From Callorhinchus milii (taxonomy: Eukaryota): DNA of 64,000 nt. Location: positions 18,416,001-18,480,000 of the forward strand of contig NW_024704743.1 in assembly GCF_018977255.1 (NCBI RefSeq). Direction: 5' to 3'. Made by a program: the position numbers and the translations under genes. The notes beneath the pieces were generated by a model. The model worked only from the letters and a program-made list of their open reading frames with translations. It did no database searches and was not told the DNA's origin. Shown here one piece after another: positions 1 through 64,000 of the stretch. The stretch's first letter is position 1. Each line of letters starts with the position of its first letter.

Positions 1-400
1 AGCCCGGGGGGGGGGGAGCCGGGGGGGGGGAGAGCCCGGGGTGGGGGGGGAGCCTGGGGGGGGATGGGGGAGTGCCGAGGGGGGGGATGGGGGAGAGCCG
101 GGGGGGGGGGGGAGAGCCCGGGGTGGGGGGGGGGGGGAGAGCCCGGGGTGGGGGGGGGGGGGAGAGCCCGGGGTGGGGGGGGGGGGGGGGGAGAGCCCGG
201 GGGGGGGGGGGGGGGGGAGAGCCCGGGGGGGGGGGGAGAGCCCGGGGTGGGGGGGGGGGGAGCCCGGGGTGGGGGGGGGGGGAGAGCCCGGGTGGGGGGG
301 GGGGAGAGCCCGGGGGGGGGGGGAGAGCCCGGGGTGGGGGGGATGGGGGGAGAGCCGGTGTGGGTGGGGGAGAGAGAGCCTGGGGGTGGGGGGGGTAATG
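1..400. repeat. G-rich tandem repeat (GAGAGCCCGGGGT + G-run) in TRDMT1 intron 1
   Basis: The unit recurs many times with variable G-run lengths. Confidence 0.9.
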
Positions 401-639
401 CTGGAGTGTAACCAGGTTAAGCCCACACGGTGTGTGAGTGACATGATGGCCGGGCTGGGCCGGGTTGCCCCGGGGCTGGGCCGGGGCCGGGCAGGGCTGG
501 GCTGGGCCGCCCCGGGGCTGGGCCGGGTTGCCCCGGGGCCGGGCTGAGTTGCCCCGGGGCCGGGCAGGGCTTTGGTTGGAGGGTTATCAGGGGCTGAGCG
601 GGAGGATTCCCGGCCTCTCGCCTCTCGGCCCCACGTTAC

Positions 640-742
640 CTCTGAGCGCCCAGTGCATCCCCCCGATACCGCTGTACAGCTCCAGCACCCGCGGCCCCGG
701 CCCCGGCCTCGGCCTCGGCTCCCCCCGAGCGGCGGCCTCCAT
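640..742 (-). CDS. TRDMT1: TRDMT1/DNMT2 (tRNA-Asp C38 methyltransferase), coding exon 1; the rest of the gene lies left of the window
   Basis: Minus strand reads MEAAARGEPRPRPGPGPRVLELYSGIGGMHWALR followed by the phase-1 donor G|GTAAC. It matches DNMT2 motif I (human MEPLRVLELYSGVGGMHHALR, from memory). It sits in a CpG island and is not in the ORF track. Confidence 0.92.
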
Positions 743-751
743 CTGCGGCTC

Positions 752-882
752 CGGCTGTGCCCGAGCGGCGGGACCCGGGTCTCGGCTGTGCCCGAGCGGC
801 GGGGCCCGGGTCTCGGCTGTGCCCGAGCGGCGGGGCCCGGGTCTCGGCTGTGCCCGAGCGGCGGGGCCCGGGTCTCGGCTGT
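752..882. repeat. 31-bp GC-rich minisatellite, about 4.2 copies, just 5' of the TRDMT1 ATG
   Basis: GGCTGT recurs at 753, 784, 815, 846 and 877; unit GTCTCGGCTGTGCCCGAGCGGCGGGGCCCGG. Confidence 0.92.
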
Positions 883-964
883 TTCTCGGGGCCTCAGTCC
901 CGCCACCTCCGGCAGCCGCGACCTCCCGTCACACCTCGTCACTGACCCAGTCACGTCATCACAC

Positions 965-1515
965 CTTATATACACCCTATAGCTGTACACCCTATAGATA
1001 TACACCTCATACATATGCATTCTATGGGTATACACCTTGTAGATATACATCCTATATAGGTCTTGTGGGTGTAAAGCCCATAGATATACCCCCTATAGGT
1101 ATGTACCCTGTAGATACACACCCTATAGATATGTGTCCTGTACATATAGGTCCTGTGGGTGTAGCGTCTATACATATACACCCCATAGATGCACATCCTA
1201 TAGATATACACCCTGTACACATACGCTCCATAGATATACACCCTATAGATATACACCCTATGCACATACGCTCCATAGATATACACCCTATAGATGTACG
1301 CCGTATAGATATGTCGTCTATGCAGATATACGCTACAGATATACACCCTATATGGATATACACCATATAGATATACACATTATAGAGCCATATAAATATA
1401 CGCTGAATAGATATACATCCTACAGATATACACACTATAGATATACACCATATGGATACACACACTACATATTTGCACACCATATGGATATACATACTGT
1501 AGATATACACACCAT
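965..1515. repeat. Degenerate 15-bp AT-rich minisatellite (TAGATATACACCCTA); a more decayed continuation lies at about 2150-2640
   Basis: Visible 15-nt periodicity; it generates the spurious IDIHP-type ORFs. Confidence 0.85.
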
Positions 1516-1729
1516 ATACAACAACAACAACAAAATTACATTTATAGAGCACCTTTCACGTCGGGAGGATGTCCCAAAGCGCTGAACAGTCAGGTGTCGG
1601 GGCCCGAGCATGGGGGAGGGGTGGTGTAGGTCTTGATACCGGCCTTGAAGGAGGCAAGGGATATACTCAGATCCATATAGATATTATACACACTTGTGCA
1701 CCATATAGATATATACAGACCCATGCACC

Positions 1730-2087
1730 ATATAATAATCCTAGCATTTGATATAGCGTCTTATCACATCGTTGAGACGTCTCAAAGCGCTTCACAGAAT
1801 ATACTGTAAAGTGGAGTGACTATATTTTGTGGGCAAAACGCAGCAGCCAATTGCACACAGCAGTGTCCCACAAGCAGTCGTGGATTGAGTGACCACATTT
1901 TTTNGAAGGGATGGACTATTACCACCAGAAAGTGATCCACCAATCGACTAACAAGCGAGTTCCTACTTACTGCAAAGTAAACGCGTGTGTGTGGAGTAAA
2001 GAAACTTACTTAAGGTTTTGCCCTGTCCTGCCTGGGTATCGAACCCGGGTCCTTGCTAACCAGTGCTCTAACCACTATGCTGCAGGG
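1730..2087 (-). mobile_element. tRNA-derived SINE, older subfamily
   Basis: Shares the tRNA-like head, central core and L2-like tail with the other copies. Confidence 0.75.
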
Positions 2088-3235
2088 GTTATCACTGACC
2101 TTGGGTGATCCTGTGGTGTGGTGGGGGCTGAGCCTGGGGTTAGGGGGTAGTATATCTATACATCCATAAATATAGATATTACTACAAACCAATATACCAT
2201 ACAGATATTATACATAGACCCATATATCATTTAGATAATATACATAAACCCATATCCCTCATAGGTATATATTATACATAGATCCATACACCATGTTGAT
2301 ATATATAGACCCTTACATCAGATAATATTATACATAAACTATGGAGATATATACACAATATAGATATGTTATGCATAAACCTATACACATCATACATACT
2401 ATACATAAATAAACCAACCATATAGACATATTATACATATAACAACAACTTGTATTTATATAGCACCCTTCACACCTGATGGCATCTCGGAGCGCTTTGC
2501 TATGGTATAGTATATACTGGTATACTATATATTTTTCATGAACCTATATACTGTTTGCTCTCTATACACTATAGATACAGACTATGTGTTTACTCTACAT
2601 GCATTACATACATTATAACATACATATACTTTATACACATTGTCAAAAAAAAATCATTTTCTTTAATTGAGACAAGTTAGCATGGGGATACTACTTTTCA
2701 AAGGGGAAATCATGGTACCGGTTTGAATGGCACAGCAAACACCAATAAACACCTTGGCTTCAACATCCTCACAAACAAGACACCGATCTGCCCAATCAGA
2801 CCACCATTATCATCTCTCACCGAAACTCTGATGAATATGCTCCTGGCCCCAGGTGCTATGCCCCCGCAATCTAAACTAATCCTTATCAATGTCCTGTCTT
2901 TATTGTGTCTTTCACACAATGATGGAGATGGAGTCTAAGAGAGGAGAGTTCTCAAAACAAGGGAGAGTAGGAAAAACAAGACAGTGGGGAAAACAAGTGA
3001 GACTGGGGAAAACAAGGAGATAAGCAGATTGGAGGGAGGATTGCTTGGTGAATCTCCTCTGGGAACTGAGAGAGGATCCAGATCTTTCAATGCGTTGAAT
3101 CTAAGATCGAGTGTAGTATCTGTTCTTATCACTTATTCCTTGGGTTGTACAGTTCCTGGCAGTGAGCTCAGCCTTTGAGGTCTTGGATCGGTGTAGCCAC
3201 CATTCGTTCTGAGCCTCCCCCTGATTTATTCAACA

Positions 3236-4215
3236 GCAACAACAACTTGAATTTATATAGCGCCCTTCATGCAGGATAGCGTTCCAGAGTGCTTCACAGT
3301 GGCGGAGTCTGACACCGAGCCAGGGGGAGAGGAAGTGAGAGGTGACCGTAAGCACAATCAAAAAGGAAGGTCTTTAGATGAAATTTGAAAGTGGGGAGAG
3401 AAAGGACAAGGTGGTGTTTTGAATCAATTGTCTTTTGTGTATGGTGGAGCTGGGGAGACCAGCGAGAAGGGCATTGGAATAGTCCAGCCAGGAAGTGACA
3501 AAGGCGTGGACGAGGGTTTCGGCTGTTTTGGTTGTGAGATAAGGACGGAAGCAAGTAATGTGACAGGTGGAAAAAAGGGAACGGATGTGGGGTAGAAAGG
3601 AAAGCTGGGGATGGAAACCTGATCAACTCTAGGTTGCGCACGGGCTCGGTGAGTATGAAGGAGAGCCCGGGCAGGTCGAGGAGTTCAGACCCGCAGGAGT
3701 GAAGATGTTCATGGGAGCCAAAGAGTATGGCTTCCATCTTGCCAACATTCAGCTGCAGGAAATTTGTGCTCGTCCAGGTCTTGACGTCCGTCAAACAAGC
3801 TAACAAGACATCAGTGGACGGAGTCACAGCTGGAGGAAGAGATGTAGATTTGGGGGCCATCCCCATTCATGTGGAAGTTGACATTGCCGAGAGGGAGCAT
3901 GTAGATGAGGAAAAGAATGGGGTCAAGAATGAAGCCGGGGTGCTCCACAAGTGGTACCCAAACGAGGAAAAAACATTTGCCAAGATGTATTGTTGATGGT
4001 TTATTAAGTAGGACTCGAATCATGCGAGCGTGGTCCCACTAAGGTGGTTGAGGGAGTAGAGGCGGTAGAGGAGAGTTGGCATGAGCGACTGTGTCGAATG
4101 CGTGGAGAGGTCTTTGGAAAATGAGGAGGCAGAGGGAGCCTTGATCACAGAGAGAATGTCATTTGTTACTTTGATGAACGCTGTCTCTGTGCTGTGGGCA
4201 GGGCGAAAATCTGCC
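3236..4215 (-). mobile_element. L2 LINE 3' fragment, decayed
   Basis: Minus-strand remnants [28 protein letters not shown] and FKFHLKTFLF, ending in a (GTT)n tail. Confidence 0.85.
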
Positions 4216-4600
4216 CACAACACAGAGAAAAACAATTCATGGGATACAGAGACACCTTAGAGCAGAATTGCCAGCCCTCGACCCCTTTTAGCTAGGATTG
4301 GGATTGCAGGGACCTCATTCTGAGGTGTATGATCCACCTTCACAAGGAGGAGTGGAGAAACTGGTAGATGGATCTACCCTGACCCCAGGCTCAGATTGAG
4401 CTTGCCGAGATCGGAGAGGTGATATGGCCACTTGAATTGTTTGAGTTGTCGTGAGCAAGGAATTGGGCTCCTGTCGCCATTTGATGATTTGGGACCCACA
4501 AACTGCCGTTCCCATTTGTGGGTCCCAAATATTAAAAGAGTTGAAGTAACATCACCTCTACCTGTAAAGGTCATTCGTTCTCGTTCACATTATTATATCA

Positions 4601-4870
4601 AACAACAACAAGATTTCATTTATAGAGCGCCTTTCACGTCGGGAGGACGTCCCAAGGCGCTGGACAGTTGGGTCGGGACCCGAGCAGGGGGGAAATGGTC
4701 AGGGTGAGGGGAGGGAAGGGAGGGAGGGAGCGAGGAGGGGGTAGAGAGTCGAGAGGGGAGCTGAAGGCACGGTTGAAGAGAAACGTCTTGAGACCGGCCT
4801 TGAAGGAGGAAAGGGAGGAAGCAAGGCGAAGGCACTGGGGGATGGAGTTTCAGAGCCTAGGGGCTGAGAG
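4601..4870 (-). mobile_element. Short L2 3'-end fragment; related copies at 14976-15148 and 42837-43350
   Basis: L2 terminal stem-loop GGGACGTCCTCCCGACGTGAAAGGCGC followed by a (GTT)n tail. Confidence 0.8.
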
Positions 4871-4924
4871 GCTGATAATAATAAAATAATCCTTATGTGA
4901 AAGGAGGACATATCAATGTAAATT

Positions 4925-5288
4925 GGAGTCCAATAGCATAATGGTTAACACATTCACCTCACTAGTGAGAGGTCCCAGGTTCAATTCCTGGGCAGGGTGA
5001 AACCTTAGGCAAGTTTTCTTACTCCACAAGCCTCGGTTTACCTAGTAGCAAAAAGGAATCCGGTTATTAGTCAATATTCATATCGCTTTCTGAAGTTAAT
5101 AATCCTTCGCCCCCAAAAAATTTAGTTACTCAATCCACGATTGTTTGTGGGATACTATTGTGTGCAGTTGTCTGCCATGTTTCACAAAATACACAGTCAA
5201 TCCACTTTACAATATATTCTGTGAAGCGCTTTGAGACGTCTGAATGGCATGATAAGGCGCTATATCAAATGCAAGGATTATTATTATT
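4925..5288 (+). mobile_element. tRNA-derived SINE, older subfamily
   Basis: GGAGTCC head with A/B boxes and an (ATT)n tail. Confidence 0.8.
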
Positions 5289-5823
5289 AAATCGGTATTG
5301 TATATCCTTTACATGTCCTATTTATAATATCTACACAACCCATATCCGATTGATTACACACAGGGCTCTAACTCTCAACGCAGGCGCACTTGGAATCTTG
5401 ACTCGCCACGTGGTGATATAAGCCAGGGGCCCTGGAGGAGAGGAAAGCTGCCACCACTGCTGCCAAGATGATGATGAGTACGTTAGCAATCCGCCACTTG
5501 AGATTGCCACAGAGTATTGACTTGTTTCTGACATTCTGACACTCCAAGGATATCACCTTGGAGTCAGGTCAGCTTTAAAGTACCTCTTGCACACACACAC
5601 CCCCACCTTCCCGGGAAGAATTAGAGCAAAATACTAATGATGATGAATAAGGCAAGCAGACAAAGTCACTGAAAAAATGGGAAAAAAGGAAAACAAAACA
5701 TGAAAGTTTCCAAGGAACAGGAAGAAAAATAGAACAACAAGGGGCAATATTGTGGAAGAAATTGAGTAATGGATTGAAAATAGAAAACAAAGTGTTCTTC
5801 TGTTCATTGTATAACAAACAATA

Positions 5824-6148
5824 AATAATAATAATAATAATAATCCTTGCATTTGATATAGCGCTTTTCACGGCTTCTAGACGTCCCAAAGCGCTTCACA
5901 GAATATACTGTAAAGTGAATTGACTGTATATTTGTGGGCAAACACGGCAGCCAATTGCGCACAGCAATGTCCCACAAACAGTCGTAGATTGAAGATGACC
6001 AATTTATTATTGTTTTATTTTTTTGGAGGGATTATTATTAGGCGTGTGGAGTAAGGAAACTTGCCCAAGGTTTCGCCCTCTGCCTGGAATTGAACTCAGG
6101 TCTCTCACTTGCAAAGCGAGTGCTCTAACCACTGAGCTACAGGACTCC
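5824..6148 (-). mobile_element. Full-length tRNA-derived SINE with Deu-like core and L2-derived tail
   Basis: Highly similar to the copies at 29446-29766 and 38489-38826. Confidence 0.9.
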
Positions 6149-6774
6149 ATAAAATGATATGACTCTTCAAAGTTGGACAACTGAGAGAATGGAAGAAGAA
6201 CAAAAGTTGGAAAATTAATCTAAAAGGGGAAGGAACTGAGTAAGAAGGGAAGGAACTGAGAAAGGGAACTATTTTTCATCATATAGTCTCAAAGGTACTT
6301 TATCTTTGCTCTTAATAGACACTTGGAATCATAATATGGAATGTGGTGTTCAAGCACTGCATAATGTACTGCAACATTACAATATGCCTATAAGTCAGCA
6401 ATTATGGGTAAAAGATCAAAAATCAAAAATAAGTAAAATACTTTTTGTATGTATATCTTGATGCTACCTTGTGTGAAGGGCGCTATGTAAATGCATGTTG
6501 TTGTTATCAAGACTTCTCAAAGCACTTCACAGGATATACTGTAATGTGGGGAATATATACATTTTGAATTATTTTAATGTGTTAAAGGCTTGTCTTCTGT
6601 CTATGAAATTATCCGACCACTTGTAGGAACTTAATATTAGCAGAAGTTGCAGTTATGCAATATATAACGGGCACTGCATTTCACCACTTAATAAAATGTG
6701 ATACTCAAGATATTGACAAAAGCCTTGCGTTTAACCTACAAGTGATTGCCTGAACCAACTAGCAGTGACAGTTG

Positions 6775-6908
6775 CAATAATAATAATAATCCTTGCATTT
6801 GATATAGCACCTCAGCAGGTCTTCAAGACATCTCAAAGTGCTTTACAGGATATACTGTAAAGTGAATTGGCTGTTTATTTTGTGGGTGAAACACAGCAGC
6901 CAATTGCA
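6775..6908 (-). mobile_element. SINE 3' fragment about 85 bp upstream of the copy A TATA box
   Basis: (TAA)n-TCCTTGCATTTGATATAGC tail and part of the core. Confidence 0.8.
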
Positions 6909-6920
6909 TCACTCTCAGCG

Positions 6921-7003
6921 ATTGGTTGAGTTACTTGCCATCCTAGTCACAGAGGTTCTTGCTTCATAATATATGGTGGTTAGGAGTTTTGCTATAAATA
7001 TCA
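6921..7003 (+). promoter_or_regulatory. Core promoter of copy A: inverted CCAAT (ATTGG 6921) and TATA box (TATAAATA 6993-7000)
   Basis: The TATA box is about 110 nt upstream of ATG 7109; CTATAAATATCA is identical in the copy B promoter. Confidence 0.75.
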
Positions 7004-7108
7004 AACAGTTGGTGGGTCACCACTGCCTTGGTCTTCTGCTGCTGAGCTAACACATGCGCTCCAGACGAATTGTTACAAGAAAGAAGCAATCACCAAAAAG
7101 ATTACAAA

Positions 7109-7620
7109 ATGACTTATTCTGAGGGCAGTGTGAATTCCCGAAGGATACCTATGCGAGTAAGACTAAGCACAGGATCACCTGGCTCAAACTCGACCCCGAC
7201 TCTTTTATTTCAGAGAAGCAGCATCCAGAAGTCCATCAGAACCAATTCTCCAATTGCTCGGTATAGCAGTGCTTCCCTTGGGAGCAAACGCAGTGATATT
7301 GACATGGCAGACTTCTCCTTGGTGGACGGTTTCAGCAGCGAGTACAAAGCCACTCGCACCAATGAGAAAGAAGAGATGACAAAGTTGAACAACCGTTTTG
7401 CCAACTTCATCGATAAGGTGAGGTTACTGGAACAGCAGAACAAGATCCTTAGTGCTGAGCTGGAGCAATGGAAGGGGAAAGGGTCATCCAAGATTGGAGA
7501 TCTTTATGAACAGGAGCTGAGAGATGTACGTCACCATCTGGACCAGACCATCAAGGAGAAAGCCAAGGTTCAGTTGGAAAGAGAGAACCTGATTGATGAT
7601 TTGAAGAAGCTCAGGAGCAG
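7109..7620 (+). CDS. Copy A exon 1 (head, coil 1A, start of coil 1B)
   Basis: MTYSEGS...[32 protein letters not shown]...; phase-2 donor at 7621. Confidence 0.92.
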
Positions 7621-10600
7621 GTATTTTTATTTTCACTCTCTATATTTATTCCATTCTCACTCTATACCTATATTCCATTCTTTACCTATATTTAAAAAGG
7701 GAAAAAGAACAAGCCCAGGGAATTATAGACCCGTCAGCTTCACATCGGTGATAGGAAAGATAATGGAATCCTTACTGAAGGAGGTAATAGAAAAACATCT
7801 AGAAACGGAAAACATAATAAAGAACAGTCAGCACGGATTTCAAAAAGGAAGGTCATGGTTGACCAACCTCATTGAATTCTTTGAGGGGTAACAGAAAGAG
7901 TAGACAAGGGTAATGCGGTAGATGTAATATATTTAGATTTCCAAAAGGCATTCGATAAGGTACCACATAATAGACTAATGAATAAGGTCAGAGCATGTGG
8001 AGTCAGGGGAAAATAGCAGAATGGCTAGCAAGCTGGCTGCAAAACAGAAAGCAGAGAGTAGGGGTACAGGGTAGCTACTCAGACTGGCAGGGGGTGGGCA
8101 GTGGTGTTCCACAAGAATCGTATTGGGACCACTGTGTTCACAATATACATAAATGATTTGAATTCGGGAATCAGCAGTACAATTTCAAAATTTGCAGATG
8201 ACACCAAATTGGGGGGAGTAGTTAATAAAGAGGAGGCCTGCCACAAATTACAGCAATACGTTAATAAACTTGCTCAATGGGCATTTAAATGGCAAATGCA
8301 TTTCAATGTAGAAAAGTGTGAAGTGGTACATTTTGGTAGAAGGAATAAGGAAGTCACGTACATCCTGGAAAATAAAAACCTAAATGGGGTAGAGGAACAA
8401 AGGGACCTAGGGTTACACATACACAATTCACTAAAAGTAGCAATGCAGGTTAATAAGGTCATAAAAAAGAAAAACAGTTATTGGGGTTCATTTCTAGAGT
8501 GATAGAAATGAAAAGCAGGGAAATTATGGTAAATTTCTACAGAACCTTGGTTAGACCACACTTAGAATACTGTGTGCAGTTCTGGTCCCCACATTAAAGA
8601 AGGAATGTAGAGGCACTGGAGAGGGTGCAAAGGGGATTCACAAGGATGATCCCAGAACTGAGAGGTTATACCTATCAGGAAAGGCTGAACATACTTGCAT
8701 TATTTTCTCTTGAAAAGAGGAGGGTAAGGGGTGACCTGATAGAGGTCTTTAAAATCATGAAAGGTTTTGGTAGGATAGACATAGGGAAGATGTTTCCACT
8801 TGTGGGAGAGACCAAAACCAGAGGCCATGAATATAAAATAGTCACAAATAGATTAAATAGGGAACTTAGAAGAAATTTCTTCATACAGAGAGTAGTGGGA
8901 ATGTGGAACATGCTACCACAAGGAGTTGTTGAGGCAAATAGCATAGATATATTTAAGGCAAAACTAGATAGGTACATAGGGAGAAAGGAATAGAAGGTTA
9001 TGTTTGAAGGCTTAGTTGAGGAAGGGCAGGAGGAGGCTCATCTGGAGCATAAGCACTGGCATAGACCAGTTGGGCCGAATGGCCTGTTTCTTTGCTATAT
9101 ATTCTAATGTATTTGATGAGGATTGTTATTCATCACCTGTTACTGATAAAAAAAACCTTTGTGAGTAGACTTCTCTTGCCAGTGTTTCAAAAGTCGAAGA
9201 AATAATATTTTTTTCAGCAGATCAGCTAAAACTTCCACCTCAATGCAGAAAGAGAGATCTTGAAAACTGACATTAGACCCATGCTGGGTCACATTTTATT
9301 TGACCTTCTCAACTTGATTCCCCACATTGTAATTTCTCCAATGCAGCTTTATCAAGTGCTCTGAGACATCCGCCTGACACGAAAGGTGCTTTAAAAATAT
9401 AAATTGCATTGAATTGCATTGACATGCAAATATGGAAACAGACAGAATAATGATATGAATTTTGACAGCCTTTCATTTTTAATGCACGGTGATATGAATT
9501 AGCTTTCTATAGTGACATTACTGATATCCTGGTAAGCCTTATATTTTACTAAGTATGAATTGATAAAAACAATTTAGCATGCTTATTTTATTTTTTAAAT
9601 TTTACCAGTGTAACATTCAATGTAACAATAAAATTCTTTGAAATGACCTGGATCAACAACAACAAATTACATTTATATAGACCCAAGGTGCCGGACAGTC
9701 AAGGGTTTGCATCTGAACTGGGGGTTGGAATCAACAGGGGTGGGGGCCAAGGGGAATGGAGGCTGGAGGATAACTGAAGGCACAATCAAAGATCAAAGTA
9801 GAACTAAATCTCCATTTTTGGGGGGCCGTCAGTCGGATTTCTGACACAAACGGAAACCCATCACCATGCTTAAGAGTATCCAAACCAAACTGAGATTTCC
9901 ATGAGTCCCACCTACACATGGAAATTCCAGATATAGATTGTTGGAATCCCTCCCCTGGAGGAATGGATTGCCTCCAGGAACTGCTGCGACTAGCATGGCA
10001 TGTAACTCAACCTAATTCTGGAAAGTATTAGGCACAACTTGGCAAAAGCCAAGGCTTGGGGTCCCCAGAATCTGCATTGGGTTACTGCTGGAGTATAACC
10101 AGCTTGCCATTGATATTGCACTGTCTGGCAAGCTTTCCCACTGCTTGTCCAGCTAGAATCACCCTATCTGTTAGGGCTCTGGCTTGTAAGGTTAACAGGA
10201 GCTGATTGGGATGACTCCCTGCTCCCAATGACTGGTTTGCCCTTTCAGGTCCTGCCGATGAGCCAGGCTGACTGTGCATTCATCAGCAGTGCCCTGGACT
10301 ACTGCGGATCCACCGAGCTCAGGAACTGGATTACCAAAACCACCACAGAGGGCTGACTCGGCTCTGACATTCCATTGCCAAGCATGTCACCCTGGAGACA
10401 GTTCAGCTCCAAGGAAACCCCGCTTACCTCCCTCCATGGAGGATGCTGCCTCCAGAGACACAATGGAGTCCCTGATAAACAAGACCTGGAACTTTTACTG
10501 CTTCGAGTTTGAACTGTACGGGTGGCTCCTGTACAGGTGTTGAGGGAGGCAAGGGAGGAGGAAAGACAGAGGGACTGTGGGATGTAGTTCCAGAGATTGG

Positions 10601-11795
10601 GGGCAGAGAGGCTGAAGGCCCGCCCGCCAATGGTGGGGTGGGTAAGACAGGGGGACGTAAAGCAGGCTGGAGCCCACTGAATAGAGGGAGCGGGCAGGTT
10701 AGTATGGGGTAAGGAGGTCACAGATGTAGGGAGGAGCAAGATCATGGAGGGCTTTGAAGATGAGGACCATGATCTTGAACTATATCGTCTGAGTGTGCAG
10801 AGCCAGTGAAGCCAGTCGAGGATGGAAGTGATAGCCAGTGAAGCCCAGAGTTGCGGAGTCTGGTGTGGGAGAGAACATGGGTTGCAGAGTTCTAGATGAT
10901 CTGCAGCCTGTGGAGGGAGGAGTTGGGGAGGCCGACAAGCAGGGAGTTTGCATAGTCAAACCTGGATGGATGACGAAGTGGCGGAGCTGGGCAATATTGC
11001 GGCGGTGGAGAAAGGTGGAGTGGGTCATGACACGGATGTGGAGGATGAAGGACAGTTGAGAGTCGGACAGGACACCGAGGTTTTGTATTTGCTCTGTGAG
11101 GTGTAGAGTGATTCCATGAAGGTAGATGCTGTCAGTGCCTGAGTTATGGAGGTGCTGACGGGATACAAGCAGGAGGACCTCGGTCTTGTTGACATTTTAC
11201 TGGAGAAAGTTAGCTCTTATCCAGGACTTGATGTCTGACAGGCAGTCTGTGAGGACAGCAGTGATCCTGGAGTCGAGGGTGGAGGCAAAGAGGTAGAGTT
11301 GGGTGTCATCCGCATACATGTGGACGGTGACCCCATGTCTATGGATGATGTCACCAAGATGGCGCATGTAGATGTTAAAAAGGAAGGGACCAAACACAGA
11401 GCCCTGAGGGATGCCACACATGATGGCACGGGGGCTGGAGGAGAAGCCATTAGTGGAAACAAAGTGGAGATGGTAGGAGAGGTAGGAATTGAACCAGGCA
11501 AGGGCAGGTCCGTGGAGGTTGAGCTGAGAGGAGAGGTGGTGGAGGAGGATCAACTGGTCGACAGTGTTTAAGACAGTAGAGAGGTCGAAGAGGACAAGGA
11601 GGCAGAGAGAACCCAGGTTGCAGATGGACAGAATGTCAAAAGTGACTTTTACCGGGGCTGTTTTGTGCTGCCGACAGGGAAGGATTCATAGCGGGAATGG
11701 TGGGAGAGGAAAGAGCGAAGCAGGGTTGAGACAACTCGTTCCAGAGCCTTGGAGAGGAAAGGGAGGTTGGAGATGTGGCGATAGCAGGAGTAGTG

Positions 11796-11848
<53 letters not shown>

Positions 11849-14800
11849 CCTTGCATTTGATATAGCACTTTTCACATCTTCTAGACGTTCCAAAGTGCTT
11901 CACAGGATATAAAGTGAATTGACTGTATATTTGGGGTGAAACTCAGCACAATTGTGCACAGCAGTGTCCCACAAACAGTCATGGATTGAACTGACCAATT
12001 TATTATTTCTTTTTTTGAGGGATTATTATCAGGTGTGTGGAGTAAGGAAACTTGCCCAAGGTTTTGCCCTGCCGGGAATCAAACTCAGGTCTCTCTCTTG
12101 TGAGACAAGTGTTCTACCCACTGAGCTACACGCCTCCACTTAGCTCCAGAGAAGATTACAGGATGGGTGCAGGGAAGGTTTTTTGCGTATTGGGGTGATG
12201 ACAGCTGTTTTTGGAGGGGTGGGTACAGTGCCAGTGGATAAGGAGTGGTTGATAATGTTGGCTAAAAGAGGGGCCAGAAGGTGGAGCTGGGAGGTAAGGA
12301 GAGGCGTGGAGATGGGGTTGAGGTAGCAGGTGGTGGGCTTCATTTTTTAGATGATGGAGGTGAGGGAAGAGTGGTAGACGGGTTCAAAGGTATGTAGAGA
12401 GGAATGGGTAGTTATACATCTGCTTACTTTCTGTAACAAGGAATAGTTAGACCCATCTTGTCTCAGGTCAAATATATTTTCTTTGTCCATGTTTTTTTCA
12501 ATGTGAACCTTTTCAACTCAGATATTTTGCTTAGCTAACTGAATAATTGTTGATTGTGCCATCTTTTGATGTTACAATGTCTAAAATGCAGAGCAAAGTT
12601 TATTATTATTATATTCTAACTGATGTCAGAAATCTTCTGCATTTTCTTTGGAACATTATACCCATACTTACCACAGGCTTCAGTTAGTAAAAGCCAGTGC
12701 TCTGTGCCCAGAGATAAATTTTATCATTCAGCAATTAGTTTCATAAGTATTTTCAAAGTTACTTTGGGAAACGTATTTCTGCCATAATGGGCACCAGTGA
12801 TATTCACAGTTATCTGAGCCAAATGTGTTCACCTACAGTTGTTATTTTATCATCAATTGCTACACCACATGAGCATTTTTAGCAAGTAATTTCTTCTTTT
12901 GTTTTATTTTCATTAGACACACATAACGAAGCAGGGTTCCCTTCTACTTGATACCATAATTGGAGTCCTGTTACTCAGTGGTTAGAGCACTAGCCTTGCA
13001 AGCGAGAGACCTGGGTTTGATTCCTGGCAGGCTGAAACCTTGGGCAAGTTTCCTTACTCTACACGCCTGATAATAATCCCTCAAGAAAAAAATAATAACA
13101 ATTTGGTCATTCAGTCCATTACTGTTTGTGGGACACTGTTGTATGCAATTGGCTGCTGCGTTTCGCCCACAAATATACAGTCAATTCACTTTACAGTATT
13201 TTCTGTGTAGCGCTTTGAGACGTCTAGAAGATATGAAAAGCGCTATATCAAATGCAAGGATTATTATTATTATTCTGTCTGGCACCAAGGATCGAGTATT
13301 TAGATTTTCTGCAAATGTCTTATCACAATACAAGCAATAGCTATTATCTAACACTATCATCTTAACAACACTTATTTTATCATCTGTGCAAAACACAGAG
13401 CAAACAATTCAACCCAAAGCATCTCTATTGTGATTAAATATCACAAATGACCTATTCTTTAGTTATTTAATTCTGGTTAATTAAATATTGATAAAACATG
13501 GAAGATAATTTTAATATGAATTAAACAATATTCATCATAATGGTTTGGTTGAATATCCAAATACAAGTACCTGTCCAAATATCCAAATACTGGTGAAATT
13601 GAAACTCTTTCAGAAAGGATGAATGGGAGTAAGTAACTAAGCTAGTGGGTGTATAATAATGGTTGAATTAATGAAATGCTATCTCCAGTTGTAGACGCTC
13701 CAGATAACCACCAACTGTGTTTAGAGACCAAATGATAATAGGATTGCTTAATGTGCCAGCCACAATTCATCTTCTGAACTTTTATTTGCAGCCTGCAAGA
13801 TGAAATACAACAACGGCAGGAAGCTGAAACCATGCTATCAGATTTCAGAGAGGTACAAAGATGTAATAATTATAAAGTTGAAAATATCACGCAGTTATTA
13901 ATTTAATAAAATGTCAATAATTCAAGTTGCAGACAGATTCCAATGATCAGGTGAGTCTTGGTGTAGCAGAGACATCTAGTGGAAAAGAAAAGGTTAAAAC
14001 CGGACACACCCATTTCCATTCGTTGGATTGGAAAGGAAGTATAGAAATATGTTTCACAGGAGAGGTTTGGGAGAAAAAGGTTGCCCTCTGCCAGCTGCGT
14101 CAGCTGTGTGACACACTTTCAGACGTCCTCTTGACATAAGAGGCGCATATAAATGTAAATTGTTTTTATCCATTCGAGCAATGAGGATGATCCCCGTTGT
14201 TAGAGCATTGGCCTATCAGCATTGATTAGTCAAGCTAATCCAGGGCTAGGGCTCTTCAGGCTTGAGAGAAGAAGACTCAGAGGGGACCTCATAGAGGTGT
14301 ATAAAATCTAAGTGGGATCAAAAAAGTAAACCCAGATCAATACTTTAGGATGCACAATAGAAGACAATAGAAATCAAGTACATATGTTTAGAGTTGTAAA
14401 GGACAATTTCAGGACAGATACCAGGAAGCTTTTCTTCACTCAGAGGGTTATTAACAACTGAAACATGTTACCAGGAAGGGTGGCTGAGGCCAGGTCACTG
14501 GAGTCATTTAAAAAGTAGCTTGTTGCTGTGATGGGCAACGGTAGGGTCAGTGTCGTTAGAAATTAGGAGATTTTGGGATGACCAAAATTGACCTCTTCAA
14601 ACTTTTGAAGAAGATTGACAAAGATGACAGATAGTTGTTTACATGTTAAAGTTTAGGAAGTTCGGAGTGAGGAGGAAAGTCAGCAGAACCTTTTTAAACC
14701 CAGAAAAGATTAGATTTGTCGACAAAGTTATCAGAGAAGGTGATTGCATCAAATAGTACAAATGGGTTCCAGAGGCCACCTGATGCTTCTTTTTTGGAGA

Positions 14801-17800
14801 GAGTGGGTTTGGTGGATGTGATGATAAAATAAAAATGTGGGATTGCAAATAATCAAAAGAGGTTTGGTTCATTGAGTCGAATGGCCTTTTTCTGATCTTA
14901 AAACTTCATTATGTGCTATGTCTCAGTGGGGACATAAAATGTTGAGATTTGAGGTACCTGAGGTGAAATTGGCTACAACAACAACAACAACAAGATTCCA
15001 TTTATTGAGCGCCTTTCACGTCGGGAGGACGTCCCAAGGCGCTGTACAGTTGGGTCAGGACCCGAGCAAGGGGGAAATGGTCAGGGTGCGGGGAGGGAAG
15101 GGAGGGAGCGAGGAGGGGGTAGAGAGTCGAGAGGGAAGCTGAAGGCACTTTTCATTCATGAGGCCAAAGTATCGGACTGATTTGTGGTTCAATTTCTTGT
15201 CTGATTCCTGGCTATTCTAATTCTTCTATAGTATATAAAAAATGTTTTCTTTTTAGCTTTTTATTTTCTTTATATTCCAAGTGGTAAATGTGAAGCAATG
15301 CTCACTACAGACCTCTTGGCAAATGCCATCATTTCCAGTCCAAAATTAGCCAACCAGTTCAGTCAAGCAATTCTAACTGCACAATGCCAGTTTTTCCACT
15401 CTTGTTGACATTAATGATCTTGCCTTCATGTAGCACTTGGCTACAAATTTCAGTCACTTTGAGACGTCGAAAGGGGCTATACCAAATATAAGGGTCAATT
15501 ATTACTCCTGATATGTTTCAGTACTAGAGCAAAACAGACACAAAATTTACAAAACTCAAACCAATTTAGACAGTCTAATATTGACTGCTAGAGCACCCTG
15601 GGAATCACACCTCAACATTCACACTTAGAGTAAAGATTTCATCTGTAAAAGCTTCTTACTGTCCAAAGTGCTGAACGCTTGAAAGTCTTGGACCAGCTAT
15701 CTTTAGCAATGCCAATTTTACTTTATGAGATTGGTAGGCCAAAAAGGATATAATGCAAAATCTGTTTTAAGCGAAACATTGCAGCTTTTTTTTCCTTGTT
15801 TGTGTTCCCATTTCTCATTCAATGGGTTCAATTTAGCGATATATTTGATGCTTATCCCAATGAATGTACCAGATGTACATGTCGCAGACTCGCACAATCT
15901 TGGCTAGGAACACGATCTTATCAGGAAGTCCTTTGCCAGTGGCCACACAGCAGTGATGCTGTGAGAGCACTTATCAGATACACTCCATTGTGTGGGTAAA
16001 GCGAGTTGGCACTGTGGTGGGTTTAGCTGTCTCTGCCAGGTATCTCTATGGAGTGGCATGACAGACTGAGATTCTATCTGAGACATATTTTTCAGCCTCA
16101 AGATTGAAAGTACCATAAAGCTCAGTGAGTGAAGTCTAAACACTGGTCTAAATCAGGGAAACAGTTGTTTGCCATGGAATGCAGCCATGCCGAATGCAGC
16201 AAGCTCTAGTATTAAAAATGAAATTGAATGGATGCCTTTGTGTAGCTGAAAAATAGCCGGGATTAGTGCAGTTGGTTTAGCGGCAGCAACATGATCATGC
16301 CATTAATGAGGAAGTGACATGGGAAAGTTGGGAATATTTTTTGTGCTGATGCAATATAATATACATTCCTGCCGCATATTCTTTCCAGGATAATCTAGCA
16401 GGTTTGAGTGCGACTGTTACTTTAGCCTGGGTCAAAATTGCTCTGCAACATACACTTTTGTGTGACTGGAGCATCAAATGCGTTGGATTGCAATAACAAA
16501 GAATATGCAGCGCGATCTATATTGCACAGTATCCGCTTGAAAAAAAATTCTTTGTCAGTTCCTCACCAATGGCATGACCTTTTTCCCACATATTGTTATG
16601 TAATAATTGTGTTTATTACTTGTACAATAGCTTTTGTAGCCTTGTTGTGAAAGATTATACTCTATGCAGTTGGCAGAATCATTGTTGCCATGTAAAAATA
16701 TAACTTACAATAATCATCCTTGCATTTGATATAGTGCCTTTCATTTCAAAACACTTTACGGGATATACTGTAGTGACTGTATATTTTGTGGGCCAAATAA
16801 TTTGCGCACAGCAATGTCCCAAAAAAAGCCATGAAGTGATGAACAATTGTTTGGGGGAATGGTGGCCAAGACATCAGGAGAAACTCCCTTCTGTTTTTGA
16901 TTAGTGCTATGGGATCTTTAACATCCGCCTGAAAAGGCAGATGTGACCTTATATAACATCTTATTGGAAAAATGTTACTTCCAACAATATAGCACTCCCC
17001 CAGGACTGCACCGGGATGTCAGCCTAGAGTATTCAGTGAGCAAGTTTTGAATTTATTGTCATTCATCTCATGGTTCTTTGTGGGATCTTGGTATGTGCAA
17101 AATGACTACCATGTTTGCCTATAAAAAATAACTATAACAACAACGACTTGCATTTATCAAGCGCCCTTCACGTGTGGTAGCGTCTCAGAGTGCTTTAAGT
17201 AAATAATCATTTACTTGACAGTAATTACTATAAAATGATGGTTCAACATGATGCAGCACTATAAAAATGCAAATTTTTTCTTTCTTGCTTGCTTGCCTTG
17301 TAGTTTTAATACACAATATCATTCCCTTTCACAAGCAATCTTTTAAACAGTTTTCTCTACTCTTAGACAATCTTAATTCAATTTATTTACGGCTGGCTGT
17401 ACCTTTCAAGAGCTTTGAGATATCCTCCTGACTTGAAAGGCGCTCTATAAATGTAAATTGTATTGTATTTACAGATGATCAGAGAATCTTGCGGTTATTC
17501 TGGTATGTTCACTATGTTTGAACCAAATCTTTTGAAGTCTGCCTAGTTATAATGAGAAATGCCTTTGAAACAATAATCTTGAAGATTTGTTGCACTTAGT
17601 TAACAGAACAGTTTAATACCAACAGTTTGTTCCCTCGCATTCTTGATCTATTCATACACTTGTAATCTGTACCCAGGAATTCAAAACATCTGTCTTCATC
17701 CTCGCTTGTGTAAATATTTCATGTCTGGTCTGCTTCATTGGTGCACAAATCCCCGTACTAAATTGGACACAAAGTCTATTTATGTTCCAACTTCATTCTT

Positions 17801-20800
17801 GAGAATATTAGTTCAAAAGCAAATATCAACTCAGAAGTGAGAGTGCTGCTAACTTCTCAAGAGTCATTTATAAGAACACTTAACAACCTCTCTTTGTCAA
17901 TCAGGAGCTGAAAGCAAAATTTGGATCTTTAATATTTGTTAGTCTAATAATCAAACAACTAGTGATGAGGAGTCCTATCAACAAAACTTCACACAGTGTT
18001 TCTTTCCCCCACCGAACATTCTCCCTGAAAATGTCACCTAGAACCCTTGAATACAGAAATCGATAGATCTCTGTTAGGTGTCAGGCTGGCTCAGTTAGTA
18101 GCCCTCGCCTCTTGAGTCTGAGAAGGTTATGGGTTCAAGTCCCAAATTGGAACTGTGGACTCACACTCCAGGTTAACACTCTAATACAGTCCTGAGGAGC
18201 ACTGCATTGTTGGTGATGCAGTCTTTTGGATGAGACATTAAACCAAAGTCCCACCTTCCAGTTCATGTGGACGTTAAGAATTCCATGGCACTATTCAAAA
18301 AGAGAAAAGAGTTTATTTCAGTATCCTGGCTAACGATCCTCCAGATAAAATTGGTCATTCACTTCATGACCAGTTGTGCAATACACAAATTGGCCTGTGT
18401 TTGTCTAAACGCTTTGGGACGCTACCCTGCTTGAGGGGCACTATGTAAATGCAAGTTGTTAACTACTAATACAAAATCAATACTCTTTATAATAAATCTT
18501 GTTAATTATTTCAAAATGATTTGTTGACGTGATAAGGCAATATATCAAATGCACAAATTATTATTAATTTATTATTAACTGAGTGTGTTTTTCTCTAAGC
18601 TTTTATGTACTCCTTTTGAACTGTAGAAATTTACAGCAGAAAAGAAGGCCATTTGTCCCATCATGTCTTTGTTGGCTCTTTTAAGAGCAATCCTCTTAAT
18701 CCCATTTACCTGCATTTCTCCATTCCCTGTAGCTTACTCCTTTTTAGCTTCAGTATTTATCTAGTTCCCATTTGAAAGTTAAAAGATTTTGCCTTAGCTC
18801 GTGTTCCTGGCAGGGCATCCCATGTTGTAACATGAACAATCTTTCCTAACTTCCCTATTTTCTTGTTTATTAACTATCTTAAATTGATGCCCTCTAGTCA
18901 CTAATTCACTAATCAATGGAACAAATTCTCCCCATTGATTCTATCAAATCCACTCATAATTTTAAAAACCTCTATCAGATACCCCTAAACCTTTTTTGTT
19001 CCCATGGAAAATGTCCCAGTTCTTTCAGTCTCTGATCAGAGGCCAACCCACTCATCCACGGTACTACCCTAGTAAATCTCCTCTCCAGCCCTCCTAACAC
19101 CTTGACATCCTTCTTAAAGTGAGGTGAGCAATACTGAACAGAATATTCCAACTGAGGTCTAAATATCGATGTTTAAAGCCTCTTTGGTTTTATATTCCAT
19201 ACCTTCTATTTATAAAAGCTAAGACTCCATTTGCTTTCTTGACAGCTTTGTCCACCTGGCTTCCCACCCTAAGGATTTCTGTACATTTCCCAGTGATTAC
19301 CTGGACTATAATTGCCTCTGCGTGCCCTGTGCTGTCATTTAATGTACAAAACCAAATGATGGCTGATTGTTCAAAACCTCTGATTGCATTCAATAGTGAT
19401 TCATAGTAATTTCCACGATGAATCATTGCAATCTGGAATTTAAGAATTGTTGTAATTACAAACATGTGACAAGTAGTTGCTACTTTTAACAATCAGCACA
19501 TGGTAAATCCCAACATGTTCCATTTAAATCAATGTGTTTAAAAACATCTCTAACAACTGCTCATCTGGTTGTAAAGGTGCAATATTCTATTTGCTGTCAA
19601 CAAGCTGTTCCTTTAAATTAGTTAAGTATGATTCTGATTGTTGAATTATCGTTCAAGTTAGCACTTCAACACGTCCATCGACTCATGACATTGTAATCTC
19701 TTTGATTGCAAATAGCCTCTTTTGAATTGTTATGTGATTTTCCATTTGACTGATCTCTTTGCCAACATCCACTTCCCCAGGAAATGTTCAAACAAAGAGA
19801 ATTTGGATTCTATAAAATTTCCAAACGGGTCAAGGTTTTAATCACTGGAAGCAAACATGCTCCTTGAAGTAGCATTTACTACTTATTAATTCAGCCCCAC
19901 ATTGGACCTTTGAGCTCACAGTGTAGATTGGCACTTGAGTGCAGGGCTGCAGAGCGCTGTAATTGTCGGAGGTGCCGTCCTTCAGATGAGACATTAAACC
20001 AAGGTCCTATCTGCCTGTTCAGGTGGATTAAGACCTCCGAGACCCTACCCCACGTGAAGGGTGCTGTATAAATCCAAGTTGTCGTTGTTGTTGGATGTTA
20101 AAGATTCCATGACACCATTTGAAAGGAGAAGGAAGTTTCTCCTGGTGTCCTGGCCAATAATCCTCCAGCTAAATAAATTGATTGTTCACGTCATGGGTTC
20201 ATCAGTGAGCCATTGCTGTGCGCAAATTGGCTGCTGAGGTTGGCTACAAATACACAGTTTATATTAAATCCTGTGAAGACGTTTGAGAAAATCTTCTGAC
20301 ATAAAATATGCTATGTCAATTGTAAGGATTAAAATTTACTGCTGTAATTTTTTCAAAAAGAAAACAGGAAATCTAAATCTAGTTTTTGTGATATTATTAC
20401 ACAGCAGCGGACAGACAGAATCAGTCTTAACAGAGTAGAGTGTTATATTTCTGTACTTAATGATGTTGTGGCTTCATTAAGTAGGAGGCGTTGCCTTCAA
20501 TAAAGGCTAAAAATAAAATATTGCAATGTAATCCCAACTCCTTTTGAGGGTATCCTCCACTTTTTTCTCTCTCTCTGAATCTTTAACTGAGTCTCTAGCT
20601 TTCTATTTCCTCCCCTTTGATGACTTTCTATCTCTATGCCTATCTCTTTCTCTAACTCTAATCCTACACTATATACAAGTATAAACACTTGTCTGCATCC
20701 ATGTGAGGTTTTGAAGGACAAGATTTAGCTACACGGTGTGAGTGATTCACATCCCTAGTAACCTCACACGTATGTGAGCAACTTCACAAACGGACATGGA

Positions 20801-23800
20801 GAACAGGACTTAATGAGATTGGAAAGGTAGAGAGGGATAATGATGAGATTTGAAGATCATAGATGAAGTTCTTGAAGTCTATCAACAGGGTACTACAGCA
20901 ATGGTAATTGGCATTGTATAGCTGCTTCCACGTAGCATAGTGTCTTGGAACATTTCACAAAAATGGGGGTCAAACACCTGAGTGAGAGAGAAGGGGAATG
21001 TGACCATTGGCACGGTCAAAGAGGTGGTCCACTAGGAGCCAGAGTATCTGGTGAAGATGATGGTAATGGGTATGCAGAGTCTGTTGTATGAAGAAATATG
21101 AACCATAGATATCTGTGTCCTCCTGCCTTTCAAATAATGGACGGATACAGCGCTCAGTTATTAGGTTCCTATCCTTTACTACAAAATTATGACCGTTTGA
21201 AACATTGCAATAATTTAAGGCAAGGGAAGTAAAAGATTGATATGATTCTGTACAGTTTCTAAATTTGTGCTGTCCAGAGCTTAATCATAGCCTGTGGGTT
21301 TCCTGAAAAAATAGGAACACAGCTGGATAGGGAAAGGACAGGACCAGAAATGACTGTACTTTTGGCCAACGCCCTCAAATATGTCCTGTGAGCCATCCTG
21401 CCTACATGAAAGGCGCTATCCCAAATGAAGGATAATTATCCCCATTATCTTTGTAAGATATTTTGGGTTGTTCATTCTTCATGAAGGGCATTATATAAAA
21501 GTGTTGTAATAATTACATACTACCAAAAATAAATTGCATTTATATAGAGCCCTTCAAGTCGAATAGCATCTTGGAGGTTTGCAACCTCCTGAATTGCATT
21601 TTGATTTTAATTCTCATTCAAAGTCTCATTCAAAATGAAAGACTTCTTTACTTTTTCTGTTCAATAAATCAAGAATTCATACATGGTAGCAATGGGCTAT
21701 AATTGTCTTACAGCAACTCAATTTAACCACATAACGAGCTACTAGCAATACTATGAGTTGCTGATGTGGCTCAGCTAACGGAGTGTTAAACCTATGCTTC
21801 GCATCTGGCAGCCATGTGTTCCCTTTGCAGCGATAACTTTTGGATTTTGTTGCTCTGAAAACTGATTTGAAGTTTGAATGATTTTATATCACAACTCTGC
21901 CTTTAAAACAAGTATCAATTGCAACTGTGAGAGCTAATTCTTGCCAGTTTATGAGATATGCCAAGATTGATTGAGGAGTGATGATGATGGTAAATGCCAG
22001 TAGACTGAACTACCCCAGTCTCCCAACTAAGGGGAAACGGGTGAATGAAATTGCACATAAATGGGAAAAACGACTATAACAAAATAAGTTTCAAATGTAT
22101 GACAAGTAATGTGTTTTTTCCAGTTAATGTGGGGATGGGTGAAGAATGTTTCTCCTAATGATTTTTGTTAACTTTAAGGAAGAAAGTGTGCAGTAATTTC
22201 TAGCTGCCTTTGGCTTGCAGGGCTAATAGGAACCGAATGGGAAGAATCTTTGTTTTGTCAAAGTCCTGTCAATGAGTCTGGCTTGCTGGTCTGTCATCAG
22301 CAGTGCCCTGGAGTAACCTGGGCCTAACTGACTCAGGAACTAGATGACTGAGACCGCCATAGAGGATTGACCCGATTCCAACATTCTGTTGCCAAGCACA
22401 TCACTGTAGAATCTACTCAGCTCAAAGGAGACCGTGCTTACCTTTCCCCCAAGGAGACCAACAACAGTGAATTGGGTGAACTAATCATCAAATTCACAAT
22501 ACAACAATTTAGTAATTTTGCTTTTTTGAATGAAATTGATTGTTGTCATTACAGCAGATGATGTTGTTGTCCTCAATGGATTACAATTGATAAAATGAAC
22601 AAATGTCTTCCAAAAATTAATGTTTTGAATTATCTGTGTGTAGGATGTGGACGAAGCTGCTCTATCCTGTGTAGATCTGCAACGTAAAGTTGACTCATTG
22701 CAGGAAGACATTGCCTTCTTAAAGAAACTCCATGAAGAAGTAAGCATTCATTGCCATTTACATTTTGAAATCTCTAAACGGCTTAGTAGATAAATGCACC
22801 ACATAATTTCATGCAGATCCAAACATTCACTATGAATAATCATATTGACCACATGGGTGAGGTATGCCCTCAGAAACAAACAATACCATGAAAACTGTGC
22901 CACAGTCACTACACTTTACAATAACATCCCATGATGTTGTTTGAGATGTCTCAATGATGTGATATGACTCATACCAAGTGCAAAGATTATTGTTTTTATG
23001 ATTATTATTACTGTTATAAGAGACAAACTAGAGTTATGTCAATGTATCTATTGAGTTATTTAACTGTGGGACTGGTTAGATGTACTTCAGTGGTCTTTTC
23101 TTGCTGTGTGCACTCCTATAAATGCACATCTGACATCTCCTAAAGTTGTTGCTACAAAAGCCAGAAATGAGAGCAGAGCAAAACATTGCAAAAGTGAATA
23201 TATAATGACTTAGATTGATCTTACTTTTTCAGGAAATTCATGAACTTCAAGGTCAAGTCCAGAATAATCACATCCCGATTGAGATGACACTAGCTAAACC
23301 TGACTTGTCCGCAGCATTACGTGATGTTCGCTCTCAGTTTGAAAACCTTGCCGCAAAAAATGTTTATGAAACTGAGGAATGGTACAAGTCCAAGGTAATT
23401 TTCCTTATTATTTCATTGTTGTTTGAGGTAAAATTAGGTATCTTCCATTTGGTAGATATCTCATTTTGATGAGCATAAATCATCCGAAAATGAAGTAATG
23501 GCTTTGTAAGGCTGCTGTCTATTTTCAATCCAAGGTTCGAAGCTAGGTTTGTGCCAAATTACCTGATTTCAATACCAACCAACATTCCCCAGGTCTGGTG
23601 GGTTACCATCCAATCACCTCTGTTGGAAGGCATGCTGGAGACAACATGCTTGGTTCAACTGTGATGGCCCCCATGTCTGAATAGAGTTTTTTTCCCATTT
23701 CAAACACATGCTTTTGTTTAATCAGCTAGCCCATTGCCCTGCTTCAAGCATCCAAACTAGATAGAATTACATGTATGTATGCCATTTATGCATGTAGATT

Positions 23801-26800
23801 TTGCTGTACTGTTTACTGTTGCTCTCAAGGGATGCATCCTGCTTACCTAATTCCTGTAGTATTAGGCACAGGTTGGTGAGAGCCAAGACTTAGGGACCCC
23901 AGCGCGTGCATTTGGTAACTTCTGGACTAGCTAAAACCATACAGCTTGCAATTGAGAATTTCTCACTAGTTTGTCAGCTAGGACCACCAACCAATTAGGG
24001 CTTTGGCTTGCAGGTGTAACAACAATAACTTGCAATTATAATGTCCCTTCATGAGGACAACGTCTCGAAGCACTTAACAGTGAAGCCGAGTGGAAAGAAT
24101 CTTTGCTCCCAGTGATCTCACGTCATGCCAATGAACCAGTCTGCCTGGTTTATCATCAGCAGTGCCTTGGTGGACATCCCTAGCTCAGTAACTAGATGAC
24201 CAAGACAACCACAGAGGATTGACCTGATTCTATATTCCATTGGAAGACAAGTTACCATGCAGTCAGCTCAGCCCTAAGGGGAATAGTTGCTGGATACCTG
24301 ACAAGTGTCAGTTTGAGCCTTTGCTGGGTGGATGGCAGGTAACAGGAAGTTCTTGTGAGCCTCTTGGTAAGCAGCACAACCCAACATGAAATATTCAAAA
24401 GATGCCACGAAGTATGCATACAAATCAAAAAGGACTTTGAATTATGTACAAAGATCTTTGGAATGCACTTACTCAATGTTTTATGGAGACTGACAATTGT
24501 ATTAGTTGATTGTCGGATCACTTTTCCGGGGGTAATAATTTGTTCAAATTTTTTTTCCAAAAATGTTCACTTCAATCCAGAACTGCTTGTGGGACACTGT
24601 TGTGCGCAATTGGCTGCCACGTTTCGCCCACAAAATATAGTCAATTCACTTTACAGTATATTCTGTGAAGAGTTTTGAGACGTCTCGAAAACGTGATAAG
24701 ACACTATATCAAATTTAAGGATTATTATTATTATTGCACTATACTTAAAATGCTGATGCTAATCATGTCAAGTCTGATTCAGCTGATAGCACTCTCACTT
24801 CTGGGTTAGAATATGGTGCTTTCAAATCCCTATTGAGTTCATAGACTTGGCTGACATTCCATTGCCAGAGGTGCTGTCCTTTGGTTGAGATGTTAAGGGG
24901 GATGTTAAAGATCTCATGGCATGATTTCGAAAGAGAAGAGATTCCTCTGGTGTCTTGTGGCCAACAAACCTCCAGATAAAACTCAGTGTCATTCAATGAG
25001 ACGCTGCTGTGCATAAGTTGACTGCAACTGTTGCCTATAAATATGGATTCATTATACTTTATAGAAGTATTTGAGACATTTTTGGCAATAAATCAAATGC
25101 AACAATTATTATTATAATCTTAACTTCCAAGAACTTTGTTTCTTAATGGTTGAGTTTCTAAATCTATAAATTTCGTAAATGTTTATTGTCAGAGCTGAAA
25201 ACATATTCACATTCTGGCCCTTTAGGACACAAAAACACTTTTAAACACACACTTTGGCAATATCAATTTGCTTTATCTGTTAAACAAAATCCAAATTACA
25301 AATACACCTAATGAATAATAATTAGTTTAGAATCCTTGCATTTTTCCTTTCATTTAGTGCTCCGAAATGCTGCCCCACATGAAGGGCGCAATATAAATGC
25401 AAGTTGCTGTTTCATTTAACATCAAGAGAACATCTCAAAATGCTTTACAAGATTTACAATGTAATTTGTAGGCAAGCACACTGTTTAGAGAGACTCCAAG
25501 TTGTTATATAAAACAGGCAATATTTTATTTGTTTATAATAATAATAAACCTTGCATTTGATATAGCGCCATATCACGTCTGTTAGACGTCTCAAAGCGCT
25601 TCAAAGTATATTGTAAAGTGCATTGACTGTATTTGTGGGCGAAACTTGGCAGTCAATTGTTCACAGCAGTGTCCCACAAATAGTTGCGGATTGAAGTGAC
25701 CAATTTATTATTTTTTTATTATTACTATTATTATTATCAGGCGTGTGGAGTAAGGAAACTTGCCCAAGGTTTCGCCCTGCCGGGAATTGAACCCAGGTCT
25801 CTCGCTTGCGAGGCGAATGCTCTAACCACTGAGCTACAGGACTTCACTGTTTAGTGATCTGTATCTGTAATGTTACATGTGGATTTTTATATGCATTAAT
25901 TATAAGGAGCTTGGTAAAACGTGATGGCATCTCAAAGAAAAGTTCATGACTAATCTTGAGTTTAATACTAACTGGATATCAAAATGCTGGGATTTATGTT
26001 TTATGATTAATGCTTCACTGATTTTAAATTCACTGATAGGCAATTTGTCATTGCGTCCAGTAGTCTTACAATTCAGGGCAGAATGGCAGTAGGATCTATA
26101 TTTTCTACTGCAACTTTGCTGACTTTCAAATGACGGCTAATGTTTTATTACTGCTATTAAAGAACTGTGTACATAATGGGTTAAAGCAATTTTGCAATTG
26201 GCAGCAAAACAAAGCCAAATCGCATCAATTTCACTGTGCAGCCTCCTCTAGGAGATGCTTTCGCAAGCAAGGCTCCGTATAAAATCGATGCGTTTTAAAC
26301 CTGATCTACACTATATTCTGAAGCATGGTTCAAGGTGAAATCAGCTTCAGATCAAACGTAACTGTGGAGCATAAATGGGATATTTAGTTTCACCTACTAA
26401 GCCTCCTAGTCAGGTTCAAAACTCAGAAGGTTTGCTTTTATATTTTATTTTGCTCTATAATGTCAGACTGAAGCAAACACCATACATTTTGATATTTTTC
26501 CAATAACCCTAAACCGGTGTTTTTAATTAGAATGTGGTTAGTGCTGAACATTTGGAACATTATGTGCAGTTTTGGGCACTTAAGTTTCAAAGAAACATTC
26601 ATGCATTGGCAATGATTTAGGGAAGAATGATGAAGCTTAGGCCTGTAAGTCATGAAAAGAGAATTGTGGAACTGCATTATTTTCGCTGGTAAAAACAAAG
26701 TTTAAGAAGAGACATGGTTTTAAGATTTTGAAAGGAATGCTTGATGTAATTACAAACAGGCTAGTTAATATAAACTGAGCCCAGAACTACAGAAATCGAT

Positions 26801-29800
26801 GGATAAAATGTACAAATTCCACACTATTTCAGATAAGAAGGATTTGTTGCCTGATCATGTCATCGAAAGGTCTCAAAGCACTTCACAGGAATTACAGTGC
26901 AGTGTAGAGACTGCACCTGGCAGCCAATTCCATACAACAAATGTCAGCAAATAAGCAGTCCCCATCAATGTGTAAAATAATAGCCAACCAGACAGCCAAA
27001 AGGTGAATGACTCTTGAAGTTTTTTGGCAAGGAAATCGGGAGAAAGTCCCTTCTTTTTCCAAATATTGTCACATGTTTCTTAATATCAACCTGACCAGGC
27101 AGTTGGACCTCAATTTAAACGCTCATCCAAAGAACAGCATCTCTTACAATGCAGCACTCCCCTGGTGTGTCAGCTTGGATTATGAATCCAAGACTTGAGC
27201 CTACAACATTCTGTCCCAGAAACAAGAACGCAGAAAAAAATGTACCCTAAAATTACTGGATGTGGGAAGTAAAAGCCCACATAATGCAATGTATAAAGTG
27301 GCCATGAACAGCTTTTAAAAAGAGCTGGACAAATATTTGGTTACAAATAGCATTGAAAGTTATAAGGATAAATACATATGAGATAATTATTATGGTACAG
27401 GTATTTGCATTTAGGGCAACATGAAAATATTATCACTAGGAAGACAACAGGTCACAAAAGTGCAATTTAACCAGAGGACAGAAAGGATATGGCTCGGGTG
27501 TTGTCAGAGGGGCCTTCACTTACGTCTGTCTATCTGAACAGTTTGTAGACCTTTCGGAAACCACTGCTCGCAACAATGAAGCTCTTCGTTTGGCGAAACA
27601 AGAGGCCAAGGATCACCGCAAACAAATTCAGGTGCTCGGTTCTGAAATCAGTGCACTTAAAGGAATGGTAAGTTATCCCAGTGTGACGAGCAAATGCAGC
27701 CACGATGTATTGTGTAAAATTAAATGATTGTGTGATGCGCTGAACAAAAAATGTATCTTCCATCCATAGAATGGGTGAGCACTTCCATGTCAATTAGTTT
27801 ATTTTATAAAAAATGTATCCTCCAGTCTATTTCCTGAGGACTATTGAGATTTTTGGCCACCCTCAAACCATCAACATTATACAAAATATTGTTGCCTCAT
27901 GCAAGATAAATAATTCTTGCATTTGATATAGCGCCTTATCACGTCACTAAGGTGTCTCGAAGCGCTTCACAGGATTTTACAATGAAGTGCAGTGACTGTA
28001 TTTGTAGGCAAACGCTTATAAAAATATCCATAAATATCTAAAAAATGACTATAAAAATAATTTTTCCCACAAAATACACAGTCAATCCACTTTCCAGTAT
28101 ATTCTGTGAAGTGCTTTGGGATGTCTCAATGATGTGATAAGCCGCTATATCAAATGTAAGGATTATTATTATGAATACCTTAAATTTTGGTCACTTCGTA
28201 AAACCTAAAGGAAGCAATCTTCCCCACTGACCATGAATTTGCAGAAGAGAGGGAAATATAACCTTATTTATCACATCACATACTGCATATACTCATCTGT
28301 CCTTACAAATTATAACATCTGCAAATGAGTTTCACTATAATAATGATCTTTAGGTGGATTGCAAGCTCAGTGCTGCAAGCTAATTGTTAAATTAATGTAA
28401 ATAAATGATAGAAGTAAGTGATTGAGGGGAAGAGGCTTTAAATATTCATTATGTTTCAAGTCATGACAAGAGTCAGTTCTCCTACCTGCTTAGCAAATAT
28501 TATAATAAAACGATAAGCTTTCCCTTTGATGTGGCAACATTCACGTTGGGAGGACATCTTAAAGCGCTTCACAGGAATTATGTAAAGCACAGAGGTCTTA
28601 TTTATATCCAGATGTATTTGTAGGTGAATATTGGGGTCTAATTTGTAATATTTTAACAGGATCCTTAATATGTTACTTGATAAGTAATCCTATTAGAATT
28701 TCTGCCAACCTGTGCTAATTCTGCTCTGAAAGTAGATTAAATTGGAGTGGAGTTGTCATACAAAAGAATAACAAACCTTTGGTTGCCAGAAGGAATCCCC
28801 TCTCGTGGGGCTTGGATATGTATTTAGGAATCCTCGTAAGAGTATCACAAATTTGACCAAACCATAGGCTTATATACTAGTCATGAAGAAATCCTTACCT
28901 TTTCTAAAGTTACATCTCTTTTAGACCATCAATAGAGAAGGAAATACTATTGTCCTCTCTGTTACCAATACAATCCCCCAATACAGATAGTTAGATTGGA
29001 AGCAGGAAAATGTTGGAAGAAAATAACTAACTAACACTAATTAACTGTTCTATGTACTAATATTATTATTATCTAGTATTATTATTATATTATTATTAAC
29101 TTTTTGGGGGCCTAAAAACAGAATGAATCTCTTGAGCGTCAGAAACTTGAAATGGAGGATCGGTTTAACCTGGAGGCAAGTCACTTCCAGGACTCCGTCA
29201 ATCACCTTGAAGACGACATTCGCAACATGAATGTTCAGATGACTCATCATTTGCATGAATATCATGAGCTACTGAAAGTAAAGATGGCTCTAGATATTGA
29301 GATTGAAACCTACAGGAAGCTCCTGGAGGGTGAGGAGAGCAGGTAAGATATTTCAAAACCATGGGTGTTAATTAGCACGTGACACATTACAATTTTCACT
29401 CTAATGTAACAAATGTTCCATCCTGCCAGCCTATTCAACATCCTTATAATAATAATAATAATCCTTGCATTTGATATAGCGCTTTTCACGTTGGGAGGAC
29501 GTCCCAAAGCGCTTCACAGAACACACTGTAAAGTGAATTGACTGTATATTTGTGGGCGAACGCGGCAGCCAATTGCGCACAGCAATGTCCCACAAACAGT
29601 CGTAGATTGAAAATTACCAATTTATTATTGTTTTTGGTTTTGGAGGGATTATTATTAGGCTCTATGTGGAGTAAGGAAACTTGCCCAAGGTTTCGCCCTG
29701 CCTGGAATTGAACTCAGGTCTCTTGCTTGCAAAGCGAGTGCTCTAACCACTGAGCTACAGGACTCCTTATTTCTAACTGATGGCTAAACCCTGCGAATTT

Positions 29801-32800
29801 GAGATTAACAAAAACGTGTCTAGCTTCTTTTAGAACACCTGGCTAGAAGGGGAAGCGGAAGAAGATTCTTTCCATCTTAAATTTACTCAAGTATCGCTTC
29901 TACCTAATATTACTGTGAAGGTGAGAGCTGATAGAAGGAAAGCAAAAACCTACAAGCATCTTTGTTCCATCATTGCTGTTCCAAGGGATCTTTAATGGAA
30001 ATCAAAGATGAAGGATGTGGTTAAAGCCTGATGTGCTAACTGAATCCTTTCTTTTCTAGGATGCCTGCTCCAAATCGTGGTTTTCTGAGTCCGCGAGGTA
30101 GGTAGTGCAAGGCAAAGGTTCAATTTAGTAAAATTTAGATTTTTGCTGTTAACCTACACACATGTGGATATTATGTTGTTTGGTCTAAAGCAAGAATGGT
30201 TCACTGTGCACAAAATCTTATTGCAGTTGTATATTGACTGAACAGAACTTGAGGAAGTTCTCATAAGTAATAATAATGCTTGCATTTGATATAGAGTTTC
30301 ACCACCTCGTGGATGACTGAAAGTGTTCCAAAGGTTATACTGTAAAATGCAATGAGAGTGTATTCTACGAGCCAACATGGCAGCAAATTTGTCCCCCAAA
30401 TAGCAACAGAATGAGAGACTAGTTTTATTTGGGATCATTGGTCAGGACAATGGGATAAACTCCCTTAGCACACAGTATCTTACAACAACATTCACAGAAC
30501 TGATGAGCAATGTTGGAGTTTCTGCTTATAATGTGTGAGTAGAAACACAGATGACAAGAAAATCTGAGATGAAGCTCAAGGTATCTCCGTTAAATATCGT
30601 ATTTACTCATATCTGAAGCATTCAGGGTGTACCTTAGAAATAGATGGCACTGACCATAAAGGTTGGCCATCACTGCTGTAAGTTTTTTTTTCAATTTTTA
30701 TTTTCCCGCATCAATCAGCTGAGCGGAGGCAAATCCTGAGTAAAAAATTTACCTATCAGCCCATATGGTAAAACATTTGGCTGGGGAGATTTTGGTTGTT
30801 CCCTGTTAGCAGATCATTGCTGTAATAATAATCCTTGCATTTGATATAGCATCTTATCGCATCATTGACACGTCTCAAAGCTCTTCACCGAATATTGTAA
30901 AGTGAATTGACTGTGTATTTTATGGAAAAAAATGCTGTAAAATAAGCCTAAAACCTCTCGTGGCTGTGACATGTGCTTCCACCCACCGGCTCAGATTCCG
31001 AAACAGGATTGTTAAGCACCTTGGGACGTCCTCCCATCATGAAAGGCCCTGTATAAATATAAGCTTGTATTTGAGTGTTAGTCATGGGATATCAGCTGAG
31101 TTGAGATTACTGTATCCAGTTCAAAGAATTGAGCATCAAAGCAGCATAGACATTACAATGCACTGAATAGCTTGCAGCAATATTAGGACTGTAAAAAATA
31201 AACTTCAAATTAAGACTCCATTTAACAATTTTCCAAAATTCTGCACAATATTAAATTTGAGGCAGCGGTCTAAAGGCTAAGAGATATTTCAAGCCACTGA
31301 TGTATGAACTTAATAAAGTGGATTTATTTTTGTGGGTAATGGTAAGTTCTGTACAAAGTTACAATCTGCAATTAAGCTTTGGATATATGAAAGCTGTGGA
31401 TAAAAGATTACCACTGTACTCAGATACACCCATTAAATTGGCATTCATAAAATCACAAGAAAGGTTTAAATGACCCATTTGATCTCATCCTTCCAGAATA
31501 CCCACCCTTCCATCTTTCCATTGAAATATTAAACTGTTTCTTAAATGAGTTCAGCATCCTCCAGTTTCTCCTCATGCCTCAGCATCTTGAACCTTACCAT
31601 CACCGACAAAGCCATTTCAGACCATTACTTTATCTCCCTTAACTACTCAATTCATCTCCTACTGCCCCTGGAAAAAAATCTCCCCTCACTCTTTCTCTGT
31701 TGTCTTGGAGTCATCTGAACTCCTCCCCCTCTGGGCTTCCTCCCGCAATGACCTATCCTTCTCGGTCACTCTCCTCCACAACTCCCTCTCCACCACACTC
31801 GATGCCCTTGCCCCCTCACTTCCCAAACCATCTCACGGAAGTCACCACGGTACACCAGCCACCTCCACTGCCTTAAGGCTCAGGTGCGTGCCACTGAATG
31901 CACCTGGCTCAAATCCAACTTAACAGTTCATCGGCAGTTCTGGCTGGACCTTATCAAGTCTTACTGCTCTGCCCTTGCCTCCGCTAAATCGTTGTTCTAG
32001 TCCAAGGCAACCTTGGAGGCCAAGGGCAACCCCAGGCTCCTCTTCTCCATCACCAACCAGTTCCTCCGCCCACCCTCTCACGCCTTGCCTATCCTCTCCT
32101 CCAACGACAACTGCGAGATGTTGGACTTCCTTAAAACCGAAGTCGAGGGGATCCGTTCAGTTGCTTCTGCCCTTCCGACAACTACACCCTCCCCATCATC
32201 CCCTCACACCCCGACTCCCACCCATCCCTTCCTCCACACCTTCGAACCTTTCTCCCACTCCTCTCTCATCACCACCATAACCCACATGAAACCAACCACC
32301 TGTTCCCTCGAACCCATCCCTAGCCCTCTCCTTACCTCCCAGCTCCACCTCCTTGCCCCCCTACTCACAGACATCATAAACCTCCCTGTCCACTGGCATC
32401 CATCATCACTCCTAATCTTAAAAAACCCTCCCTGAACCCGTCCCTGCTCTCAAACTACCACCCCATATCCAACCTTCCTTTCCTTTCCAAGGTCCTGGAA
32501 CTAGTCGTTGCTGCCCAGCTTTGCTCCTTCCTCTCTCGCCACTCCCTTCACAAACCCCTCCATTTGTCAAAGTGACAAATGACATTTTGCCCATCTGTGA
32601 CCAGGGCTCCCTCTGCCTCCTCGTCCTCCTTGACCTCTCTACTGCCTTTGATAACGTTGACCATTCTATCCTACTCCACCAACTCTCCTCTCACCTCAAC
32701 CTTCATGGTTAGGTCCTTGAATGGTTCAGATCCTACCCTCACACTGTCTCCACTTCATCTCCACTAGTGGTTTCTCCTCTAGCCCCCGCACCATCTCATG

Positions 32801-34604
32801 CAGAGTTCCTCAGGGCTCCGTCCTTTGTCCCCTCCTTTTCAATATCTATATGCTCCCTCTTAGTGACGTCTTCCGCAGACATGGGGACAATTTCCACATG
32901 TATGCGGTTGACACCCAACTCTATCTCTCTGCCTCCACCCTCAACTCCAGGACTACTGCCCTCTTGACAGAATATCTGTCAGACATCAAGTCCTGGATGA
33001 GAGCTAACTTTCTACAGTTGAATGTCAACAAGACCGAGGCTCTCCTGATTGGCTCCTGTCAGCGCCTCCTCACCTCAGGTACTGACAGCATCACCATCCA
33101 AGGACGCACACTCCACCTTACTGAGCCAGTCCGGAACCTTGGCATCTTGTTTGACCTCAACTATCCTTTCTCCCACACACCCGTGCCATGACCCGATCTG
33201 CCTTCCCCCACCTACGCAACATCGCCTGACACCACCACTGTCTCACATCGCAGGCCACCGAGACCCTCATACACGCATTCATAACATTCATGCTTCACTA
33301 TGCAAACTCTCTGCTTGTGGCCTCCACAACTCCTCCCTCCATAGGCTGCAGATCATCCAGAACTCTGCAGCCTGTGTCCTCTTCCGAACCAGCCTCTGCG
33401 ACCCTTTCACCCCCATCCTTGCCTGAGTCCACTGGCTTCCCATCACACAGAGAATACAGTTCAAGATCCTGGCCCTCAAAGTGCTCCATAGCCTTGCTCC
33501 CCTCTACATCTGCAAACTTCTAACCCCATACCAACCTGTTCGCTTCCTCCGTCAGTGGGTTCTGGGCTGTTTCACGTTCCCTGCCTCGCCCGCCTCACCA
33601 TTGGCAGGTGGGCCTTCTTCCACTCTTCTTCCACCCTCTGGAACTCCATCTCACAGTCCCTCCACCTCGCCCCCTCCCTTGCCTCCGTCAAGACCCATCT
33701 CAAGACCCTCCTCTTCGACCATGCCTTCAGTCAACCTCCTTCTCGCGCCTTGGGACGTCCTCCTGACGTGAAAGGCGCTTTATAAATGGAATCTTGTTGT
33801 TGTTGTTGTTGTTCTCCCCCTGCCTTCCACCCTCCCCAATCCTGCGCCTCATCTCAGGTCAGAAACACTGACTGTCCAGCGCCTAGGGACATCCTCCCAA
33901 CATGAAAGGCGCTTTACAAATGCAATTTTGTTGTTGTGGTCTTGGCCAACAATCCCTCAGATAAAATTCACTCAATCACTATTTATGGGACATCACTATG
34001 CATAAATTGGCTGCCTTCTGCAAGAAACACAAGTCACTACACTTTACGGTGAACTACTTTGATTTTTTCAATGATGTTAAAAAGTGGTATATCAAATTGA
34101 TTTATTAATTGAAATCAATCAAAATATGCACACTTGACTAGTATGTTATTCCATACCTTCCTTTCTATACAGAACCAAACACTCCAGAGGAAACCCATTC
34201 GAAAGTCTATTCCATGGAGAAGAAACTCTCTGTGAAAACATTTGAAGAATTAGATGAACTGGTTAGTAACAGTCACAAGTATTGTGTCTATAAATGGTGC
34301 GATTTGAAATACTAAAATAATAAAAATCATAATCCTTATATTCGCTATAGCCCCTTTTGACATTGGGAAGATGTCCCAAAGCGCTTCACAGGATATACTG
34401 TAAAGTGCAGTGACTGTTTTGTGGGCGAATTAGAGAATGTGACACAAGTTTTAAAGGAATAGAATTATTCCTACTGAATTGAGTGAAGTCAAATAAATAA
34501 ATTACGTGTGTTTTTGTTCTTCCCATTATCAGGTGCTAAATGAACCTGTCCGGAATATTGAAGTGCAATTGACCAGCGAAGAGGAAGAACCAGCTGAAGA
34601 GTAA
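7109..34604 (+). CDS. Vimentin-like type III intermediate filament, divergent tandem paralogue (copy A), 9 exons, 458 aa
   Basis: join(7109-7620,13792-13852,22644-22739,23233-23394,27542-27667,29122-29342,30060-30097,34173-34261,34533-34604) = 1377 nt with an open frame and GT-AG introns throughout. Rod exons of 61/96/162/126/221 nt are typical of type III IF genes. LNNRF and [10 protein letters not shown] motifs are present. Confidence 0.92.
7683..9110 (+). mobile_element. CR1 LINE, 5'-truncated ORF2 (RT) plus 3' tail, in copy A intron 1
   Basis: [37 protein letters not shown] and [12 protein letters not shown] motifs with frameshifts; GGCCGAATGGCC terminal stem. Confidence 0.93.
10540..12410 (-). 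mobile_element. L2 LINE ORF2 fragment interrupted by a SINE
   Basis: [21 protein letters not shown] and [12 protein letters not shown]; homologous to 31540-33813. Confidence 0.9.
11796..12137 (-). mobile_element. Full-length SINE nested in the L2 element
   Basis: Long (TAA)n tail, core and tRNA-like head, with L2 sequence on both sides. Confidence 0.88.
12962..13273 (+). mobile_element. Full-length tRNA-derived SINE
   Basis: GGAGTCCTG head through (ATT)n tail. Confidence 0.88.
13792..13852 (+). CDS. Copy A exon 2 (61 nt)
   Basis: ttgcag|[21 protein letters not shown] |gtac. Confidence 0.92.
14250..14530 (+). mobile_element. Old CR1 3' fragment
   Basis: [19 protein letters not shown] and [14 protein letters not shown] remnants. 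Confidence 0.7.
18085..18460 (+). mobile_element. Older Deu-type SINE of a second family; related fragments near 19890-20330, 24765-25110, 34985-35290 and 48535-48830
   Basis: tRNA-like head, GATGAGACATTAAACC block, AAATTGGC core and L2-like tail recur among the copies. Confidence 0.7.
18620..19300 (-). mobile_element. Old CR1 3' fragment
   Basis: Minus-strand [16 protein letters not shown] and related CR1 C-terminal remnants. Confidence 0.75.
22644..22739 (+). CDS. Copy A exon 3 (96 nt)
   Basis: [36 protein letters not shown] flanks. Confidence 0.93.
23233..23394 (+). CDS. Copy A exon 4 (162 nt)
   Basis: EIHELQ...[33 protein letters not shown]. Confidence 0.94.
25535..25845 (-). mobile_element. 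Full-length tRNA-derived SINE
   Basis: Same family as 5824-6148. Confidence 0.88.
27542..27667 (+). CDS. Copy A exon 5 (126 nt)
   Basis: [42 protein letters not shown]. Confidence 0.93.
29122..29342 (+). CDS. Copy A exon 6 (221 nt, end of rod)
   Basis: NESLERQ...[20 protein letters not shown](R). Confidence 0.94.
29446..29766 (-). mobile_element. Young full-length SINE
   Basis: Nearly identical to the reverse complement of 38489-38826. Confidence 0.9.
30060..30097 (+). CDS. Copy A exon 7 (38 nt)
   Basis: Strong pyrimidine acceptor, [12 protein letters not shown], donor G|gtaggt as in copy B exon 7; phases fit the neighbouring exons. Confidence 0.75.
31540..33937 (+). mobile_element. L2 LINE, 5'-truncated and decayed, with a second 3' terminus at about 33814-33937
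   Basis: [33 protein letters not shown] and [11 protein letters not shown]; terminal stem-loop and (GTT)n tail end at 33813. Confidence 0.92.
34173..34261 (+). CDS. Copy A exon 8 (89 nt)
   Basis: (E)[33 protein letters not shown] aligns with copy B exon 8. Confidence 0.82.
34533..34604 (+). CDS. Copy A exon 9, coding part
   Basis: [27 protein letters not shown]; the following 3'UTR aligns with copy B. Confidence 0.82.
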   Translation: MLNEPVRNIEVQLTSEEEEPAEE

Positions 34605-34920
34605 TCTTACAGTAAAGGCCTGAAATGCTGCGGATTTCAACAAAGACTGGAGCTGTTTAAAAGAAACAAAGTAATGCAAAAATATGCTTCTTCTTAATCA
34701 CAAAGTAATGTATTAGTTAGCTTTAAATGGCTTCTGCATTTATTTGCTTTACAGAAGGATTATACCTGACTGTTTCTACAGTGACCAGCTTATGGTCAAG
34801 CAAATAATAACATTTCATTCTTCAAATTTTGATTCTGATTTACAGATAAAAAATCTCAGTTGTTTATTTTGTTTTACCAACCTTTAAGTATAAAGTTAAC
34901 AAACTGTCTTCAAGAAACTC

Positions 34921-34926
34921 AATAAA
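34921..34926 (+). terminator. Putative polyadenylation signal of copy A
   Basis: AATAAA about 320 nt after the stop, followed by GT-rich sequence. Confidence 0.65.
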
Positions 34927-36932
34927 GTGTTTTGAGAAAATCAATCTGTGTATTTGGGTTAATATTTGATATTCTATTTGGCACTTGGGGTGCCCTGGAT
35001 TCTTGGAGGTGCCGCCCTTCGAATGAAACATTAAACTAAGTTCCTGTCTGCTGTTCAAGTGGATATTAAAATCCAATGATCTATTGGAAAAGAGAAGAAA
35101 GGTTCTCTTTTGTCCTGGCCAATAATTCTCCAGTTAAAATTGGCCATTCATTTAATGGTTATTTGTGGGACATTGCTGTGCACAAATTGGCTGCTGCATT
35201 TGCCTATAACATATGCTCACCATATCTACAATAAAATTTTGTGAAGCACTTTGATGACACGATAAGGCAATATATCAAATGAGAAGATCATTTATTATGT
35301 AATAGAGGCTCAATGGCCTTCTCCTATTCTGTAATTGTTGTGATTCTGGAAGTGTTCTGATATTTCTTAACAGGAATCCTTATTGAAGAATCCATTTAAA
35401 ATTTCCATTCACCCACAAGTATTCTGCTCTGAAAATAAATTGCCTTAGAGATTAGAGAGATTAGACCTCTCGTATATTTCAACCGCATTAAAGGGTCAAT
35501 TATGATCCAATGTTTTCAATAGCAAAAACACCTTTTTGAAATCATTAATTGAGAAATACTGGAATCAGGTGCATGCTTTCAAAGGCATTGTGATATGACA
35601 TACATAACAATTTAAGAACATAAGAATCGCTAGACGAAAGAAGACCAAGGCCCATGCAGTTCGCAGTTCACCATCCTGGCAGTGGTATGCATCCTTCATG
35701 TCCCAAACTATATACTGTATCCCGAGATATTATTTCTCAACAGAAATCTATCTAATGTGTTCTTGAAAGAATCAACACTTTCTGCTTCCATTGGCTTCCC
35801 TAGGGAACCTGTTCCATAAGTTGACTACTCGATCACTGAAGTAGTTTTTCCACAGATTTGTGTTGAATTTACGTTTGTAACTTTTATTATTGTTGCATTG
35901 ATTTTGCTACTATGAACTATGTTCAAGTAGAAATTAGAGCAGAGATACAAGTCATATGACCAAAAATTAAATTTTGCATATTATTCCCCTATTTCTAGAG
36001 GTATTTTTCTTCTTCCCGTATGCTCCCACAAAGAGCCTTATCAAGTCATTAAGATGTATCAAAGCTCTTCACAGAATATACTGTAAAGTGAATTGACTGA
36101 GAATTCCTGACTGAGGAATCTATTTAAAATTTCCATTCACCCACATGTATTCTGCTGTGGGAGAAATGCAGCAGCCAAGTGCACACAGCAGTGTCCCACA
36201 AACAGTCATGGATTGAGTGACCAATTAATTTTTGAGGGATTATTACCACCATAGTAATTTTAATAATATTTTTATTAATAATTAATAAGTGCACAACTAA
36301 CCAAATAATGATAGTTTGAAAATATTATTAAAATTATTATCCCCATAATATTGTGATATTTTTTATTAATAGTATTTTGGGGGATACACAACTTACCGAA
36401 GGACATCACATTGTATAAAACCAGCCATTTGGGGCAAAACCCGAAGAATCAGCATTGAGACAATGATGTGTTTTATACTGTAGTAACATTTATAAGGCAC
36501 ATCACAGACCGCTCCCATAACACTCCTTAAATAACATGCATTAACTGCAAACAATTTCCAGCAAATTGTCACAAGCAACAAAAATAGATTTTTTCGGATT
36601 ACAGCAAGAGTAAATAAACTAACTGAAACAATAATTTCACGTGTGAAAGAGGCTTCCTCTATCGTTTAAATCGGAATCTAGTGACATGAAACTATGCCCA
36701 TGGCAATACAATGAATTATGGATATAGCTGTAAGTGAAGAGATAGTATTTTTTTCTGAAACAGGGATTTCAAAGAGGCCCCTGAAGTATTCCAGTCGATG
36801 GATGGCTTAAATTAGTTTTCTGGCTTCACTTCCCATCCAGGTTGTTTTTTCAAGCTTTCACTTAAATCTTACATTCTCTTATTTTTGCGAGTGCTTTTTC
36901 TTGTAGTGGAACCAGATGCGGTGAGCCATCAT

Positions 36933-37040
36933 CTCTCTCTCTCACACACACACACACATATGCCCACCCACACACATACACACTCACACATACACCCACC
37001 CACACACACATACCCACCCACACGCACATACACGCACACA
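36933..37040. repeat. (CT)n/(CA)n microsatellite
   Basis: Seen directly. Confidence 0.85.
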
Positions 37041-38488
37041 TCGAGATTCGTGATCAATGCGAGGTCAAAGGGCTGGAACATTGCATGGGTTTGAAGTGGC
37101 TTAACACAGCACAGCATAACAGACGATGCTGACATGCTCAGCACTTAGTTTGGCTTTTATCAGTGCTGTACTGTAGTGTACTGGTAAAAGAGTGTGAGGG
37201 GGAGTATGTGAGAGGTTTGTTTCAGCGCTGTAAAAAAACACGCCAATTCTATTCGAACAAAGTTTGTGAGAAATTCAAAGATCTGAGTTTCTGTTGCCCT
37301 CATTTATTTATTTGTTTTGTTTGTTTGAAAGATTTTTGGTCACAATGAGCATCACTATTAATGGGTGGTATCAAGTATATGTTATTGTACGCGACACTTC
37401 ACTGATTTTTATGTCAAAATGTATTACCTGATATCCAAAAATATCAAAAAGGTGTTATTCACCCAGTTCTCCTGAATCTACATGAATTGTTTATATTGAA
37501 AATGATCCACAGTGAATTAAAAACTGACCTTTTTTTTAAAAAAAGCAGTCGATTTTATAAATAACGTGTAGTGTTTAAAAAGAAAGATTATTTATTTACT
37601 CGTGGCGACAGGCTGTATAAATACTGGGAAAGGTGGAGCTTGAGAAGTAAATGGATTGGATTCTAACGACTGTTAAGCAGAGGCAGGTTCCACATCACAG
37701 ATTTTCTGGGGGTCAGATTTCTAACATTAAGTCACTTCATTGGTCACTTCAATCCACGATTGTTTGTGGGACACCTCTGTGCGCAATCGGCTGCCACGTT
37801 TCGCCCACAAAATATACGGTCAATTCTCTTTACAGTCTATTCTGTGAAGCGCTTTGAGACGTCCAGAAGACGCGAAAAGCGCTATATCAAACGCAAGGAT
37901 TATTATTAGAACATTAAAGCCTTAAGAAATGTGAGCCGGTTGACACATTCCCCTCCTCAGCGTAGCCTCACAAACATTTTTGTCTGTCAACGCGTTTCCT
38001 GAACCATTTCACTTTCTGTATCACTCTTTTTTGTCCCCCAATGATTAACGCTTTTTTAAGTATTTTTGTTTTGTCCTAAAAGAAAGAAGTCTGCATTCCA
38101 GTTAAGGCTCTGAAGGAGGGAGGGGAAGGGGGTGGGGGGGAATGATCTGCACTTGGTTACTCTGGCAAATCCGATGGCATGTCTGCAATTCTCTACCGCT
38201 CTCCACCTCCCCAGGTCCACACGTTGTTGCCAAGACACTGGAACTGTTTTCTCGCCAGAGACAATATTTTCCGAAAAGAAATCGGCTCGCGGAATCCTGT
38301 CTATAGCTCCCCCACCCCACCACCACCCACCAAAGAAAAAGGGATCCGAATCAGTAGCTGTGGGGAGGAGAGAAGCCCAAGTCGCACCCTCCCCCCACCC
38401 ATCGAATTCCTCTCGAATCCCACAACATTCAGGGGAGAGATTACAAACCATTCCAGCTAAAGCCAGAGAAGTACAGCAATAATAATGT

Positions 38489-38792
38489 GGAGTCCTGTAA
38501 CTCAGTGGTTAGAGCACTCGCTTTGCAAGTGAGAGACCTGAGTTCAATTCCAGGCAGAGGGCGAAACCTTGAGCAAGTTTCCTTACTCCACACAGAGCCT
38601 AATAATAATCCCTCCAAAACAAAACAATAATAAATTGGTCATTTTCAATCTACGACTGTTTGTGGGACATTGCTGTGCGCAATTGGCTGCCGCGTTCGCC
38701 CACAAATATACAGTCAATTCACTTTACAGTGTGTTCTGTGAAGCGCTTTGGGACGTCCTCCCGACGTGAAAAGCGCTATATCAAATGCAAGG

Positions 38793-38825
<33 letters not shown>

Positions 38826-38826
38826 A
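38489..38826 (+). mobile_element. Young full-length SINE (tRNA-Ala-like head, Deu-like core, L2-derived tail)
   Basis: A box CAGTGG, B box GTTCAATTCC, TTTGCAA anticodon-like loop, GCTGTGCGCAATTGGCTGCC core and (ATT)n tail. Confidence 0.9.
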
Positions 38827-39174
38827 TAAGCCCAGGCAGCAGAAACCTCCCGTTTTGTGTGTGCTCTGTCCCAGTGGTTGTTTGGACAGCGAGTGGTGTC
38901 GAAGTGAACAATCTGAACAGATGTCAGACCAGAGTGAAGCATTTATTCCTAACCCTAAGTGTGGGAAGGCAGTTTTCCTACAAAANCGAGTTATATTGTT
39001 TTTTTTATATATTAAAAAAACGAAAAAAAACGGGAATCGCTCAAACGTACTATTAAAAAAAAGATACTTTGATATATATATATATATATGTGTGTGTGTG
39101 TTGAAGCCGCAAGTGGATTTTCCGTTGAAAGTTAAGTTATGGGGCGGTTATAAATCACGATGGATGGAGATTTA

Positions 39175-39745
39175 CACTCACTCACAAACTAACTCACTAA
39201 CACACTCACTCACTCACTAACACACTCACTCACTCACTAACACACTCACTCACTCACTCACTAACACACTCACTCACTCACTAACACACTCACTCACTCA
39301 CTAACACACTCACTTACTAACACACTCACACACTCACTAACACACTCACTCACTCACTAACACACTCACTCACTCAATACACTCACTAACACACTCACAC
39401 ACTCACTAACACACACTCACTCACTAACACACTCACTCACTAACACACACTCAATAACACACACTCACTAACACACACTCACTAACACACTCACTCACTC
39501 TCACACTCACACACACTCACTCACTAACACACATTCACTCACTCACACTCACTAACACACTCACTAACACACTCACTAACACTCACTCACTCACTCACTA
39601 ACACACTCACACACACACACTCACTCGCTAACACACTCACTAACACACACTCACTCACTCACTCTCACACACTCACACACACACACACACTCACTCACTA
39701 ACACACTCACTCACTTACTCACTAACACACTAACCAACTCAGTAA
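39175..39745. repeat. Compound (CACT)n/(CACTAACA)n simple repeat
   Basis: Seen directly. Confidence 0.95.
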
Positions 39746-40284
39746 CACTCCCCCCCCCCCCCCCCCCTGACGGGCCGCCCCCGCGCCGCTCCCCCACCGC
39801 TTCAGTGCCGCACAGCAGAAAAGCCCCTCTCTTTCCTCACAGAGACCACACACCAGAAAGCGGCCAATTTGACCCCAAATATCAACCGCCCTCGAAAAAA
39901 AAACTCGGGAAAAGAAAATTTTCCAAAAAAAAAAATACGGTCACAGTTTGAAAAAGCCTTAAAATTCTCGGAACCTTTTCCCCCCCCAAAAAAACGACGA
40001 ATTTTTGGGGTTTATTGTGTGTGTAAAAAAAAAGATGATTAACGCACCTCTCGGAAAGTTGCCTTTTTTTAAAAAAAAGAAAAGAATAGCGAACATTCGC
40101 TTCAGTAAAACTAACGGTGTTAGTCTCTTTAAAACTTTTTTAATGAAATAAAAATAAAAATAAAAAAAAGTTAAAAAAAATAAAATAAAACTCCCGAACA
40201 CCGCAGTCCCCGCTTCACTGCCCCCCATTGAGGGGGTGCGGTTGGACCTCTCGATGTTGCAGTGACCTCTGGCGATATTACTTT

Positions 40285-40325
<41 letters not shown>

Positions 40326-40599
40326 TTGGGGGAGAAAAAAAGGTTGTGTTTTGGAGGGGGTGAAAAAAAAATACCCTCCAAAAAAAAATAATAATAATAT
40401 AACTATGTGCTCTCGAAGCCACGACCAGTCTCGTTGCAAAGACCTCGCACTCGGTGGTGGGTACAGTCTCTCTCACACTGTTGGGAAGCGTTGCTCGTCT
40501 TTGACTGAAAGCTGTCGGGAACTCAGGGGGTTTCCCCCAACTCTTTAGGGGGGAGGGGGGGGGGGGGTAACGACACCAACTGTTGCTGAGGAGGGTCCT

Positions 40600-41850
40600 G
40601 GACCCCACCCACTGCATCCCGTCCCAGCACTGGCCCTGTACCCCTCAAACAGTGGCTTTAGCAACTCGCCGCCGCCCTCTCCTCGGGGAACGGTGGCTTT
40701 CGTGAGATGCTCAGGTCACTGACCCTTCATCAGAGAGGGGAGGGGGGGAGGGGGAAGGAGGGGAGGGAGGGGGGGGGGACAGGAGGAGAGGAGGGAGGGA
40801 GGGAGAGGGGGCAGGAGGGAGGGGGGAGCGGGAGGAGGGGAGGGAGGGGAGGAAGGGGAGCGGGAGGAGAGGAGGGGAGGAAGGGGAGCGGGAGGGGAGA
40901 GGGAGGGGGTAAAGCTCCTCCTCAGGTCCAACCAGTGGTCCAAAGTGATGGGTTACAGCACAGAGCCTGACGGGAGGTTGCAGTTGGATTGCTCCAATGT
41001 CAATCACAGCGTTAAGCCCCCACTCCCCCCCCACTCCCCCCCCATACACACACACACACAAGCCCAGCCCTGGGGAGGGGAGGGGAGGGGTGGGGGCTGC
41101 TGGAGCGCCCTATAAATATCAGCCGATCGCCACCGCTCGCTCTCGCGCAGCTCTCAGCTCAGCACTGCCGCGAAGTGACCCCCCGCGGAGCGACCACCAC
41201 CACCACCACAACAACAACAACGACAACAACAGCAACAGCCGCCGCCGCCGCGGATCGCAGCGATGTTTCAGTCCCACGGCTCGTACCGGCGGCTGTTCAA
41301 GGAGCCGCCGGTGAACTCGGTGAGGGGGACCCGCTCGTTCTCCACCCGCAGCGCCCCGCCCCGGAGCTTCCTCAAGCCCAGCGCGGCCCGGTACAGCTAC
41401 GGCGCCCCGTCGGCGCTCAGCAAGACCGTGCACTACAGGAGCAGGAGCGGCGCCCCGGGGGCGGGCAGGGGCCCGGGGGGGTTGGGTGTGGGTGGGGGTG
41501 GGGGAGACTCGCTGAACTTCACTCTGATGGACGCCCTGAACTCCGAGTTCAAGGCGAACCGCACCAACGAGAAAGCCGAGATGGTGGAGCTCAACAACCG
41601 CTTCGTGCACTTCATCGACAAGGTGCGGAGCCTGGACCAGCAGAACAAGCTGCTGCTGGCCGAGCTGGAGCAGCTGCGGGGCCGGGGCGCCAGCAGGGTC
41701 GGGGAGCTGTACGAGCAGGAGATGAGGGACCTGCGCCACCAGGTCGACCAGCTCACCAACGACAAAGCCAGGGTCGAGGTGCAGCGGGACAACTTGGCCG
41801 ACGACCTCCAGAGGATCAGGGAAAAGTGAGGCTCGCTCGCTCGCTCGCTC
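40600..41850 (+). promoter_or_regulatory. CpG-island promoter of vimentin copy B: CCAAT at 40994, TATAAATA at 41111-41118, purine/G-rich tract at 40735-40910
   Basis: High CpG density through exon 1; the TATA box is about 150 nt upstream of ATG 41263. Confidence 0.8.
41263..41825 (+). CDS. VIM: Copy B exon 1 (563 nt coding)
   Basis: [12 protein letters not shown]...[20 protein letters not shown]...IRE(K), donor AA|gtgag. Confidence 0.93.
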
Positions 41851-44800
41851 AGTCAGTCAGTCAGTCAGTCACTCAGTCAGTCAGTCAGTCACTCAGTCAC
41901 TCAGTCAGTCAGTCAATCAGTCACTCCCTCACTCACTCACTCCCACTCACTCACTCACTCCCACTCACTCACTCCCACTCACTCACTCCCACTCACTCAC
42001 TCCCACTCACTCACTCCCACTCACTCACTCCCTCTCACTCACTCACTCCCACTCACTCCCACTCACTCCCACTCACTCCCACTCACTCCCACTCACTCCC
42101 ACTCACTCACTCACTCCCACTCACTCACTCACTCCCACTCACTCACTCTCACTCTCTCACTCTCACTCACTCACTCCCACTCACTCTCACTCACTCTCAC
42201 TCACTCTCACTCACTCTCACTCACTCTCACTCACTCTCACTCACTCCCACTCACTCACTCCCACTCACTCACTCCCACTCACTCACTCCCACTCACTCAC
42301 TCCCACTCACTCACTCCCACTCACTCACTCCCACTCACTCACTCCCACTCACTCACTCCCACTCACTCACTCACTCCCACTCACTCACTCCCACTCACTC
42401 ACTCCCACTCACTCACTCCCACTCTCTCACTCTCTCACTCTCTCACTCTCTCACTCTCTCACTCTCTCACTCTCACTCTCTCACTCTCTCACTCTCTCAC
42501 TCACTCACTCTCTCACTCTCTCACTCACTCACTCCCACTCACTCACTCCCACTCACTCACTCCCACTCACTCACTCCCACTCACTCACTCCCACTCGCAC
42601 TCCCTCACTCCCTCACTCTCACTCCCTCACTCTCACTCACTCACTCACTCCCACTCACTCACTCACTCACTCCCACTCACTCCCACTCACTCCCACTCAC
42701 TCCCACTCACTCACTCCCACTCACTCACTCACTCCCACTCACTCACTCACTCTCACTCTCTCACTCTCACTCTCTCACTCTCACTCACTCACTCCCACTC
42801 ACTCACTCCCACTCACTCCCATTCTCAACAGCAAAACGGCAACCATCCGTTTTGGAGAGAGCGCATTTTTCACGTCGGGGCGACGTCCCGAAAGGCGCCG
42901 GAGAGTTGGGTCGACGACCCGAGCATTGGGTGGGTGGGTGGGGGGTGGCGAATGGTCAGGGGGAGGGGAGGGATGGGATGGGGGCGAGGAGGGGGGAAAT
43001 GGTTAGGGTGAGGGGGGAGGGGAGGGGGCGAGGAAGGGGGAAATGGTCAGGGTGAGGGGAGGGGCGAGGAGGGGGGAATGGTCAGGGTGAGGGGAGGAAA
43101 GGGAGGGAGCGAGGACATTGGGTGGGTGGGAGGGGGGGGGCGAATGGTCAGGGTGAGGGGAGGGGAGGGATGGGGCGAGGAGGGGGGAAATGGTCAGGGT
43201 GAGGGGAGGAAGGGAGGGGGCAAGGAAGGGGGGAAATGGTCAGGGTGAGGGGAGGGAAGGGAGGGAGCGAGGAGGGGGTAGAGAGTCGAGGGGGAGCTGA
43301 AGGCGCGGTCGAAGAGAAAGGTCTTGAGACCGGCCTTGAAGGAGGAACTCCCCTTCACCCCCACCCCCTCCAAAAAAAAAACACACCCAAGTTTTAAGAG
43401 CCTCTAAAGAACTTTTTTTTTAAACAAAACAAAAGCCCCGAATATTTGTGCTTGGACTTCGTCGTCGTCGTCATAATAATAATCATCATAATAATGATCC
43501 TAATATTACGTGCGTTTGATATAGCGCACGTCGTCGTCGTCGTTGTTGTTGAGACGCGTCTCAAAGCGCTTCGCAGAATAGACCGTTAAAGGGAATTAAT
43601 TGACTGTGCATTTTTGCGGGTGGAACTCGGCAGCCGATCGCACTCGGCAGTGTCTCACGAACAGTCGTGGATTGTGTGACCCTATCAGTATTTATTGTTA
43701 TTATTATTTATGTATCTCGTTTCGGTGACGAGCGATCGTTGTCCAAACGCAGGCACTGTACCGTTAGATCGCACCTCGTCAAGGGGGGCTCGATTTTATT
43801 TTGCCTACTTTTGTTTTTTTTTAAAAAAAAATTATCTGTTGGGACACGTTGCTAAATTTGTGGAGTTTGCAATAGAAGATGGTGGGTTCCCCCCCCCCCG
43901 CCCGCGCCCCCCCCCATTCGGCAAGTAGAAAGCAATCCTCGTCCCTCTCTCTCATCATTGCTCGCCTCACTTTGCTGACCAGAACCAAGCAACGTGTAAC
44001 ATGCAAGAGCAGTAAATGCCGAATCCCACTTTGCTTCAGGGGGCGGTTACTGGTGGGGTGGACAACCCTTTCTAATGTACTTGTAGTTTTCACGTACAGT
44101 AAAACTCCCATCAGTCTGATCTGCATAAATTGTATAATCTGCCCAAGTACCGTTCAAGAGTTTGTAAGTCTATTGCAAGTTTTGCATCACTCATACTTTG
44201 CAGGAATCGTATTAAATGCACGGTCCCAAATGATACCCCGGGTGGAGCTTACTGTAAATCAAAACCCTAAGCTGATTGATGGATTGGAGTTTGCATCGAA
44301 TTTGTAGATCTGTTACATAGTCCCCCGCTCCCTCCCTATTGTACCCCTCCCTATTTCACTCGAGTCTTCCCGTGTGATCCAGTTTATTAGTCTGTCCTGT
44401 TTACTGCACTTACAGAAACTCTTCAAAACAATAACGACGTTACCTTTACTCTTCCTCGTGTTATATTTGCAATTTGGGGGGTTGGGAATACCAATCTTGT
44501 TTTATTCAACTACTTTGCCCGTTGCGAGCGTTCAACCATTAGATTGTTGTAGATCAACCCAAATGCTTTTCTCTTGTGGGTTTTTCATTCGTTTTACCGC
44601 AACATTGCGCTTGGTGGGGGGAACATTGCACTTGGAGCTCACTGGAACATCGGAGAGTTATGTGTGAGTAAGAGAGAGAACACGTTAAAGTTTTCACTCA
44701 GCCAAATGCTGCGGATAAACCACAGGCGCCTGGAATCCGGGCGGTCCGCTGATATGACAATAAATGCCGGCTGACCGTCTGATCCGTCCTTTGCAGGCTG

Positions 44801-47800
44801 CAAGATGAAATGATTCAGCGGGAAGAGGCTGAAAACAACCTAGCAGCTTTCAGACAGGTAAGAGAGCATTCATTTGCACGTTTCACCGAACCAGCCGAGC
44901 GAATGCATTGGAATCGTTTCTTGGAACGGGCGTTAAATCAGTTGCAAGTGACAGCACTGAGACCTCAGTCAGAGCTCCCGATCCTGGGCGTGTCGGGGTA
45001 GCAGAGACATCTAGTGTCGATGGTGAGCTCAGACCGAACTGCACCCACCCATCAGAAAGGAACTAAACGACTACAGGGACACACCCTCATTCTAGTCTTG
45101 AGACTTGTGTCGATAAAGGGAGTTAAATATAGCATTTTCAATCAACGTTTCGCCCAGGATCCTACCTTAAAACCATTAATATGGTATTTTTTCTTGCATT
45201 AGTATTATTATATGCCAAATGTGTTGTGTTATTACTGTGTGCCAAGTGTAGGAACAGCCTGCATTTTAGAGGTTCCTAAAAATTGTGCACAGAATAATTA
45301 AGACCCAAAACCGTAATGAACTTTCTTCGGAGCTAACCGTCTAAAAGTATTTTTAGGTTTCAGAATGCATCCAAACGCACTGAGAGCAAAAACTAATAAT
45401 TTATGTCTATTTATTATGAATTGCTTTAAATCAGATTTGCGAGAAGCTTTTGGGTACGAATGCTATGTATGAGAATTATATTTAAATTTTAGTTTAATTT
45501 CGCTGATTGTGTGTCGGTTTCATTTTGAAATAACTCCTTGTCAAAGATTGGCTGAAGACCTTCTCAAAAGCCTAGAATACCTTGACTTCATTCATCTTGT
45601 TTGAAAATTGTGTTTTTGCTCTGATACAGTGGCTATTTTTCATGAATGATCTATATAAATGCACGTTGTTGTTTTGAGTACCTAATGCACACACAGTAAT
45701 TGTTATTTATGTGTATCAGGCTAGTGAATATCAGTAGGTAGGGCATGAAGAGTCAAGACACTGTTGAATGTTATCTTGTCCTCATCCAATGTCGTGCATC
45801 TGACCTTTGAGTAGAAACCACCAGGTAGCAATTGAGTGGGAACTGGGGTTGATTTTTGTCTGTGGACACGGTCAGTAGCCGTGCCCCATCCCACCCCAGT
45901 TGAGCAGATTCGGCTCAAACAAGGCTCATCCTGCCTAAGACTTTCTTGATAACATGTATGTTCAGCAATGCACTGTGGGGTTCATGTACTCACTGAACAA
46001 TTGGAGCATTTTACCAATGATGTCCCATTGCTGGCTGCTACAACTACACGTGAGCAGCCTGGGGTGCTTACTTAGCTTTCCATATCCCTCTATTCCTAAG
46101 AGAAAATGCTTAGTCTCTGTTTGCTGACTCTTATGATGGGACAGCTCATATCTGAGACAGTGTGGCCAGAATCATTGGTTTGGCCATTACATCATTAATA
46201 CCGGAACTCTACCATTGTGCAGAAGTTTTATGAGTTAAACAACAATGACAGAATTTAGATTTCCCCTTCCTCCCCTTTCCCCACACTTCATATTCTATTT
46301 GTTCATATAATTATGTAAGGTTGCTTCTGGAATGTATCTTTTCAAGACTGAAGAGTCTAGTTTATCTTACCATTGCTCTTCAGGCAGTAGGGTGGGGCAG
46401 TCTGCTCCAGACTACTGAATAACGCTCTGAGTAGCTAGTAGTACAGTAAAACAAGTAGCACTATTATGGGATCACATGAGGCATCACACCACACTCATGC
46501 ATTGCCACTGAGACATTTTATACTGCGGTTTAAAGATGCCATAAAACTTAGTGTTTTCGCTACTTAGGTTGCAGGGTACTAACATCAGGGAAGGAGATAT
46601 TCCAATAACATCAATAAAGTTCCAGCCAAGATTTGTCTTGGAATGCAGCTCTGTTGAATGTAGCAGGTGTGAATATTAATAATGAAATTGAATAGTTTAA
46701 TTGAAGCAGCGACGGCCAGTGCAGTTGGCCTATTAGCAGGAGAGATGTGTCATTGATGAGGAAAAGATGTGGCAAAGTTACTTTTCCTGCCAATAGAAGC
46801 TAAGTTTTTTTTTGCTACTATCTGAGATCCAATGCTATTATAAGAATACACCCTCCTTTCTTCTTTATTTTCTACTGAAAGCAGGAACATATTCTGAGAG
46901 AAGCTGAAAGCTTGCTTGTATTCTTTGCCTGCCACCTACGCATGCACATTTCCAATAAAGAACACCAGACCTCAATCAGGGGCAAGATCCCTCTCAGCTT
47001 TGTACACTTACACCATTTTTAGCATCCTCGCCACTGTTCAGAGTGCAACCAGTTAACTCAGCACAGACCGAACTGATCCTGTTAGCCTGTATGACATTTA
47101 CTCTCAGTTACCATGGGAACATTTTGCTCACACTTCATGTCAATTTCACTGGATTGTTTGCACCTGCTGCAAAAAGTCTGCTACTAAAAGCTTGTTTTCT
47201 TCATGGCAGAGAAAATCATTCCAATTAAATTCAGCAGTATTCAATGTAATTGTTAAACACCCTCGGGCCAAAATTGTGACATTTGAGAATTTACTTGTAA
47301 AAATAATGCGTCTAGTATTTTGTTCAAAAGCCTCCCGGCATCAAGATCCTGTTTTAGTCACAATTTGCAGGTGAGATGGTCAGGTGCAGGTGCAGGTGAC
47401 CGAATGTTGGATGGGCTGAAGCTTGTGGTCAGTGGAACTGGGGAGGCCAGAGAGGAGGGCATTTATAAAAGTCAAGTTTATGGGTAACAAAGGCATGAAT
47501 GAAGGTTTTTGGCAGTGTTGGGCATAAGATAGGGAATGGAGGCAAGTGATTTGGTGAAAATACAGAAAAGCATTTTGGTCCAGAGTGGGGTGTGAGAAAG
47601 GAAAGAGCTGAGGGTCAAATCAAACATTGCGGTTACCCTCTCATTCAGTGAATTTGAGAGAGTGAGGAAGTCTGAGCCAGATACAAGGACGTATTGGCAA
47701 GAGGTGAGGAGGATGGCTTCTGTTTCATCCGTCTTCAGATGAAGAAAATGTATTGGATTATCCAGGACTTGATAGCTGACAAGCAGGCAGTGAGAACATA

Positions 47801-50800
47801 TTCCCCCCAAGGAGGTCATTTTGAGCATTATTAATTTTGAAAATCACAAGAAATGTAAAGGGTAAAATTCCAACCTTGTCTAGATTTACTTTAATAACTT
47901 AGTTTTAGAGCATTGAGAAATTAGCAAACTGTTGAATTTGGTCTTAATTTTGACGCCAGTTTTCTGAAAGTTTTGTTTTAGAACTACAAACATTTATGGG
48001 CACTCTGAAATGTTTAATAAAGAGAGAAAATCTCGATATAGGTGGCATTTTACCCCAGGGAGTGCTGCAATCCATTTAACGCAAAAAGCCATCTGTTTGA
48101 GCTTATTTGGGGAGGGTTTCCATGTTACTGTTCTGTCAAGTGAAAGAACTCACAATTCTTTCAACCTTGCAAATGAGTCAGGATTTATTTCTGGTAGAAT
48201 TCCAGTCTTTGGAAGTGAAGTGTGTAACTACATCAACTTTCAAAACTCAGACTCCAGCAGTACATTAATTATCTAAACAGGCGAATGCTATTACTCGCAT
48301 GAATGCACTTAAGATTATCACCAGGAACATGAAAGGGAAAATTAAGAAAAACATTCTCTCAGAAAGTTCTGCGAATATGGAATGAATCGCCAGGGGTACA
48401 TTGGGGACAATTAAAAGGGAATTAGATATGTTTATGTGGAGGAAGAGTATGAGAGGCTATTGGAGAAAGATCAGGGAATTTGAATTAGAATAGATGCTTT
48501 AATTGAAGCGCAAACACTGACACTAATGCAATCATGTCTGCTTGACTCAATTGGTAGCACTCTTACCTCCGAGTCAGATTTTGTAAGCTCGACCCCTATG
48601 ATGGGACTTCAAATTAAATTTAGTCCAATACTGGGTTCGGGCAGTGTAGCGGGAGATTCTACCAATGTTCTGGCCAACAGTCCCCCAGATAAAATGGGCC
48701 TTTAACTTCATGGCTGCTTGTGGGACACTGCTGTGTGTAAATTGGCTGCCACATTCTCCTCCAAAATGGGGTCCTATAAAGCATTTTGAGACATGCTCCC
48801 ACCGTGAAGGATGCTGTATAAAATGTTAATGGATCAATAGTCTCTTATCTCTCATTTCTATAATTCACTTCATTTAACAAATAAGCAACAAATATTCAAA
48901 GAATAAGTTAAATAAGAATATATGCAGAATTACTGCTCGAGTGCTGTTTTAACAGGGCATTTTAGAGTCGTTCTGAAGCCTTTGTTGTAGTTTGTAAACT
49001 TATCGGATATTCAGTGAAAGGAGATGTCTGTTCAGGAACATTGTCACTCTCTACTAATCTCTTTTTAAGATGCAAGCAACTCTGTTTGACTTTTTATGTT
49101 AAATGAACAGAAGCCTAATTTAGATGCCCAGCTACCCAATGATCCAAAAAAATATATTTTGTTTTAATCAGGTGTCTGGCACCTGCAGACACCCATCACC
49201 ATCCAAACCAGACTGAAGAGTTCCACACATGCATGGACATTTTTGTTTGTCTGGAGTAATACAAAGAAAGGAAACTGAACAACAACATGTACATACCCAT
49301 TTAGTCCACCAGAGAATGCAGGATGGAAAATGTGGTATGTGATAATGATCACCTGTCAGCATTATATCATGATAAATATCACTGATGATTGTTAACACAT
49401 CCTGATGATAATTGTCACGTCTCATAATGCTTTTTCACTCCATAGATTACTAGGCAAAAACCTATTTGTGCAGCATGTTTATTAACTGTAGCTAATTGTA
49501 ATATAGCCATTGTTATACTATCAGGAAAAAGTTCTTGTAAATCATTGTAATTGTGCTAATTATTGCTTTTGTCAAGCCCTTGATGGACTTGTTTGTATTG
49601 TCTCACGCAGGATGTGGATGATGCCTCTCTGGCTCGTTTGGACCTGGAACGCAAGGTGGAGTCTCTGCAAGAAGAAATTGTATTCTTAAACAAACTTCAT
49701 GAAGAGGTACTCTGTTGCTCTTTTGTCTACCTCTCCTTCCCTCCCCAACTCAGGTGCCCAGACAGCCATGGGTGAAGCACTTTGAGACTTCCTCCTGACG
49801 TGAAAAGTGTTCTACTCAAATTTAAGGATTATTATTAGTAATGTGAAATAGATGGAGAATAAAGCTTTCATATTTTATGAGTTGCAATATCAGAAATCCC
49901 CTCGTGTTATATGCTGTAATTGTAAAATGTATTGTACTCTTGTTTAAAATTCCTTACGTAGGAGAACAGGGGCTGTTTGGATAGTATGACACTCAAATTT
50001 ACCTGAATTTACCCATTTCCTCAGGAAATTAATGAACTGCAGGCTCAGCTCCAGAGTCAGCATGTGCAGATTGAGATGGATGTGATTAAACCTGACCTCA
50101 CTGCAGCTCTGCGTGAAGTTCGATCTGAGTTTGAAAACCTTGCTGCTAAGAACATGGTGGAAACCGAGGATTGGTACAAGTCCAAGGTGAACTATGATAT
50201 TTCTTTCTCATTTTTGAGCACATTTGCAGAATATCTTGAGGTAGCTTGACTGAAAACAAAAATGTTAAAAGATCAGGGATCATTCAGAACATACTTTGAA
50301 TTCCAGGCAGTCATTGGTCCAAGTTAAGTCCTATTATAGTAGCTCATGCCAATTGCTGACTTGTATTTTCCTTGCTATTTTTTTCAGTCTCCTCCATAAA
50401 AACAGTGTCCACTCCTGCAATGTGTCCCAACCTGCAAGCTGAACACTCAAACCTTGTGTATTCCAACTTATACATACCCATTCTGACTCCTAACCCACCA
50501 GTGTCGCCCACTATGTCTCTCCTGTGTCAACTAGTAACATGCTTGTTACTAGGTCAGGAGGTTGCGTATTAGAGATCCATGTCTGGACCTGACCTCATAA
50601 TCCAGGGAGAAATTGCAGAGCAGTACTGTCTGAGTGGTGCATTGTTGGGAGTTGTTGTTTTTAGAATGAGATGTAAAATGGAGGTACCCTTTAAAGCATT
50701 GTGCGCACATTTTGAAGAGTGGAGAATTCTACGTGTCCTGACCCTGATTGAATCTGGGACTTTCACATTGAGAATTTGTTTTGTTAACCTGACCATCGGG

Positions 50801-53800
50801 GGGGGGGGGGGGATCTACAATAAATGCTTTGGGATGCTGTCTTTATGTGTCATAGAAATTTTTCAAGCACTCATTGAAATCCTTCTTTTGAAACAGTTGA
50901 CTGATCTTACTGATTCTGCTTCTCGCAACAATGATGCCTTGCGTCTGTCAAAACAAGAGAATTCTGAGTCACGTAGACAAGTCCAGGCACTGACCAGTGA
51001 AATTAATGGACTTCGGGGAACGGTAAGTTGTCTCAACAACGACGACGATTTGCATTTATATAGCAGCCTTCATGTGGGATAGAGCCCCAGAGCACTTGAT
51101 AGTGGTGGAGTCTGACAACGAACCAGCGGAGAGGAAGTGGGAGATGACCGTTAGCACAATCAAAAAGGAAGGTCTTTAGATGGGATTTGAAGGTGGGGAG
51201 GGAGGGGGCAAGGCAGAGGAATTGATGGAGAGAGTTCCAGAATTTGGGGACATAGTGGCTGAAGGCATGGCCACCGGTGATGGAACGGAGGGTACGAGGG
51301 ACAATTAGGAGGCCAGAGCCAGCCAAGTGGAGGCAGCGGATGGTGGAGTGGGGGGTAAGCAGGTCAGATAGGCAGCGAGGTGTGAGGGAATGAAGTGATT
51401 TGAAAACAAGTGAGAGGATCTTGAGATTGATCAGTGAAGCCTGGCAAGGACTGGTGTGATAAGGGTACGGAGATTCGTGAGGGTGAGTATCCAGTCAGTG
51501 GAGTTTTAAATTAATTAGATTTTGTGTATGGTGGAGCTGGGGAAGCCAGCGAGGAGGGCATTAGAATAGTCCAGTCAGGAAGTGACTAAGGTGTGGACAA
51601 AGATTTTAGCTGCATCGGTTGTGAGGTATGGATAGAGGTGAGCAATGTGGTGGAGTTGGAATAAAGCGGTCCTGGTCAGGGAATGGATGTGGGGTAGAAA
51701 GGAAACATGGGGATAGAAATTGACATTCAAGTTGTGCATGGGTTCGGAGAGTCTGAGGGAGAGCCCGGGGAAGTTGTGTTCAGGCCTGCAGGAGTGAAGA
51801 TGTTGACAGGAACTGAAGAGTTTGGTTTCCATCTTGCCAACATTCAACTGCAGAAAATTCAAGTAATCAAAATCCTTGCATTTTACATAAAATCTCCTGT
51901 TTCTTGAACAATTTTTAATTGCTCTCAGTGATTTGTGTATTACAATTATTGAGTGAAATATCCCCATCAGTTTAGCCTTAGACCTTTTTTCTTAAGGTTT
52001 GTAGAACATGAACTTTTTGGACAATTCTATTTTATGTTTGAAGACAGTTTTCTGTGGATCATTTTAAAATTGCAAAATTACCTCCAATGAAGACTAGATT
52101 TAAGAATTGTCCAACTTCACACCTTAAAATGCTTAAGAAAAAGTCAAGACCCAGGCAGAATTTCTATCCCCTGTTCATTATACTTTGATTGACTCTTCCC
52201 CTAACCTGTCAGCTGTATGCATTCTAGCTCTCTTTAGTGTGAGACTTGGCAATGGGAATTTCTTCTCCCAATGAAGAATAGGTAAACTCCTACAAGATTA
52301 TTTTCTAGAATATATGAATAATGTCTCCTGTATATCTAATGCTTTCAATATCATTAGAATCAGTCACAGCCCAAGATATTATGAAAATCCTCCCTACACA
52401 TACAGCTGCTGCTGGAATGCATGAAGTAGGGAAACAGAGGAAAGAAAATTAACAACAAATGTAATTATTTGCTTTAAAACAGAATGAATCTCTTGAGCAC
52501 CAAATGCGGGAAATGGAGGAACGATTTTCCATGGAGGCAAACAACTACCAGGACAACATCAGTCAGCTTGAAGAAGACATCCATAATTTGAAGGATGAGA
52601 TGTCCCGTCACTTGCAAGAATATCAGGACCTATTGAATGTAAAGATGGCCCTAGATATTGAGATTGCAACCTACAGGAAGCTTCTGGAGGGAGAGGAAAC
52701 CAGGTGCAAGATTTGTGTGATTTCTGTGCGCTTGAACTGGGGTGGGGGGGGGTGGTGAAAGATCTTCGTTTGAAAACCAAGATTTGAAAGTCAAGAGGGA
52801 AGGTGTGAGGTGAAAGGATTTCGGGAGAGATTTTAAGAGAATAGGGATAAAGTGGCTGAAGGCTTGCCTGCTGATGTGGGACAGAGCAGCAGTGGGCACA
52901 GAGCAGGTTGGAGTTAGTGAAGTGACCAGGGGAGTAGGGCAGATGAGGACAAGAGTCTTAAAGTGATCCACTGGAAGCCAATGCAGCCAGGTGAAGATGG
53001 GAATGATGGGCTTGCAAAACCTGATATTAAAGAGAACACAAGCAGCAAATGTTTGGAATTTCCAAAATGTGGAGCTGGGGAGACTGATGAGCAGAAAAAA
53101 TCGATTCTGGAGATGACAGAGGTGTGGATGAGACTTGAGGCTATTTGGGGATGAGGTAGTGATGCAGATGTGGAGTGGACTTTGTCAGAGTCTAGATGAA
53201 AGGTTTGAAGGAGAGTTGAGAGCAAACAAAACCCTAAGTTCAAAATGGACTCCCGTGATTTGTAGGGAGCAACTGAGGCAGTTGATATGGTCAGCCCCTG
53301 AAGTGAGGAGGCACTGACTGGACTGGAGCGAAATAGCAGCCTCAATTTTTACCTGTTTAGTTGGAGAAAGCAGTTTTTTTTTTTGTTTTTTTCACTTAAA
53401 CATCGAAGGTTTTAAAACAAAACTTTTTCCTATGATAAAGTGAATACCATTAATGGTTTAGGTAATCCAGATACACATCTTTGTATTTAGCTTTATATTA
53501 TTGAGACTACTGAGACTAGTCATTGATACAGTGATACATTTCTATAACTATTGATCCAAATCCCGTTCATATGAATCATTTTACCACCTAACTCTTGACA
53601 TTATTATCTGGAGGTGTAAGGTTCATTTGTTTCTAACTTGACCACTACTTGGAATGGACCATATGGATGGAGAAATTCATCTGTTTTAGAAGGGAGAAGC
53701 AAGGGGAAGTAAACAGTACTTTGTCAAGGAAGAGAATTGTCCTTTTTTTAAAAAAAAATGACCATTGATCTGAATTACTATTGGATGTTATGCAGAAATG

Positions 53801-55495
53801 CACACACTTTATATCAGTAAATGGGGAACGTTGAAATAAAAGTCATATTTTTCTTTACAGGATTGCTGGACCCATCCCAAGCTTTAGTTCTCTATCCTTT
53901 CATGGTAGGTGTTTTTTCCTTTTATGAGCACATAAATCGTGTCCTTTTATGAGCACAGGGATAAGTCCATACTTAGACCAAATGTAAGGATTAATAAATT
54001 GGCTCCTTTTTCTATTAGTTTAAGTGTCCTGTAATATTCTTGGCCAATGGAAAAGTATTTAAGCGCTCCTTCACTAGATTAAAATTAGTTAACCACAATA
54101 AAATGTACAAGACATGTAGATGAGATTACAACTAGGAGTATGGTGGCTAAGGTTTAGAGGAACTTTTCCTCTATAGACTTGCTAAAATGTTGAAGCCACG
54201 CCTGGCACGTCACTTGTGTGATACAAAGTCGATTGCAGCCTTTACACAGGAATAAGATAAACACTAATTAATTCATTAATTTTTTAACACTTAAGAGGAA
54301 GATTTGGAGAAAAAGCAGGGAATTGGGGATTAGGATCGATGTCTTTAGTGGAGGATCAACTACCATCCTGCCTACTATGTCACTGAATTCTGTGGTTCTA
54401 TGGCCACTAGCTCTTGTTTGATGAATCAGTTAGTTGGCCTTGAATTATTATAGATCTGCTTGATTTGATAAGTCATTATCTCCTGGAGAAAGTTTAACCC
54501 TGAGGAGTTATTACCCTCCCCCCGACCCCGGCATGCATCCATTTTAACAACCTTGAAAGATTTTAGGGCTGAGTATTCCTAATTGGATTTAAATTCAGAA
54601 CCTTTCTGATGCTGAATCAGATGACCTATCCAAAAGGTTAGATAGTTCATTCAACGAAATGCTGTTGATTCCATTTTATACTTGTTTTGTTTTACAGACT
54701 CCACCTATGAGCACCAGCCCATGTTGGAATCCAAGAAAAGAATTACGATCAAAACATTTGAGACACAAGATGGAGATGTAAGTATCTGATTCTGTAAATT
54801 AAAAAAAACTTAATGTCTCCCAAAGACCATATTATTTTAACTGTGGCCTGACCAGCATTCCGTACAAGTTCAAATTGGCCTCTTTAGCCTTGTACTCTTT
54901 CTAATAGGGGTGATACCCTTTTCTTTGATGCTCAGGCTATGAAAGGGAAATTCAGTTATGCTCCCACTCCTGAAAACTGTTTTGCTCCCACACCTGAAGA
55001 CCTTCCTCTTTGACAATGCTTATGGTCATCTCCCCCCAGCTCGGTGTCATGCTCTGCCACTGTTGAGGACTTTGGGCCTCTGCCCTGCATCAGGGGCACT
55101 ATATAAATGCAAGCTGCTGTTGTGTAATTAAATCTTTTTGGAAAGTTTGTGTGACTATTGTCAGTGTCCATAGGAAGCACTCTGAGCTTAAGACCTGGTC
55201 AGATACAGATTTTAAAAAATTCTCTGCTCTGCCCCACATCTATTTGGCTCTAATGTCTTCCACGTTTGAAGAATCCACCAAATCTTTTAATTTTACACAT
55301 GATAAATGGCTGTTTGAAAGGGACCAGAGGGTTTCTCATGGCATCTGGCTTTAGGAGAGGAGGACTTGAGAAAATTGACAAAGAAATCATGTGCTGCATG
55401 CATCTATTTTATACATTGATGGAAAAATTACATTGAACAATTTCTTTTTATATTTGAAGGTGCTCAGTGAAACTACCCAGAGAATTGAAGACTAA
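41263..55495 (+). CDS. VIM: Vimentin (copy B), 9 exons, 462 aa
   Basis: join(41263-41825,44797-44857,49611-49706,50025-50186,50897-51022,52483-52703,53861-53904,54698-54777,55460-55495) = 1389 nt with an open frame and GT-AG introns. Vimentin-like segments include [23 protein letters not shown] and [19 protein letters not shown]. Vimentin 3'UTR element present; divergent from TRDMT1 as in the human locus. Confidence 0.88.
41830..42820. repeat. Compound (CAGT)n/(CACT)n/(CCCACT)n/(CTCACT)n simple repeat at the start of copy B intron 1
   Basis: Seen directly. Confidence 0.95.
42837..43350 (-). mobile_element. L2 3'-end fragment with internal tandem amplification of an approximately 40-bp unit
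   Basis: AATGGTCAGGGTGAGGGG is repeated about 6 times here but occurs once at 4601-4870. Confidence 0.8.
44797..44857 (+). CDS. VIM: Copy B exon 2 (61 nt)
   Basis: [20 protein letters not shown]. Confidence 0.94.
47380..47810 (-). mobile_element. Old L2 fragment
   Basis: [18 protein letters not shown] remnant; homologous to the other L2 copies. Confidence 0.65.
49611..49706 (+). CDS. VIM: Copy B exon 3 (96 nt)
   Basis: [32 protein letters not shown]. Confidence 0.95.
50025..50186 (+). CDS. VIM: Copy B exon 4 (162 nt)
   Basis: [33 protein letters not shown]...WYKSK. Confidence 0.95.
50897..51022 (+). CDS. VIM: Copy B exon 5 (126 nt)
   Basis: [42 protein letters not shown]. Confidence 0.94.
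51035..51860 (-). mobile_element. L2 3' fragment whose tail starts about 12 bp after copy B exon 5
   Basis: [11 protein letters not shown] and [10 protein letters not shown]; closely related to 3236-4215. Confidence 0.85.
52483..52703 (+). CDS. VIM: Copy B exon 6 (221 nt)
   Basis: [15 protein letters not shown]...[24 protein letters not shown](R). Confidence 0.95.
52760..53370 (-). mobile_element. Old L2 3' fragment
   Basis: [14 protein letters not shown]...FKTL and AFSHF remnants. Confidence 0.7.
53861..53904 (+). CDS. VIM: Copy B exon 7 (44 nt)
   Basis: [14 protein letters not shown], tttacag acceptor and gtaggt donor. Confidence 0.9.
54698..54777 (+). CDS. VIM: Copy B exon 8 (80 nt)
   Basis: (D)[26 protein letters not shown]. 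Confidence 0.9.
55460..55495 (+). CDS. VIM: Copy B exon 9, coding part
   Basis: [15 protein letters not shown]. Confidence 0.88.
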   Translation: MLSETTQRIED

Positions 55496-55577
55496 GCTTA
55501 CTGAAAAATTTCGACAAAGTTTCTTCTACGCATAGAAGCTGAATGTCCCTCTGCCTTTTAACCACCAAGAAGTGTTG

Positions 55578-55660
55578 GCTTTCAAGTGCCTTTCTGCATT
55601 TAACTGAAGAGTGCAACTTTCAGTAAAGTTGCATTGTAGGCTTGGATAGATCTGCAGAAG
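55578..55660 (+). other. Vimentin 3'UTR structured element
   Basis: GCTTTCAAGTGCCTTTCTGCA, recalled from the human VIM 3'UTR, followed by the perfect hairpin TGCAACTTT-CAGT-AAAGTTGCA. Confidence 0.7.
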
Positions 55661-55821
55661 CCCACTAAATGGCTTTACAGAAAGAGTCACTAAGTTTACA
55701 GTCTCACAATGATAAATAGTAATACTTAATTCATCATTTTGAATTTTTATTTACAGATCCAAGTCTTAAATAGCTTTTTTCCCCCTCACAACAATTATGT
55801 GTAAGCAAGCTGTCATGCTTA

Positions 55822-55827
55822 AATAAA
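55822..55827 (+). terminator. Putative polyadenylation signal of copy B
   Basis: AATAAA about 330 nt after the stop, at the position equivalent to the copy A signal. Confidence 0.65.
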
Positions 55828-56137
55828 AATTCAATGAAACTTTGAACAATGCTTGCATTCGTTTTTTTCGAGTTCCACGTACACATTGTAACATGCTAAG
55901 GTGCTATAAATGAAGATTTTTCTGAGAATGCTGCTGACATTCTAGTGATTCTGAGGCCACTGTCCCACTTGCTTGTGTTATATGGTGTGCTGACAAATCT
56001 GCCTGGAAAGCTCTTTTGATCATAATGACCTTTTGTTAGTAGCAGAAAGAGGCCATTCAACCTGTTCCACCAATTTGTTAGATCATGGAAGATCTTTTAA
56101 TTCAGTTTCCCTGCCTTTTTACACCTCTCCAGGACAT

Positions 56138-56460
56138 GGGACTCCTGTAGCATAGTAGTTGGAGTACTTGGATTGCAAGCGAGAGGACCTGGGTTCAATT
56201 CCTGGGTGGAGCAAAACCTTAGGTAAGTTCTTTCTTACTCCACACACTTCTGTTTACCTAGCAGAAGTAGGAACCCGGCTGAAAGTCAATCGGCAGATCA
56301 CATTCTGGGGGTAATCCCTCAAAACAAATTTGATCACTCAATCAATAACTGTTTGTGGGACACTGCTGTGCAACTGTGCTACATTTCACCCACAAAATAC
56401 AGTCAATCCAATTTATAATATATTCTGTGAGGCCCTTTGAGACGTCTCAATGATGTGATA
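56138..56460 (+). mobile_element. tRNA-derived SINE, older subfamily
   Basis: Homologous to 4925-5288. Confidence 0.75.
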
Positions 56461-57009
56461 GCAACAAATTACATTTGTATGGCGCCTTTCACTTCAGAAG
56501 GATGTCCCAAGGTACTGGGTTAAATGCAAGGATTATTAGGATGATTATTTTCTCCATACCTTTTAATATGTCATGGGATCTACCTTTCTCCTTTTTAAAC
56601 AACCCAATTGATTCTTCCCATTTGTCATCTGGAGCAGTACATTATCCCACATTTCACAACCTGGGTGAAGAAATGGTTGATTTCATTTTTAACTGGTTTG
56701 GCTCTTAATTCTAAAATCAAGTACCATTATTTTGGATTTGTACACCATAGCAAGCAGTTGTCCACTAGTTGGCCTGTCAATTCACTTCATTATCTTAAAA
56801 CACTTTAATCAGATCACATCTAAACATTGTACACAAAGAATCCTGCTTGACTGGGAGGAAATTAAGAACATATGAAATAAGAACAGGAGCAGGTCATTCG
56901 CCCCTCAAGCCTGCCCTCATATTTAATAAGATCATGGCTGATCTTCTAATTCCATTTACCAGCCCTATCCCCATATCACTTGTTCCCTTTAGTTTTTAAA
57001 AATCTATCG

Positions 57010-60000
57010 ACACCTGCAAGCCAGCATGAGCGATGGTACAATGCACAAACTACTGACAAAGTAGCTATCCTGATGGTGGGTGCAGAACATGGTAAGCAGG
57101 ACATTGTATTGCAGCAACTTGACAACAAACTCAAATGAGTGTGTGAGACTAACAGGGCATACAATGCCTTTCAGTATCCATTCTTCCCACTTGATGAAGA
57201 TGACTACCATTTCCAGATACGGCAAACAAAAGGTGTCTGCTATGGCTCTTTATACGCACAGGTTGATGCAACGTGAAGGCGATTACAACATCCTTCTGCG
57301 TACAAAAGACCTCAAGCATCAATTCGTCATAGACATTTATGCCAAGATTGACTCCCTTTTTTTCCTGCTTGAACCAGAAGAAACTCAGGGCTGAGGAGTA
57401 CATTCATTTGCACGATGCAGTTATACATTATGTTGATACCAGCAATGGTAGGTCAACTGGTTATCTTGCCATCCAGTTTCACTGAGGGGCCGTGGCTTAT
57501 GCTCGAAAGAACTCAGAATGCATTGTGCTGTGTGAGCGTACAGTCAACCTGACCTTTTCATCACATTAGTTCCATGCGAAATACTTTGGGACTTCATAAT
57601 AGAGAAAGAACAAGAGATGCGACAAGTATTTCACATGGAACTCTTGTAATTGGGAGAAGATCAAGCAGGAACTGTTGCCTGGACAGAAGACACAGGTCTG
57701 CCATGATCTCACAGCCAGGGTTTTCCATCTTAAAGTTCTTAAACTAATGGAGTTAAGCACCCAAAATCATGTCTTTGGCGAAGTCCATTGCTACCTCTAC
57801 ACCATTGAGTGGCAAAAGCGTGGTCTTCCTCATGCACATATTCTTTGGCTCATCGAAAAAATATGCCTTAACCGAGTCGCTATGCTCTTTGAAATCATAA
57901 AGAAATACATGATTCATGGCCCATATAGACAATTTAACAGAAAATCTCTCTGCATAGAAGATGGGCCTGCTCAAAGCATTATCCAAGGAGCTTCGTACAG
58001 GAGACCCAAACAGGTCATGATGGGTATCTTTTGTACAAGGTAGAGGTCAACTGGAGGTGGTAGATTCCATGCAGTACTAACAAACAGCAGGTGGAAGAAG
58101 ACAACCGTTGGGTTGTCCTATACAATCCTTATCTCGGCTCTTCAAGGCTCAGTTCAATGTTGAGTTTTTCAGCTCTGATAAGAGCATCAAATATGCGAAC
58201 AAGGGATACGACATGGCTATGTTTTGACTCGAGAGGGAGGAAGCCCAAAGATACGTGGTAACAATACTAGATGGACCAATACGTGAGCACGAATGAAGCA
58301 ATCTGGAGAACTTTGGGCTTCCACATATATGAATGCCATCCAGTGATCCAACACATTCAGTATCACGTTGAAATTGGCCAAAGCGTGTTTTTTACTGAAC
58401 ATTCACTTGAACTTCCTAAAACCACGCTAACTGCATTCTTTCAACTATACCAACAGGATGAGTTTGCAAGAATCCTTCTCTACTGTGAGGTCCCAAAGGA
58501 TTTCACATGGAACTCCCAGACCAAGAAGTGGAAGCGAAGAGTTTGAGGTACTCCTGTTGAAGGCTATCGACTTGGCAGAGTGTACACAGTGTATCCAAAC
58601 AACTTTGAATCCTACTTCCTAAGGCTTTTGTTGCACACTGTGAGAGGCCCAACAAGCTATAAGGATCTTACCACCTTCGATGGCAAAGTCTGCGATATGA
58701 TCCGAGAAGCATGCCACCTCAGGGGTATCCTAGAAGACAATACCCACTGGAACCACGGTCTACCATCAGACTGAAGGATTTGTTTGCCATCGTGCTGCAC
58801 ACTTGTGGTCTCTCTAATCCAACACAGCTGTGGAATAACCACAAAGAAAGCACGTCAGAAGACATTTTCCATCAGCTACGCAGTGCAAATCCACAAACCA
58901 GACTACATCTTCAACCAGGCCTTCATATACCTAGAAGACAAGCTAATGGCATTGGGGGAAAGGCATTGCCACAGTATGGTCTGCCCTCTACTCACAGAAC
59001 AGAATATGTCACCTTCCTTGCCCAGGGAAATTTGCCAGGAACTCAACTATAAAAAAGATGAAATGCGACACTGTGTCCAGGAGAGAGAATCCACCGTGAC
59101 AGAAGATCAAGCTGGCATATCACAGTATCCTTCACAAAGTTTACCACAATGAAGGAGGCATTAGCTTTCTTGATGCACCTGGTGGTACAAGAAAAATATA
59201 CCTCATCAATCTCATCTTGGCCAACATTTGGTCCAGGGGCCAAATTGCACTTGCTGTTGCATCCTCTGATATTGCAGAAACTCTACTTACAGGTGGCAGA
59301 ACAGCTCTTTCTGCCTTCAAGCTGCCATTGAAACTTTCTCATACAGAGGAACCAGTGTGCAATATCAAGAAGGGTATAGCTGCAGCCAAGGGCTGGAAAA
59401 CCATTGTAAGGGATGTCGCACAAGCATGCCTTTGGGGCTCTGGACAGGACACTTCAGGGCATCAGGAAAAAAATCCAGACGATGGGAGGAATGATACTTA
59501 TTTTGTCGGGAGACTTCTGCCAGGCACTATGTGTCATAGAGGATCTGTCAATCCTTGCTGATGAACTCAATGACAGCCTTAAGGCTTCCAGGCTGTGGGC
59601 ATTTGTAGAGAAGATGAACCTCAGCTGGGACATATGCTGACCTCCTTCTGGAAATTCAGGATGGCAAAATTCCAGAGGATCCAACAGTTGGCCAAATTCA
59701 GATCTCTGAAGGTTGTGGGATCATTGTGCAAGATATAAAAGAGCTCAAAAACAAAGCTTTCCTGAACCTCAGCCATAACTACACAAATCATAAGTGGTTG
59801 TGTCAATGAGCAATCCTTGCTCCAAAAAATGAATCTGCTAGCAAGATCAATTCCCAGCTACTCAATGGTATCCCTGGCCGAGAAACTGTGTACAAGTCCA
59901 AAGATACTGTTCCTGACATTAAAAGTGCTGTCAACTACCCAACTGAGTTTTTAAACTCTTTATAACCATCCGGTATGCCTCCACACAAACTCATCCTAAA

Positions 60001-60581
60001 GCTTGGATGCATAATAATACTGCTGAGGAATCTATATGCACCAAAGCTATGTATGGCAGAAAGTTGGTGGTAAAGCAGTTTATGTTACATGTTATAGAAG
60101 CAACTATTCTGACTAGTCAGTTCAAATGGGAAGATGTATTCATTCCTCGCATCCCACTGCTCCCAAATGACTGCCTGTTTGAGTTAAAAAGGCTCCAATT
60201 CCGCCTTCAAATGTGCTTTGACATGTCAATTAACAAGGCCCAGGGCAGACCTTAAAGGTTACTGGCCTTTTCTTGAATACACCCTGCTTTTCCCATGCAC
60301 AGTTCTATGTTGGATGCTCACGTGTGGATTCATCTCAAAACCTGTACATCCTTGCCAAAAGAGTAAAAACTGCAAATGTCATCTACATGGAAGCCTTGTA
60401 ATAACTTGAGGACCTGCAGCATCATACAGTAAACCCTTTCGGTTACGTAGCTTTGATAAGAGTCCTCCCAAAAGGAGTCCTCCCAGATAAGTATAGATAA
60501 AGATGAAATGTCTGTCTGTGTGAATCTACATTCCATATTGGATCCATTGGTTGCAAGCGTAGCTGCAATGTGGACAGCTGG
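57010..60581 (+). mobile_element. Decayed, 5'-truncated autonomous-type Helitron (Rep-PIF1 helicase)
   Basis: Motifs in order across frameshifts: HQFVIDIYAKI, LPSSF, PDLFIT, HUH motif IEWQKRGLPHAHIL (57804), IHGP, KYANKG, Walker A-like FLDAPGGTRK (59166), GDFCQ, INKAQG and FYVGCSRV. Stop at 60399-60401; candidate hairpin plus CTGG end at 60578-60581. Confidence 0.92.
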
Positions 60582-60743
60582 TTAAGTAATAAATATGTTT
60601 TTTAGTGTTGGCTTAATGGTCCAAACCATTCCTGTATATTCCTGTGTTCCTTTGACAGTTCAGGATGCAATTTGCATAAAGAATATCCTATCCAGGTTTT
60701 ATATTTCTTTCTTATCTACATTGCTATTCCATATACTGAATAA

Positions 60744-61248
60744 CAATAATCCGTGCATTTGATATAGAGCTTTATCACGTCTTTGAGACACTTCAAAGCT
60801 CTTCACAGAATATATTGGAAAGTGAATTGACTGTATATTTTGTTGAAGAAACGTGGCAGCCAATTGCGCATAGCAGTGTCCCAAACAGTTATGAGGATTG
60901 AGTGAACAAATGATTATATATTTTTTGAGGGGATTATTATCCCTGGAAAAGCGATCTGCCAATCAACTAATTGTGCAATTGTGCGCAATTGGCTGCCATG
61001 TTTCGCCCACAAATATATGGTCAATTCACTTTATAGTCTATTCTGTGAAACGCTTTGAGATGTTGAAAAAATATGAAAAGCGTTATATCAAATGCAAGGA
61101 TTATTATTATTATTATAACTAACAACTGGGTTCCTACTTACTGCTAGGAGTAAGTAGGAGTAAGGAAACGTGCCTAACAATTCAAGGGAATCGAACCTTG
61201 GTCCTCTCACTTGCAAAGGAAGAGCTCTAACCAATATGCTACAGGGCC
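60744..61248 (-). mobile_element. SINE (minus) interrupted by an oppositely oriented SINE 3' fragment (about 60970-61117)
   Basis: Tail and core at 60744-60965, head at 61120-61248, plus-strand tail between them. Confidence 0.75.
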
Positions 61249-64000
61249 CCACAGTACTGTTAAGTCTCACCTGAAGGATGACTCCTTCAACAATGTAGTG
61301 CTCCCATTCCATAATGTCAGCAATGAATCATGAACTCAAAGTCCCGAACAGGATCTGAACCCAGAGGTCAGATTTTTTTACCAACTGAACCAGACTGACT
61401 TTGTGAAACAGAACAGACTATCTTTGTGCCAACTTTTCATTTCAAGTGTACTTTATTAACATCACAACCATTTGTAATGCCACAGAAGTTATTTATTCAA
61501 ACCTTGCATTTCATGGTGTGCCTTATAGCTTTCAGTACAGTATTTAAACACATTTAAGAACTTCACTCTTCTCCGAATTCTCAATCTAAAATTGCAAATA
61601 TATCAGCCTTCACATATATCTTTAAAGTTTGAGCAGAGTTGGGTTTACTCCAAGATTACCTTTATGTGTTGGTTTGTTTGAAAGTACGGATACAAAAAGC
61701 CTTTATTGATGTTTGAAGCCTTTGCCTTTGAACATTAATATATTAATGGTATGGTTCATGATCACCAAACTTGTATTTTGATCATATAACTTCACATGAG
61801 CACAACATCACATGATCCAAAAGCTTTCCAGCAGAACATTGTTTTTCTCTTTCTTTTCTTGACTGATCCTTTTAAATGGTTCAATTAATCTGTAAATTGT
61901 ATATATAATTTATTGTGCCCAAACCATTCATTCATTCATCATCATAATAATCCTTGCATTTAATATAAAAAATCTATAACACTTTCCCAGGTGATCACTG
62001 TCAAGAGCAATGAGTGTGGAATCGTAGGAAAACTGGTCAGCCAATATGCACACAGCAAGTTCCCACAAATGGCCATGAAGTAAATTATTAATTTATCCGG
62101 AGGACTTTTAGTCAGGACACTGGGTGGACTTTTGGTCATGATACTCTCCTCCTTTTGAATACAGTATTGTCACAGAATCACTAATGTTCAAGGCAGACAG
62201 GGACTTGGTTTCATATAACATCTGAGAACAATACCTGTGACAATGCAACACTCACCAGTAATGTAGTGGAGCATAAATTTAGTTTATGAGCTCAAGTCCC
62301 AACATGAAGTTCAAATCTATAACTTTTTTTTCAAACCAGACGATATCTCTCTTGCGCACAGTGATACAATTCATGTCTTTATGCCCACATGATTTTTTAC
62401 ATCAATAATTTCTAAGTGGAGATGGCTAGGGTGCAGTTCAGATCTACTAGAATAATTACAACATCAAGATGACAACGTGCATTTATATATCGCCCTTTAC
62501 ATAGGGTAATGATTTGGAAAGAGGACGGGGAGGCCATGGGCACAGTTGAAGAGGTAGGATTTGAGGTGGGACGTAAAGACAGAAAGAGAGGGGGTGAGAC
62601 GGAATGGTGCAGCAAGGTACTTTCAGCATGTTCAAGTTGGCTGATCAGAGGGTGTCAGTGAAGGAGAAAGTTAGGAGAAAAACTGAGAGATAAGGAGGTG
62701 TTCGGTGGAAGGAAAGGCTAGAAGGAAGATGAATAAAAGTTCACTACCAGATATTGGCAATAAGAGGTTGTTTCTCCCTCTTGGAGTGTTATTATTTGGT
62801 CCAACATTGCTAATGAGGGTGAATGGGCAGAGTTTGCCCAGGAAGCGGGACAATGGTCCTGATTGATGTAACATTTGGTGCCTAACAGTTTGGTTACCGC
62901 AAGATAACCAAGGATTTTCCGTCTTCAGGCGTCAAAATAAGATAACTACGTTTTGTAGTTATCCCACTACACCCTCGGTATATCATAATAATAATAAATA
63001 ATAATAATCCCTGCATTTGATATCATGACTTATCATTTTGTTGAGATGTCTCAAAGTGCTTCACGTGGTATACCGTAAAGTGGATTGACTGGGTATTTTG
63101 TGGGCGAAACATGAAAAAAAACAAATTCCTGCACGGTGAAGGCACATAACATAGGGATGTACCCTGTGTGCGGAAAGGTGATTGAATGAACCAGTTCAGG
63201 AATATGATTGAATAATCGAGTTGCGAACTCTAATGGGTAAACTAACTTCTGGCTCCACCCTTTTGACACAGTTGGCCAAAGACAATGCCACACTTCTCCC
63301 AGAGAAGGTAAAATGATCAATTGCCAATCTCTGAGTTAGTCGCTACTATATGAAGCTATCTTATTATAGATTTGTTATAACTGTACTTGACTGTTCTTGT
63401 TACCATTGTATTGTGAATTAAGTAAATGATTGATTGATTGAACCATTACTAGTGTGGTCAATGTCTTGCAAGTATCCTACACAGGGTGTAGATGGATTTG
63501 TGGGTGACGATGAAAACTTGTGGTGGAGATCTGTTCTGACCAGTCCTTGGGAAGGCCTTCCAAAGTGATCATGTCTGATAAGCTTGTAACTGACCAGAGT
63601 GAGCATTGTGTGCATGTTTGGGGAGGGGGCAGGTTGTTTGAAAGTAGAACATTTCCTCTGATGAGGTCAGGTTAAGGCAATTGCAGATGTTAGTGGCCAA
63701 AAGTGACAAGTGTGAAGAGAGTCCTTGATTAATTCTAAATGGACCACATGTATTGGTGGTATGTCCTTACTTTGATGCAAGCCTGTCTCACGATCTGATG
63801 GTTAGGTGTTATTTGGTATATGCTAATGAGGGCAAAAACCTTTCAGCAGTATAATTTTATGAAAGTTGGAGCCAAGAAGTCTGGATGAAAGAAGGTATTG
63901 GAAGATTTTATGACTTCAGGTGTTAAAGCAATTCTGCAAGGATTGCAAGGGGTCAGGTTTGAGTTATATTGTTGATGAATGGTTTTTACGTCAATCAGTT

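Follow-up and report, generated by a model that had tools for sequence, protein, structure and literature searches.

A second, divergent vimentin-type gene beside vimentin in the elephant shark, likely a tandem duplicate from the stem of the cartilaginous fishes

The window analyzed here, a 64,000-nt stretch of DNA from the elephant shark (Callorhinchus milii), covered the TRDMT1-vimentin locus. Side by side in it, both on the + strand, lay two type III filament genes, each intact and with nine exons: copy A (7109-34604; 458 aa), which was divergent, and copy B (41263-55495; 462 aa), which contained no cysteine and, judging from its sequence, was an ordinary vimentin. All 16 introns (eight per gene) had canonical GT-AG boundaries, rod exons 2 to 6 measured 61, 96, 162, 126, and 221 nt in both copies, the intron phases were identical, and no internal stops or frameshifts were present. 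The eight introns of each gene lay at type III positions, and mammalian VIM has these rod exon sizes as well. The first-pass annotation had described two complete same-strand genes of this kind, with copy A staying open over large introns, and its coordinates, rod exon sizes, phases, and open frames were all borne out, including the nine uninterrupted exons of copy A. A tblastn search found no third copy within the window.

Exon 1 of TRDMT1 (DNMT2) was located at 640..742 on the - strand, with a GT donor at 639-638 and a CpG-island promoter (o/e 0.75). This 34-residue exon was not recognized by Pfam and was found by a structure-sequence search, in which 17 residues matched solved DNMT2/TRDMT1 chains (E 0.0014). 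TRDMT1 and VIM are linked in mammals, and copy A stood head-to-head with TRDMT1, the linkage expected of the vimentin lineage.

Exon 1 of copy A (7109..7620) supplied 512 nt of coding sequence for the head, coil 1A, and the start of coil 1B; it matched Pfam Filament with an E of 2.6e-23 and was 100% identical to P0121, the UniProt entry A0A4W3JBH3. The rod continued through exon 2 (13792..13852), exon 3 (22644..22739), which placed Cys200 at the position of Arg217 in canonical vimentin, exon 4 (23233..23394), exon 5 (27542..27667), which had Ser (TCT) at the Cys328 position, and exon 6 (29122..29342), which encoded the conserved rod end. Exons 7 (30060..30097; 38 nt) and 8 (34173..34261; 89 nt) were followed by the coding part of exon 9 (34533..34604), which carried an acidic tail extension and whose stop codon ended at 34604. 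The 3'UTR occupied 34605..34926, with an AATAAA at 34921. The exons of copy B were at 41263-41825, 44797-44857, 49611-49706, 50025-50186, 50897-51022, 52483-52703, 53861-53904, 54698-54777, and 55460-55495; its product was 100% identical to P0001 (XP_007896373.1) and also had Ser (AGT) at the Cys328 position.

Contigs from sequencing runs showed that copy A was spliced as modeled from exon 3 to exon 9. A 1517-nt contig from run X1 contained exons 3, 4, 5, 6, 8, and 9 at consecutive record positions, with an unlisted 38-nt stretch (record positions 1110-1147) that fitted the size of exon 7 where exon 7 belonged, and it extended into copy A's own 3'UTR, to 34811. Contigs from run X2 joined exons 3-4, 5-6, and 8-9. 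X1 and X2 were two runs of one study, none of the listed runs was recorded as RNA, and the matching covered copy A from exon 3, with exons 1-2 and copy B outside it. Among the pieces listed for run X8, none was a contig with a copy A exon; this was not a sign of silence. The spliced reads that the first-pass annotation had called for were thus found in X1 and X2. They also bore on the idea that the locus held a single functional gene, reading from exons 1-4 of copy A into exons 5-9 of copy B, or that copy A was dead or an assembly duplicate. P0121 was exactly such a chimera, but X1 joined exon 4 of copy A to exon 5 of copy A and ran on to its 3'UTR, X3 contigs were unbroken through copy A introns and exons, and the two copies differed at 37.5% of rod residues. 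We regard this idea as barely credible.

The relationships of copy A were examined in several trees. In three of them, copy A formed a clade (100/99) with the second vimentin-like protein of nine shark and two skate species, and the vimentin clade that included copy A was supported at 96/94, 98/97, and 99/98. All chondrichthyan copies grouped together (88/90 and 98/96; 99/97 with a mixture model), and copy B joined elasmobranch copy 1 with weak support (80/67 to 85/77). One tree left out 15 of 50 rows as long or redundant, the large rod tree left out 11 of 181 rows with over 35% gaps, and the mixture-model tree used a chosen set of 34 rows; zebrafish vimr1/vimr2 lay outside the sampling. The elasmobranch orthologues of copy A included XP_067863176, XP_067869455, XP_043546319, XP_041039758, XP_032869124, and XP_055511123, all automatic models filed under three inconsistent names (GFAP-like, vimentin-like, or type III-like).

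Those names could suggest that copy A, like its shark counterparts, belongs to GFAP or to some other named member of type III. A union of copy A with GFAP went unrejected when GFAP was represented by one poor row (p-AU 0.07), and a union with Xenopus desmin-gene-2 was borderline with one long-branch row (p-AU 0.051), although the two stood far apart in the best trees. With three GFAP rows, however, the GFAP union was rejected (p-AU 0.0155 and 0.0117), as were unions with desmin (0.016) and peripherin (0.047). The elephant shark also had a separate GFAP gene (P0224), which grouped with carp and bird GFAP (99/98), and copy A sat between TRDMT1 and vimentin. Assignment to a named type III gene is therefore contradicted by both tree and position, and we consider it extremely unlikely. 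GFAP shares a type III rod with copy A and forms a separate clade. On the tree evidence, then, copy A is not GFAP and falls outside desmin and peripherin as well, as the first-pass annotation had proposed.

Copy A instead appears to be a vimentin paralogue within the type III filament family. It shared with vertebrate vimentin, whose direct counterpart was copy B, the TRDMT1-linked locus, the nine-exon layout (in common with copy B), a place in the vimentin clade, and a colinear rod (no gaps in 317 columns, with the ends kept at positions 111-114 and 399-407). It differed in having Cys at 217, Ser at 328, a less basic head, an acidic extension, and no CpG island, and its tail lacked the RDG turn described in PMC9235546. 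Because copy A had Ser at 328 in place of the single Cys328, we filed it as a vimentin paralogue and not as canonical vimentin. Torpedo IF3T (P23729) and the elasmobranch "type III intermediate filament-like" vimentins belonged to the copy-1 lineage; they kept Cys328, lacked the copy-2 residues, and grouped with copy B with weak support, and wherever it could be checked, the second copy was on their chromosome. Other vertebrates also have extra vimentin-like type III genes. Teleosts have vimentin duplicates, and their vimentin-like rows joined the vimentin of bony fishes; Xenopus has desmin-gene-2/"vimentin A2", whose product fell outside the vimentin clade.

The first-pass annotation had attributed the pair to a lineage-specific tandem duplication. 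The tandem duplication of vimentin was upheld, but its placement in this species' own lineage was not: "lineage-specific" holds if the lineage is taken as all cartilaginous fishes and fails for the elephant shark lineage alone. Two observations could favor a duplication restricted to chimaeras, namely that some non-coding blocks of the copies still align and that Ser occurred at the Cys328 position in copies A and B and in no sampled elasmobranch. Yet an A+B clade was rejected in three set-ups (p-AU 0.005, 0.032, and 0.037), as were independent duplications (p-AU 0.006). The residues listed by the annotation as shared were indeed present in both copies, but just 1 of 317 rod positions (the Ser at Cys328) was exclusive to A+B, compared with 16 exclusive to copy A and its elasmobranch orthologues. 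The serine codons, TCT in copy A and AGT in copy B, belonged to different families; each can be reached from a cysteine codon by a single substitution, at a different base in the two copies, so Ser328 was likely gained twice, separately in the two copies. The AU tests, codons, and exclusive residues largely refuted a chimaera-lineage duplication, and we rate it very improbable.

Since copy A was orthologous to a shark and skate gene and an A+B clade was rejected, the duplication predates the chimaera-shark split. PMC3692497 places the holocephalan-elasmobranch split at 421 Ma; with this printed date, we are highly confident that the duplication is older than about 421 Ma. In all five elasmobranchs from which both copies were retrieved, the two were on contigs of equal size, and in Heptranchias they had consecutive accessions, from which we infer that elasmobranch copies 1 and 2 are adjacent.

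The duplication probably followed the split from bony vertebrates. It could instead be older than the split of jawed vertebrates, with copy A lost in bony vertebrates, and trees that held copy 1 with bony-vertebrate vimentin were not rejected under LG+G4 (p-AU 0.21 and 0.062). The mixture model did reject that arrangement (p-AU 0.0195), the chondrichthyan copies formed one clade in the trees noted above (98/96 and 99/97), and no row from outside the cartilaginous fishes joined the copy-2 clade in a 170-row rod tree. An older origin is thus unlikely, and a duplication in the chondrichthyan stem would be the likely event.

The non-coding similarity of the two copies was real but uneven. When the gene regions were compared blind by blastn, two intron-2 blocks emerged (E 5e-7 and 0.011). 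Block 1 (13960..13981) was identical to copy B 44995-45016 at 21 of 22 nt. Block 2 (16168..16329), shared with copy B 46632-46779 at the E of 5e-7, was matched by none of 300 shuffles and is likely a retained regulatory element. A 47-nt 3'UTR block (34802-34847 in copy A, 55714-55758 in copy B) scored above all 300 shuffles and was missed by blastn of the copy A region against that of copy B. Likeness of the promoters came down to a 12-nt TATA core, identical at 6992..7003 and 41110..41121 and attained by 2 of 300 shuffles. The shuffle windows were picked after inspection, so these counts are optimistic. The alignable blocks reported in the first-pass annotation were therefore retained for intron 2 by blastn and for the 3'UTR by shuffles, but its alignable promoters shrank to the TATA core. 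The core of copy B lay inside a CpG island (o/e 0.78), whereas the copy A promoter had none (o/e 0.36). Loss of the island indicated that regulation had diverged and suggests that copy A may be narrowly expressed; the shared intron-2 blocks suggest that some regulation may still be common to both copies. Copy A had 26.1 kb of intron, of which at least 37% was repeated within the window; for copy B the figure was 15%.

The rod of copy A evolved about twofold faster than that of copy B, with 67 versus 28 changes in a relative-rate test (p 8e-5), which supported the proposed asymmetric divergence, and rod identity to gar vimentin was 65% for copy A and 77% for copy B. The pairwise dN/dS between the copies was about 0.28 (NG86), and this purifying selection agreed with the proposal that copy A was under selection; that it is also functionally new, we infer. 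Synonymous differences between the copies were 0.29 in exon 2 (12 sites) and 0.36 in exon 6 (43 sites) versus 0.50. These sites were too few to call A-B gene conversion in exons 2 and 6, and the Ser328 codons argued against conversion at that position. Five residues, three of them in exon 4, were common to both elasmobranch copies and absent from A and B, which hints at possible conversion or parallel change.

In the second-copy proteins, without exception, the coil-1B core had gained a cysteine, the head was less basic, and the tail was longer and acidic. Cys at 217, a heptad "a" core position of coil 1B by the hydrophobic pattern, occurred in 23 of 204 retrieved vimentin-like proteins, and every one of the 23 belonged to the copy-2 set. 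Cys328 occurred in 197 of the 204, and the three proteins with Ser there were all elephant shark records. The net charge of the less basic head was +4 or +5, compared with +9 to +11. Copy A retained eight head arginines and lacked both the N-terminal Ser-Tyr-Arg-Arg motif and the RDG tail turn; copy B kept the head motif and had Gln-Asp-Gly in the tail. Filament_head scored 21.4 bits in copy A, just below the Pfam cut-off of 23, and 30 bits in two orthologues. The shark and skate orthologues shared with copy A the acidic tail extension and, besides Cys217, 15 other rod residues. Unlike copy A, they kept Cys328, a Lys/Arg-Asp-Gly tail turn, and more of the head motif (Ser-Phe-Arg-Arg/Lys, blurred in copy A), and their rod-end Gly was replaced by Ser/Thr. 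Because elasmobranch copy-2 heads keep the motif, arguments from the head are weaker for sharks.

Our preferred reading, held with reasonable confidence, is that copy A, which is intact and spliced, is a second gene of vimentin type that likely arose as a stem tandem duplicate, and that its product likely serves as a tissue-restricted partner, co-assembling with copy B and altering the filament. With its conserved rod, copy A would be able to dimerize as a coiled coil and be taken up into vimentin filaments. Self-assembly would suffer from the less basic head, spacing or bundling may change with the longer acidic tail, and the coil-1B core cysteine could stiffen or cross-link A-A dimers. We give this mechanism an even chance. 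There is a precedent in desmin without its N-terminal head region, which does not assemble alone and integrates into vimentin networks, according to PMC2116339.

Alternatively, copy A could build filaments by itself and take the place of vimentin in a single specialized cell type of cartilaginous fishes. As a rule, type III proteins can form homopolymers; the full-length rod without indels, its intact ends, the eight head arginines, and the diverged regulation after CpG island loss would all suit such a role. The halved net charge of the head, the blurred N-terminal motif, and the regulatory-looking intron-2 blocks still common to both copies argue against it, and we consider replacement possible but doubtful.

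A bolder reading builds on the cysteines. Both elephant shark copies lacked Cys328, the near-universal redox cysteine, and copy B had no cysteine at all, so the cysteine of copy A would be the only thiol left in the elephant shark vimentin system, and redox control may have moved to the second gene. Cartilaginous fishes would, on this reading, have an unrecognized fifth type III filament class, in which the invariant coil-1B cysteine cross-links dimers or senses oxidation. We consider this distinctly unlikely.

No description of a second vimentin in cartilaginous fishes came up in a literature search that covered few subscription papers, and vimentin was absent from the supplements of PMC11806052 and PMC13188829. 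For practical work, the GFAP-like names on several shark records could mislead studies of glia in sharks, and in UniProt the two elephant shark genes are merged into one entry. Elephant shark copy B is a natural cysteine-free vimentin; PMC7818121 describes Cys328 as conserved from shark to humans, and PMC7177742 describes engineered C328S vimentin as resistant to oxidation. Because copy A is spliced and has shark and skate counterparts, cartilaginous fishes likely kept a second, remodeled vimentin-type filament protein for more than 400 million years. Such a paralogue would be an addition to a small, well-studied family that is usually described as four genes, and it would offer a natural test of the head, rod, and tail features that set filament properties.

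The DNA examined here is the elephant shark (Callorhinchus milii) vimentin locus. Exon 1 of copy B, the ordinary vimentin gene (41263-55495, plus strand), was 100% identical to C. milii P0001 (XP_007896373.1) over the aligned part of that record, and exon 1 of copy A, the divergent vimentin-type gene (7109-34604, plus strand), matched C. milii P0121 (UniProt A0A4W3JBH3) at 100%. A minus-strand exon at 640-742 aligned with the beginning of DNMT2/TRDMT1 chains of solved structure (E 0.0014), which gave the gene order TRDMT1, copy A, copy B. Splice-site scans and translation bore out the claim of the first-pass annotation that both genes are complete: each had nine exons, the products were 458 and 462 residues long, and there were no stops. 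All 16 introns were GT-AG, exons 2-6 were equal in size between the copies, and the rods were colinear over 317 positions (62.5% identity). No third vimentin copy was found inside the window. Copy B exon 1 also encoded a glycine-rich head insert, and long, degenerate CACT-type simple repeats (39170-39740 and 41840-42800) lay on either side of this CpG-island first exon.

Expression was checked by comparing four public sequencing runs with positions 22500-35200. Run X3 continued unbroken through the copy A introns, which supported the assembly. In X1, one 1517-nt contig carried copy A exons 3, 4, 5, 6, 8, and 9 at consecutive record positions, followed by the 3'UTR, and the gap between exons 6 and 8 was 38 nt, equal to the length of exon 7. 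Contigs from X2 contained the 3-4, 5-6, and 8-9 joins. Thus, introns were removed at the modelled sites across exons 3-9 in X1 and X2, two runs of a single study that we presumed to be RNA, and the predicted splicing of copy A was seen. Ten skate Logan contigs of 1.9-2.2 kb each held an entire 450-residue orthologue, which implied that the skate transcripts are spliced as well. P0121 combined copy A exons 1-4 with copy B exons 5-9; it is likely a mis-joined gene model because X1 ran from copy A exon 4 into copy A exon 5. At 27616 in copy A exon 5, X1 and X2 had A instead of C (His to Gln) and X3 had the window base, a difference most simply explained as an allele.

The copy A part of P0121 retrieved second vimentin-like proteins (copy 2) from Heterodontus, Heptranchias, Chiloscyllium, and Cetorhinus. 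Further members, obtained by cluster look-up, were Carcharodon, a second Chiloscyllium, Hemiscyllium, Stegostoma, Rhincodon, Amblyraja, and Leucoraja, for a total of nine sharks and two skates. Copy 2 is already in databases as automatic models with inconsistent NCBI names (GFAP-like, vimentin-like, or type III-like). We found no description of a second chondrichthyan vimentin in the open literature; subscription papers or one supplement may contain one. In all five elasmobranchs that yielded both, the contigs carrying copy 2 and the shark and skate vimentin (copy 1) were equal in length, and in Heptranchias the two accessions were consecutive, indirect signs that the genes may be adjacent. 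A vimentin-like protein listed in UniRef under the bacterium Kangiella spongicola (P0058) is likely contamination.

Maximum-likelihood rod trees united copy A with elasmobranch copy 2 (100/99) under LG+G4 and a site-mixture model alike, and this clade lay within vimentin, next to chondrichthyan copy 1 (99/97 with the mixture model). The proposal that the duplication occurred in the chimaera's own lineage was not supported, as grouping copy A with copy B was rejected (p-AU 0.005, 0.032, and 0.037); independent duplications were also rejected (p-AU 0.006). The chimaera-elasmobranch split is placed at 421 Ma (PMC3692497), which sets a minimum age for the duplicate. The alternative in which the duplication preceded the jawed-vertebrate split was rejected under the mixture model only (p-AU 0.0195), with values of 0.21 and 0.062 otherwise. 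A fast tree built from 170 of the 181 rod rows placed nothing in the clade besides copy A and nine elasmobranch rows; the library behind it was clustered at 50% identity and may conceal a relative. Copy A also stood apart from GFAP in the type III tree that the first-pass annotation had called for: their union was not rejected with one poor GFAP row and was rejected once three were included. Elephant shark GFAP was a separate protein that grouped with other GFAPs.

Residues common to copies A and B had been read as marks of their duplication, but only one rod position was exclusive to this pair, versus 16 exclusive to copy A and elasmobranch copy 2. The other residues listed also occurred in elasmobranch copy 2 or bony vertebrates, or lay outside the rod and were unscored. 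The exception was Ser at position 328 (numbered on the 466-residue seal vimentin, P0026), where 204 retrieved proteins had Cys in 197, Ser in 3 (all elephant shark records), a gap in 2, and another residue in 2. This serine was likely gained twice, since the codons, TCT in copy A (within 27542-27667) and AGT in copy B (within 50897-51022), are each a different single step from a cysteine codon. Copy B contained no cysteine. Published work calls cysteine 328 conserved from shark to humans (PMC7818121) and describes C328S vimentin as oxidation-resistant with improved polymerisation (PMC7177742). Of the 204 proteins, 23 had Cys in place of Arg217, and these were all of the copy 2 proteins and no others; the residue is at a heptad 'a' position of coil 1B judged by hydrophobic pattern. 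Elasmobranch copy 1 had an additional cysteine at 214, three residues from that of copy 2. Five rod residues (three in exon 4) were common to both elasmobranch copies and absent from copies A and B and bony vertebrates in a comparison of P0002, P0140, P0167, P0170, and relatives, a hint of gene conversion in the elasmobranch stem.

The asymmetric divergence noted earlier was upheld by relative-rate tests with a gar outgroup (67 changes unique to copy A versus 28 to copy B; p 8e-5). Heptranchias and Amblyraja showed asymmetry in the same direction, and all 12 relative-rate tests gave p < 0.02. Pairwise NG86 estimates over exons 2-6 were dS 0.82 and dN 0.23; the resulting dN/dS of about 0.28, a pairwise mean of both branches, was not near 1. 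Head net charge was +4 or +5 in copy 2 proteins versus +9 to +11 in those compared with them, and the tails were 62-71 residues (net -6 to -11) versus 52-56 residues (net -2 to -4).

Alignable non-coding sequence had been reported for intron 2, 3'UTRs, and promoters, and was borne out unevenly. Apart from exons and repeats, a blind blastn of one gene region against the other recovered two blocks in intron 2 (E 5e-7 and 0.011), and local alignment found a 47-nt 3'UTR block that none of 300 shuffles reached. The promoters shared only a 12-nt TATA core, reached in 2 of 300 shuffles. CpG observed/expected was 0.36 for copy A, 0.78 for copy B, and 0.40 for the window, with a CpG island kept at copy B and absent at copy A. 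A 22-nt intron-2 block common to both copies (13960-13981 and 44995-45016) looked, on the minus strand, like a CTCF site. The copy A introns were filled by a short interspersed repeat in many copies and by decayed LINE-like pieces, CR1- and L2-like by eye (7690-9090, 10500-11700, and 31700-33750). A broken Helitron lay 3' of copy B at 57000-60450 (Helitron_like_N, E 7e-20; PIF1 helicase pieces, E 2e-20 and 9e-13, spread over several frames).

With its intact rod, copy A could dimerise and enter vimentin filaments. Its weakened head might make it dependent on copy B, much as head-truncated desmin leans on vimentin (PMC2116339). The RDG turn of the tail has been proposed to bend back upon the rod (PMC9235546), and an acidic tail that has lost this turn could alter packing. 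The core cysteine may stiffen or cross-link A-A dimers. The chance that copy A is a partner subunit of vimentin filaments is about even; the main rival is that it assembles on its own into a filament that takes the place of vimentin in a specialised type of cell. Copy A is a real, old, and selected vimentin paralogue of cartilaginous fishes. It is less surprising than a recent neofunctionalised duplicate, and it is useful as an annotation correction and a clean natural experiment.
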